Shown piece by piece: positions 1 to 64,000 of a DNA stretch of 64,000 nt. Position 1 is the stretch's first letter; each line of letters opens with the position of its first letter. Both the position numbers and the translations under genes were made by a program. Under the pieces are notes generated by a model, which made no database searches, was not told the origin of the DNA, and saw only the letters and a list, made by a program, of their open reading frames with translations. The DNA lies in the NCBI RefSeq assembly GCF_963921235.1, contig NC_086097.1:21950001-22014000 (forward strand). The letters are read 5' to 3'. This stretch comes from Mobula hypostoma. Taxonomy: Eukaryota.

Positions 1-774
1 CTTCCTCGCATTCTGGAACCTCTGCCGGTATGCCTCCGGGACCAACTCATAAATTCTGAGGATGGCCTCTTTCACCACCTCATACCTCTGGGCATCTTCC
101 GCGAACAAAGCTGAGTAAGCTTGTTGGGCTTTCCCTTTCAGTACACTCTGAAGTAAAACAACCCACTTATCCCTCGGCCAGTCCTGACTTATAGCCACTT
201 TTTCGAAGTGGAGGAAGTACCGATCCACGTCGGTATTGTCAAATGGGGGAACCAGCCTAACCTCCTGGGTCGCCCGGAACCCTCCACCTTGGTTCGGCAC
301 GAGCCCCTGCTCGGCCCTTATCTTTAACTTCTCCAGCTCAAATTCCCTTTCCCTCTGTTTCCCTCTCTCTTCTCGCTCCCATTGCCTCTCTTTCTCCTCT
401 CTCTCTAACTGTCTCTCTCTCTCTTTCTCTTCTCTCTCCAACTGTCTTTCTCTCTCTTGCCTTTCTAACTCTCTCTCCTTCTCTTCGTGTTCTAACTGCC
501 GTACCCGGAACTCGTGCTCGAGTCTCAGTTTTTCAAGCTGTACCTGTACCGCGTCTCCAGCAGGTTTTTCAATATACACCACCCCCAGCTCACCTTGGGG
601 AAACACACCTTTAGATACATAGTGCTCTACAATAGCTCTGTGTATCTCCTCTCTCCTCATTGTCGACTTCACCTTAGCAAGATTCAACTGTTTGGCCACA
701 GCTATCAATTCCGATTTCCTGGCATCCTCTAATGCCTCCAAGGTCAGCGCCTTTATAAATTCCTCAGCCTCCAT
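1..774 (-). CDS. Gypsy (Gmr1-like) retrotransposon gag, N-terminal 258 codons, open off the window edge
   Basis: ATG at 774 (minus). Manual translation shows no stop to position 1: MEAEEFIKALTLEALEDARKSELIAVAKQL...E/R/K/Q-rich coiled coil...LVPPFDNTDVDRYFLHFEKVA...W..LLQSVLKGKAQQAYS...YEVVKEAILRIYELVPEAYRQRF. This is the capsid/SCAN-like signature. It is missing from the ORF track because its stop lies outside the window. Confidence 0.9.
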   Translation of the reverse strand, partial: MEAEEFIKALTLEALEDARKSELIAVAKQLNLAKVKSTMRREEIHRAIVEHYVSKGVFPQGELGVVYIEKPAGDAVQVQLEKLRLEHEFRVRQLEHEEKERELERQERERQLEREEKERERQLEREEKERQWEREERGKQREREFELEKLKIRAEQGLVPNQGGGFRATQEVRLVPPFDNTDVDRYFLHFEKVAISQDWPRDKWVVLLQSVLKGKAQQAYSALFAEDAQRYEVVKEAILRIYELVPEAYRQRFQNARK

Positions 775-850
775 TTCTGCTGTTTGTCTTTTCTTTCTTT
801 CAGGAATTTTAACCCAATCAATTTACTCCGTCCCAAATTTAGCATTCAAA

Positions 851-868
851 ATCCCGGACGAGCCCCCA
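851..868 (-). promoter_or_regulatory. Primer binding site complementary to tRNA-Pro 3' end
   Basis: Minus strand reads TGGGGGCTCGTCCGGGAT, the canonical 18-nt tRNA-Pro PBS, 4 nt downstream of the LTR end. Confidence 0.93.
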
Positions 869-872
869 CTTA

Positions 873-1736
873 TGTTACGTACCCCGTAACTGGGTTGCCA
901 AACAAGCAGAAATTGATCACTCGGTTGGACTCTGGAGTACTAGAACTAAGAAAGTTTTATTTAAGAAACAAGCAACACAGTAATCGAAAGGATAATAAAT
1001 GCAACAGTTCAGCGATGATAAACACACATGTGCACAGAATTAAGATAACAGCATCAATCAAGCTCTATCGTTGTCTAGGGGTAAATGACCAAATTTCAAA
1101 GTGACTCAAAGTTCAGTCCAGTTTAGTAGTTCAGTTCGCAGTAATCATTGCCATGGCGATGGACAACGTGGGGGGAGAGAGAGAGAGAACAGGAACAACT
1201 AATCATTCAGACACTGCTTCACTCACAGACCGGCGAGATGGCTCACAAGCAGCTTTTGGGCAGGTCCTTGGTGATGTCACCTGAGGTCACCGACTGTGAC
1301 CCCTCCTCCAGATGCGGTCGATCCTCTGCAGTGAACCCGGCACCCAGGCAAGGGCGGACACACACCGGGTTCCCGCTGATCGTACCTTTCCACCCTGTGC
1401 GTTGTCCGATACTTCTCACCAACTCGTGAGAGGCGTACCGCTTCCAGGGTCTCGTTACCTCGGGTGGCGTGTGTGTGCTTGCCTTAGCGAACCGGTCCCT
1501 TTTTATCCCCCTGCTGGGGTATCGCCTGTCCATCACTTCAAACAGTTCAAGGTTCAAAGGGGGGAGCCGCTCCAGACAGCTCTCTCTCCCACGTCCCTTC
1601 ATTACACATCTCCAGACGCTGCTCCATTGTTCCTTATCTCTCCTTCCCCTGAGGGCAGGTGGCAGACCACTTGCTGATGTCACTGATGCTAACCCAGGCC
1701 AGCAAACATCTTAATTTTATGTGTATTCTCGTCACA
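873..1736 (-). mobile_element. 5' LTR (864 bp) of the Gypsy element
   Basis: Minus strand begins TGTGACG and ends CGTAACA (imperfect terminal inverted repeat). AATAAA on minus at 956-961. Abuts the PBS and interrupts a CR1 at 1737. Confidence 0.9.
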
Positions 1737-2205
1737 CCTTAAAGCCATGTCCTCTTCTATTGAGCAGTGGTGCCCTGGGGAAGAGGCACTGGCTATCCAC
1801 TCTATCTATTCCTCTTATTATCTTGTACACCTCTATCATGTCTCCTCTCATCCTCCTTCTCTCCAAAGAGTAAAGCCCTAGCTCCCTTAATCTCTGATCA
1901 TAATGCATACTTTTTAAACCAGGCAGCATCCTGGTAAATCTCCTCTGTACCCTTTCTAATGCTTCCACATCCTACCTATAGTGAGGTGACCAGAACTGGA
2001 CACAGTACTCCAAGTGTGGCCTAACCAGAGTTTTATAGAGCTGCATCATTACATCGCGACTCTTAAACTCTATCCCTCGACTTATGAAAGCTAACACCCC
2101 ATAAGCTTTCTTAACTACCCTATCCACCTGTGAGGCAACTTTCAGGGATCTGTGGACATGTACCCTGAGATCTCTCTGCTCCTCCACACTACCAAGTATC
2201 CTGCC
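1737..2205 (-). mobile_element. CR1 LINE ORF2 C-terminal fragment
   Basis: ORFs with LYKTLVRPHLEYCVQFWSPHY and LERVQRRFTRMLPG...RGDMIEVYKI. Confidence 0.9.
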
Positions 2206-2489
2206 AGAAATAATAGTTGAGACGGGTACATTCAAAACATTTAAAATCCATCAAGATAAGTAGATAGATAGATAGGAGGGTCTAGACGGCCATGGGTCAA
2301 GTGTGGGAGAATCTGACTAGCTCGCTGGGCAATATGGTCTGCATGGATAATTTAGGCTGAAGTGCCTGTTTACATGCAGTCTGGTCCTATAACTCCAATA
2401 ACTACTGCTTGTTCTAAATGCTGTGACATTACGTAGCAATATATTGTTTTGTTATGGAACGATGAGGTGGATAGTAATATCATACCATG

Positions 2490-2815
2490 AGACCATAAGA
2501 TATCAGAGCAGAATTAGGCCAGTTGGCCCTTCAAGTCTTCTCATCATGGCTGATCCAATTTTCCTCAACCCCAATCTCCTGGCTTCTCCCCATATCCTTT
2601 CATGCCCTGATGAATCAAGAATTTATCAACCATTGCCTTAAATATGCATAAAGACTTGGATTCCACAGCTACTTGTGGCAAAGAATTCCACAGATTCACC
2701 ACTCTCTGGCTAAAGAAACTTCTCCTCATTTCGGTTCTAAAAGGACATACCTCTATTCTGAAGCTGTGGTCTTGCACTCTCCCACCAAAGGAAACATCCT
2801 CTCCATATCCTTTGC
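2490..2815 (-). mobile_element. CR1 3' end fragment
   Basis: FRTEMRRSFFSQRVVNLWNSLP and the same 3' tail seen in other copies here. Confidence 0.85.
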
Positions 2816-2819
2816 ATCA

Positions 2820-3640
2820 TCAGTGGGACAGGAGAGGTTCCGGAGGATTGGAGAGTTGCAGATGTTGTTCCTTTATTCAAGAAAGGGAGTAGAGATAGCC
2901 CAGGAAATTATAGACCAGTGAGTCTTATCTCAGTGGTTGGTAAGTTGATGGAGAAGATCCTGAGAAACAGGATTTATGAACATTTGGAGAAGTATAATAT
3001 GATTGGAGTAGTCAGCATGGCTTTGTCAAGGGCAGGTCATGCCTTACAAGCCTGATTGAGTTTTTTGAGGATGTGACTAAACACATTGATGAAGGAAGAG
3101 CAGTAGATGTAGCGTATATGGATTTCAGCAAGGCATTTAATAAGGTACCCCATGCAAGGCTTATTGAGAAAGTAAGGAGGCATGGGATCCAAGGGAACAT
3201 TGCTTTGTGGATCCAGAAATAGCTTGCCACAGAAGGCAAAGAGTGGTTGTAGATGGGTCATAATCTGCATGGAGGTCGGTCACCAGTGGTGTGCCTCAGG
3301 GATCTGTACTGGGACCCTTACTCTTTGTGATTTTTATAAATGACCTGGATGAGGAAGTGGAGGGATGGGTTAGTAAATTTGCTGATGACACAAAGTTTGG
3401 TGGTGTTGTGGATAGTGTGGAGGGCTGTCAGAGGTTACAGCGGTACATTGATAGGATGCAAAACTGGGCTGAGAAGTTGCAGAAGGAGTTCAACTCAGAT
3501 AAGTGTGAAGTGGTTCATTTTGGTAGGTCAAATATGATGGCAGAATATAGTATTAATGGTACGACTCTTGGCAGTGTGGAGGATCAGCAGGATCTTGGGG
3601 TCCGAGTCCATAGGCTGCTTAAGGCAGCTGCACGGGTTGA
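2820..3640 (+). mobile_element. CR1 LINE RT fragment, disrupted
   Basis: GNYRPVSL, YMDFSKAF, VPQGSVLGPLLFVIFINDLD, SKFADDTK; contains stops and frameshifts. Confidence 0.9.
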
Positions 3641-3726
3641 CCCCATTACCACTCTGCCATGGACGGTTCCAAGCCCGGCTGTGAAAGGAGGAGGGTTGGG
3701 CATGGGGCTAGTGACCCCATCCCAAT

Positions 3727-3831
3727 GCTGACTATTTCCTCTTTTCGTAGATGCTGCCTGGCCTGCTGAGTTCCTCCAGCATTTTGTGTGTGTTACTCAG
3801 ATTTCCAGCATCTGCAGATTTTCTCTTGTTC
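3727..3831 (+). mobile_element. Penelope-like terminal repeat (pLTR) 3' fragment
   Basis: gatgctgcctggcctgctgagttcctccagcattttgtgtgtg...ccagcatctgcaga, the sequence that follows the GIY-YIG/hammerhead region in PLE copies at 9060 and 14297. Confidence 0.75.
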
Positions 3832-4227
3832 AAGAGCATCCCCTTCCCTTCAACCATTCAGTTCCTGACCCAACCTGCACAACCTGAATTACTACCTCAG
3901 AGGAGTAACACTGCAGGGAAAAAAGAAATACAATAGAATTGTACGAAAACTCTCCATAAACCAAGGCTGACACACACCAATGATCAAAAGAAGACAAACT
4001 GTGTAAATAAAAGTAATACTGAGATCATGAGTTATAAAGAGTCCTGGAAAGTGAGCCTGCAGGTTGGAGATTCAGTTTGAAGTAGTGCTGATTGAAGTTA
4101 TGTTAGTTCAGGAGCCTGATGGTCGTAGGGTAATAACTGTTCCTGAACATAATGGTGTGGGACCTAAGGCTTTTGAACCTCCTTGCCAATGGTAATAACG
4201 AGAAGAGGGTATGGCTTGGATGGTGAG

Positions 4228-4310
4228 CAGGGGTTCCCAACATGGGGCCCACGGACCCTTTGCTTAATGGTATTGGTCGATGGTGTTAAAAAAAAGGTTG
4301 GGACCCTGTG
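4228..4310. mobile_element. hAT-type MITE, 83 bp
   Basis: Ends CAGGGGTTCCCAAC / GTTGGGACCCTGTG with an 8-bp TSD ATGGTGAG / ATGATGAG. A partial second copy lies at about 15893-15927. Confidence 0.75.
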
Positions 4311-4944
4311 ATGATGAGAATCTTTGATGATTTGATTTGATCTATTGGCTAGGCAGGTTTACCTGCACTCCCATGTCTAGGAGTGCTTTAATGTAAGGAA
4401 ACTCTCCACATTTCATTTCAACTGGCAAAAAGCTTTTTTGTTCCTTCCTACTGCTTTGTTCTGCTCAGTGGCGGAGATAAAAAAGAAGCCCTTTCATTCG
4501 TAGTAATCACAGGGGGATAGCAGAACCTGACAGCATTTCTCTCATCAGTTCAATCTGACCTCGGGATATCTCCATGATGTCTGTGTGGGTGGGTTTACAT
4601 ATAATATGTGGATTTTGTCTAAAGTGGATATGTGTGATTGTGTGCACAATTGTCTGTGTATTTGAACATATGCACACGTATTTTGTGTACTTAGAGAACA
4701 ATGCAACAGGCGCAGTGAGTATCAGATCTTAGTCTCAACATTTACTAGAAATCCCCATGAGCACCTTAATCCAGTGCGTAACCAGAAGCCGTTCCAGCCT
4801 CTTATGTACAGGTATTGCAAAACATTGGTCTGTGGTGTGAGTGAGATGCTCGTGGCGTAAAATTATCAACTTCATCTTTAGGATCTGTCGTTTACAGTCC
4901 TTGAAGGTCAAAGAAACCACACACGCTGGAAATCTGAAACAAGG

Positions 4945-5600
4945 CGGTGAGGCAGTGCTGAGGGAAGGGCAGTGTTAAAGGATAGCTCTGGTGGGGGTGG
5001 GGGGTAATACCCTAGGAGGGAAGGGCAATGTTGACTGAGGGGCGATGGTGAGGTAGGGATCAGTGCTGAGGGAGGAAGGGGTAGTTTTAAGGGAATGGCA
5101 GTGGTGAGGGAGGAAGGTGTACTACATTGGGAAGGAGGAGGCAGTTCTGAAGGAAGCAGAGGCGGTATTGAGGGAGGAGGCCATGCTGAGGGAGGGGCAG
5201 TACTGAGGGAGGAAGTAGCGTTGAGAAAGGGGCAGTGCTGAGGGAGGAAGGGGTAGTACATTGGGAAGGAGGAGGCAGTGATGAAGGAGGGGCAATGCTG
5301 AGGGAGGAAGGGGTGGTGTTGGGGAAGGGGCAGTGCTGAGGAGGAAGGGGAGTACATTGGGAAGGAGTGGGTAGTGCTGAGGGAAGCAGGGGCAGTTGAG
5401 GGAGGGGCAGTACTGAGGGAGGAAGGAGGCAGTGTTGAGAGAGGGCAGTACTGAGGGAGGAAGGAGGCAGTGTTGAGAGAGGGAGGGGTGGTGCTGAGAG
5501 ATGAGGTGATGCTGATGGAGGGAGGGGAAGAGCTGAGGGAGTAGGGGCAGTTCTGATGGAGGAGGGGCCAGTGCTGATAGAGCAGCATTGCAGTGTTTGC
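4945..5600 (+). repeat. Purine-rich minisatellite, about 17-22 nt unit (GGCAGTGCTGAGGGAGGAAGG-like)
   Basis: Dozens of degenerate tandem units; they produce the spurious P/S/L-rich ORFs. Confidence 0.9.
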
Positions 5601-5906
5601 TATGGCCACTGATTTGAGATGCTGCCACTGGGTCCCGATGCTCTTGGAGATGTTATCGAAATTCTGAGATTTATGGATTGGACTGTAGTTCAAACTAACT
5701 GTGGTTCATATTGGCCTCTTTCAGTTCTATGTCTTATCGTGTTGTTGCCCATTCTTCCTTGTTGCGGACTGGCGGGTTTGGGTTTGGGTGATCTGTTAGT
5801 TTCTGTGCAAGGGAGGGGTTGGGGGTGTTTGGGGTTTGTGAGTTTTTGTTTCTTTTTGTTTTTGTGTTTGGGAGGGGATTGATGTCTTTCTTTCAACTAC
5901 TTATAG

Positions 5907-6640
5907 CAGTGGTTCCCAACCTCCGGGCCGTGGACCGATACAAGTTTCCCCCGCCATCCAAAGGTAGAGCATTCCTATGAAACAGTTCGTAAGCCGAAAT
6001 GTCGTAAAGCGAAGAAGCAATTACCATTTATTTATATGGGAAAATTCTGTGAGCGTTCGCAGACCTAAAGATAACCTACCAAATCATGCCAAATAACTCA
6101 TAAAACCTAAAATAACAGTAACATATAGTAAAAGCAGGAATGATATGATAAATACACAGCCTATATAAAGTAGAAATACTTTTCCACAATCATTGCCGGC
6201 ACAGATCTCCGTAGCGAAAATCTCATGCAAGCGCCGTTGGCAGAAAATCTCACGCAAGCACTGTTGGCAAAAACACGACGCAAGTGCTCTCCAGTAACCT
6301 TTAAGCTATGAAGCTGCCAAATCATACCAAATAACACGTAAAAATACACAGCCGATATAAAGTAGAAATAATGTATGTACAGTGTAGTATCACTTATGGG
6401 AATCGGGAAGACAGCGAGCACACTGATGCTGGTGTGTTAGACTTAGTCGTCGCAGGCTGGGGTGGTGCAGTGGCCCCCACCCTCCAGGCCACTGAGCGAT
6501 ACATTGCCGCGAAGAACGCAAGGGTCCAGCGGTAGCCAGGAGGCACACAGCAACACCTTTAAGAAAAAAGCCGAAACAAACATGCTAATTAATTAGGTGC
6601 CGCCCGTAATTGTCAGCCCAGATCAGTGCCGATTTCCGAT
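5907..6640. mobile_element. Composite DNA-transposon remnant: hAT-like end, then a Tigger/pogo-like segment containing a second hAT-like end
   Basis: CAGTGGTTCCCAAC at 5907; TA|CAAGTTTCCCCCGC at 5939-5954; internal duplications; diverged copy of 5907-5941 at about 6468-6502. Confidence 0.55.
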
Positions 6641-6749
6641 TCCTTCCATCATTCTGAGTGTGTTTCCCTCTGTGTGTTTCTGCATTTCACAGTGTGTTTC
6701 GATGCTTCAATTTACATGTGACAAATAAGGTTAAACTTTTTCTTTTGGC

Positions 6750-7050
6750 GTGTGCCTGCGTGCGTGCGAGTCTGTGCATGTCCGTGCGTGCACGTCTGTG
6801 CGTGCGTCTGTGATGATATCTTTTTCGTGGCTTTTTACAAGGCGCGGAGCGAGAGAGAGACTGTGTGGTACGCCACCCCTACACAGACATTTTCACAGTA
6901 TTTTTCCCTTTATTTTTACGAGGTCGAGTTGCGATCTCGACACTCAACCCGGCACAGATGGAAAGCGTACTCGGGAGTAGACCTGACTAGTTTCGAACCC
7001 CGGAACCTCAGCTCCCGGGTCCGGCGCCAATGTCGTTGTGCCACCAGCCA
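6750..7050 (-). mobile_element. tRNA-derived SINE with (GCAC)n-like tail
   Basis: Minus-strand head GCTGGTGGCACAACG...GGGGTTCGAAAC (A-box and B-box like); simple-repeat tail at 6750-6810. Confidence 0.7.
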
Positions 7051-7439
7051 ACCCATAAATAAAGTTAATCTTTAACATCAGGGGTTTCCTTTGGCTACTC
7101 CAGTCTGTTCCCACATCTCAAATATGTGTAGTTTCATTGGTTAATTGGTCATCGTAAATTGCTTGTTGTATTCTTTGTTGTTCTGCCGGACATTGTGGAC
7201 ATGCTCTGTTGACATCAGAATGTGCAGCGACAAATGTGTGTACACTGTCACAAAAACAACAAATTTCACTACAATTTCAGTGATAGTAAACCCGGCTCTG
7301 ATTTTGATTTGGGGATTCAACGGTTTGATGTTTAATGTTCTGCGTGTAATTTGTTCACTTTTTGTTGATTGCGTGATTTGTTCTTTTTTTTGCATGTTGG
7401 ATGGATTTGTTGTGTAAGACTTTTATTTATTTTTGTTTT

Positions 7440-8085
7440 ATTGAGATTAGATTATGAGAACACTCACTCCTCGTTTATTGTCATTTAGAAATGCATGCAT
7501 TAAGAAATGATACAATGTTCCTCCAAAGTGATATCACAAGAAAACACAGGACAAACCAAGACTAAAACTGACAAAACCACATAATTATAACATGTAGTTA
7601 CAGCAGTGCAAAGCAATACCATAATTTGATAAAGAGCAGACCATGGGCACGGTAAAAAAAAGTCTCAAAGTTCCGATTGACTCCCAATAGTCCCGATAGC
7701 AGGCGGCAAAAGGGAGAAACTCTCCCTGCCATAAACCTCCTGGCGCTGACAACTGCCGATGCATTCAAAGCACCCGACCACAGCTGACTCTGACCGCGTC
7801 TGAAAACTTCGAGCCTCCGACCAGCCCCTCCGATACAGCCTCCCGAGCACCATCTCTGCCGAGTGCTTCGACCCCACCCCGGCCGCCGAGCAACAAGCAA
7901 AGCCGAGGACTCGGAGCCTTCCCCGCCGGAGATTCTGGATCACACAGTAACAGCTACAGCGAAGAAGGCATTTCAGAAGTTTCTCCATCAAATCAGGATT
8001 GTGCATGGCACCCTACTTGATAAATAACAGATATCATTCACCGGAGTGGCTGCTGCGCGCTGTGTCGCGCCGCCATCTTCTCCTC
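7440..8085 (-). mobile_element. Unclassified non-coding retroposon-like repeat with (CTAAT)n tail
   Basis: 5' end AAGATGGCGGCGCG, CpG-rich body, AATAAA before the tail. A second truncated copy lies at 56247-56590. Confidence 0.65.
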
Positions 8086-8277
8086 TCCTACAGCATAGAG
8101 TAGGGACTTTGGTCCCTTTGAGCCGCACTGCCCAGCAATCCTTGATTTAATCCCAGCCTAATCATGAGACAATTTACACTGTTTTTGGACTGTGAGAGGA
8201 AACCAGAGCACCTGGAGGAAACCCACACAGTTACAGGGAGAGATTACTAACTGGCAACAGTGGGAATTATGCTCTGC

Positions 8278-9110
8278 GGGTCTCGGCCTGAAACGTCCAC
8301 TGTACTCTTTTCCATAGATGCTGCTGGGTCCCTCCAGCATTTTGTGTGCGTTTCTTTATTTTGTGGCTGCCTGCAAAAAGAGGAATCTCACCTGCTCCAA
8401 CACCTCCTCCCTCACTACCATCCAGGCCCCCAAACAGTCCTTCCACGTGAGGCAACACTTCACCTGTGAGTCCGTTGGGGTCATTGACTGTATCCAGTGC
8501 TCCCAGTGTGGCCTCTTGGTGAGACCCAATGCACCTACACTCCATCAGCTGGAAAAAAGCAGGATCTCCCAGTGGCCACCCATCTTAATTCCACTTCCCA
8601 TTCCCATTCCGACATGCCAGTCCATGGCCTCCTGTACCAAAATGATGAGGCCACACTCAGGTTACCCTATTTTCCGTTTGGGCAGCCTCCAACCTGATGG
8701 CATGAACATTGATTTCTCAAATCTCCAGTAATGCCACCCCCACTTCACCATTCCCCATCCCCTTTTCCTTCTCTCACTTTATCTCCTTATTTGCCCATCA
8801 CCTCCCTCTGATGCTCCTCCCCCTTTTTCTTTCTTCCATGGCCTTCTGACCTCTCCGATCAGATGCCCCCCTTCTCCAGCCCTGTATCTCTTTCACCAAT
8901 CAACTTCCCAGCTCTTTACTTCACCTCTCCCCCCATCCTCCCGGTTTCACCTATCACCTTGTGTTTCTTCCTCCCCTCCCCCCACCATCTTCCTCTGACT
9001 CCTCATGTTTTTTTCTCGATGAAGAGTCCCAGCCCAAAACGCCGACTGTACCCTTTTCTATAGATGCTGCCTGGCCTGCTGAATTCCTCCAGCAATTCGT
9101 GTGTGTCTCA
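8278..9110 (+). mobile_element. Penelope-like element 3' part with GIY-YIG endonuclease remnant, flanked by pLTR copies
   Basis: TIQAPKQSFHVRQHFTCESVGVIDCIQCSQCG...PVATHLN...FRLGSLQPDGMNIDF, then a pyrimidine-rich UTR. pLTR pieces at 8278-8352 and 9017-9110 are in direct orientation. Confidence 0.85.
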
Positions 9111-10006
9111 AAATTGTACACTATATACATACTTTGATAATAAATGTACATTGAATTTTGATTCTTATTAAGAGTAACCCCTGTCAGAAGTCCATTTCAT
9201 TTGCAGCATATCAATGTGTTTCACAGAAGTGTTGTCAAAGATAAGTCCATGGCACAATCAAAAGGATATACAAACGTTTGTATTAATGCAAATGATCATA
9301 CTCTAGGTCAGAGCGGCAGGTTGTACCGAGAGTCTTAGAGGAAAGAGGGGGAGAGAATGTGGAGAGTTTTGGGGATGAATTTTCTGAGCCCTGAATTTTC
9401 AGCAGCTGAAGACTCAACTACCGGTGATGGAGCAGCAAAGGTCAGAGATGTATGGAACGAGTTCGTGCTGAGATCGAATCGCATTCTGATGGCACCATTC
9501 TAATACAACAGAAATATCGATGTAGAATGATTGATTTTCTCGTAAATTATTTGAGCAGGTTAAGCAGTAGCCATATGTCTGAAGAGAAATATAATTAGTT
9601 CATAGAACAATAATCCAATAAGATAAACCTGTAGTGCAATCTCCAAATTTATTGTTATAGTCGTAATTTGAGACATGATGCCAAATACTATAAAGTTTGA
9701 ACAAAAAGAATAACCTCTGGAATATCCAGTTACCTTTGATTAATATAGAAAGTAATTTACCTAGCGCTACTCACTGTGTTTGGAGCCTCATAAATATTAA
9801 TGAATAGAAGCCATTTTAGTACTGTACGCGAGATAATAGCATGTAACAAACCCAGAGACAGGAATACAGTTCCCAGACACAAAATCATCTAGTATCAGGC
9901 AGCCAACTGCTTCCAATCAATAGTTTTGATAGATCAGTTAGAAATAAATTAGGTTCCACTCAATGTAAATCTCACCTTGCAAATATTATGCTGCATGTTT
10001 CCTCTG

Positions 10007-10008
<2 letters not shown>

Positions 10009-10062
<54 letters not shown>
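10009..10062. repeat. (GT)27 microsatellite
   Basis: Directly visible. Confidence 0.98.
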
Positions 10063-10064
<2 letters not shown>

Positions 10065-10515
10065 CTAAGAAGTTCATCTGTGGTATCGTATCCCAGCTCC
10101 TGGAGAGTTTTTGACCTCTGGCAAATTCTCCAAGGCCTGCTTTACACAAAATCAAAATCGGTTTATTATCGCTGGCATGCACTTCACGGCCACTTTATTA
10201 GACACACCTGTACACCTGCTCATTAATGAAGATATCTAATCAGCCGATCATGTGGCATAAAAGCATGCAGGCATGGTGAAGAGGTTCAGTTGTTGTGCAG
10301 ATCAAGCATCAGAATGGGGAAGAAATGTAATCTAAGTGACTTTGAATGTGGAACAATTGTTGGTGCCAGATGGAGTAGTTTGGGTATTTCAGAAGCGTCC
10401 TCTGGAGTTAATAGAAAATGATGTGAGAAACAAAAAAACACATTCAGCGGTTTCTGTGGGCGAAAATGCCTTGTTAGTGAGAGAGGTCAGAGGAGAATGG
10501 CCAATAGTTTAAGCT

Positions 10516-10763
10516 TTCAGTACCCTGGATGAACTCAGCAGGTCGGGCAGCATCAGTCAGAAACGATGAGTCGACGTTTCAGGCCAGAACCCTTCGTCAG
10601 GACTGAAGAATGAAAGATGGGGAAGGATTTGAAGAATGCTTGTAGCGTCAGTTGATAGACCAGTAATTTGAAAGACAAAGGGGTGGGGGAGGGGAAGCAT
10701 TGACGTCATAGCCCTGAAAACAATGGGTGGTGGAAGAAGGAGGCGGAACCATGAGGGAGCTGC
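10516..10763 (-). mobile_element. PLE 3' fragment with hammerhead motif, inserted in the Tc1
   Basis: 7-bp TSD TTAAGCT at 10509-10515 and 10764-10770; pLTR sequence on the minus strand. Confidence 0.75.
10569..10604 (-). ncRNA. Minimal type-I hammerhead ribozyme motif (intact core)
   Basis: Minus: AGTC-CTGACGA-A-GGGT TCTG GCCT-GAAAC-GTC-GACT. Confidence 0.75.
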
Positions 10764-11144
10764 TTAAGCTGACAAGAAGGTGTCAGTATCTCAAATAACC
10801 ATGCATCATAACAGTATCGTGCAGGAGCATATCTGAATGCATAACACGTCGAACCTTGAAGAGGAAGGGCTACAGCAGCAGCAGACCATGAACATACACT
10901 CAGTCACCACTTTGTTAGGTACAGGAGGTACGTACCTAATATCTCAGTGTATGCCATGAAATCTGTTGCTTCATGGCGGCTGCACAGTTCAAGGCAGAAA
11001 AATTACCATAAGTTACATAAATAAATGAATGAATCATGGCATTGTTCTTTTGTGGTAGCATAACAGAACAGACATAAAATGACAATAAAATATGAAATTA
11101 TGTAAACGGTACAAAGAGGAACAATGAGGTGGTGTACATGGGTT

Positions 11145-11795
11145 CATAAGACATGGGAGCAGAATTTGGCCTTATGCCCTTTATCGTCTGCTCCGTCATT
11201 CCTTCATGGCTGATTTATTATCCTTCTCAACCCCATTCTCCTGGTTTCTTCCTGTAACCTTTGATGTCCTGACTAATCAAGAAACTTATTAACCTCCATT
11301 TTAAAGATACTCAATGACTTGGCCTCTACAGATGCCTGTGACAATGAATTCCACAGATTCATCACCCCTAGCTCAAGAAATTCCTCCTCATCTCTGTTCT
11401 AAAGGGATGTCCTTCCATTCTGAGGCTGTGCCTTCTGGTGCTCGACTTACCCACTATAGGAAGCATCCTCCTCAAATCCATTCTATCCATACCTTTCAAT
11501 ATGTGATAGGTTTCAATGAGATCCCCCTTCATTCTTCTAAACTACTTCATGTACAGGCCCAGAGTCATCAAATGCTCTTCATACTGTATGTTAACACTTT
11601 CATTCCCCGAATCATTCCCATGAACCTCCTCTGGAATCTTTCCAATGCAAGCACATCTTTTCTTAGATTAGGGGCCCAAACCTGCTCGTAATATTTCCGT
11701 GTGATCTGATCGATTCTTTATAAAGCCTCAGCATCACATCCTTGCTCTTATATTCTAGTCCTCTTGAAATAAATGCTAACATTGCATTTGCCTTG
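11145..11795 (-). mobile_element. CR1 3' fragment
   Basis: Reverse complement of the CR1 3' region and tail seen at 26300-26945. Confidence 0.85.
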
Positions 11796-11799
11796 TTAC

Positions 11800-12360
11800 A
11801 GAAAAAGAGTGCAAAAAAGGAATAGGAAGGTATTGTTCATGGCACTGTTCTGAAATCTTATGATGGAGGAAAGAAGCTGTTCTTGAAATGGTGAGTGTGC
11901 ATCCTCAGGCTCCTGTGTCTCCTCCCTGATGGTAATAATGAGAAGAGGGCATGATCAGGTTCCTCAATGGGGGATGCCACTTTCTTGAGGTACCACCTTT
12001 TGAAGATGTCCTCAATGATGGGGAGCCTTGTGCCCAAGATGATCCTACAACCTTCTGCCGGCTTTTCCAATCCTGTGCATTGGAGCCTCCATGCCAGGTG
12101 CTGGTGCAACCAGTAAGAACGTCTTCATAGGACGTCTGGGGAAATTTGTTATACTCTTTTCTGACATAGCAAATCTAATTTAATTCTTAATGAAGAGCTG
12201 CAGGCATACCTTCTTCATGACTGCATCAATGTGAAGATCCCAGGATAAATCCTCTCAACTGGGTCCAAGATGGATCATCTGAGATGTTAATGCCAGGAGT
12301 AGAAAGCTGCCATTCTCTCCACTCCTGATCCCCATGTGCAAACTGGCCCGTGTTCATCCT
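11800..12360 (-). mobile_element. Rex1/Babar-like LINE 3' fragment, old
   Basis: LPIIEDIF...HALFSLLPSGRRHRSL...FKNSFFP. Confidence 0.75.
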
Positions 12361-12394
12361 TTTGCTCCCTTCGTTAAGTCAACTATCGTTTCTT

Positions 12395-13170
12395 TAGCAA
12401 ACCTGCAAAGAGTAGTGGATATGGACCAGTCCATCACAGGGAAAGCCCTCCCTACCACTGAGCATGTCTTCATGGAGTGTTGACACAGGAAAACAGCATC
12501 CATCATCAGGGACCCCCACCACTCAGGTCATACTCTCTTCTCGATGCTGCCATCAGAAAGGTGGTACAGGAGCCTGAGGACTCACACCACCAGGTTCAGG
12601 AACAATTATTACCCCTCAGCCATCAGGCTCTTGAACCAAAGGAGATAACTTCACTCAACTTCACCTGCCCCATGACTGAAAAGTTCCATAAGAGCATAAG
12701 ATATGGGAGCAGAATTAGACCATATGGCCCATCGAGTCTGCTCCACCATTTCATCATGGTTGATCAGTTTTCCTCTCAGCCCTAGTCTGAGTATCCCCTC
12801 ATGCCCTGACCAATCAAGGATTTGTCAACCTCTGCCTTAAATATACATCAGGACTTTCCCTCTACAGCTGCCTGTGGCAACAAATAGACACACAACCTAT
12901 AGACTTACTTTCAAGGACTCTTCACCTCATGTTCTCAATATTTATTGCTTTATTATTATTATTATTATTATTACTTCTTCTTCCTTTTTTGTATTTGAAC
13001 AACTTGTTCTCTTATGCACACAGTTTGTACACCCAGTTGGTGTAGTCTTTCAGGGGTTCTATTATGGTTGTTGGATTTATTGAGTATACTTGGAAGAAAA
13101 TGAATCTCGGGGTTATATATGGTGACATACAGTATATGTACTTTGATGATAACTTTACTTTGAACTTTAG
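12395..13170 (+). mobile_element. Rex1/Babar-like 3' fragment split by a minus-strand CR1 tail (about 12687-12885)
   Basis: LQRVVDM...DPHHSGHTLFSMLPSERWYRSL...FRNNYYP nucleotide signature; (ATT)n at about 12950-12973. Confidence 0.65.
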
Positions 13171-13779
13171 TTTTACTGACGTTGAGAGAAAGATTGTTGT
13201 TGCAGCACCAATATTCTGTAAGTTGTCAGCTCCTAGCTTCCGATTTATCAACTTACTAATTTCTCCAATACTCATATTTAACTAATGCCAATGCCTTTAT
13301 TTAATTTTAGAGCTTCTGTTCTCCACTACTTCCAGCAGGTTTTTTGTGCCTTCTTCCAAAGACAAACACAAATTGTTTTTCTGACATTTCCTTATTCTAC
13401 AATATAATTTCTGCTCTATTTGTCAGTAAAGGACACACATTAAATATTGCTAATATTTTTCTTCTTACATATCAGTCACTTTTTTTTGCCCAAAAATTAG
13501 TTTCCTATTATATTTTCAATTTCCTTATCAGGTTCTTGGCGCTGCTTTGGTGAATTGTGAAGTTTTCCCAATCCTCAGGCTCACTGTTATTTTTATCAAC
13601 ACTATAAGCCTTTGCCTTTGATCTAATACTATGTTTAACTTCTCTTGTTAGCCGTGGGTGGGCCACATTTTCTGTTCACTTTTGTTTTGCCTTAAAGGGA
13701 TATTCATTTGCTGCAAACTTTGCAGTAAATCTTTAACTGATAGCCCTCGTTTATTGTCATTCCTTTAAATGTTGGTTCC

Positions 13780-14320
13780 CAATCGAGCATAGCCTCCAAC
13801 CTGATGGCATGAATAGCAATTTATCTAACTTCCAGTAATTGCTCCCCACCTCCTGTTCTCTCTTTTTCCCATTCCCTATTCTATCTTGTCTCTTACCCCT
13901 TTTCTTCTCCAGCTCCTTCTGGTGCCTCTCCTCCTTCCCTTTCTCCAATGTTCCACTCCCCTCTCCTGTCAGATTCCTTCTTCTTCAGCACTTTACCACC
14001 TTCAACTCTTACCTCTGAACATCTCACTTCATCCCCCTTTAGCTACCCACCTGCCTTCCCCCTCACCTGGCCTCACCTATCACCTACCAGCTCGTGGCCA
14101 GAGATAAGCAAAAATATCTGCTAGGGCCTCTTAATTTCTTCTCTAGAAACACACACAAAATGCTGGAGGAATTCAGCAGATTCCCCTTCCCTCCTCTCCC
14201 CCCCCCCCCCACCTTCTTATTCTGGCCTCTTCCCCCTTCCTTTCCAGTCCTGATGAGGGGACTTGGCCTGAAACATTGACTGTTTGTTCCTCTCCATAGA
14301 TGCTGCCTGGTCCGCTGAGT
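13780..14320 (+). mobile_element. PLE 3' fragment with decayed hammerhead at 14245-14282
   Basis: agcctccaacctgatggcatgaa (SLQPDGMN), a pyrimidine tract, then CAGTC-CTGATGA-GGGGACTTGGCCT-GAAACATT-GACTG. Confidence 0.8.
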
Positions 14321-16012
14321 AAAGGGAACTACAGAGGCATGAGATAGGAGCTGGCCAAGATATCAGGGATGAGTCAGTGGCTGTTGTTTACTTGGATTCT
14401 CAGAAGGCCTTTGACAAGGTGCCATGCTTGAGGCTGCTTAACAAGATAAGAGCCCATAATATTACAGAAAAGATACGAGCATGGATACAAGATTGGGTGA
14501 CTGGTAGGAGGCAAAGAGTGGGAATAAAGGGGGTCTTTTCTGTTTGGCTGCCAGTGACTTAGTGGTGTTCTGCAGGGGCCGGTATAGAGATTGCTTCTTT
14601 TCATGTTATATGCCAATGATTTGGATGGTGGATATAATACATTTGAGGGGCAGGTAATGTTGGGGAAGCTGGGTGTCTGGAGAAGGGTTCCGGCCCAAAA
14701 CGTTGACTGATTGTTTCTACGGATGCTGCCCAACCTGCTGAGTTCCTCCAGCTTGTTGTGAGTGTTGTCTGGAGAAGGTCTTAGGTAGATTAGGAGAACG
14801 GGCAAAAAAGAAATTTAGTGTAGGGAAGCGTATGGTCACAAACTTTGGTAGCAGGAATAGAGGCATCGACTATTTTGTAAATGAAGAGAACATTAAAAAT
14901 CAATGCTGCAAAGGGATTTGAGAGTCCTTGTGCAAGATTCCCTAAAGAAGGTTGAGTCTGTGATGAGGAAACAAAGGCATTGTTTGCATTCATTTTGACA
15001 GGACTAGAACATAAGAACAAGGATGTGATGCTGACAGTTTATAAGGCGTTGGTCAGACCGCACTCTGAGTATTGCCAGCAGTTTTGGGCTCCTTATCTCA
15101 GAAAAAAATGTGCTGACATTGGAGAGAGTCCACAGGAGTTCATGAGAATGATTCCAGGAATGAAAGGGTTAACACGTAATGGGCGTTTGATGGCTCTGGC
15201 TCTACACACGCAAGTTTAGAAGAATGAGGGAGATCTCATTGAAACCTATCAAATACTAAAAGGCCTAGGTAGAGTAGATGTGGAGGGGATTTTTCCTATT
15301 GTGGGCGAGTCTTGGACCAGAGAGCACAGCCTCAGAACAGAAGGACGTCCATTAGAACAGAGATGACGAGGAATTTCTTCAGCACAGACAACTCTGGATG
15401 CCAAGTCATTGGGTATATTTAAAGTGGGGGTATATACAAATACCCATGAATAACGCTGTGTCCTTTGGCTAAATTCATCGATATTCATGTATGATTGAAC
15501 TTAAACCTGAAACTTGAACTATGAGAAGTTCTTGATTAGTAAGGGTGTCAAAGGTTACAGGGAGAAGGCAGAAGAAGGCAGAAGGGGTTGAGAGAGATAA
15601 TAAATAGGATGGAACGGTGGAGCAGACACAATGGGGCATATGACCTAATTCTACTCCTATGTCTTGTGGTCTTATGGTCTTGTAATAAGACGCACAGATA
15701 GAGTAGCCAGCTGAAGACTTTATCCCGGGGTGGCAATAGCTAATATGAGGAGGCATCATTTGAAGGTGATTGGAAGAAAGGGGGATGTCAAAGTAGTTTT
15801 TTCACTCAAGGAGAGGCAGGTGCATGGAATGCCCTGCCAAGGATGGAGGGTTGAGCTGGATACATTAAGGAGATTTAAGGGACTCTTAGATAGGGGTCCA
15901 TGGCATAAAAAAGGTTGGGAACCCCCGGATTGATCTCAGAGTTGGTTGAAATGTCCACACAACATCATGGGCTGAAAGGCCTGTATTGTGCTCTAGTGTT
16001 CTGTGTTGTATA
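14321..16012 (+). mobile_element. Patchwork of CR1 ORF2 and 3' fragments with an embedded pLTR piece (about 14680-14765)
   Basis: VYLDSQKAFDKVP, VYKALVRPHSEYCQQFWAPYL and two separate 3' tails. Confidence 0.8.
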
Positions 16013-16914
16013 TCTTGCTACATTTGACAATAATAAATCAATATCATCAGCTCACCAAACCTGTTCTTAGAAGTAAATGTTGAGCTTTAGCATCAGTTTT
16101 ACTTTTTAACAATTTTCGACATCCCGTGCTCAAAGGTAGAAATGCTCAGCTATAGACTGATAGTGGTACTCTGTGCTAATCCACTGGCATCAAGTATAAA
16201 CCTTGTGGGCCCAAGTGCCAAACTGCTCTGTGTTCTACATGGTACGTTTAACTCCATGATTCTAAAGGAGGTATTGTACTGAGGGAAGGCAGCATTGATC
16301 GAGTTATATTGAAGGTGTGTTTTCTTGCCAGGGTTACCATACTGAGAGTGTGCTGCACTATCAGAGATGTTGTTCCAAGTGTATGCTTTACAGTCAGAGT
16401 GGCCATCCTGAGGGGCTGGAGACCTGTGTGACAGTGAGTGCATGCCGCATTATTGCTGGCCCTGCAAAGGAGAAGGTCGCAGTCTGAAGGAGCCCACAGA
16501 TGCTGCCTGAGTTCTTCCGTCATTTCGTGTGCATTGTTCAAGATTTCCAGCATCTGTAGAATCTCCAGCGTCTCTATGTCCATTATAACTTTGTATGAGG
16601 TTCATTTCTCAGCTGGTTTGCGTGTTGTACTATGTTGTATTGAGGAAGTGTGGCACTTTTGGAGATACTGTATTGAGGGATTTCTGCATAATCAGAGTGT
16701 ACATAGGTGAGTAAATAGATATCATGGATAGCTCTGGGACCTGCTCCATTCTCTAGAGCTCTTTAATAGTTCACAGTAAGCTCCCGTAAACAATGACAAT
16801 AGCTGATTGGATTGTTATGTTGCAGTTGAACAAATGAATGAAGTCACTACTGAGGTAAATTCAAGTGGATCCATTTAGGCAAACATGCAAATCTAGAGAC
16901 TGGATTTTCCCTTC

Positions 16915-17215
16915 AAATCTATCCTCATCCACAAGCTACCCCATCCACGAGTTACCCCATCCATGATCAACCCCATCCGTAATCTACACCATCCATGATC
17001 TACCCCACAGCATGATCTTCTCCACATTGTGAACTACCCCACACCATGGTCTACCCCATCAACGACCAACCCCACAGCATGATCTGCCCCACACCAGGAT
17101 CTATCCCAACACCACGAACTACCCAATCTACAATGTACCCAACACCATGATCTATCCCAGAGCATAATCTGCCACATACAACAATCTACCCTGTATCTTG
17201 ACCTGCCCCATATCA
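16915..17215 (+). repeat. Minisatellite, about 16-18 nt unit (ATCTACCCCATCCATG-like)
   Basis: Degenerate tandem units visible directly. Confidence 0.85.
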
Positions 17216-17281
17216 CGATAGATTCCCTCTGTGATCGACATTGGCATTAGTCCACCCTTCTCATTATTGGCCCCTTACTGT

Positions 17282-18083
17282 TGTCACGTACCCCGTGACG
17301 GGTTAAAGAACCAGCAGAAATGGAGAACACTTTGGAGTCCAGTATTGCTATTAACAAATGGTATTTATTAGTAACTACGCAATACAAATGCAGATATATC
17401 AAATAGGTTAGCAATGATTAAGTATATAAGTAAGTGTGGAAATATATGAAAACCAAGCTTCTTCAAGTCTAGGGGTAAATAAATAGTCTTACGATGATGA
17501 GTAAAGTTCAGTTCAGTTCGTGGTATTGAGTTAAGTAGTGATGGAGAGAGAGAGATTTGAGTCTTCAAGTGAGCTGATGCCATCGATCTTCCCATTGTCC
17601 TCTGAAATCCTTTAGAAGTCACCGACTGTGACCACAACAAAGGGGACCGTTCTTCTGTGGTGGAATTATCAACCCAGGCGAGGGTCGGACACACAAATAA
17701 CTCCCCACCAGTCACACCCTTTTCACACTGCGAGAGCCACTGATCGATCCGCCTGATCGATCCTCCAAAACCCACCTTTTTTGTGGGGCACAACAAAGCT
17801 CATTCAGTGTCCAAAACCATGTGTCTGTAGGTCTATCATCTGACCTTCTATTTATCTCACCGTGCTGAATACCAACTGTCTCTCAAACAGCTCCTCCCTT
17901 CTCTCTCTGTAAGAATTTCCAAGCAGGCAGCGTCCTTGTAGAAAGTATAAACATGCTGTGAGCAGTCTTCCCCTCTCTCTCTCTTTCTTTCGCTCTCTTT
18001 TTAACAAGGTGTTTGTGTTGGGCACTTCTTTCTCTCTCTTTTCAAAAGCACAGTTCATAGGGGTAATTCAGGACCCTGTCACA
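17282..18083 (-). mobile_element. Solo LTR (802 bp) related to the LTR at 873-1736
   Basis: TGTCACG...TGTCACA ends with a perfect 4-bp TSD CTGT (17278-17281, 18084-18087). Shares blocks with the first LTR (cgtaccccgt, gtctaggggtaaat, gtcaccgactgtgacc). Confidence 0.92.
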
Positions 18084-19544
18084 CTGTGAATTCAGTCTGT
18101 AGTTGTAGCCATACTGTGATGGACAGTCTATTTCGTACCTCCCCCCCCCCCATAGGCCTGTATCACAATCAGCCAATTGCACAATTGGCTGGCACAGATC
18201 ACTGCATGTCAACAGGGTGAATTATAAGAGATATCTGGTACTAATTCCCAGTGGGAGAGTCATTGGGAAGTGGACACAGGTGCAAAATGTTCGACTTATG
18301 GAAGATGAAGAAGGATAATTTTTTTTCCTTTTCCTATTATTTCTGGGTTTTAGTCTTCCCATCAATGACTCAGGAGTAATTTTTCTTGCGCAATAATACC
18401 TGTCCTTAGGCCATCTTGCAGTACCCTCCCTTTGTTTTCCTTTATAACCAGGCTTCAGCTTATATTCCACAGCTTCATTCCCAAACTGTGGTTCAACCTT
18501 TGATGATATCCTGTTCAAAGGTAGATCGGCAGTTGCCCCTTTGAGGATTGAATTTATTCCCATCCTTTGCAATAAGTCAGTTGAATCTCACTGGGAATAA
18601 GTATTGATAAGAAGTTGCCATCAGCAGCAGTTGGATCAATTGCAAACATTTAAAGCTCTATAATCAGGAATTTCAGTGCTCGAATATAAGCTGCAGATAA
18701 CTTCGCCCCAGTTGCAGGTTTCACACATGCAAAGGTTGAATAAGGAACTCCTCCCTGGAGCACAGGAGAATGAGGCAAGATCTCTTTGAGATACAAGATC
18801 ATCAGAGGGTAAATGCATGCAGGTGCGGTGAGATTAGAACTAGGGGTCATAGGTTTAGGGTGAAAAGTGAAATATTTAAGGGGAATCTCGGGGGGGAGAA
18901 CTTCTTCACTCAGAGGGTAGTGTGAGTGAGGAATGAGCTGCCAACAGAATTGGTAGATTGTAACATTTAAGAGAAGTTTGGATACTGTAGGTTCATGGAT
19001 GGAAGTGGTTTGGAGGTCTATGTCTAGGTGAAGATAGATGGGTCTAGGCAGAAGACCAGGCCAGCACAAACAAGATGGGTTGAAGGGCTTGTTTCATAGA
19101 ACACAGAACATAAAACAGAGAAGAGTATGGCAGAAGAACAGGCCCTTCAGCGCACAATATCGTGCTGAACCAATTAAATTAGTAACAAAAGGTTAACTAA
19201 ATGAACCTCTTCAGCCTACACGGTGTCCACATCCTTCCATTTTACTCACATTCATAGGCCTGTCTAAACTTCAATTAAAAGTCCTTTATGTTTCTGCCTC
19301 TACCACCACCCCAGGCAGACCATTCCAGGCACCCACCACCCTCTGTGTAAAAAACTTGCCTCTCACATCTCCTTTGAACTCAGTCGAAGTTTCAGGTCGA
19401 GACCCTCTCTCCATCTGTCCATTTCCCTCAATACTGTTTGACCTCCTGAGTTCCCCCAGTAGCTGGTGTGTCATTTCAGAGCCAGTCACCTTGGCACACA
19501 TTCTCTCCTGACAGGCATCAGCCAGCCAGATTTTAACAATAATC

Positions 19545-20045
19545 CTAAACACAGGAGATTCTGCAGATACTGGAAATCCAGAGCAACACACACAATGCTG
19601 AAGGGACTCAACAGGTCAGGCAGCCTCTACGGAGGGAAATAAACAGTCCACATTTTGGGTCGAGACCCTTCATCAGGACTGGAAAGGGAGGGGGAAGACA
19701 ACAGAATGAGAAGGTGGGGGAGGAGGTGGAGGTGATGGGTGAGATGAGTTGAGGGGGAATGTGGGTGGGTGGAGGAGGTGGGAGTGAAGTGGGAACCTGG
19801 GAGGTGACAGGGATTGAGAAGGAATATGATAGGAGAGGAGTGAGGACCATGGAAGAAAGGGAAGGAGGCGGGCACCAGTGAGAGGTGATGGGCAGTTGAG
19901 GAGGGGTAAGGGGGGGTCTAGAACAGGGAATGGATAAAGAGAGAATGGGAGGGGAAGAAATTACTGGAAGATAGAGAAATCAGTCATGTTGTCATGTTGG
20001 AGACGACCCAGATTGAATATGAGTTGTTACTCCTCCAGCCTGAGA
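19545..20045 (-). mobile_element. PLE 3' fragment with decayed hammerhead at 19644-19681
   Basis: Minus: CAGTC-CTGATGA-A-GGGTCTCGACCC-AAAATGTG-GACTG followed by pLTR. Confidence 0.8.
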
Positions 20046-20139
20046 CAATAATCTAGCAGCTTTGTTGCCGTTATTGAGTTGTGGTGATTCTTGCCTAAGT
20101 TTAGTTTTCTTAAGGTATTGGAAAAAGATTCACCAATGT

Positions 20140-20615
20140 TCCACACGATCCTCCAAGTTCACTGGACAGATAAGCAGAGCAACATCAGTGTCCTCTCTGA
20201 GACCCTGCACTGATTCCCTTGTCACTTCCAGTGGCTAATTTGGGCTGGCCCAACACTACTAAGTGCGAGGAGACGACTGGGTCTCCATGACAAAAGATTT
20301 AGGTAGGCACTACACAAGCTTACTGGAGGAAGTGGAACAGCACCATTGTCTCTGGGGAACTTTTGTGCATGACTGCTCCTTGATGGAGAAGGTGCATTAG
20401 AAATTGTTCATGGTCATGAACTGGGAAAACACAGAAGTCCTGGATAAGAGATGGAAGGATTGCAGCACCTTACAAACTATCCACCCGCTCCACTCATCCT
20501 GTCAGCCAGTTCCTGCCCCATCTGTGGAAGAGACATTCTTCCCCTCAGGGCCTCATGAGTCGCCTCAGAACCCACCAAACCAGAGTGGAGCAGGTCATCC
20601 CTGATACTGAGGAGA
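20140..20615 (+). mobile_element. RTE-clade LINE 3' fragment, heavily decayed
   Basis: WAG-like motif at about 20240 and a terminal CPICGR...GLMS.LRTH zinc-finger-like end. Confidence 0.6.
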
Positions 20616-20904
20616 AGATTCCTAACCAGTTTAAGATTTCAGATTACTGACCAGATTTAATTTCCACAGCTGCTGTGGTAGTATTTGAACTCAGTTCTCC
20701 ACACCTTTAATCCAGGCCTCTGGTAACTTCAGAATCAGAATCAGGTTTAACATCATTGGCATATGTCACGAAATTTGTTGTTTTGTGGCAGCAGTACAGT
20801 GTAATGCATAATTTAAAATACCATAAATTACAAGAAGAAAATCTAAATCAGTAGTGCAAAAAGAAAGCAAAAAGGTGAGGTAGTATAATCTTCTATAATC
20901 TTAT

Positions 20905-22130
20905 AGATTCCCACAGCTATCTTGATGATACCTCTTCCTGTCCTGACTCCTGTAAAAATGCTACTCACTTTTCTCAGTTCCTTCGTCTCAGCTGCATCTG
21001 TTTCCAGAATGAAGCTTTCCTTTCCCGGACATCAGAATATCCTCCTTCGTTCAAAGAACAAAGTTTCAGTTTCTCCACCATTGATGCTGCCCTCATCTGC
21101 AATTCTCCATTTCCCGGACATCTGCACTCACTCCATCATCCTGCTGCCTTAACACAGATTGAGTTCCTCTTGTCCTCACGTACCACCCCATCAGCCTCGA
21201 CATCCAACACATCATTCTCCGCATCTTCCGCCACCTTTAACAGGACTCTACCACCAAACACACCTTTACCTCCCCCCCTCCCCACTCTTCATTTTCCACA
21301 GGATCACTCCCCCAGTGACTCTCTTGGCCATTCGTCCTTCCCCACTAATCTCCCTCCTAGCACTTACCCGTGCAGGCGGTCAAACTGCTACACCAGCCCA
21401 TTCACCTCCTTCCTGGGTCCTAAGCTTGCCCTTCCAGGAGAGGCAACACTTCACCTGCGAACCTTTTAGGGGTCGTCAACTGTATCCAGTGCTCCCGACG
21501 TGGCCTCCTCGACATTGGTGAGACCCGACATAGGTTGGTGGATGACTTCGTTGAGCACCTCCGCTTCATCCGCAAGAAGTGGAAATTCCCCTGGACAACC
21601 GTTCTTATTCCTATCCCCTTTCCTGTTCCGACATGTCAGTCCATTGCCTCCTCATCTGCCACTGTCAGGATGGAAGAGCAACACCTCATGTTCCATCTAG
21701 GTAGCCTCCAACCTGATGGCATGAACATTAATTTCTCCAACTTCTGGTAATTTTTCCCCTCCCCTCCCCTCCTCTTTAATTTCCCACTCTGGTCTCTTAC
21801 CTTGTCTCCTCACCTGACTATCACCTCTCCCCGGTGCCCCTCTTCTTCCCCTTCTCCTGTAGTGTATTCTCCTCTCGTATCAGATTCCCTCTTCTCCAGC
21901 CTTTTGCCTTTTCCACCTATCACCACATCCCAGCTCCTTACTTCATCCCCCAAACCCCACCCACCTGGCTTCACCTATCACCTTCCAGCTTCCCCTCTTT
22001 CCCCTCCCGCCACCTTCTTATTCCCTTCCTTACTGACCCTGATGATGGTTCCCAGCCCAAAATGTCAAGTATTTGTTCATTTTCGTTGATCCTGCTTGGC
22101 CTGCTGAGTCCCCCCAGCATTTTGTGTGGA
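20905..22130 (+). mobile_element. Penelope-like element: RT thumb, GIY-YIG and 3' repeat, frameshifted
   Basis: SCKNAT.FSQFLRL..I.S, QERQHFTCE, IGETR, FVEHLRFI, MEEQHLMFHLGSLQPDGMNINF; degenerate hammerhead at about 22035-22070. Confidence 0.88.
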
Positions 22131-22479
22131 TTGTTCTGGAAGGAATAGGCTGAAGATGAGGGGATTTAAAAGGAACCTGAGGGGCAATTTTTTTTTTGCA
22201 CAGAAGTTGGTCAGTCTATGAACTGTCGGAGGCTGGTACAGTGATGACACTTAAGAGGTATTTGGACAGCAATATGGACAGAAAAGGTTTTGAAGGATAT
22301 GGACCAAACCCAGGGAAATGGGACTAGCTCAGTTGCCATGGACAAGTTGGGCTGAGGGGCTTGTTTCCATGCTGTATGTCTCCATGCACTGGAACACCGA
22401 GCTTCCCGAAATATATTTGACAGATGCTGATAAAAGCCATCAAGGAAGTTTGTTTATTTTTAAATTTTATTTTATTGAA

Positions 22480-22750
22480 ATACAGTGTGAAATAGGCTCT
22501 TCTGGCCATTTGAGCAACCCAGCAACCCCCCCCCCCCCCCCAATTTAATCCCTAGCCTAACTACAGGACAATTTACAATGACTAAGTAACCTACTAGTAG
22601 GGATGTCTTTGGACTGTGGGAGGAAACCAGAGCACCCGGAGGAAACCCATGTGGTCACGGGTAGAATGTACAAGTTCTTCACAAGCAGCAGGCAGGAATT
22701 GAACCCCAGGTCATTGGTACTGTAAAGTGTTACGCTACGGTGCCAACCAC
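22480..22750 (-). mobile_element. V-SINE-like tRNA SINE
   Basis: Core GGGTTTCCTCCGGGTGCTCTGGTTTCCTCCCACAGTCCAAAGAC and B box GGTTCAATTCC on minus. Related copies at about 7080, 8090-8270, 36015-36230, 48500 and 55970-56220. Confidence 0.8.
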
Positions 22751-23459
22751 AAATGCGCTCACCTGTAAAAATGTGTGGTCTCATCCCAGTTCTCTGACAC
22801 TTGTTTTATTGACATTTTGAGACCTTCCACAATTCTGGGATATCCAGAATGTTCTTTTTTTTCTCAGTTTTATACATGACATATCATTGCAACATCACTT
22901 ATTATTGTACATTTCCAGTTTTAACTTGGTAACAGAGTCAGTTAATCAATTCACTCAGCAGAACATCTGTCTTACCTCAGAACGACAGCTGTTAAATGCC
23001 ACTCAAGAAGCAAAAGACAGATGCTTCTGCCTCAGGAGGGCTGATCCTAGAAACACTGAGGTCTCCCTGTCTCGGGTGTCACCAGCCAAGAGGCTGGCAA
23101 TGGGCAAAGGTGCAAATATACCACAGCTTTCTCAAGTCTGTCGCTCTGTGTTGGTCGGTGGCGATAGGATTGTTCTATTCGACAGGGGGAGGAAGGAATT
23201 GTTCTCATAGAAGAAGAAGGGCTTGATTTAATAGAGTGCTCAAAAACATGCCAGATTTCTCAGGAGCATTCAGAGATAATAGAACATAGAACATTACAGC
23301 ACAGCACCATGTTGTGCTGACCTTTTAACCTATTCTAAGATCAATCTAGCCCTTCCCTCTCATATAGTCTTCCATTTTTCTTTCACCTAAGAGTCTCATA
23401 AATGTCCCTCATGTATTTGCCTTGAACATCACCCCTGGCAGTGCATTCCTTGCACTGGA

Positions 23460-26400
23460 GACCAGGTTACTGGCACTGAACATGAGTCTGCGGTGCAGAA
23501 GAAGAAGAGGGAGAAGAGGGGAGTGGTAGTGATAGGAGACTCAATAGTCAGTGGAACAGACAGGAGATTCTGTGGATGTGATTGGGACACTCAGATGGTA
23601 TGTTGCCTCCCAGGAGCCAGGGTCAGGGACATCTCAGATCGCATCCACAGCATTTTGGAGGGGGAGGGAGAGCAGCCAGATGTCTTGGTACATGTTGGTA
23701 CCAATGGCATAGGATGGAAAAGTAAAGATGTTCTGAAGAGTGAATTTAGACAGCTAGGCTGAAAGCTGAGAAGCAGGACCTCTAGGGTAGTAATTTCTGG
23801 ATTGCTACCTATGCCACACGGCCAGTGAGGGTAGAACCTGGATGATCTGGCAGATAAATGTGTGGCTGAGAAGTTGGTGCAGGGGATAGGGCTTCAGGTT
23901 CTTGGATCATTGGGATCTCTTCCTGGGAAGTATGACCTGTACTAAAGGGGCGGGTTACACCTGAGCCCGAGGAGGACGAATATTCTTGAGGGCAGGTTTG
24001 TTAAAACTGGTGGGGAGGGTTTAAACTAATTTGCAGGAGGGTGGGAACCGGAGTGAAGGGACTCAGGATAGGGATGGTAAAAAAGCAAAGATAGCATACA
24101 GTCAGACTGTCAGGAAATGCAGGCAGATGATAGGACAAAATTGCAGCCATCAGGGTGAGTATCAGTGCACTAGGGATGCAGAATCAAAAAGGGTAACAAA
24201 TACAGTAATCAAAGTGTTTTATCTCATTGTGCAGAGCAGAGAGTATAGGAAATTAGGCGGATGATCTTGTTGTGCATTTACAAATTGTCAGGTATGATGT
24301 TGTGGCCATCACTGAATCATGGCTGAAAGATGATCGCAATTGGGAGCTGCATGTCCAAGATTATACATAGTATCGGAGCGATAGGAAGGTAGGCAGAGGG
24401 GGTGGCGTGGCTGTGCTAGAAAAGTATGGCATCAAATCATTAAAAAGATGTGACATAGGATTGGAAGATTTGAATATTTGTGGATTGAGTTAAGAAACTG
24501 ATGGCAGTTATACACAGGCCTCCAAACAATAGCTGGGATGTGGACTACAGATTACAATGGGAAAAATGAAAGGCGTATCAGAAGGGCAATGTTATGATTG
24601 TCATGAGAGATGTCAACACGCAGGTCAATTGGGAAAATCAGATTGGTCATGGATCTCAAGAGAGTGAATTTGTTGAATGCCTATGAGATGACTTTTTAGA
24701 GCAGTTTGTCATTGAGCCTACTAGGGGATCGGAGGCCCTTAGAGAGCTTAAGTGATCACAATTTGATAGAGTTCAACTTGAAATTTGATGTAGCAGTATT
24801 TCAGTGGAGTAAAGGAAATTACAGTGTTATGAGAGAGGAGCTGGCCAAAGTAAATTGGAAGGGGCTGCTGGCAGGGATGACAGCAGAGTATCAACGGCTT
24901 GGATTTCTGGGAAAAATGAGGAATGTGCAGGATAGATATACTCCAGGAATGAAGAAATACTCAAATGGTAAAATATTATAACCATGTCCGACAAGGGAAG
25001 TCAAAGCTAATGTAAAAGCGAAAGAGAGGGCACACAACAAGGTAAAAAAAAGTGGGAAGACGAGGACTAAGCAACTTTTAAAAACCTACAGAAAGCATCC
25101 AGAAGAAACATTAGGAGGGAAAAGATAAAGTATGAAAACAAGTTAGCAAACAATATGAAGGTGGATAAAAAAATCTTTTTCAAGTTAAAAAAATAAAACA
25201 GAGGTGATTATGGCTGTAGAACCACTAGAAAATGAGGCCGGATGTTCTACATCAGTTTTCACTGTGGAAGATACTAGCAGTGTGTCAGGTCTTGAAGGGT
25301 GCGAGGGAAGAGAAGTAAGTACAGTTAATACAGTTACTATTACAAGGGAGAAGGTGCTCAAAAAGCTGTAAGACTTTAAGGTGCATTAGTCACCTGGACT
25401 AGATGAACTGCATCCAAGGGTTCTGAAAGAGGTGGTGGTAGAGATTGTGGAGGCATTAGCAATGATCTTTCGATAATTATTGGACTCTGTCATGGTTCCG
25501 GAGGACTGGGAAATTGCAAATGTCACACCACTCTTTAAGAAAGGAGGATGTCAGCAGAAAGGAAATTATAGACCAGTTAGCCTGACCTCAGTGGTTGGGA
25601 AGATGTTGGAGTCAATTGTTAAGGATGAGGTTATGGAGTAATTGGTGACACAGGACAAGATAGGACAAACTCAGGATGTTTTCCTTAAGGGAAAATCTTA
25701 CCTGATGAAACTTGGAATTCTTTGAGGAGATTTCAAGTAGGATAGATAAAGGGGAGGTAGTGGATGGTGTATATTGGATTTTCAGAAGGCCCTTGACAAG
25801 GTACCACACATGAGGCTGCTTAGCAAGTTAAGAGCCCATTGTATTACAGGAAAATTACTAACATGGTTAGAGCATTGGCTGATTGATAGGAAGCAGTGAG
25901 TGGGATATAAAAGGATCCTTTTCTGGTTGCTGCCAGTGACTAGTGGTGTTCCACAGAGGCTGGCGTTGGGACTGCTTTTTTATGCTGTATATCAATGATT
26001 TAGATGATGGAATAGATAGCTTTGTTGCCAAGTTTGCAGCTGATATGAAGATTGGTGGAGGGGCAGGTAGTGTTGAGGAAACAGGTAGGCTGTAGAAGGA
26101 CTTAGACAGATTAGGAGAATGGGCAAGAAAGTGGCAAATGAAATACAGTGTTGGAAAATGCATGGTCATGCACATTGGTAGAAGAAATAAATGTGCAGAC
26201 TATTTTCTAAGCGGGGAGAAAATCTAAAAATCCGAGATGCAAGGAGACTTTGCAGTCCTTATGCAGAACACCCTGAAAGATTAACTTGTAGGTTGAGCCG
26301 GTTGTGAGGAAGGCAAATGCCATGTTAGCATTCATTTCAAGAGATCTAGAATACAAGATCAAGGATGTGATGCTGAGGCTTTATAAGGCACTGGTGAGGC

Positions 26401-26945
26401 CTCACCTTGAGTATTGTGAACAGGTTTGGGCTCCTCATCTAAGAAAAGATGTGCTGACATTGGAGAGAGTCCAGAGGAGGTTCACAAGGATGATTTCAGG
26501 AATGAAAAGGTTATCATATGAGGAACGCTAGATGGCTCTGGGTCTGTGCTTGCTGGAATTTAGAAGGATGAGGTTGGAGCTCATCAAAACCTTTCGAATG
26601 TCAAAAGGCCTAGACATGGACAGGATGTTTCCCATGGCGGAGGAGTCTAGGACAAGAGGGGCACAGCCTCAGGATAGAGGGGTGTCCATTTAAAACAGAG
26701 GTGCGGAGAAATTTCTTTAGGCAGAGGGTGGTGAATTTGTGGAGTTTGTTATCACAGGCAGTTGTGGAGGCCAGGTTGTTGGGTGTATTTCAGGCAGAGA
26801 TTGATAGATTCTTGATTGGCCAAGGCATCAAGGGTTACGGGGAAAAGGCTGGGGAATGGGGCTGAGGAGGAGCAGAAGGATCAACCATGATTGAATTGAC
26901 TCAATGGGCCAAATGGCCTAATTTTGCTCCTATGTCTTATGGTTT
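23460..26945 (+). mobile_element. Near full-length decayed CR1 LINE (ORF1 SGNH esterase, ORF2 APE endonuclease and RT)
   Basis: ORF1 VVVIGDSIV, VCCLPGARVRD, VLVHVGTN. ORF2 VAITESWL, SDHNLI, GNYRPVSLTSVVGK, KFAADMK, LVRPHLEYC. 3' tail cctatgtcttatggt. Many stops and frameshifts. Confidence 0.93.
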
Positions 26946-27614
26946 ACGATCCCTTTCCTCCAATCACCTTAAATTTATGCCCCCTTGTATTAGCCACTTC
27001 CATCCTGGGAAAAAGTCTCTGGCTCTCCACTCTACCTATGCCTCCTATCATTTTGTACAGTTCCTTCAAATCATCTCTCATCTTCCTTCACTCTAAAGAG
27101 TAAAACCCTAGCTCGCTCAACCAATCCTCATAAGGGTTGCTCTCTAAACCAGGCAGCATTCTGGTAAATCTCATCTGCAGCTTCTCTAAAACATCCCCAT
27201 CCTTCCTGTAATGAGATGACTGGAAATACTCCAAGTGTTGTCCGGCTAGAATTTTACAGTGCTGCAATATTACCCTGCAGCTCTTGAACCCAGTCCCCTA
27301 ACTAATGAAAGCCAACACACCAATCACCTTCTTTCTGTAGAGGTAGCATCTCCACAGAAACCAGAGGAACATTTGTCCTGAAGTAGAGAGAAAGGATATT
27401 ATTTTCTAAAATGTAGCATGTTTTTAATTCAGGGTATTTGAAGTTGAAACACTTTGTCTATTAGTGCATACTGTCAATCCCCTCTTTCAAAGAAGCATTA
27501 ATCTCCTTCCTGAGACTGGTATCTATGACAATATTAGAAGCAAAATATATCTCAAGACTTGCTTGTACCGAACACTGAAATAATCTGTTGATTAAGATTA
27601 ATAAATGGTTGGTG

Positions 27615-27682
27615 GGTCAGGCAGCATCTATGGAAAAGAGTAAAGAGTCGATGTTTTGGGTCGAGACCCTTCTTCAGGACTT
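27615..27682 (-). mobile_element. pLTR fragment with mutated hammerhead core
   Basis: Minus: AGTC-CTGAAGA-A-GGGTCTCGACCC-AAAACATC-GACT. Confidence 0.7.
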
Positions 27683-27789
27683 AATAAGTGGTCTTTATTA
27701 AATAAAGCCACAGCAATATCTAGCTGGAATGGATATCCAGCAGCAGCTAAAAGGATCCCCTAACACGATTTTTTTTTCTTTTACAAAAC

Positions 27790-30700
27790 TGTGAATTACC
27801 AAACAATGCCTCTAGGTATGCCCTTCTTACAGTGCAACAACCATGACATAAACTAAAAAAATCTTACCTTCTTGTACTGTATTCTGCATTGTATCTTACA
27901 ATACTAACAGCAGTGTATTTTCTTTTACTAACATAGTCTAATAAACCTTTTACTTCTCACCTTGGAACTTAAAACATGTGTGACTTTGCCTCAAACTGTG
28001 TGAGACTGTATGTAGGTCTAGTCTCTGTATCTAACTGATTTCCATTTTAAATGTACAGTATTTCTGCATTTCCTTTGGAACATCTTTTCCTTCTGTTGGC
28101 CATCTATTCATTGTAATGTCTCTTAGCATTTGCATTTCAGGATCATCTGCAGTCGCTTTCCTGAACATGCTCAACTTCTCCTCAGAGATGGGTAGCTGAG
28201 GTGTAACCCAGTTCACCTCCAACTCTCTTCCTAGCAACTCTTCCTTTTGCAGTAAGCATGGCTCAAAGCATCAGCAATGTACAGTTCTTTTCCTGGCTTA
28301 TAGGTGACTGTGAGAGTGTACCTCTGTAGCCTGAGAAGCATCCTTTGCAGCCTCATAGGAGCTTGGTGGAGTGGCTTGTTGAAGATGCTCTCAAGTGGTT
28401 TGTGATCACTCTCAACCTGGATTTCTTTGCTATATACATATTGGTGGAACTTCACACACCCATAAACTATGGCAAGTAATTCCTTCTCGATATGAGCATA
28501 TCAGCGTTGACAGTCCGTAAGTGCTCGTGATCCATACGCCACAGGCCTCCCATCCTGCAGTATAACAGCTCCTATTCCCTCCAAACTGGCATCCACAGAC
28601 ATCATCACCGGTTTATTGACAAATAGAACTTGAGTGCTGGTGCATTGGTAACCAACTGCTTCAATGTGTCAAAACTTTTCTTTTTTTCGTCTTCCCAATG
28701 CCATTCAGCGTTGCTCTCTAGTAGCTTTCGGAGTGGAGCGCTGACCTCTGATAAGTTGGGAATGAATTTGGCAAGATACTGTATCACGCCCATGAACCTC
28801 AATAGTTCTTGCTTGTCTTCGGGTGGTGGTAGCTGTACCACAGCTCTGACCTTTTCATCATCTGGTTTTAGCCCATCAGCACTGAGTACATGACCTATGT
28901 ATTTGATCTCTGTAGTTCTGATCTTACATTTACTTTTGTTCAGTTTTAGGTTGTACTCACGTGCTCTCTCCAGGAGCTTCCTCAGTCTCTGATCATGTTC
29001 CTCAATTGTGTCAGCCCATATCAGCAAATCATCAATGTTGTTGGCCACCCCATCCAGGCCTTCAATCATTTGTGCCACGGATCTCTGGAATACCTCTGAT
29101 GCAGAAGAAAGGGTAGACGCAGGAAACGATATCTCCCTATGGGCATGTTGAAAGTACATAATTTGGAACTTTCTTCATCCAGCTTGATCTGCCAGAAGCC
29201 TTGATTTGCGTCTAATACCGAAAAATATTTCGCATTAGGCATGTGGGATACAACCTCTTCAACCGTGAGCAGTGGATAGTGCTCTCTTTTGATGGCTTGG
29301 TTGAGTCTTGTGGATCCATGCAAATCCTCGTCTTTTTTTCTGTGACCACTGTCACCATACTATTCACCCAGTCGCTTGGTTCTATTTGTCTTGTTATGAC
29401 TCCCATCTGTTCCATTCTGTGTAGCTCCTCCACTACTTGATCCCTGAGAGCTACTGGAATCTTTCTCAGGGCATGCATGACTGGTGCAATAGTTGGATCA
29501 ATCTTGATATGGTGTTTCCCGGGTAAACATCCTAATCCAGAAAACAAGTCATCGAAGTCTTCGAGAATGTCATTTTCTTTTTCAACACCATAGATTCGCT
29601 TCACCAGGCCTAGTTTTGTGCAAGTTGCTTTGCCCAGTATGGCTGGAACATGTTGCTGTACTATTTCAAACTCTATCTTGTGTTTTTGTCCTTTGTACAC
29701 ACAGGTGAGTACTTTTTTGCCCAGTGGCGCCGTCTTGTGGCCGAAATATGCAACAAGCTTGCAGGTGGATTTTCTCAGTCTTCCGCTGATGTCCAGTGAG
29801 TTGAATGTTTCTGCTGACATTACATTGCACTTTGCCCCAGTGTCAAGCTTAAATGTCACATTCCTCCTGTTCATTATCAGATCTTGAGTCCAATCATCTT
29901 CATCCTCCATCTCTGCATTGTCAATATTCTTGATGCATACCTCCTGTTCCACTTCAACTGTGCCAATGAATATGTTACTGTTGCCCTCACTCTATTCCAC
30001 AGCATGCATTTTCCTTGCGTGCTCCTTCGATTTGCACATCTTTGCAAAGTGATTTCTTTTCTGGCATAACTTGCATGTCTGACCAAAGGCTGGACATTTT
30101 CTGTATCCATGTTTATAACCACATCTGTTGCAGTTAACTTCCTTTTGATCATCCTGTGGAGCTGGCTTTGTCCTACTCTTGTCAGTTTTCACAGTTTTTA
30201 TTTTGTGCACTTCAATCTCTTCATTGAGCACTTTAACCTGACTTGACGTGATCTCGCTGGCACGGCAAACATCAATCGCCTTTTGTAATGTAAGATCCGC
30301 CTCTCTCAATAGCCTGCCTCTCACTTGATCATCCTGTATGCTGCATTCAATCGTGTCACGTATTAAAGAGTCATGCAGTTGTCCGAACTCACAGTCTTTT
30401 GCCTTGCTCTTCAAATCTGTTACATAGGCGTCTATGGTCTCCATTGGTCCTTGAGCCCTCATGAAAAACCTGTGTCGGATGTACGGTAGGTTTTTTCTCA
30501 GTTCGCAGTAATCTTGAAACTTTTTCTTCAACACTTCAATTTTATCTTGCTCATCATCTTGGAAGACAAACATGTTGCAAACCTTTATTGCCTCTTCCCC
30601 CGCCACATGCAGAAACGTAGCATATTGCACTTTCTCCGTCTTTTCAGCTACGCCGCTAGCGGTGCAAAACAGCTCAGACTTCTAGATCCATATTTTCCAG

Positions 30701-30939
30701 TTCTCAGCAAGATTACCTTGTAGGCTTAAACTTGACTGTGGCTGTAACTGTGACATCTTTTACGTGTCTTCTCTTCCTTTTTTTTCGCGATTTCTTCTGA
30801 CACCGTTTAATATTGATGTGACTCGGATACCGCTGCAGATTGAACAATCACGTTTATTCACCAGGCTTCCATTTTTACCTCTCCACATCCTGACATCATA
30901 CGCACTCGGACGCTACGAATACTCACACAATACATTACA
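27790..30939 (-). mobile_element. Gypsy (Mag-like) LTR retrotransposon, decayed; integrase core and 3' LTR missing
   Basis: Short LTR about 30805-30939 (TGTAATG..., AATAAA). PBS remnant GGTGTCAGAAG (tRNA-Leu-like) at 30794-30804. Gag from ATG 30756 with tandem knuckles CNRCGYKH..KC and CKLCQKRNHFAKMC. Protease LDTGA, RT LDANQGFWQ and NIDDLLI, RNase H DHKPL...RLQR. Confidence 0.92.
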
Positions 30940-31659
30940 GTGCTCACATCCATCATAGTCCCATAGTCATTTGATGGATCTGGGCCCGTACTCGCATGAG
31001 TTTAGAAGAATGAAAGGGAATCTCATTGTAACCTATCAAATATTGAAAAAACCTAGATAAAGTGGACATGCAGAGGATGTTTCCTCTGGTGGGGGAGTCT
31101 AGAACTAGAGGCTACAGCCTTAGTATAGAAGGATGTCCCTCTCGAAGAGAGATGAGGAGGAATTTCTTTAGCAAGGGGTTGGTGAATCTTCATTGCCATG
31201 GAGGCTGTGGAGGCCAAGTCATTGGATAGATTTAAAGTAGAAATTGCTAGATTCTTGATTTGCAAGATCATGAAAGGTTACATGGAGAAGGCAGGAGAAA
31301 TGGAGTTAAGGGGGATGCCATGATGAAATGGTGGAGCAGACTCAATGGGCCGAATGGCCTAATTCTAATCGTCTTATAAGATGAGGTACTAAATATTTTC
31401 ACAATCTGCTAAGTTTAAAGGGACTGTGGGAGCAGTTTAAAGTGTGTATGGGAACTGGAGGCCCAGTGAGTGGAAGAAGGGTATAGAAATCTAGTTCTGG
31501 TGGATAGAAAAGCTGTACGGCAAGCATTGCCCAGTGAGGTGATGCTGAACCATTGGGGTTTCTGAATGGTTGAGTCGTGGATTATTGCTATTTTAGTGCC
31601 TATATTATTCTTTGTAAAAACCACCAAACTCCTCAATTATATTTCACTCCCAAACATGC

Positions 31660-32000
31660 CTTATCCCATATAAAAAATGTGGATTAGATTTCCAGCCTGT
31701 AGTTTACTCCCCGGGACCTATTATCCAATATATGATCTTACAAACTTCATTTAGATTCCAGCCTGCGACTCCCTTCCAGGTAACCATTATCCCATATAAA
31801 ACAACTCAACCTTGGGTCAGATTCCAGGCTGTGGTTTACTTCCAGGCACACATTATTCCAAGTGTAAATCATTCAAAGTCCTCAATTAGATTCCAGCCTA
31901 TAGCTCCCTTCTAGATACCCATTATTCCATATAAAACAACTCAACCCTAGATTAGATTCTAGTCTGTAACCCACTCCCAGGCATTTATAATAAACCAGCT
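31660..32000 (+). repeat. Tandem repeat, about 66 nt unit, 5 copies
   Basis: TTAGATTCCAGCCT-like anchor at about 31685, 31751, 31817, 31886 and 31952. Confidence 0.85.
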
Positions 32001-32173
32001 AAACATCACTGTAGCTAAACAGCCCTTAGCTTTTTCACAGCTCTCAGTTCTTTTGACTGTAAACCCCCTTGACAACGCAATGACATTCCAGCCTGTATCT
32101 TGCTCTAGTCATCCAATATTTAGCATATGAAAAGTAACTCATCCTACACCAAAACTGATCAGACAGGCCAAAA

Positions 32174-32258
32174 TTTGTAAAGCTCCTAATCAGATTCTAC
32201 ATTCAGTTTTCTTTGCCCGCTGTCGAACTGAATGTAGAATCTGATCAGGCTTTGCAGA
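32174..32258. repeat. Inverted repeat/hairpin with perfect 20-bp core
   Basis: 32189-32208 ATCAGATTCTACATTCAGTT is the exact reverse complement of 32226-32245; pairing extends outward. Confidence 0.9.
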
Positions 32259-33539
32259 ATTATCATTTCTTTCAGTTTACAGAATGCAGCAGATTGGAGA
32301 GCAGTTTCTCGTGCTGACCCTGGGCAATTGTGTGGTGGCAATGTAATTTTCTCATTGGGTCAGCAATCCTAAAGCAGCCACTTCTAACACCTAAGTGATA
32401 ATTAAGTCAGTGACAACTAAGGCCTCGCTGATTTCTGACTGTTGCGTTGTCTTGGTTACCAGCATCTGGCAGCAAACTCCGAAAAGGTGGAGCATTGCAG
32501 ATGTGCACTCACTGACCACTAGCTGATGAATTGAAGGAGAAATAATCGAAACTCACAGACCCCGCTTCTGGCATGAAGTGCTGGATTTTGTGGAGCAGTG
32601 GATTTTGTGTTGGCTCTCTCTTGTTCGAGGAGTCTTGAGGGAAATCTCCCAGCCTGCTGCGATCTGTAAGGCTGATCTCTAGTGTAAGGAATCTGACTTA
32701 CAAGAAGCTTTGATTTGTTATCCTCAAAGTAGACAACGGTGTCAACGTTAGAGCAGGTAGATATTTTCTCTGCGAGCCACTCCCTCCACAGAGTCCGCAA
32801 TCATCTCCTCTGCATCCCATTGATAGAGGCTCAGCCTTCAACAGAATTGGCTTGTCCACAGAAAGCAGTGGGTGGTAAACATAGAAACATCGAAAACCTA
32901 CAGCACTATACAGGCCCTTTGGCCCACAATGCTGTGCTGAACATGTACTTACTTCAGACGTTACCTAGGGTTACCCATAGCCCTCTATTTTTCTAAGCTC
33001 CACGTACCTATCCAGGAGCTTCTTAAAAGACCCTATTGTATCCCTATTGTATTGTAGTAGATGGACTGTAGTCTCTCTGGAGGTCAGTGATCCACAAGGA
33101 TCTGTTCTGGGACCCCAGCAGTTTGTGATTTTTATAGATGACTTGTGTGAGGAAGGTGGTAGTGTGGGTTCGTGAGTTTGCAGATCACACACAAAGGTTG
33201 GTGGTGTGGTGGACGTGTAAAAGGTTGTAGATTACAACGGGACACTGATAGGCTGCAGAGCTGCCCTGAGAAATGGCTGATGGAGTTCAGTCTGGAAAAG
33301 TGTGAAGAGATTCACTTTGGAAGGTCAGACTTGAAAGCAGACAGCAGGGTTAATGACAGGATTCTTAACAGTGTGGAGTCCACGTCCATAAATCCCTCAA
33401 AGCTGCAACACAAGTTGATAGAGTGGTTAAGAAGGTGTATGGTATGTTGGCCTTCATCAGACGGGAGACTGAGTCCAAGAGCCACAAGGTAATATTGCAG
33501 CTCTATAAAACCCTGGTTAGACCAAACTTGGAGTATTGT

Positions 33540-33790
33540 AAAAACGCAACAACAGGAATTCTGCAGATGCTAGAAATTCAAGCAACACACATCAAAGTTG
33601 CTGGTGAACGCAGCAGGCCAGGCAGCATCTCTAGGAAGAGGTACAGTCGATGTTTCAGGCCGAGACCCTGTTAGAGGACTCTTCCTTCAGTTAGTCCTGA
33701 CGAAGGGTCTCGGCCTGAAACGTCGACTGTACCTCTTCCTAGAGATGCTGCCTGGCCTGCTGCGTTCACCAGCAACTTTGATGTGTGTTG
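33540..33790. mobile_element. Head-to-head pair of PLE terminal repeats with 13-bp TSD
   Basis: CTTGGAGTATTGT at 33527-33539 and 33791-33803; arms at 33579-33669 and 33704-33794. Confidence 0.88.
33692..33729 (+). ncRNA. Minimal type-I hammerhead ribozyme motif (intact core)
   Basis: TAGTC-CTGACGA-A-GGGT CTCG GCCT-GAAAC-GTC-GACTG; predicted cleavage after 33724. Confidence 0.8.
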
Positions 33791-35637
33791 CTTGGAGTAT
33801 TGTGTTCAGTTCTGGTCACCTCATTATTGGAAGGATTGAAAGCTTTAGAGAGGGTGCAGAAGAGATTTACCAGGACACTGCGTGGATTAGAGAAGATGTC
33901 TTTTGAGGTGAAGTTAAGCAAGCTAGGGCTTTTCTCTTTGAAGTGAAGGAGGATGAGAGATGACTTGATAAAGGTGTGTGAGATGATAAGAGGCTTAGAG
34001 AGAGGATGCCAGCACCTTTTTTTTCCCAGAGTGGAAAGGGCTGATATGCGAGGACTTAATTTTCAGGTGGAGAAAAGTATAAGGGGATGTCAGAGGTAGG
34101 TTTTTTCACAGAGCATGAAAGTACATAGAATGCCCTGCTATGGGTGGTGGTAGAGGCAGATACATTAGCAAGATAGGCACAAAGATGAAACGCAGGGCTA
34201 TGTGGGAGGGAAAAGTTAGATTGATCTTAAAGCGAGTTAAAAAATCACCACAACAGAATCAGGAACAGCATTCAGCAGAAAGAAAAACATTACTTAGACC
34301 TAAATTGGATCCATTTTTTTTTACAAGAAAGAACGTAATTGGAACAAAAAACCCAAAATGCTTTGTAATGCGAAGAGGTCAAAGTAGTAAGAATGTTGCT
34401 ATATTAAAGTAGTGATTTGAGTTATGCAGGTTGGTTCAAGAACTGTATAGCTGAAGGAAAGTAGCTTTTCTTGAACCGGGTAGCGTGGGTCTTCAGACTT
34501 CTGTACCCAAGTCTGAATCTTCTTGAGTCCTGTTGAAGGGTCTCGGCCCCCTCCATGGATGGGGAGGAGGTGTGTGTGTGTGTCTCATCTGCAGAATCCT
34601 TTCTGTTTCTGTGCTCAAGGCTGGGTCACTGTGTCCAAGGAAGGGGGCACACATTCAGGCTCGAGGCAGGGAGTACACGCTCAAGCCCAGGTTTGTAGGA
34701 CACATGGATGGTGTACATTTGGGCCCAAGCCTGGGAGCACAGACACAGGCTGACTTTGATGCCTGAGGCTGAGTTTACATGAAAGCATACTTGAATGGCA
34801 CTTATACATGGGCCCAGCATCGGGTGCAGGTGTGATGGAGAGGTCCGTTGGTTTTCTGGGACCTGAAGTTTGTTCTGGACCTCCCTGAGCCCCAGTATCT
34901 TACCCTCCTCAGCAGAACCTCAGATAACCTGCTCCTCGTCCTTCAGAATGGTAGTTTTGGGAGACGTTCCAGAAATCCTGTAAAGTTGCCCTAGTGTATC
35001 TTGTACACAGTCAGAATCAGAATCAGCTTTATTATCACCGTTTTATATGGTGTAAAATTTGTTTTGCAGCAAAGATGTAAAATTGATATAAATTACAAAG
35101 TGTGGAAAAAAAAAGAAATAATGAGGTAATGTTCATGGGATCATGAACCATTCAATACCTGATGATAGAGGGGAGGAAGTTGTTCCTGATTCACTGAATG
35201 TGTCTAGGCTCCTGTATTTCCTTCCTGAGGGCAGTAATGAACATATACTCTGCAGTCACAGTGGAGTGGCAGAACGGTTGGAATTCATTCTTTCATCTCA
35301 GATCCTCCTGTGTACAATATATCTATCTGGACTCAGCCTCAGAATAGAGGGGTGTCCTTTTAGAACAGAGATAAGGAAGAATTCCTTTAGCCAGAGAGTG
35401 GTGAATCTGTAGAATCAATTGCCACAAGCGGCTGTGGAGGTCATTACTTTATGTATATTTAAGGCAGAGGTTGATAGATACTTGACTGGTCAGGGCATAA
35501 AAGGATATGGGGAGAAAGCTGAGAGGAAAATTGGATCAGCCATGATATAATAGTGGAGCAGACCCGATGGACTAAATGGCCTAATTCTGCTCCTATATCT
35601 TAAGGTCTATCTATTATTTATCTACCTATCTTTTATA

Positions 35638-35940
35638 GGCATCCGTTAGTCTCATGAGACCATGGATTTGCACCTTGGAAGGTTTCCAGGGCGCAGGCCT
35701 GGGCAAGGTTGTATGTAAGACCGGCAGTTGCCCATGCTGCAAGTCTCCCCTCTCCACACCACCGATGTTGTCCAAGGGAAGGGCATTAGGACCCATACAG
35801 CTTGGCACCGGTGTCATCACAGAGCAATGTGTGGTTAAGTGCCTTGCTCAAGGACACACACGCTGCCTCAGCCAAGGCGCGAACTAACGACCTTCAAATC
35901 ACTAGATGAACACCTTAAACACTTGGCCACGTGCCAACAC
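35638..35940 (-). mobile_element. Complete tRNA/CORE-type SINE with 13-bp TSD
   Basis: TSD CCTATCTTTTATA at 35625-35637 and 35941-35953. tRNA-like head TGGCCAAGTG...AGTTCG; CORE-like GTGTCCTTGAGCAAGGCACTTAACC. Confidence 0.85.
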
Positions 35941-37064
35941 CCTATCTTTTATATATTGTTTATTTAGTGATTTATCTATCTTCTATTTATTTATTGTTTG
36001 TTTATTTATTTTTGAGATACAGCCTGATAACAGGCCCTTCTGAGTCAATAAACCCAATTACAGCCATGTGACCAATTAACCAATGCTAACCCATGAATCT
36101 TTGGAATGTGGGAGAAAACTGGAGCCCTTGGAAGAAACCCACCTGGTCATGGAGAGAAGATACAAACTCCTTACAGCGATGCAATTGAACACGGGTCGCT
36201 GGCGCAGTAAAAGCGCTGTGCTATTGTGCTACCCCAATATATTCCCTTCAATATACTCCCTTTTCACTCGTACCCTTCCTGCTGATATTCCCAGCCTGGA
36301 AAAGGACCTGGTCAAGAGCAACCAGTCTCCTGCAACGCCTCAGTTTTGGGAATATAAGACCATTGCAAACCAAGACTGTCTAATGCCCCTTTTGAACGCA
36401 CTGTGATTTCTGTGTAGAGTCATTGTAAATGGGTTTCCTTTTCAAAATCCAACTGGAATCTGGTTTCCATTGATGTGATTTGACTGATTAAATTGCTTGA
36501 TAATGGATAACCTTTGGAACAACAGGGCATTCCTAGCTATTCAATGCAAATAGATGCTAAAAATAGCAAGCAGCACTGTGGGAAAATGTAATTAAATGTA
36601 GTTCTCATGCAAAAGATCTAATTTGCTCATGCCTCAACTGTAAGTACAGGAGAACAATGAGACTGAGAGCATTAAAAGATACCATGTCTGTTCAATAAAA
36701 AAACAAAGCTGCTGGTTCTAACAACAATCTGCTGTTGAAATTCCTGCAACCCGACAAGTTACACAAGTAATATTTTAATGGAGATCAATATCTGTCATAG
36801 ACAGCATAAAGATGAAAAACACAAGAGCTTCTGCAGATGCAGGAAATCCAGAGTAACACACACAAAATGCTGGAGGAATTCAGTAGGTCAAGCTGCATCT
36901 GTGGAAATGAATAAACAGTTGCCGTTTCGGGTGAGTGCATGGAATGGGCTGCTGGCGGAAACGACGGGATCTTTTAAGAGACTCCCGGTTAGGTACATGG
37001 AGCTTAGAAAAATAAAGGGCTATTGGTAAACCTAGGTAGTTCTAAGGTAAGGACATGTTCAGCA

Positions 37065-37156
37065 CATAGTCATACTTTATTGATCCCCGGGGAAATTGGT
37101 TTTCGTTTTTCCCCTGGGATCAATAAAGTATGACTATGACTATGACTATGACTATG
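37065..37156. mobile_element. 92-bp head-to-head Rex1/Babar 3' tail insertion
   Basis: Both arms match the tail at 61461-61517; (GACTAT)n repeat; flanked by an AGCA(CA) duplication inside a CR1 tail. Confidence 0.85.
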
Positions 37157-37294
37157 AGCACAGCTTTGTGGGCCGAAGGGCCTGTATTGTGCTGTAGGTT
37201 TTCTATGTTTCTATGTTTCTAAATGTTGTAATTATACTCACCTCTACCACTTCTTATGGCAGTTCATTCCATTTACTCTCTGCCTTCTCACTTC

Positions 37295-37910
37295 GAACAT
37301 ATAGATTCATAGAAAAGTACAGCACAGAAACAGGCCCTTCAGCTCATCTAGTCCATGTCAAGCTATTCCACCTGCCTATTCCCAATGACCTGCACCAGGT
37401 CCATGGCCCTCCTTACCCTCCCCATCCATCTTCCCATCCAAACTTCTCTTAAGCATTGAAATCGAGCTTGCATGCACCACTTTTGCTGGCAGCTCGTTCC
37501 ACACCCTCACAACCCTCCAAGTGAAAAAGTTGCCCCTCCTGTGCCCTATAAACTTTTCACCTTTCACCCTTAACCCATAACCTCTGGTTGTAGTCCCACC
37601 CAGCCTCAGTGGAAAAAGCCTGCTTTCATTTACCCTCTCTATACCCCTCATAATTTTATATGCCTCTATCAAATCTCCTCTCAACCTTCTGTGGTCCAAG
37701 GAATAAAGTCCTAACCTATTCAACCTTTCCTTATAACTCAGGTCCTCCAGACCTAGCAATATCCTTGTAAATTTTCTCTGTACTCTTTCAACCTTATTTA
37801 CATCTTTCCCGCAGGTAGGTGTCAAAAATCTGCACACAGTACCGCAAAATAGTCCTCAACAATGTCTTATATAACTTCAACATAACATCCCATCTCCTGG
37901 ACTCAGTACC
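37295..37910 (-). mobile_element. CR1 3' fragment
   Basis: ORF 37376-37837: ERVQRKFTRIL...RGDLIEAYKIMRG...VWNELP. Confidence 0.9.
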
Positions 37911-38879
37911 CTCTATGCCCTCTGGTTTAAAATTTCCCCCTCTGTAGTTGAGGGAGAGTAGTAAGATGGCTGGAGAGATGAGTAGATTAAGGCTTCTATT
38001 CTCTAGAGTTTCATAAAAAGAAAGTCAACCTTATTGAGACATACAACATTAGACAGTCAACAGCATAGATCAGGGAGGATGAGGAGCCTGGAACCAGGTT
38101 CATAACACAAAATAAGGCATCGGCTTTTAAGACCTGATGAGGAGAAGTGTCTTCACTCAAGGGTGAGTCTCTGATCCCCAGAAGACTATAGAGGCTCAGT
38201 CACTGACTGCATTCAGTCCAGACATTAATAGATTGCTGGAACATAGCGGAATCAAAGATGTTAGGAATGGGAGAGGAAAATGGTGTTGAGAATGAAGATT
38301 AGCCATGATCTTGTTTAATGGCGAAGCCGACTCAAGAGGCCTGTTAACCTACACCTGCTCCTGTTTCTTCCAATTTACTATGCCCAATGTGAACACTTGC
38401 AAACATTGAAGTTGATTTCTCTCAGTCTTATTCAGAAGATCATTCTTGATAGCTCTTTGTAATGCAATACTACGTACAATGCTGCCTTTCCCTCTATAAG
38501 CAAACGCGGCTTTCTGACCAGCCATTTATAAATATAATGGACCTTTATGGCCCCGGTAGTCACATGCTGCTAATTTGAGTGCTTACCATTATCCATCTGC
38601 GTCTTGCCACTCAGCTAAGTGGGTCAATAAATCAATAGATGCTCTCAGTTAGAATGATAGCAGGTATTCAAAAGCCGACCAGAGAGAAAAAGGTTAAAAT
38701 ATGGCGATATGAAGTAGATATGTTCCCTTGGGTATTGAAGGATAAAAGGTGATCAAGCCTGGATGTTTTAACTGACAAAATGAGATACTGGGAAAAATCA
38801 AGTGATGTAGCGTCTGAATCAGATAGTCTACGCTGATCTCACAAAGTCTGGGCTCCCTGATCTCACAAAGTCTGGGCTT

Positions 38880-39660
38880 CTAAATCCCTCAAATTTACCA
38901 CACAAGTTGATAAGGTGGTTAAGAAGTCATGTGGTGTATTGGACTTCATTAGTGGGGGACTGAGTTCAAGAGCTTTGAGGTAATGTTGCAGGCTCTATAA
39001 AACTCTGGTCAGATCAGAGACCTAAACACTTGGAATATTGTGTTTAGTTCTGGTCACTTCATTATAGGAAGGATGTAGGAAGCATTAGAGAGAGTGTAAA
39101 GGAGATTTACCAGGATGCTTCCTGAACTAGAGGGCATGTCTTCTGAAGATAGGTTGAGTGATCTAATGCTTTTCCCTTTGGAGTGAAGGAGGAAGGTCTT
39201 GTCCTGGATTGTCGACTGTTTGCTGTTTGTCGTAGGCGCCACCTGTCCTGCTGAGATCCTCCACCATTTTATGCGTGTTGTTTGGAATCTCCAGCGTCTG
39301 CAGATTTTCTCATGAAATGATAGATCTGTGCAAGATGATAAAAGGCGTTGATAGAGTGGATAGCCAGCGACTTTATCCCAGGGTAAAAATGGCCAATACA
39401 AGGGAGCATAATTTAAGATGATTGGAGGAAAGTATGGGGGTGGGGTGAATGTCAGAGAGTGGTGAGTGTGTGGAATGCCCTTGCAAGGGGTGAGGCTAGA
39501 GGCAGATACTATACATTTAAGATGCTCCTAGATAGGAATATGGATGATGGAAAAATGAAGGGATATGTATGAGGGAAGGGTTAGATTGATCTTAAAGTAG
39601 GTTAAAATGTTGGCACAACATCATGGGCCAATGGACCTGTACTGTGCTGTAATGTTTTAT
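38880..39660 (+). mobile_element. CR1 3' fragment with nested decayed pLTR (about 39194-39310)
   Basis: LEYCV.FWS and RRFTRMLP signatures; embedded cctgctgagatcctccaccatttt...ccagcgtctgcaga. Confidence 0.75.
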
Positions 39661-40179
39661 AACCCCCACCCCCTACCTCCCACCCAGCTTCTTATTGCCT
39701 TTGAATAAGGTGAGAGCAACATCAAGAAAAATAAAGTTTGAAGTTTATCATGTTGCTCTGCAGCCTTTTTGGAAGGACATTTTGTCTCAGAGATTTCTCA
39801 ATCTAAATTAATTACAGTGAGGCCATCTGATCCCTTGTTAGATTCAAGTACTGTCCTCACAGGCAGGGGTGGCTAGATCCATCTCTCACACAATGTGACA
39901 ACGCAGCCCATGTCCAATCGAGATGTCTGAATTCATATGTGTTCTATTGGAATGTGGCTGGTATTCATCCTTACCTTATTGAGAGGTTATTGGGATCCAT
40001 CCATTTTATAGACTTGCAGCTTGGGAAAAGGAATCCTGTATAATTGTGTATAATTTATGTTTCTCTTTAAAAACATTTTAATTTTGACTTTGGCTCAATT
40101 TGTCATGCTAAACAAGGTGCCTTCCTGGGCTCGAACCATTTGCCCGTGTTTGGTCCGTATATCCTTAAGCCTTTCAATA

Positions 40180-40995
40180 GGTTTTAATCGGTACATTTAA
40201 CGTCAGAGAAATGTAATCAATGTACATCCTGAAATTCTTTTTCTTCACAGACGTCCACGAAAACAGAGGAGTGCCCCAAAGAATGAATGACAGTTAAATG
40301 TTAGAACCCCAAAGTGCCCCACCCCAGCTCCTCCCCCACACACAAGCAGCAGCAGAGCAACGACCCCCCTCTCCCACCAGCAAAAAAGCATCTGCTCCCT
40401 CCACCAAGCACTCAAGCATGCAGCAAAGCATCAATAAAGACACAGACTTGCAGTACCCCAAAGACTACTCGTTCACCTGGTAATTCGACATACCACAGGG
40501 TCTCTCTCTCCCTAATAATGGAAAAAGAGACGTCCCCATTTCACAGCGAGAGGGGAGACATAACAAACAATTCGCTGATTTATGATGTTAAAAGTCTGTT
40601 GCGTTGCTTTTTCCAAGCTCTGCATCCAGAGAGCTCAGGTCTCTGGACACACAGCATGTGGCAGCTAACCCGCTGCTCCCGATGTTCCATGTTCTCCCTC
40701 GACGCCTCAGTTGGGGGCACCGGCCTTGAATCAGCCCATCTCCAGAGAGACAAAAATCCAGAACCCTGAAAGCATGCTAGTCTTCCAGGCTGTGTCCTTG
40801 GGATATCAAAAAGCGGCCAGTCGTGAGGCCCTGAGAGCAGGTCCCATTCCCGCAAAGAACCAAAGTCAGAGTGTAACTCCAGGTCAGGGTCTTCAAAAGA
40901 ATCTTGAAAAGGAAGAAAAGGAGATATCAAAGATAGAAATAGAGCTATTTCCAAAGATGCAAGCAAAGCAGTTGCCACTTAGTGCCACGTTCTTA
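40180..40995 (-). mobile_element. Unclassified interspersed repeat (non-coding retroposon-like)
   Basis: Interrupts a minus-strand CR1 3' remnant (about 40110-40175 and 40995-41135); no credible ORF. Confidence 0.45.
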
Positions 40996-41169
40996 CCCAC
41001 GTATCTGTCCAAATATCTTTTAAACATTGTAAATGCCCTTGCCTCTGGCACTCGTTCCATGTAACCTACCACCCTCTATGTAAGAGCCGCAGGTCCCCTT
41101 TAAATATTCCCCCAAACTTAAACCTATGCCCTCAACATTTAGACTCCCCTCATGTGAGAAATGGCTGGC

Positions 41170-41930
41170 AGGGTGGAAATCAAAAAATCTGAGATGCAAA
41201 GTGACTTAGGAGTCCTTGCGCAGAACACCATAAAGGTTAACTTGCAGGTCGAGTCGGTAGTGAGGAAGGCAAATGCCATGTTAGCATTCATTTCAGGAGG
41301 TCTAGAATACAAGACCTCAAGAGCAGGGATGTGATGCTGAGGCATTATAAGGCACTAGTGAGGCCTCACCTTTATTGTGAACAGTTTTGGGCCCCTCATC
41401 TTAGAAGAGATGTGCTGGCATTGGAGAGGGTCTAGAGGAGGTTTACAAGGATGATTCCAGGAATGAAAGGGTTATCATACGAGGAACATTTGATGGCTCT
41501 GGGTCCGAACTTGCTGGAATTCAGAAGGACAAGGGGAGATCTCACTGAAACCTTTCGAATGTTGAAAGGCCTAGACAGAGTAGATGTGGAAAGGATGTTT
41601 CCCATGGTGGGAGAATATAGGACAAGAGGGCACAGCCTCAGGATAGAGGGCAGCCCTTTCAAAACAGACATGCAGAGAAATTTCTTTAGCCAAAGGGTGG
41701 TGAACTTGTGGGAATTTATTGCCACATGCAGCTGTGGAGGCCAGGTCGTAGGGTGTATTTAAGGCAGAGATTAATAGGTTCTTGATTGGACATGGCATCA
41801 AAGGTCATGGGGAGAAGACTGGGAGCTGAGGTTGAGGAGGAGAAAAAAAAGGGTCAGCCATGATTGAATGGCGGAGCAAACTCAATGGGCCAGATGGCCT
41901 AATTCTGCTCCTATGTCTAATGGTCTTATG
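41170..41930 (+). mobile_element. CR1 3' fragment
   Basis: MIPGMKGLSYEE...RGDLTETFRMLKG...FFSQRVVNLW plus tail; close relative of 26220-26945. Confidence 0.9.
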
Positions 41931-41949
41931 GATACGTTTCTACCTAAGG

Positions 41950-42290
41950 AAGTGTAGGGCCTTTCTTGCCTCCGCACCCTTGGGCAAGGTGTAGTACCTG
42001 CTTAAACACCACCCCCCCCCCCCCCGTTAACAGAGTCGCATGAAACCATGGGAGCAGGTGGGTAGATGGTTGTACGAGCAGCTGGTGCATATCACAAGTC
42101 CTGGTATGGAAACACTGACTCCAGGCAGACAATCTCTGAAGAGTATTGATAATGGCTGGGATCACCCATCTTGTAAAAACACTGCCCAGAAGAAGGCAAT
42201 GGCTAACCACTTCTGTCGAAAAATTTGGGAAGAACAATCATAGTCATGGAGAAACCATGATCACCTCCATCATACAACATGGCACATAGC
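41950..42290 (+). mobile_element. SINE-like element with RTE/BovB-type 3' end
   Basis: GAAGGCAATGGCTAACCACTTC motif near the 3' end. Confidence 0.5.
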
Positions 42291-42549
42291 AAACATGAGA
42301 ACAAGACTGTGACCATTCACTTTACCTATGACCTTATGGGGATGTTGCTCAGACACATTTGTGTACCATTGATAAACTGGTCTGTTATTGTCACACATAC
42401 AGTAAAAAGTCAGAATCAGAGTTGTGTTTTATATGACGTGAAAGCTGTTGTTTTGCACCAGCAGTACTGTGCAAAAACATTAAAATTACTATAGACTACA
42501 AAATAAATAAGTAGTGCAAAAAAAGAAAGGAATAACGAGGTTCCTGGTG

Positions 42550-43540
42550 CATTCAGAAGAAGGAACCTCACAGAAGAGGAGAGTAGACCACAGGAGAAAG
42601 GGAAGGAGGAGGGGCACCAGGGGGAGGTGATAGGCAGGTGAGGAGAAGAGAAGAGATAAGAGGGAGCCAGAGTGGAGAATGGAAGAAGGGGGAGGGGGGG
42701 AAAATTGTCAGAAGTTAGAGAAATCAATGTTCATGCCATCAGGTTGGAGGCTACCCAGACAGAATATGAGCTGTTGCTCCTCCAACCTGAGAGTGGCTTC
42801 ATCGTGGTAGTAGAGAAGACCACATAGGGAGGGACGAATGGACAAGGATATCACAGAGAGAGTGATCCCGGCAGAAAGTGGAGAGTGGGGAGGGGTAACG
42901 ACATGTTTGGTGGTAGGATCCTGTTGAAGATGGCAGAAGTTAATAAGAATGTTTGCTGGATTTGGAGGCTCATGGGGTGGTAAGAGGAACCCTATCCCTG
43001 TTAAGGCAGTAGGAAGGTGTCGTGAGGGTGGCGGAGATGCAGGTGAGGGTAGCATCAATGGTGTGGGAAGGACAACCTCATTCTTTGAAGAAGGACGGCA
43101 TTTCTGATGTTCTAGAAAGGAAAGCCACATCCTGGGAACAGATGCTGTGGAGACAAAGGAACTGAGAAAAGGGAATGGCATTTTTACAGGTGACAGGGTG
43201 GGAAGTAGTCAAGATAGCTGTGAGAGTCAGTAGATTTATAAATGATTTGTAGACAATTTGTCCTCTGACTTGGAGACAGGGAGATCAAAAAAAGGGTGAG
43301 AGGTGTCAGAAATTCCAAGTGAATCTAAGGGCAGGGTGGAGGCTGCAAGTAAAATTGAAGAAGTTTTTGAGCTCAGCATGGGTACATGAAGCAACACCAA
43401 TGCAGTCGTCAATGTAGCACAGAATGAGTTAGGGAGCGTTACTAGTGAATGCTTGGAACATGGACAGTTCCAAGTAGCCAGTGAAACGTCAGATATAGCT
43501 GGGGCCTATGTGGGTGGTTATGGCTACCCCTTGGGTCTGG
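42550..43540 (-). mobile_element. Penelope-like element with RT core, internally deleted
   Basis: Minus: QTQGVA..HIGPSY, YIDDC (43402-43416), NAIPFSQFL, LEEQQLIFCLGSLQPDGMNIDF. Confidence 0.88.
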
Positions 43541-46043
43541 AATACGCAGAGAATGGAGGGATGTGGATATGGGCAGGCAAAAGAGAGTTAGTTTAATTTT
43601 CCATTGTATTTGGCACAGACACCATGGGCCATAGAAGCCTGTTCTTGTACAACACTGCTCTTCATCCATTGGCTTCCTGGACAGGAGGGCAAAACTAACG
43701 ACTCTGAACTATAACCACTGTGTTACAATAAATAAAATAATCAACGTCACTTTGCTGGGTTCAAACCCAGACTACGACGATGAAAGGAGTTCCCAACTTC
43801 ATTGCAGTTATTCATTACTCATGAGATCCTGGAGGACTGGCGAGTAGCTGATGTCGCACCGTTATTCAAGAAGGTAAAGGGGATAGTCCTGGAAACTACA
43901 CACTGACTGTGAAGGAACAACATGCTGAGGAAATAAGAAGATAACCAACACTCCATTCAGAGTTACTTCGTTCAGTCTCTCTGCCCTGAGTCTGAGAGTC
44001 TACTGGGGAAGTCGAAGGCCCCGATGTCTGCATTGACAAGCCCAATGGAGGCTGGTAGCCTGGAGTTGGCTTATCCTAGAATTGGAGGAGTGTGTGTGAG
44101 TGAGTGAGTGAGTGGACGGGAGGGTGGACAGGAGCTTGTTCTGCTGTTGTTGGCTTGTGTTGCTCTGCTGAACATGGCGGGCATGCTATGTTGCACCAAG
44201 ATGTGTGGCACCACTTGTGAAATGCCCCCAGCTCAACCTTAGGTTGTGTTGATTGTTGATGCAATCGATGCATTTCACTGCGTGTTTTGACGTTCGTGTG
44301 GTAAGTTGAATGACTCTGAATCTTTAAATAAACTCCCTCTCACACATCCACTGAAACTAAGGGTCAGTTGTAAATTCCATGTCTGAGGGTGTTTGAGTTT
44401 TGTGGGGCTCAGGGTTAACAGATGATGCAACTGAGGGATCTGAGATACAGATGAACAGTGGTCTAATTTACAGCAGAACATGGAGTGGGTGCGGCAACTC
44501 CCCACCCCGACGTGCTCCTAAAGTTCAAGGTGATTCAGTGCAGAGTTTGTCACCAATTACCCAGCCTTCATTTGGATATCAGAACCCAGTGAAGGTTGAC
44601 TAACCAGCTCACCTTAATCTCCATATATCTTTGGAGAGTTACCTACATGCTGCTTCTGAAGCTGAAATACTGCTTGGTTCAGTATAGACAAAAACAAATG
44701 ATAATGGTAGGTGACTACGCAGCTTATCTGTTGCAACAGAGCTGTCCTTTAAGTGGATTTGACTGAACCGGTACCTGCATCTGTAATAATCACAGATCCG
44801 TACATTATCTGGCTTGCTGGTTTCCCACCGCAAACCCCTTCCAAACGGTACATGCCTTCAACATTAGGTTGCAATTTGAGTAAGATTTTTTTTTCCTGTT
44901 TTTACTTATGAAGTATTTTTTATTTTGCACAAAGGCTTATGTTTCATCAAAGCAAATATTGCAAACTGTGGAAGCTAGCAGTACAGCTGGCTTCGTTAAT
45001 CATTTGTGCTTCAGTGAGCAGCACGTGGAGCATACCGCATGGGCCACAGCTCAAGAACGCCATCCACCACCTGATTCCTCAGGGGAATTAAGGATACTGA
45101 AATACCAGACCTGGCCCATGACACTGTCATCTCATAAATTAATTTTAAAAATCTTCTCATCCCTTTAGTCACGTGCTTGTGGGTTTCAGTCTAACTCCAG
45201 AGAGTTGAACACAGGACAAAGGCTGCAGCTTCACTGAATGTGTTCAACAGAGACTTCCCTTCTTTGGAAGAGACTACCTCAGTACAGCAACACCACTTTG
45301 ACCACTTTGCACTGCAATGGACTTTGATTTGATTTTTGTTCTAATTGTGTTCTTCCTTGTAAAATTGGTGTTTCATTTATTTGACCCTCTTGTGAATTCT
45401 GCTTTATGATGCTCTGTGATGCTGCCCCCAGGAAGTTTTTCATTGCATCTGTGCACATATGTACTTGTGTATATGACAGTAAACTCAAACTTGGCTCGAC
45501 TTAAGACATCGAGCTGTGGCCTCCCTGACCCTTCAGGTGATGTTAAATATGACGTGACATGGCTTCCCTGTGACTTGACTAATATGTTCCCTGACTGCCA
45601 GCAACATAATTGTCTGCTCATTGATCCTGTTGCCATTTGCAGGATGTAGCTGTGCACTGACTGGCTGTCCTGCTCCCTGCTTTCCAACAGTGACTGCACT
45701 ACATGTGTTCCTCATTGCTGTCAACGACTGCAGAGTCCTGAGACTGTGAAATGCCTTTCTTTGCTTCTCCAAAGGAGGGAGAAATTTTCCAGTGTTGTGC
45801 TGCTCAGGTGGAGACCCAGCCCATTGGGAATGCGCATGGAAAGTCCAGGCTACATTTTCCAGAGACTTATGAATAGCAAAATTAAGGATCCAGGTAACTA
45901 ATCACAGCAGACTACATGCAACAGGCTAAGTGGTTTCATTTTACTGGGATGTGAGGGCATCCATCGCACCATCGGGCAGGTCCTTTGATGGGAGTTCAAG
46001 GTGGTTCTGTATATCACCAAAGACACGAGAATTTTCTATAGAT

Positions 46044-47354
46044 AGAATTAGAATTTATTTCAAACTTACATCCATCCCACAATGTGAGGGAGTAAAAGTC
46101 TTTATGCCATGACTTCGTTGCAATGTACAGAAATGTGAATTTAAAAGTCTAATTTCTTGTAGAAAGAAGCTGCCCCGTTGCCTGTTGGTCCTGGCTTTAA
46201 TGCTGCGGTACGTTTGCCAGACGGAAGCAGCTGAAACAGTTTATTGTTGGGTGACTGGTGTTCCTGATGATCTTCCTGGCCTTCTTTCTGCACCTGCTGC
46301 TGTAAATGTCCTCAATGGAGGGAAGTTCACATCCACAAATGTGCTGGGCTATCTGTACCACTCTCTGCAGTGCCCAGCGATCAAGGTTGGTACAGTTCCC
46401 AAACCAGGCGGTGATACAGCCAGTCAGGATGCCCTCAGTGGTGCAAAATTAGGGATCCAGGTAACTAATCACAGCAGACTACATGCAACAGGCTAAATGG
46501 TTTCATTTTACTGGGATGTGAGGGCATCCATCGCACCATTGGATGCGCAAGGGCAGGTCCTTTGATGAGAGTTCAAGGTGATTCTGTATATCACCAAGGT
46601 CTAGAGGATCTGGGGGCCCATGCTGAACTTCTTCAGTTGTCTGAGGTGGAAAGGACGCTGTTGTACTTTTTCTGCCACAAAGCTGGTGTGTACAGTCCAG
46701 GTGAGATCATCGGTGTGTGTACTCAGGAACTTGAAACTACTCACCCTCTCAACAGCAGACCCGTCGATGTTGATTGGGCAGAGCCTGTCTCCGTTCCTTC
46801 TGTAATCCACAATCAGCTCTTTTGATTTTTGGACATTGAGGGAGAGGTTGGTATCTTGGCACCACTATGTCAGGCTGTCAACCTCTCCTCTGTAGGCTGT
46901 CTCATTACCACTCGGAATAAGGCCGATCAAAGTCGTGTCATCTGCGAATTTGATCAGCAGATTGGAGCTGTGTGTGGCAGTACAGTCATGGGTGTAAAAG
47001 AAGTAGAGAAGGGCCTCAGTACACAACCCTGGGGGGGGCACCTATGCTGACAGTCAGAGGGGCAGAGGTGAGGGAGCTCATCGTTACCACCTGTCGGCGA
47101 TCCAGTGGGAAGTCTCGGATCCAGCTGCACAAAACGGGGTGCAAGCCGAGGTCTCTGAGCTTCCTGCCATGTCTGGAGGGAATTATGGTGTTGAATGCTG
47201 AACTATGGTCCAGGAACAGCATTCTAATTTATAGATCCTTCTTCTGCAGGTGAGTGAGGATGGTGTGTAGTGCAGTGACTGTGGCGTCATTGGTAGACCA
47301 GTTTTGTTGATAGGCGAGTTGTAGGGGGTCCAGTGTGGGTGGTAGCATGCTGCC
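46044..47354 (-). mobile_element. Rex1/Babar-like LINE fragment nested in an older plus-strand copy
   Basis: [38 protein letters not shown]. The older element resumes at 47355; GAT occurs at both junctions. Confidence 0.85.
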
Positions 47355-47926
47355 GATGTAAAGTTGAGAGCATTCTGACTGGTTGCACCACAGCCTGGTG
47401 TGGAGGCTCCTATGCACAGGATTGCAAGAAACTGCAGTGTGTTGTAAACTGTCAGAGAATTTTTAAATTAAAGCTTGATACCAGACTTCAAGTGGTGAAT
47501 ATTTTATTTTTGCATGGTGTCATGGAGAGTCCACATGAGTGGAACTTTTGAGTTACAAGGGAAGCAGCTTGTTTATACCAAGTAGCAGACAAGTGAGCAA
47601 GATCAGTACCACCGCCTCCTCCCTTAGATGTCAAGGAGTTGACACTCCATAGTGTCTTTTCTCATGATTTGTGGCACCTTTGTCTATGCTTATCTTGGTT
47701 ATCCAGCTGTGTTATCACTGCAAGGAGCAGTATTAGTGCCTAGCACAATAATCTTGGTTATGCAGATTTGCGGCTTAATTGGAAAACACAGGATGTCCAC
47801 AAGGTCACAAAGCTTTAGCAACACAAAGCTCTTTTAATCCTATGTATGAAATTTTCTTCCACACAGACTCAGCCGGCTCACTCATGGACACAAGCTGGCA
47901 TCCATCACTGAGGGTCATCACCAGCT

Positions 47927-48187
47927 GGGACACGGTAGCGTAGTGGTTAGTGTAAGGTTATTGCAGGGCCTGAGACGCAGGTTCAATTCCTGCCACTGCC
48001 TGGAAGGAGTTTGCTCGTTCTCCCCACTACCGTGTGGGTTTCCTCCGGATGCCCCGGTTTCCTTCCACATTCTAAAGACGTACAAGTCAGTAGGTTAATT
48101 GGTCACATGGGTGTAATTGGGCAGAGCGGACTCACTTGTCTGAAGGGTCCTGTTACCATGTTGTATCCCTAAATAGAGAAAAAAAAA
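47927..48187 (+). mobile_element. Full V-SINE-like element
   Basis: A box TAGCGTAGTGG, B box GGTTCAATTCC, V-core gtgtgggtttcctccggatgccccggtttcc, LINE-like tail and A-rich end. Confidence 0.85.
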
Positions 48188-48635
48188 CACTGGAATGCGA
48201 GGACATTTATCCCACACGTTGCATCTCCCAAGGGCAGATTTGTTGATGGCAGTTTGAGGATATTTGATATATCACCAAAGAATCTGACAAAATTTCTATA
48301 GATGTAAAATGGAGAGTGTTCTAACTGGTTACAACGCAACCTGGGTGGAGCTCCAATGCACAGGATTGCAAGGTTCTGCAGAAGGCTGTAGACTCAGTCA
48401 CCTCCATCATGGGCACTAGCCTACCCTCACACCACTGAGGACATCTTCAAGAGGCAGTGGATCACCATCGCTGAGGACCCTCACCATTTGGGACATCTGG
48501 GGTGACACGGTAGCATAACGATTTGTCTAACATTATTACAGCGCCAGTGACCCAGGTTCAATTCCCACCACTGTCTTTAAGGAGTTTGCACGTTCTCACC
48601 ATGGACATATGAGTTTCCTTTGGGTGCTCTGGATT

Positions 48636-49110
48636 CAGAATCAGAATCAGCTTTAATATCATTATCACCTACATATACTGTGAAATTTGCAGTACAATGC
48701 AGTACATAACCATAGAAAAAACATGAATTACCATGAATTACAGTAAGTGTACGTATACCCACTAGTTAAATTAAATAAGTAGCGCAAAAAGAGAAATTAA
48801 AAAGTAGTGAGGTAGTGTTCATGGGTTCAATGTTTATTCAGAAGTCAGATGTTGGAGGGGGAGAAGCTGTTCCTGAATCTTTGTGTATTTGCCTTCAGGC
48901 TTCTGTACCTCTTTCCTAATGGTAGCAATGAGAACAAAGCATGACCTGGGTGATGGGGGTCCTTAATGATGGTCGCCACCTTTTTAAGGCATTGCCCCTT
49001 GACGATGTCTTGGATACTATGGAGATTAGTGCCCATGATAGAGCTGATGAAGGTTACAACCCTCTGCATCTTATTTTGATCCTGTGCAGTAGCTCCCTTC
49101 CCCCATACCA
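48636..49110 (-). mobile_element. Rex1/Babar-like 3' fragment with (GATTCT)n tail, splitting a V-SINE
   Basis: KDPHHPGHALFSLLPLGKRYRSL...FRNSF; SINE halves at 48500-48632 and 49115-49245. Confidence 0.8.
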
Positions 49111-50924
49111 GACATTCCTACCACATTCAAAAGATATTCAAGTTGGTAAGCTAATTGGTCACATGGGTGGAATTGGGCAGCATGGACATGTTAGGCCAGA
49201 AAGGCCTGTTACTGTTCTGTATCTCTAAATAAAATAAAATAAAATAACTCTTCTCATTACTACCAGTAGGGAGGACGTACAGGAGCCTGAGGACCCACTC
49301 TCTGCGATTCAGAAACAACTTTTTCCACTCTGCCATAAGGTTTTTGAACGGACCATGAACCCATGATCATTACCTCATTATTCCGTTTTTATTGCACTAT
49401 TTATTTTTATTTTTATAACCTCTAATAATTTTTATGTCTTTGCACTGTGCTGGTGCCACAAAACAACAAATTGCAAGTCAGGGATAATAAATCAGTTTCT
49501 GCATCTTTATCTAAAATCCACAAAAAATAGTAATCCAAACAAAGTAGCGGGAGAGTGGAATGGTGATGGGAGAAGAATACATCTAAAAGTTACCTAGATG
49601 AACACCTCGGTGAACCAGTCCGCACGGACTCCTTTCTCACCACTCCCCCTCTCTTCGTCCCATTGGCCATCTCGCCTCTCTCCTCTCAATCGTGATGTCA
49701 GGTTTTGACTCAAAATGTTATAGAGCCAGAGAAAAGTACAGTACAGAGACAGGCCCTTTGGCCCATCTCATCCATGCCAAACTATTTAAACTGCCTACTC
49801 CCATCAACCTGTGGGACAATGGCCCTCCATACCCTTCCCATCCACGCACCTATTCAAACTTCTCTTAAATGTTGAAATCGAGATCACATCCACCACTTGT
49901 ACTGCCAGCACGTTCCACATTCTCACAATCCTCCGAGTGAAGAAGTTCCCTCTCATGTTCCCCTTAAAGGTGCTGTATATAAATGTACATGGCATTCGGA
50001 ATAAGATGGACAAACTCGTGGCGCAATTGGAGATTGGTCGGTATGACGTTGTGGGCATCACTGAGTCGTGGCTGAAAGAAGGCCATAGTTGGGAGCTTAA
50101 CATCAAAGCATATACTTTGTATCGAAAGGACTAGCAGGAAGGCCTAGGCGATGGTGTGGCTCTACTGGTAAGGGATGGAATTACATTTTCAGAAAGAGGT
50201 GACATCGGGTCAGAGAATTTTGAATCTTTGTGGGTGGAGTTAAGAAATTGCAAGGGTAAAAAAAGCCATTATGGGAATCATATATGGGCCTCCAAATAGT
50301 AACCAAGGTGTGGGATTGAGATTGCAAAGGGAGCTGGAAAAGGCATGTGATAAGGGTAATGACATAAATGTAATGGGGGACTTTAACATGCAAAGGGATG
50401 GGAAAATCAGGTTGGTGTTGGACCGCAAGAGAGGGAATTTGTTGAATACCTATAAAGGTGGCTTTTTAGAGCAACTTCTGCTTGAGCCTTAGATTGGGTG
50501 TTATGTAATAACCCAGATCTTGTTATGGAGCTTAACATAAGGGAACCCTTAGGAGGCAGTGTTCATAATGTGATTGAATTCATACTGCAATTTGAGAGGG
50601 AGAAGCATAAGTCACATGTATCAGTATCGCAATGGAATAAAGGGAATTACAGAGGCATGAGAGAGGAGCTTGTGCAGGTGGATTGGAGGAGGATACTGGC
50701 AGGGATGGTGGCAGAAGAGAGATGGCTGAAGTTTTTGGGAATAGTTCACAAGGCGCAGGTTTGTCTCCCAGAGAAAGAAATTCTCAAATGTCAGGGGTAG
50801 GCAACTGTAGCTGACAAAGGAAGTTAAGGACTGCATAAAAGCCAAAGAAAGGGTATATAAAGTGGCAAAAGTGGGTGGGAAGTTGGATGATTGGGAAACT
50901 TTTAAAATCCAACAAAAGGCAACT

Positions 50925-52480
50925 CAAGTCAAGTCAAGTTTATTGTCATTTCGACCATAAGCTGCTGGTACAGTACACAGTGAAAATGAAACAATGTTCC
51001 TCCAGGACCCTGGTGCTACATGAAACAACACAAAACTATGCTAAACTATGTGAGACAGCACAAGGCTACACCAGACTATGTAAAACAACATAAAAACTGC
51101 ACTAGACTACAGACCTACACAGGACTACATAAAGTGCACAAAACAGTGCAGGGCAGTACAATAATTAATAAACAAGACAATAGGCACAGTAGAGGACAAA
51201 TTACAATATAATAGTAAATGATGTAGATATCAGTCTAGACTCTGAGTATTGAGGAGTCTGATGGCTTGGGGTAAGAAACTTGCAGAGTGGTCATGAGAGC
51301 CCGAATACTTCGGTACCTTTTGCCAGATGGCAGGAGGGAGAAGAGTTTGTGTGAGGGGTGCGTGGGGTCCTTCATAATGCTGTTGGCTTTATGGGTGCAG
51401 CGTGTGGTGTAAATGTCTGTAATAGCGGGAAGAGAGACCCCAATGATCTTTTCAGCTGACCTCACTATCTGCTGCAGGGTCTTGCGATCCGAGACGGTGC
51501 AATTTCCGAACCAGGCAGTGATGCAGCTGCTCAGGATGCTCTCGACACAACCTCTGTAGAATGTGGTGAGGATGGGGGGGGTGTGGGAGGTGGACTTTTC
51601 TCAGCCTTCACAGAAAGTAGAGACGCTGCTGGGCTTTCTTGACTATGGAGCTGGTGCTGAGGGACCAGGTGAGATTCTCTGCCAGGTGAACACCAAGAAA
51701 TTTGGTGCTCTTAACGATCTCAGCGGAGGAGCTACCAATGTTCAGCGGAGAGTGGTCGCTCCGTGCTCTCCTGAAGTCAACAACCATCTGTTTTGTTTTG
51801 TTCACATTCGGAGACAGGTTGTTGGCTCTGTACCAGTCAGTTAGCCACTGCACCTCCTCACTGAATGCTGACTCATCATTCTTGCTGATGAGACCCACCA
51901 CGGTCGTGTCATCGGTGAACTTGATGATGTGGTTCGAGCTGTGTGTTGCAGCACAGTCGTGGGTCAGCAGAGTGAACAGCAGTGGACTGAGGGGGGGCCT
52001 CCGTGCTCAGTGTGATGGTGTTGGAGATGCTGCTTCCAATCCGGACTGACTGAGGTCTTCCAGTCAGGAAGTCTGGATCCAGTTGCAGAGGGAGGTGTTC
52101 AGGAGTTTCAGCTTTCTAATCAGGTGCTGAGGAATGATTGTGTTGAATGCTGAAATGAAGTCTATGAACTGTATTCGAACGTATGTACCTTTTTTGTCCA
52201 GGTGGCTGAAGGCCAAGTGGAGGGTTGTGGCGATGACATCGTCTGTTGAGCAGTTGGGACGATACGTGAACTGCAGGGGGTCCAGTGAGGGGGGCAGCAG
52301 GGTCTTGATGTGCCTCATGACAAGCCTCTCGAAACATTTCATGATGATGGATGTGAGAGATGGATGAGAGGTAGTCGTTGAGGCAGGACACTGAAGACTT
52401 CTTCGGCACGGGGACGATGGTGGCAGCATTGAAGCACGTTGGAACGACAGCGCTGCTCGGGGAGATGTTGAAGATGTCAG
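50925..52480 (-). mobile_element. Rex1/Babar LINE, 5'-truncated, (GACTT)n tail
   Basis: [63 protein letters not shown]. Confidence 0.9.
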
Positions 52481-53702
52481 TGAGAAAAATGCAAGAAGAA
52501 AGGAAAAGATGAAATATGAGGGCAGACAGGTGAATAATATAAAGCAGAATACCAAAAATTTTTTCAGTTATATAAAGAGTAAAAGGGAGGTGAGAGTTGA
52601 TATTGGACCACTGGAAAATGATGCTGGTGGGGTAATAATGGGGACAAAGAAATGGCAGATGAACTTAATGGGTACTTTGCATCTGATTTCACTGTGGAAG
52701 ACACCAGCAGTGTGCCAAAGGTTTGTGAGTGTCAAGGAGCATGAGTGAGTGACATTGCTATTACAAAGAAAAAAGTGCTAGGCAAACTCAAAGGTCTTAA
52801 AATGGATAAGTCACCAGGACCAGACGGAGTACATCCCAGAGTCCTGAGGGAGGTTGCTGAAGAGATAACGGATGCATTGGTTATGGTCCTTCAAGAATCA
52901 TTTGATTCTGGCATGGCCCCAGAGGACTGGACGATTGAAAATGTCACTCCACTGTTTAAGAAGAGAGGAAGGCAAAAGAAAGGAAATTATATGCCAGTTA
53001 GGCTAAGCTCAGTGGTTAGGAAAGTTTTGGAGTTTATTATTAAGGATGAGGTTTCGAGGTACTTAGAGACTAATGTTAAAATAAATCGAAGTCAAGTCAG
53101 CATGGTTTCTGTCAAGAGAAATCTCGCTTGACAAATCTGTTAGAATTCTTCGAGAAAGTAACAAGCAGAGTGGACAAAGGAAAGGCAGTGGATGTCATTT
53201 ACTTGGATTTTCAGAATGCGCTTGATAAGGTTCCACGCACGAGGCTGCTGAACAAGATAAAATTCTATGGCATTACAGGAAAGATACTGGCATGGATAGT
53301 AGAATGGCTAACAGGCGGGAGGCAGTGAGTGGGATTAAAAGGGGACTTTTCTGGTTGGCTGCCGGTGACTCGTGGTGTTCTTCAGGGGTCATATTGGGAC
53401 TGCTACTTTTCACATTGTTTGTCAATGATTTGGATAGTGGAATTGATGGGTTTGTGTCAAAGTTTGTGGATGATACGAAGACAGGTGGAGGGGTAGGTAG
53501 TGCTGAGGAAGCAATGTGATGCAGCAGGGCTTAGACAAATTGGAAGAATGAGCTAAAAGGTGGAAGATGGAATACAGTGTTGGGAAATGTATGATAATGC
53601 ATTTTGGTAAAAGGAACATTAGTGTGGACTATTATTTAAATGGGGAGGAGGTTTAAACATCAGAGGTGCAGAGGGACTTAGGAGTCCTCGAAAGACTCCC
53701 AG

Positions 53703-54660
53703 ATCACCAAGTTCGCTGATGACACGACCGTGGTGGGTCTCATCAGCAAGAACGATGAGTCAGCATACAGAGAGGAGGTGCAGCGGCTAACAGACTGGTG
53801 CAGAGCCAACAACCTGTCTCTGAATGTGAACAAAACAAAAGAGATTGTTGTTGACTTCAGGAGGACACGGAACGACCACTCTCTGCTGAACATCGATGAC
53901 TCCTCCGTAGAGATTGTTAAGAGCACCTAATTTCTTGGTGTTCACCTGGTGGAGAATCTCACCTGGTCCCTCAATACCAGCTCCATAGCAAAGAAAGCCC
54001 AGCAGCATCTCTACTTACTGCGAAGGCTGAGAAAAGTCCATTTCCCACCCCTCATCCTCATCACTTTCTACAGAGGTTATACTGAAAGCATCCTGAGCAG
54101 CTGCATCACTGCCTGGTTTGGAAATTTCACCATCTCAGATCGCAAGACCCTGCAGTGGATAATGAAGTCAGCTGAGAAGATCATCGGGGTCTCTCTTCCC
54201 ATCATTACAAACATTTACACCACATGCTGCATCCGCAAAGCAAACAGCATTATGAAGGACCCCACGCACCCCTCAGACAAACTCTTCTCCCTGCTGCCAT
54301 CTGGAAAAAGGTACCGAAGTATTCGGGCTCTCACGACCAGACTATGTAACAGTCTGTTCCCCCAAGTCATCAGACTCCTCAATACCCAGAGCCTGGACTG
54401 ACACCAACCTACTGCCCTCTACTGTGCCTATTGTCTTGTTTATCATTTATTGTAATACCTGCACTGTCTTGTGCATTTTATGCAGTCATGGATAGGTCTG
54501 TAGTCTAGAGTAGTTTTTGTGTTATTTTACGTAGTTCAGTGTAGTTTTTGTATTGTTTCATGTGGCACCATGGTCCTGAAAAATATTGTCTCGTTTTTGC
54601 TGTGTACTGTACCAGAAGTTATGGTTGAAATGACAATAAAAAGTGACTTGACTTGACTTG
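53703..54660 (+). mobile_element. Rex1/Babar LINE, 5'-truncated, (GACTT)n tail
   Basis: [24 protein letters not shown]...LLPSGKRYRSI; same subfamily as 50925-52480. Confidence 0.9.
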
Positions 54661-56590
54661 AGAAAGTCAATTTGCAGTTTGAGTCTGTGGTAAAGAAGGC
54701 AAGTGCAATGTCAGCATTTATTTCAAGGGGAATAGAATATTGTGAAAGGGAAAGACAAGATAGAGGCAGGAAAGTTGTTTCCACTGCTAAGTGAGACTAG
54801 AACTAGGGGACATAGCCTCAAGATTCAGGGGAGTAGATTTAGAGTTGAGAAGGAATTGCTTTTCCCAGAAGGTGATGAACCTGTGGAATTTTCTGCCCAA
54901 TGAAGCAGTGGAGGATACCTCAGTAAATATATTTGAGACAAGGTTGGATAAACTTTTGCATTGTAGGGAAATTAAGATTTATGGGAAAAAGGCAGATAGG
55001 TGGAGATGAGTCCATGGCCAGACCAGCCATGATCTTACTGAATGGCGGAGCAGGCTCGACGGGCCAGATGGCCGACTCCTGCTCCTATTTCATATGTTCT
55101 TATGAAGGGAAGGAGAGGATGTTGAGCCTTCACAAGGCACTAGTCAGGCTGTACTTGGAGGGTTGTCAACAGTTTTGGGCACTATATCTCAGAGAGGATG
55201 TGTTGTCATTGGAGAGAGTCCAGAGGAGGTTCATGAAGATAATTCTGGGGAAATCTCATTGAAACCTACTGAATGTTGAAAGGAAAAGATAGGATGGATG
55301 TGGAGAGGATGTTTCCTATGGTGGGGGCATCCAAAACTAGAGGACGCAGCCTCAAAACTGAGGGGTGACCCTTTCGAACAGAGGTAAGGAGGAATTTTTT
55401 TAGATAGAGTAGCCAGACTGCGGTGGAGGCCAAGTCCGTGGGCATATTTAAAGCGGAAATTGGTCGTTCCCTGATCGGTCAGGGCATCAAAAGATACGGA
55501 GAGAAGGCAGGTATATGGGAGTGAGTGGGATCCAGGATCAGCCATGATGGAATGGTGGAGCAGACTCGATGTGCTGAATGGCCTAATCTGCTCTTATGTC
55601 TTATGGTCTTAGACATTCCACCTTTCACCCTTAAACCATGACCTCTAGTTGTAGTCCCACCCAATTTCAGTGGAAAAAGCCTGCTTGCATTTACCTTATC
55701 TATACCCCTGTTAAGAATTATGTCAATAATTCTTTTCCTCCCGTAGATGCTGCGTGACCCATTGAGTTCTTCCAGCAGATTGTTCGTTGCTTCAGCTCTG
55801 ATGTAACCAATAGAACTTTAGGTCCAGAGTTACAAGATGGGATCAGTTAAATAGCCTTTTTCTGGCTGGTATTGGGATTGGTTTATTGGCTTATTACCCT
55901 CACCTGGACCAAGATATAATGAAGAGCTTGTCTTGTGCACTGCCTATAAAGATCAAATCATTACCAAGGAGGGCCATGGTAACATAGTGTTCGGCGCAGT
56001 GCTCTTATAGCTTGGAGTATTCTGAATTTTGGAGTTCAATTTTTGTCGCAGTCTGCAAGGAGCTTGGCTTCCTCCCACAGTCCAAACACATACCGGTTAG
56101 TTGGTTAGTGGTCATTGTAAACTGTCCTGTGATTAGCCTAGGGTTAAATCGGTGGGTGGCTGGAGGAGCATCTCGCTGGGTCGGAAGAGCCTATTCCATG
56201 CTGTATTTTTCAATAAGATAAATTACACCGTGTATTGAGCTAGAAGATTAGATTAGATTATGAGGACACGCAGTCCCCTTTTATTGTCATTTAGTAATGC
56301 ATGCATTAAGAAATGATACAATGTTCTTCCAGAATGATATCACGGAAACCGACTTAAAAACTAACAAAAACCATATAATTATAACATATAGTTACAACAG
56401 TGCAAAACAATACCGTAATTTGATAAGAACAGACCATGGCACGGTAAAAGTCTCAAAAGTCTCTAGAAAGTCCCACCATCTCACGCAGACGGTAAACTTC
56501 CAGCGCCGCCAACTTGCCAATGCAGCATCCTGGAAGCATCCGACCACAGTCCGACTCCGAGTCCGTCCGAAAACGCCGAGCCTCCGACCA

Positions 56591-56728
56591 CCAGGTTCTG
56601 ATGAAGGGTCTCGGCCCGAAACGTCGACTGTACCTCTTCCTAGAGATGCTGCCTGGCCTGCTGCGTTCACCAGCAACTTTGATGTGTGTTGCTTGAATTT
56701 CCAGCATCTGCAGAATTCTTCGTGTTTG
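56591..56728 (+). mobile_element. Young PLE terminal repeat
   Basis: Nearly identical to 33697-33794 and to the reverse complement of 33550-33669; CpGs retained. Confidence 0.85.
56594..56630 (+). ncRNA. Minimal type-I hammerhead ribozyme motif (perfect core, weak helix I)
   Basis: GGTT-CTGATGA-A-GGGT CTCG GCCC-GAAAC-GTC-GACTG; predicted cleavage after 56625. Confidence 0.75.
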
Positions 56729-57334
56729 TGAAACCTATTGAATATTGAAAGGCCTAGATAGAGTGGATGTAGGGAGGATGTTTCCTGTAGTGGGGGAGTC
56801 CACAACCAGCCGCAGAATACAAGAACGTCCCTTTAGAACAGAGATGAGGAGGAGGTTCTTTGGCTAGAGGGTTGTGAATCTGTGGAATCCATTGCCACAG
56901 ATGGCTGTGGAAGCCAAATCATTGGGTACATTTAAAGCGAAGGTTCATATGTTCTTGATTAGTGAGAGTGTTTAAGGTTACGGTAAGAAAGCAAGAGAAT
57001 GGGGTTGAGAGAGGTAATAAATCAGCCTTGATGGAAAGGTGAAGCAGACTCGATGGGCCGAATGGCCCAACTCTGTTCCTATGTTTTATGCCCTTATGGT
57101 CTATGTATATTTTTCCATACAATTTGCATTTCTTTTTATTCCTTTAAATGCCTGTAAAGAAACAAGTCTCAAGGTACTATTTGTTGATATATATGTGCTT
57201 CAATACTAAATTTATTTAGAACTTTTAAAGTGGAATACTTTGCAATTGATTTTCTGTGTCCAATTTTATCTGATGTTTCTCTGCAAACGTGCCATTTGTT
57301 TCAATGGTAGTCAAGTGTCCCAGTTGTTTTTCAG

Positions 57335-57528
57335 GATGTGGAGATTAGACTAAATGCAGCTAAGTATCTACCTCGCATCAATGAACTGCTGAACAAAGTC
57401 CCTCGCCAAATGCTGCTGCTCCTAAAGACTAACGACTTGCTTCGAGGGATTGAGACGTCGCTGCAGACACGAGCCAGCGCCAGTTCCTTCATCACCATGT
57501 CTCGCTGCTGCATCAGAGCTGTGTCTAG
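57335..57528 (+). CDS. ADCK1: Internal coding exon (194 nt, phase 0 to phase 2) of aarF domain-containing kinase 1, C-terminal region
   Basis: Acceptor gtttttcAG at 57334 and donor AG|GTTGGT at 57529. Translates DVEIRLNAAKYLPRINELLNKVPRQMLLLLKTNDLLRGIETSLQTRASASSFITMSRCCIRAVS, matching the vertebrate ADCK1 segment VPRQMLLILKTNDLLRGIE...TRASASSFLNMSRCCIRA as I recall it. Confidence 0.93.
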
Positions 57529-58734
57529 GTTGGTTAAAGCGCCTGAATGTCATCATTCATCAGCTCAAAGTGGAAGGGTTGGATAATTCCTGCATCCAAG
57601 AGTGCTTAGATCGCCTGGGCACTGAGCAAGAGGAGAGACCTATTGGTGCATGTGGTTAAAATTGGGAATGCTCCTCCTCGTAGATCGGTAGGAACAGATC
57701 CACTGAAAGGAGACTGCATAAGTACAATCAGAATCAGGTTTAACATCACCGGCGTATGTCATGAAATTTGTTGTCTTTGCGGCAGCAGTACAATGAACTA
57801 GGCAATGATAGAGGGAACAAAACCGTGAAATGGGGAATGAGCAGAGCCAATAGATTGTTCTCTTGAAAGGAGTTAGAACTTCGTCGATGGGTAAAATGGC
57901 CCCCTCAAATGGTACATTACTGTAAGTCTATAAAAAACAGGTTAAGTTGCCATGAAATTCGTCCCCAGCCTAGTTTTCTTTGTGTGTTTACTCTCCTTAC
58001 TGGCTACCTTATAATTCTCAAGAGCCTGCCTGATCTTAGTTTCCTGAACTTTCAGTATGTCTCTGTCTTCCCCTTAACCAAGTGTTCCACTTCTCTTGTC
58101 AACCACTGCTGTGAATCTATGAAAATTAGGTCACGTTACCATGAAGTTTCTCCCCGACCTAGTTTTCCCTACGTGTTTAGAGGTCAAATGCGGGCAAATG
58201 TGACTAGCTCACTGCACAGGACTGTTGACCTGGATCAGTTAGGTCGAAGGGCTGTGTGACTCTATGGCTCTATGATACAGGCCAGCAATACCTTTTTGTT
58301 GTTCGTTTGTAACCACATTGTGCATTGCTAGACCTCCCGCCCCCACACACCCCAAGAAATTCCCAAGTTCATTCTCCGGTCTCTGCTGATGTTGCTGTCA
58401 GACAGCTCCCACTGTTATTGAGGGTGTATTTGCTAATGGTGTCACATCTGATGGCTGCCTGGTAACTTCTCCTGAGTTATAAGGTGAGAACAGGTAATGG
58501 AACTGACCATTGTCACATTCATTACCATAACATCAATAAGTTATGGTAATCAGCCTCTTTGAGCCCTGTTGGCATTTACCTACCAAATGAGCAAATAGCT
58601 CGAGTCAACTCTTTTGTTCCCATGCACCTTCAGTCCTTTTTCCTCAGTATATCTGATGCAATCTTAAACGTTTCTGGCTCAGTCAGTAACCAGGGAAGTC
58701 AACTCCACAGCCCCTGTTAAGCAATTGTACGTGC

Positions 58735-58760
58735 ATGCGTGTGCGTCTGCATGCCGTGTA

Positions 58761-58809
<49 letters not shown>

Positions 58810-58952
58810 CTCTGCTTGTGTGTGTATGTGTGTTTGCAAGAGTGTGTGCATGTATGTATGTGTGAGTGTATGTGTGTGTTTGTGTGTGTGGGTGCATGTG
58901 TGTGGATGTGTCTGCATTTGTGTGTGTGTGTGTGTGTGCGCACGTGTGTATA
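58735..58952. repeat. Compound (TG)n microsatellite
   Basis: Directly visible; source of the CV- and HT-repeat ORFs. Confidence 0.97.
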
Positions 58953-59049
58953 TGTTCCTACTTTCACTTAGTTGATACTTCCCTTAGTTTGTTGCTGCCT
59001 GTTCTGTTCAATCCTTTGTTTACAAACAGTGAGTAAAAGTGACTCCCAA

Positions 59050-59150
59050 CAACACACACGAAATGTTCAATGAACTCAGCAGGTCAGGCAGCATCTATGG
59101 AGGAGAATAAATAGTTGACATTTCACGCTGAGGTCCTTCATCAGGACTGA
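59050..59150 (-). mobile_element. pLTR fragment with decayed hammerhead (59113-59149)
   Basis: Minus: CAGTC-CTGATGA-A-GGACCTCAGCGT-GAAATGTC-AACT. Confidence 0.7.
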
Positions 59151-59193
59151 ACCCTGTGTAACCTTGTTCCTCACTTGTAAATCAGACAGGTTA

Positions 59194-60190
59194 TAACCAT
59201 ATAACAATTACAGCACAGAAACAGGCCATCTCGGCCCTTCTAGTCCGTGCCGAACTCTTACTCTCTCCTAGTCCCACCGACCTGCACTCAGCCCATAACC
59301 CTCCATTCCTTTCCTGTCCATATAGCTGTCCAATTTAACTTTAAACGACAACATCAAACCTGCCTCAACCACTTCTGCTGGAAGCTCGTTCCACACAGCT
59401 ACCACTCTCTGAGTAAAGAAGTCCCCCCTCATGTTACACCTAAACTTTTGTCCTTTAACTCTCAACTTATGTCTTCTTGTTTGAATCTTCCCCACTCTCA
59501 ATGGAAAAAGCATATCCACGTCAACTCTATCAATCCCCCTCATAATTTTAAACACCTCTATCAAGTCCCCCCTCAACCTTCTACACTCCAAAGAATAAAG
59601 ACCTAACTTGTTCAGCCTTTCTCTGTAACTTAGGAGATGAAACCCAGCCAACATTTTACTAAACCTCCTCTGTACTCTCTCAATTTTATTGATATCTTTC
59701 CTATAATTCGGTGACCAGAACTGTACACAATACTCCAAATTTGGCCTTACCAATGCCTTATACAATTTCAACATTACATCCCAACTCCTATACTCAATGC
59801 TCTGATTAATAAAGGCCAGCATACCAAAAGCTTTCTTCACCACCCTATCCACATGAGATTCCACCTTCAGGGAACTACGCACCATTATTCCTAGATCCCT
59901 CTGTTCTACAGCATTCTTAAATGCCCTACCATTTACCATGTATGTCCTATTTTGATTAGTCCTACCAAAATGTAGCACCTCACATTTTTCAGCATTAAAC
60001 TCCACCTGCCATCTTTCAGCCCACTCTTCTAACTGTCCTAAATCTCTCTGCAAGCTTTGAAAACCCACTTCATTATCCACAACGCCACCTATCTTAGTAT
60101 CATCTGCATACTTACTAATCCAGTTTACCACCCCATCATCCAGATCATTAATATATATGACAAACAACATTGGACCCAGTACAGATCCCT
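59194..60190 (-). mobile_element. Young 5'-truncated CR1 with uninterrupted 300-aa ORF2 end
   Basis: ORF 59268-60170: YINDLD...KYADDTK...LVRPNLEYCVQFWSP...natural stop, then the 3' UTR and tail. Confidence 0.93.
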
Positions 60191-61029
60191 GATTAAGTGA
60201 TGCGTCTGGATCTGCTAGGTTTATTCCCCAGTTTAAAGTGGAAGGTGCCGTGACTCAGTTGTAATGCCCTGAATCAGAGTTGAGGGTTCAATCCAACTGC
60301 GGGGATGTGCCTGATCTGGGAAGCTATTTTGGCACTGCTGAATTGTTGGCAATGCTGTTTTCTGAATGTGCAGTGAGCACTCCTCTCCTGTCTCTATACA
60401 TTTCAGTTTTGGCTCTACAACTGTTAGAAACAGTTTGCTTCTGGTTGTATTTCCCGTCCATGCCCAGTCACATAAAGTCTATTGTGCAGATCACTCATAG
60501 AGTCATAGAGCACTACACTACATGCCTTTCGGCCCATTTAGTTCATGTTGAATTATTATTCTGCCTAGTCCCATTGACCTGCACCTGGGACATATCCCTC
60601 CATACCCCTCCCATCCATGTACTTATCCAAACTTCTCGGAAGTGCTGAAAATGAACCTGTATTGGCAGCTTGTTTCACACTCTGAGTGAAGAGGTTCCCC
60701 AGCAGGTTCCCGTTAAACATTTCACCTTTAACCCTTAACCCATAGACCAAAACGTTGACTGTTTCTTCCCCTCCTTAGAATATCCCTAATTTACTGAATT
60801 TCTTCATCATTTTGTGTATGTTCCCTCTTTCAGCATGTCTCCAAGGTTTCTATAGCCAATGAAATACTGTTTGAAACATTAAAATGTACTTTGGTAGGTA
60901 CATGGATAGGAAAGGTTTAGACAAATGTGAGCCAAACATAAGCAAATTGGTCTGGCTCAGATGTTAGTTGGCATGGACCAGGTATATTTCTGTGCTCTAT
61001 GACTATGTATTGTATGAAACAAATCAGCC

Positions 61030-64000
61030 AAGTTATAAGACAATAAGACAAAGGAGCATAATTAGGCCACTTGGTCCATTGTGTATTCTCCATGATTTCA
61101 TCATCATGGCTGATCCATTTCCCTCTCAGCCCCATTATCCTGACTTCACCCCATAACCTTTCATGCCCTGACTAATCAATCTCTATCAACCTCTACCTTA
61201 AATACACCCAGAGACCTGGCCTCCATGGCTGCTTGTGGCAATGAGTTCCACAGATTCACCAGCTTCTGGCTAAAGAAATTCTTCCTCATGTCTGTTCTAA
61301 ATGGATATTCCGCTATTTTGAGGCTGTGCTTTCTGGTCCTAGACACCCCCATGAAAGGAAATATCCTCTTCAAGTCACTCTATCTTGGCCTTCAACATTC
61401 CATCGGCTTCCATGAGATTCCCCACCTCATTCTGCTAAATTCCAGCAAGTTCAGGCCCAGAGTCATAGTCATAGTCATAGTCATACTTTATTGATCCCGG
61501 GGGAAATTGGTTTTCGTTACAGTTGCACCATAAATAATAAATAGTAATAAAACCATAAATAGTTAAATAGTAATATGTAAATTATGCCAGTAAATTACGA
61601 AATAAATCCAGGACCAGCCTATTGGCTCAGGACGTCTGACCCTCCAAGGGAGGAGTTGTAAAGTTTGATGGCCACAGGCAGGAATGACTTCCTATGACGC
61701 TCTGTGCTGCATCTCGGATGAATGAGTCTCTGGCTGAATGTACTCCTGTGCCTACCCAGTACATTATGTAGCGGATGGGAGACATTGTCCAAGATGGCAT
61801 GCAACTTAGACAGCATCCTCTTTTCAGACACCACCGTCAGAGAGTCCAGTTCCATCCCCACAACATCTCTGGCCTTACGAATGAGTTTGTTGATTCTGTT
61901 GGTGTCTGCTACCCTCAGCCTGCTGCCCCAGCACAAAACAACAAACATGATAGCACTGGCCACCACAGACTCGTAGAACATGCTCAGCATCATCCGGCAG
62001 ATGTTAAAGGACCTCAGTCTCCTCAGGAAATACAGACGGCTCTGACCCTTTTGTAGACAGCCTCAGTGTTCTTTGACCAGTCCAGTTTATTGTCAATTCG
62101 TATCCCCAGGTATTTGTAATCCACCACCATGTCCACACTGACCCCCTGGATGGAAACAGGGGTCACTGGTACCTTTGCTCTCCTCAGGTCTACCACCAGC
62201 TCCTTAGTCTTTTTCACATTAAGCTGCAGATAATTCTGCTCACACCATGTGACAAAGTTTCCTACCGTAGCCCTGTACTCAGCCTCAACTCCCTTGCTGA
62301 TGCATCCAACTATGGCAGAGACTTCGATCACTGCTCATATGATAACCTTTTCATTCCCAGAATCACTCTCGTGATCCTCATTTGTACCCTCTCCAATGCC
62401 AGCACATGCTTTCTTAAAGACTGCTCGTAATACTCAGTGAGGCCTCACCAGAGCCTTGTACAGCCTCAGCATTACATCCTTGCTTTCAGATTCTAGTCCT
62501 CTTGAAATGAATGCTAACATTGCATTTATCTTCCTCACCACTGATTCAACATGGAAATTAACCTTTCAGAAATCCTTTACAAGGGCTCCCAAAGTCCTTT
62601 GCATCTAGGATTTTTGAATTTTCTCTCCATTTTGAAAATAGTGGACCTTTTTATTTCTTCTACCAAAGTGCCTGACCATACACTTCCCAACACTATATTC
62701 CATCTGCCCCTTCTTTGCCCATTCTCCTAATCTGTCTTAGTCCTTTTGTAGCCTCTCTAATTCCTTAAAACTACCTGCACTTTCACCTATCTTTGTATCA
62801 TCCACAAACTTGGTCAGAAAGCTATCAATTCTGTCATCCAAGTCATTGACATGTAACGTAAAAGCAGTTCTAACACAGACCCCTGTGGAACACCACTCAT
62901 CACCAGCAGCCACCAAAAAGGCTCCCTTTATTCTCACACTTTGCCTCCTACCAATCAGCCATTGATTTATCCATGTTAGTATCTTTTCGGTAAACCATGA
63001 GCTCTTAACTTGTTAAGCAGCCTCATGTGTGGCACCTTGTCAAAGGCCTGAAAATCCAAGTACGCAACTTCAACCAATTCTCCTTTGTCTATCCTGCTTG
63101 TTATTTCTTCCAAGAATTCCAACAGATTTGTCAGGCAAGTTTTTTCTTAAGAAAACAATGCTGACTACAGCCTATTTTATCATGTGCCTCCAAGTATCCA
63201 GAAACCACATCCTTAACAATCGACTCTAACATCTTCCCAACCACTGAGGTCAGGCTAATTGGCCTACAATTTTCTTTCTTTTGCCTCCTTTCCTTCTGGA
63301 GGAGTGGAGTGACATTTACAAATTTCCAGTTCTCTCGAACCAAGCCTGAAACTATTGATTCTTGAAAGATCATTACTAATACCTCCACAATCACTTCAGC
63401 TATCTCTTTTAGAACCCTGGGGTGCAGTCCATCAGGTCCAGGTGACTTATTTACCTTCAGACCTTTCAGTTTCCCAAGCACCTTCTCCCAAGTAATAACA
63501 ACTGCTCTCACTACTGCCCCATGACACTCTCAAACATCTGGCATATTACTAATGTATTCCGCAATGAAGACTGGTGTAAAATACTTATTTGGTTCGTCCT
63601 CCATTTCCTTGTCCCCCATTTCTATCTCTCTAGCATCATTTTCCAGCAATCCAATATCTACCCTGACCTCTCTTTTACCCTTTATATCTCTGAAAAAAAC
63701 TTTGGTATCATTTTTGATATTATTGACCAGCTTACCTTCATATTTCATCTCCCTCCCCTTATGTTTTTTTTCAGTTTCCTTCTGTTGGTTTTAAAAAAAT
63801 TCCCACTCCTCTAACTTTCCACTAATGTTTGCTATATTATATGCCCTCTCTTTTGCTTTTATGTTGGCTTTGGCTTCCCTTATCAACCACAGTTGCATTA
63901 TCCTGCCTTTAAAATACTTCCTCATCTTTGGGATGTATCTATCCTGAGCCTTCTGAATTGATCCCAAAAACTCTAGCGATGGCTGCTCTGCTGTCATCTT
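61030..64000 (-). mobile_element. CR1 ORF2, decayed, running off the window and interrupted by a Rex1/Babar copy
   Basis: KSPGPDGLHPRVLKE, RPISLTSVVGK, KFVDDTK; 3' end at 61030-61460. Confidence 0.88.
61461..62322 (-). mobile_element. Rex1/Babar LINE 3' part with (GACTAT)n tail
   Basis: WCEQNYLQLNVKKTKELVVD, YKYLG, FYESVVAS...TERHRKSFLPVAIKLYN. Confidence 0.9.

What the first reader, a model, noticed from the sequence alone, without database searches (positions are those of the whole stretch)
8278..59150. Dispersed family of minimal, probably dimer-dependent hammerhead ribozymes carried by Penelope terminal repeats
Seen: a recurring motif CAGTC-CTGA(T/C/A)GA-A-GGGT CTCG GCCC-GAAAC-GTC-GACTG. 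It gives helix I (CAGTC/GACTG), the CUGANGA and GAAA boxes, a 4-bp helix II with tetraloop, and a loopless palindromic helix III (ACGU) ending in a GUC cleavage triplet. Intact cores are at 10569-10604(-), 33692-33729(+) and 56594-56630(+). Decayed copies are at about 9017, 14245, 19644, 22035, 27646 and 59113, with partial ones at about 8278, 14683, 19381 and 34525. Decay is largely at CpGs. Established: PLEs carry minimal type-I hammerheads that are thought to cleave as dimers. Inference: more than ten copies in 64 kb implies a very large genome-wide family in this lineage, and many copies are only the ribozyme-bearing repeat, which suggests SINE- or retrozyme-like mobilisation. I cannot tell whether this family is already catalogued.
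Basis: partly seen in the sequence, partly recalled or inferred. Interest (0 to 1): 0.8.

Follow-up and report, generated by a model that had tools for sequence, protein, structure and literature searches.

The report
Penelope retroelement ends carrying minimal hammerheads
The repeated motif is the minimal hammerhead-ribozyme motif already known from the terminal repeats of Penelope-like retrotransposons, present here in an unusually large and recently amplified family, so it is a real but ordinary feature.

Summary
All 13 listed sites carry the motif, whole or in part. A model built from copies finds 12 window sites at E<1e-3.

The carrier is a Penelope-like element (PLE). A full-length copy elsewhere in the genome (L019) has the motif in both terminal repeats. 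These flank a 1041-codon frame with reverse-transcriptase and GIY-YIG endonuclease matches.

The family is very large. There are 72,574 genome matches within 2 mismatches of one 33-mer and 39,061 exact matches to a second variant.

The architecture matches the "min-HHR" of Cervera and De la Pena 2014 (PMC4209133): no loop 3, a palindromic ACGU helix III, and an unpaired A after A9.

Window copies are 5'-truncated 3' ends and head-to-head pairs with target-site duplications. I found no tandem arrays.

Catalysis is not shown:
- Rfam models do not match.
- There is no covariation signal.
- The active dimer fold is energetically disfavoured.
- No copy starts at the cut site.

Verdict: a new member of a known kind, of low to moderate interest.

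The parts
8267..8345 (+). 5'-truncated unit that starts in helix II; the CUGANGA box is absent
   Evidence: Model R1 E 2.5e-5; nhmmer 8278-8363; 5' end at pLTR position 162
8318..8728 (+). Decayed C-terminal frame of a PLE ORF (endonuclease part, ending ...GSLQPDGMNIDFSNL)
   Evidence: Translation read against the L019 ORF end. Pfam finds nothing in this decayed frame
8987..9129 (+). pLTR/tail unit with a decayed hammerhead at 9004-9058 (C3>T, U4>C, G12>A, U16.1>C)
10525..10633 (-). Unit with an intact hammerhead core at 10558-10612; helix I 4 bp, helix II 4 bp (G.U at 10.1-11.1)
14142..14320 (.). Short inverted stub (14142-14179, -) next to a unit (14207-14320, +) with a hammerhead at 14238-14292 (G16.2>A)
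14672..14773 (+). 5'-truncated unit inserted in a LINE RT frame, flanked by a 12-bp duplication; G12>A
   Evidence: Sequence read
19378..19471 (.). Small head-to-head pair of partial units (19378-19406 -, 19419-19471 +)
19555..19719 (-). Unit with a decayed hammerhead at 19634-19688 (G12>A, C15.2>T, C17>G)
20879..22136 (+). 3' part of a decayed PLE: ORF remnants 20879-21747, then a unit at 22011-22136 with a decayed hammerhead at 22027-22081
   Evidence: 168,353 first-look candidates for the frame 21424-21747
27615..27689 (-). Short unit with a decayed hammerhead (G12>A, G16.2>A)
33548..33796 (.). Head-to-head pair inserted in another repeat with a duplication of about 13 bp. The + arm (33678-33796) has an intact core at 33692-33729. 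The - arm (33554-33680) has lost its CUGANGA box and bears the longer tail
34509..34549 (+). Fragment holding only the 5' half of the hammerhead
   Evidence: nhmmer E 2.8e-4; sequence; no model R1 hit at E<=1
36824..36931 (-). Unit that lacks the 5' half of the hammerhead
39169..39311 (+). Strongly decayed unit
42711..43208 (-). Decayed PLE ORF C-terminal frame; no hammerhead unit detected downstream of it
56586..56719 (+). Unit 5'-truncated inside helix I; the core at 56594-56630 is intact, with C at 11.1 and the long tail
59044..59151 (-). Unit with a decayed hammerhead (C15.2>T, helix II broken)
60722..60836 (+). Weak partial unit
   Evidence: Model R1 E 0.022; nhmmer

Best explanation
The copies are 3'-terminal pieces (pseudo-LTR plus 'tail') of a very abundant, recently active Penelope-like retrotransposon. 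Its ORF carries a Neptune/Nematis-type CX4CX2C linker.

Each unit carries a minimal type-I hammerhead motif made of:
- a 4-5 bp open helix I;
- the CUGANGA box;
- one unpaired A;
- a 4-bp helix II with a tetraloop;
- GAAA;
- a loopless palindromic ACGU in place of helix III;
- a GUC cut site.

The cut site lies about 65 nt from the short 3' end of the element and about 100 nt from the long one.

Shown here: the motif, its place in both terminal repeats of a full-length RT-GIY-YIG element, its abundance, and the insertion anatomy (5' truncation, head-to-head pairs, target-site duplications, tail on one side).

Inferred from the literature, not shown here: in a transcript or RNA pair with two sense motifs, the ACGU stretches pair to build a double hammerhead that cuts after GUC. 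Activity is probably weak and protein-assisted.

The genomic copies are dead-on-arrival products of target-primed reverse transcription of RNA that was uncut at the 3' motif. Their cores then decay about three times faster per site at the three CpG-linked core positions than at the other ten.
For: Motif in the window:
- Core pattern 4 found against 0.04 expected.
- 12 model hits at E<1e-3.

Full-length copy L019:
- Identical motifs at 2093-2117 and 5604-5628.
- They flank a stop-free frame at 2178-5303 (1041 aa).
- Pfam RVT_1 E 4e-5 and GIY-YIG E 3e-4, in that order.
- The frame shows ADKGG, YIDD, CKRNKCYTC and GVIY...YIGET.
- 873 homologues at E<=1e-10 among the 8000 candidates scored. Most of the 120 listed carry precomputed PF00078, and 21 also carry PF01541.

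Abundance:
- 72,574 matches at 2 mismatches or fewer, against 0 for the reversed control.
- 39,061 exact matches to the second variant.
- 105,471 matches of an 18-mer with A at position 6.

Fit to the helices: 85.4% of cells pair, against 43% or less when the partners are slid.

Conservation among 70 older copies: hammerhead columns outside CpGs, N7 and the loop average 0.86 majority frequency. The upstream pLTR averages 0.59 and the spacer 0.68.

Insertion anatomy:
- 3' ends are bimodal: 32 of 72 at pLTR positions 243-258 and 29 of 72 at 270-291.
- Of 15 neighbour pairs within 5 kb among the first 100 exact hits, 11 are head to head.
- Duplications of 11-15 bp flank the pairs, and arm ends are unequal in 5 of 5 pairs.

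Literature: the same features are in print for PLE min-HHRs (PMC4209133, main text parts 1-2 of 4 read) and for PLE insertions (PMC8557442, passages).
Against: - No Rfam hammerhead family matches: not at gathering score, not at E<=10 on the window, and not on a 91-nt slice around the best copy.
- There is no covariation signal: score 0.183 against 0.171 +/- 0.012, and 65 of 500 shuffles reach it. RNAalifold does not recover the fold.
- Single copies fold no better than shuffles, with z from -0.10 to 0.30.
- The nested double-hammerhead costs -12.7 or -17.9 kcal/mol. The best dimer is -31.5 or -31.7, and two monomers are -23.2 or -23.4. Helix III pair probabilities are about 0.
- The Pfam scores lie below the curated cut-offs: 23.9 against 29.6, and 21.4 against 22.6.
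- None of 30 young copies starts at the predicted cut site.
- Only 2 of the 15 close pairs are on the same strand, so most intact cores have no partner in cis.
- The most abundant variant, which is also that of the intact copy L019, has U at 11.1, giving G.U instead of the conserved G-C.
- A minor subfamily has C at core position 6: 4,450 matches, against 2,495 for G and T together. This suggests catalysis is dispensable for spread.
- The 3' blocks of the unit are as conserved as the hammerhead (0.82-0.85).
Confidence: 0.82

Rival explanations
1. The motif is a vestige, or a protein- or RT-recognition element. On this view it is kept as part of the conserved 3' module of the element, and self-cleavage plays no part in the life cycle here.
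For: - The 3' blocks downstream are as conserved as the hammerhead (0.82-0.85 against 0.86).
- The dominant variant has a weakened 10.1-11.1 pair.
- An A6>C subfamily exists.
- No copy starts at the cut site.
- The active dimer is disfavoured energetically.
- Published work on an Anolis PLE found that hammerhead mutants insert normally in vitro and that no RNA-seq reads end at the cut site (PMC11167929, passages).
Against: - Every core position of the hammerhead consensus is kept in the dominant variants. So are the unpaired nucleotide after A9 and the palindromic 15.2-16.2, features shared with PLE motifs of distant phyla (PMC4209133).
- The Anolis motif does cleave when the protein is present, and a C3/G8 double mutant partly rescues activity.
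Confidence: 0.2
2. The short units of 100-150 bp are a separate non-autonomous family, SINE-like or retrozyme-like. On this view a small RNA that starts just upstream of the ribozyme is copied by the PLE enzyme, rather than the units being truncated copies of the full element.
For: - 13 of 30 young copies start within pLTR positions 133-161, just 5' of or inside the 5' half of the motif. Only 1 starts elsewhere inside the pLTR. Uniform truncation does not predict this.
- Non-LTR retrozymes have been proposed to derive from PLE pLTRs (bioRxiv 10.64898/2026.07.22.740005, abstract and Results read).
Against: - The 5' ends are spread over about 30 nt, not fixed.
- Many short copies are arms of head-to-head pairs whose junctions show microhomology.
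- No head-to-tail arrays were seen. The direct pair L040 is a 460-bp partial tandem that includes the ORF end.
- Short and long copies are the same sequence, 0-2 differences per 98 nt among four young pairs.
- No tRNA-like head: the only tRNA-like match in the window is at 47929-48001.
Confidence: 0.12
3. The motif is a chance resemblance within an unrelated repeat.
For: - The Rfam models do not match.
- There is no covariation.
Against: - All 13 fixed core positions, the cut triplet and both helices are present together.
- The motif lies where PLE hammerheads lie, in both pLTRs of an RT-GIY-YIG element.
- Shuffles expect 0.04 matches in the window, against 4 found.
Confidence: 0.01

Closest known systems
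Minimal hammerheads (min-HHRs) in the pseudo-LTRs of metazoan Penelope-like elements (Cervera and De la Pena 2014, PMC4209133)
   Same: - Type I, no loop 3, palindromic 15.2-16.2.
- One unpaired nucleotide between A9 and 10.1.
- Short helix I (4-5 bp).
- Located in both pLTRs.
- Mostly found as single dispersed motifs or as pairs on opposite strands 100-700 bp apart.
- Thousands of copies per genome.
   Different: - Helix II here is 4 bp, not the 7-8 bp described for Schistosoma or the 6 bp described for D. virilis.
- Copy number is far higher than the 'remarkable' 4,000 (coelacanth) and 9,000 (Xenopus) reported: 72,574 near-consensus cores here.
- Sequence is very uniform (39,061 identical 33-mers), unlike the 'extreme variability' described for most metazoans and more like the D. 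virilis case.
- The dominant variant has G.U at 10.1-11.1.
Hammerhead of the Anolis Poseidon element PAc (PMC11167929)
   Same: - A vertebrate PLE with the motif at the pLTR/ORF border.
- Internal start of reverse transcription that gives a 'tail'.
- In vitro the enzyme cleaves and extends both DNA strands.
   Different: - There the ORF starts at stem II. Here the first Met of the frame lies about 140 nt after the cut site.
- Activity was tested there and not here.
Non-LTR retrozymes and newt satellite-type type-I hammerheads (PMC7229834; bioRxiv 10.64898/2026.07.22.740005)
   Same: - A type-I hammerhead with a weak helix III that needs a second copy.
- A proposed link to PLEs.
   Different: - Retrozymes are head-to-tail arrays of 150-450-bp units, with loop-loop contacts and circular RNAs.
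- Here there are no arrays, no loop 1 and no match to RF00163.

Membership tests
Hammerhead ribozyme (type I, minimal variant) | Conserved core: C3 U4 G5 A6 N7 G8 A9, G12 A13 A14, A15.1-U16.1, H17 | tested here: met
   All positions are kept in 3 window copies. They are kept in 24 of 67 copies held that span C3 to G1.1, and in 9 of 37 in the unbiased 264 kb
Hammerhead ribozyme (type I, minimal variant) | Helices I and II flank the core | tested here: met
   85.4% of 405 cells pair, against 43% or less when the partners are slid. Because the structure was read off these same sequences, this shows fit, not proof
Hammerhead ribozyme (type I, minimal variant) | Helix III closes the core | tested here: inconclusive
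   Helix III is possible only between two copies, as a 4-bp ACGU/ACGU duplex. ViennaRNA gives those pairs a probability of about 0, and the double-hammerhead fold is 13-19 kcal/mol above the best dimer. Energy models ignore the tertiary core
Hammerhead ribozyme (type I, minimal variant) | Match to the curated covariance model (Rfam RF00163 and related families) | tested here: not met
   No hammerhead family matches at gathering score or at E<=10, on the window or on a 91-nt slice. The whole-genome search gave 0 matches, but only 73 of 380,711 candidates were scored and the control genomes were silent
Hammerhead ribozyme (type I, minimal variant) | Covariation that supports the helices | tested here: inconclusive
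   The covariation score is 0.183 against 0.171 +/- 0.012, and 65 of 500 shuffles reach it. The copies are one young family with little variation
Hammerhead ribozyme (type I, minimal variant) | Site-specific self-cleavage after H17 | not testable with these tools
   No RNA run on record holds the element. None of 30 young genomic copies starts at the cut site
Penelope-like element | A single ORF with reverse transcriptase followed by a C-terminal GIY-YIG endonuclease | tested here: met
   L019 frame 2178-5303: RVT_1 at aa 580-696 and GIY-YIG at aa 945-1019, both below Pfam's cut-offs. ADKGG, YIDD and GVIY...YIGET were read in the frame. Most of the 120 listed homologues carry precomputed PF00078, and 21 also carry PF01541
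Penelope-like element | Pseudo-LTRs formed by a partial tandem | tested here: met
   L019 segments 1945-2184 and 5463-5702 are 98.8% alike
Penelope-like element | Strong 5' truncation, adjacent inverted truncated copies, and a 30-40-bp tail at one end | tested here: met
   11 of 15 close pairs are head to head. The 3' ends fall in two classes about 35 nt apart. The arm ends are unequal in 5 of 5 pairs
Penelope-like element | Hammerhead motif inside the pLTR | tested here: met
Non-LTR retrozyme | Head-to-tail arrays of 150-450-bp units, each with a type-I hammerhead | tested here: not met
   No such array is in the window. Only 2 same-strand pairs occur among the 15 close pairs. The pair I fetched is a partial tandem of PLE 3' ends
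SINE | Defined 5' head with an internal Pol III promoter (tRNA, 7SL or 5S derived) | tested here: not met
   The 5' ends spread over pLTR positions 133-161. No tRNA-like or other RNA-family match lies at the units

The most novel reading that the evidence does not exclude
The units of 100-150 nt headed by the ribozyme are not random truncation products. On this reading they are a preferred product whose 5' end is set by the hammerhead region itself. This could happen through a transcription start just upstream, or through turn-around of the enzyme at the CCUUC/GAAGG inverted repeat that spans the 5' half of the motif.

If so, the hammerhead region, rather than its catalysis, shapes how this element multiplies. 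The genome would also hold natural variants that separate motif from catalysis: U at 11.1 in the dominant variant and C at position 6 in a subfamily.
Probability: 0.15. Interest if true: 0.5.

Novelty: new member of a known kind. Interest (0 to 1): 0.25.

Why it matters
The role of hammerheads in Penelope-like elements is still open. Published work shows weak or protein-assisted cleavage and normal insertion without it.

This genome offers a very large and very young data set. It holds tens of thousands of identical cores, an apparently intact full-length element, a weakened dominant variant and a subfamily with a non-canonical core. In such a set, the link between ribozyme integrity and copy success could be counted rather than guessed.

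It does not add a new kind of ribozyme or a new kind of mobile element.

Tried and rejected
- **Rfam.** I scanned the whole window at gathering score and at E<=10, and a 91-nt slice at E<=10. No hammerhead family matched.
- **Whole-genome RF00163 search.** It gave 0 matches. Only 73 of 380,711 candidates were scored and nothing rang in the control genomes, so the result is uninformative.
- **Pfam on eight decayed window frames next to the units.** It found 0 families. The link to a PLE had to come from a better-kept copy elsewhere.
- **Covariation and consensus folding on 50 copies.** These gave no signal.
- **Expression.** No RNA holder is listed for the full-length element, and all 24 runs are kept as contigs. 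Contigs cannot show RNA ends, so I did not use read laying.
- **One cDNA or two templates for head-to-head arms.** This is not resolved. Four young pairs are too alike to tell (0-1 differences within a pair, 0-2 between pairs). L044's two arms share one variant. L001's arms differ at 5 of 86 sites, including subfamily-diagnostic ones.
- **Earlier notes of this scan.** There are none for this genome or sequence.
- **Failed steps.** A semi-global alignment script misbehaved and crashed and was replaced by parsing the nhmmer alignment.
- **Rows dropped.** L009, which overlaps the window, was left out of the pooled sequence set used from then on. In one search, alignments under 60 nt were left out (21 of 93). 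One of the 30 young rows duplicates L001 1539, and the start at 200 is an alignment artefact with hammerhead remnants upstream.

Full report
**Observation**

The motif is real and far above chance.
- CTGANGA-N13-GAAAC occurs 4 times in the window, against 0.04 expected.
- A 26-mer from helix II to helix I occurs 5 times at 3 mismatches or fewer, against 0 expected.
- A profile search (nhmmer, three rounds) with the unit of about 190 nt finds 22 pieces in the window.
- A covariance model built from 50 copies, with the hammerhead helices as its structure, finds 12 window sites at E<1e-3.

Among the additions is the inverted partner arm at 33634-33677(-). The three cores called intact are intact at all core positions. 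The one at 56594-56630 is cut off inside helix I.

**What carries the motif**

Decayed frames ending in GSLQPDGMNIDFSN(F/L) lie about 300 bp upstream of the copies at 9004 and 22027. Pfam sees nothing in these decayed frames.

I searched the window's own genome with one such frame. The genome has 3.48 Gb in 200 contigs, and the window is C1:21950001-22014000. The search gave 168,353 first-look candidates, among them a place with a 1042-codon open frame.

That place is L019. It reads as follows.
- An identical motif sits at 2093-2117 and at 5604-5628.
- A stop-free frame runs from 2178 to 5303.
- Two terminal repeats of about 240 bp are 98.8% alike.
- The frame matches RVT_1 (E 4e-5) and then GIY-YIG (E 3e-4). 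Both scores are below Pfam's curated cut-offs.
- The frame shows ADKGG, YIDD, a CKRNKCYTC linker and GVIY...YIGET.

The passages of PMC8557442 that I read name the DKG motif as diagnostic. They name a Zn-finger-like linker of the form CX2-5CxxC as typical of the Neptune and Nematis clades. Most of the 120 listed homologues carry precomputed PF00078, and 21 also carry PF01541. The best named ones are uncharacterized proteins of Chiloscyllium punctatum at 71% and 68% identity, so the genome is probably that of a cartilaginous fish.

This is the architecture of a Penelope-like element with the hammerhead in its pseudo-LTRs.

**Size and age of the family**

- One 33-mer (window 56598-56630) has 72,574 genome matches at 2 mismatches or fewer, and the reversed control has none.
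- The variant of L019 and of window 33697-33729 has 39,061 exact matches.
- In an unbiased 264 kb (the window plus twenty 10-kb stretches picked at round coordinates), 37 copies span the core and 9 of them are intact. Scaled to the genome, that is roughly 0.5 million motif-bearing units and about 0.1 million intact cores. This scaling is my extrapolation, not a count.
- Four young pairs taken from one chromosome differ at 0-2 of 98 positions, and L019 keeps an open frame. The last burst is therefore very recent.

**Anatomy of the copies**

The copies share the element's 3' end and differ at the 5' end.
- The 3' ends fall into two classes: pLTR positions 243-258 (32 of 72) and 270-291 (29 of 72). 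This matches the 30-40-bp 'tail' described for PLEs.
- Among the first 100 exact hits on C1 (7.0 Mb), 15 neighbour pairs lie within 5 kb, against 6.8 expected. Of these, 11 are head to head, 2 are tail to tail and 2 are on the same strand.
- I looked at five head-to-head pairs: window 33548-33796 and L041-L044. All have duplications of 11-15 bp and junctions just 5' of the motif. One arm ends near position 246-251 and the other near 282-289. The exception is L041, whose second arm stops near 198.
- The copy at 14672 sits in a LINE RT frame between two copies of a 12-bp word.
- The only direct pair I fetched (L040) is a 460-bp partial tandem that includes the ORF end.
- No array of units is in the window.

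All of this is the published PLE insertion signature. Nothing requires a SINE or a retrozyme.

**Is it a working ribozyme?**

The sequence fits the min-HHR of Cervera and De la Pena 2014 point by point (main text parts 1-2 of 4 read).
- It has no loop 3.
- Positions 15.2-16.2 are palindromic.
- There is an unpaired nucleotide after A9.
- Helix I is short.
- It lies in both pLTRs.
- Many copies are solitary or lie on opposite strands.

That paper reports no cleavage by a single motif and weak cleavage by dimers. PMC11167929 (passages) reports cleavage of an Anolis PLE motif only when the element's protein is present, normal insertion by core mutants, and no RNA-seq ends at the cut site.

My own tests add no support for catalysis.
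- No Rfam hammerhead model matches.
- There is no covariation: 65 of 500 shuffles reach the observed score.
- RNAalifold does not find the fold.
- Single copies fold no better than shuffles.
- The double-hammerhead fold lies 13-19 kcal/mol above the best dimer fold.
- None of 30 young copies begins at the cut site.

Two points speak for constraint on the master elements. Non-CpG hammerhead columns are more conserved among 70 older copies (0.86) than the upstream pLTR (0.59) or the spacer (0.68). However, the 3' blocks are just as conserved (0.82-0.85).

Two points speak against a need for full activity. The dominant variant has U at 11.1. A subfamily has C at position 6: 4,450 matches, against 105,471 with A and 2,495 with G or T.

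**Decay**

Of 81 core lesions in the 37 unbiased copies, 35 are CpG transitions at G12, C15.2 or G16.2. That is 0.35 per site, against 0.114 elsewhere. The window has a CpG observed/expected ratio of 0.32.

**An unexplained detail**

Among the 30 young copies:
- 15 run on upstream of the pLTR;
- 1 starts at position 79;
- 13 start at positions 133-161, just before or inside the 5' half of the motif.

Even truncation along a 3.7-kb element cannot give this distribution. Junctions often show CCTTC/GAAGG or CTAG microhomology. Three causes remain open:
- turn-around of the cDNA;
- priming on both DNA strands, which is reported in vitro;
- a transcription start just upstream of the motif.

The sample is small, and part of it was chosen by an intact core.

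**Comparison and novelty**

The kind has been in print since 2014 and is reviewed in PMC6155905 (passages). A 2026 preprint surveys vertebrates, including one cartilaginous fish, for the related retrozymes (abstract and Results).

My literature searches were:
- 'Penelope-like' with 'hammerhead': 37 papers;
- 'Penelope', 'hammerhead' and 'shark': 4 papers. The one I opened mentions sharks only for the shape of the fold, and the other three titles are off topic;
- 'Penelope', 'Chondrichthyes' and 'retrotransposon': 12 papers, whose listing shows nothing on this family.

I cannot say that this exact family is unpublished, because I did not see the supplements.

What is unusual here is scale and uniformity. 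The counts are 72,574 near-consensus cores, compared with the 4,000 and 9,000 called remarkable in 2014. For further comparison, a genome about eight times larger holds up to 120,000 retrozymes (PMC7229834, passages).

**Verdict**

The identity as a PLE min-HHR family is well supported (0.82). Catalysis and dimer dependence rest on the literature. The SINE or retrozyme inference is not supported. This is a new member of a known kind, with interest 0.25.

Noticed in passing
L019 pLTR positions 133-162 (L019 2072-2101); window 33670-33690, 56586-56600; L041-L044: The 5' ends of young short copies pile up just upstream of or inside the 5' half of the hammerhead: 13 of 30 young copies, and none at the cut site. 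Head-to-head junctions there show CCTTC/GAAGG or CTAG microhomology.
   Followed up: partly
L011 1175-1230(-), L012 1158-1208(-), L013 1183-1238(-), L017 2029-2083(+), L006 2900-2946(-): A subfamily has C instead of A at core position 6 (CUGCNGA) and still sits behind ORF ends. Genome-wide there are 4,450 matches, against 2,495 for G and T together and 105,471 for A.
   Followed up: partly
L019 2112 and 5623; window 33716: The most abundant variant (39,061 exact 33-mers), which is also that of the apparently intact element, has U at 11.1. The most conserved helix II pair is therefore G.U, or the unpaired A pairs with the U instead.
   Followed up: partly
window 33722-33727 and every intact copy: The cut site lies at the centre of a 6-nt palindrome (GUC|GAC). 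Two copies could therefore also pair there in a way that competes with the ACGU helix III. Predicted probabilities for both pairings are about 0.
   Followed up: partly
window 3643-3699 (+): A twister-P1-like match of 28.1 bits (gathering score 67.2, E 0.071) lies inside a LINE reverse-transcriptase frame. It is probably chance.
   Followed up: no
window 47929-48001 (+): A tRNA-like sequence sits just at Rfam's gathering score (29.6 against 29 bits) with several non-standard pairs. It may be a pseudogene or a tRNA-derived repeat head.
   Followed up: no
window 28608-30681 (-): Frames of an LTR-type retroelement match an aspartyl protease-like domain, RVT_1 and the start of an RNase H-like domain.
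   Followed up: no
window 51611-52006 (-), 53931-54398 (+), 2762-3728 (+), 59271-60254 (-): LINE fragments match RVT_1. Two of them also match the ALKBH8_N family (PF09004) at the end of the frame.
   Followed up: no
L019 2140-2215: The 3' module holds a possible stem between AGAUGCUG...UGG and CCAGCAUCU that brackets the short-form 3' end. This block is as conserved across subfamilies as the hammerhead. I read the stem by eye and did not fold it.
   Followed up: no
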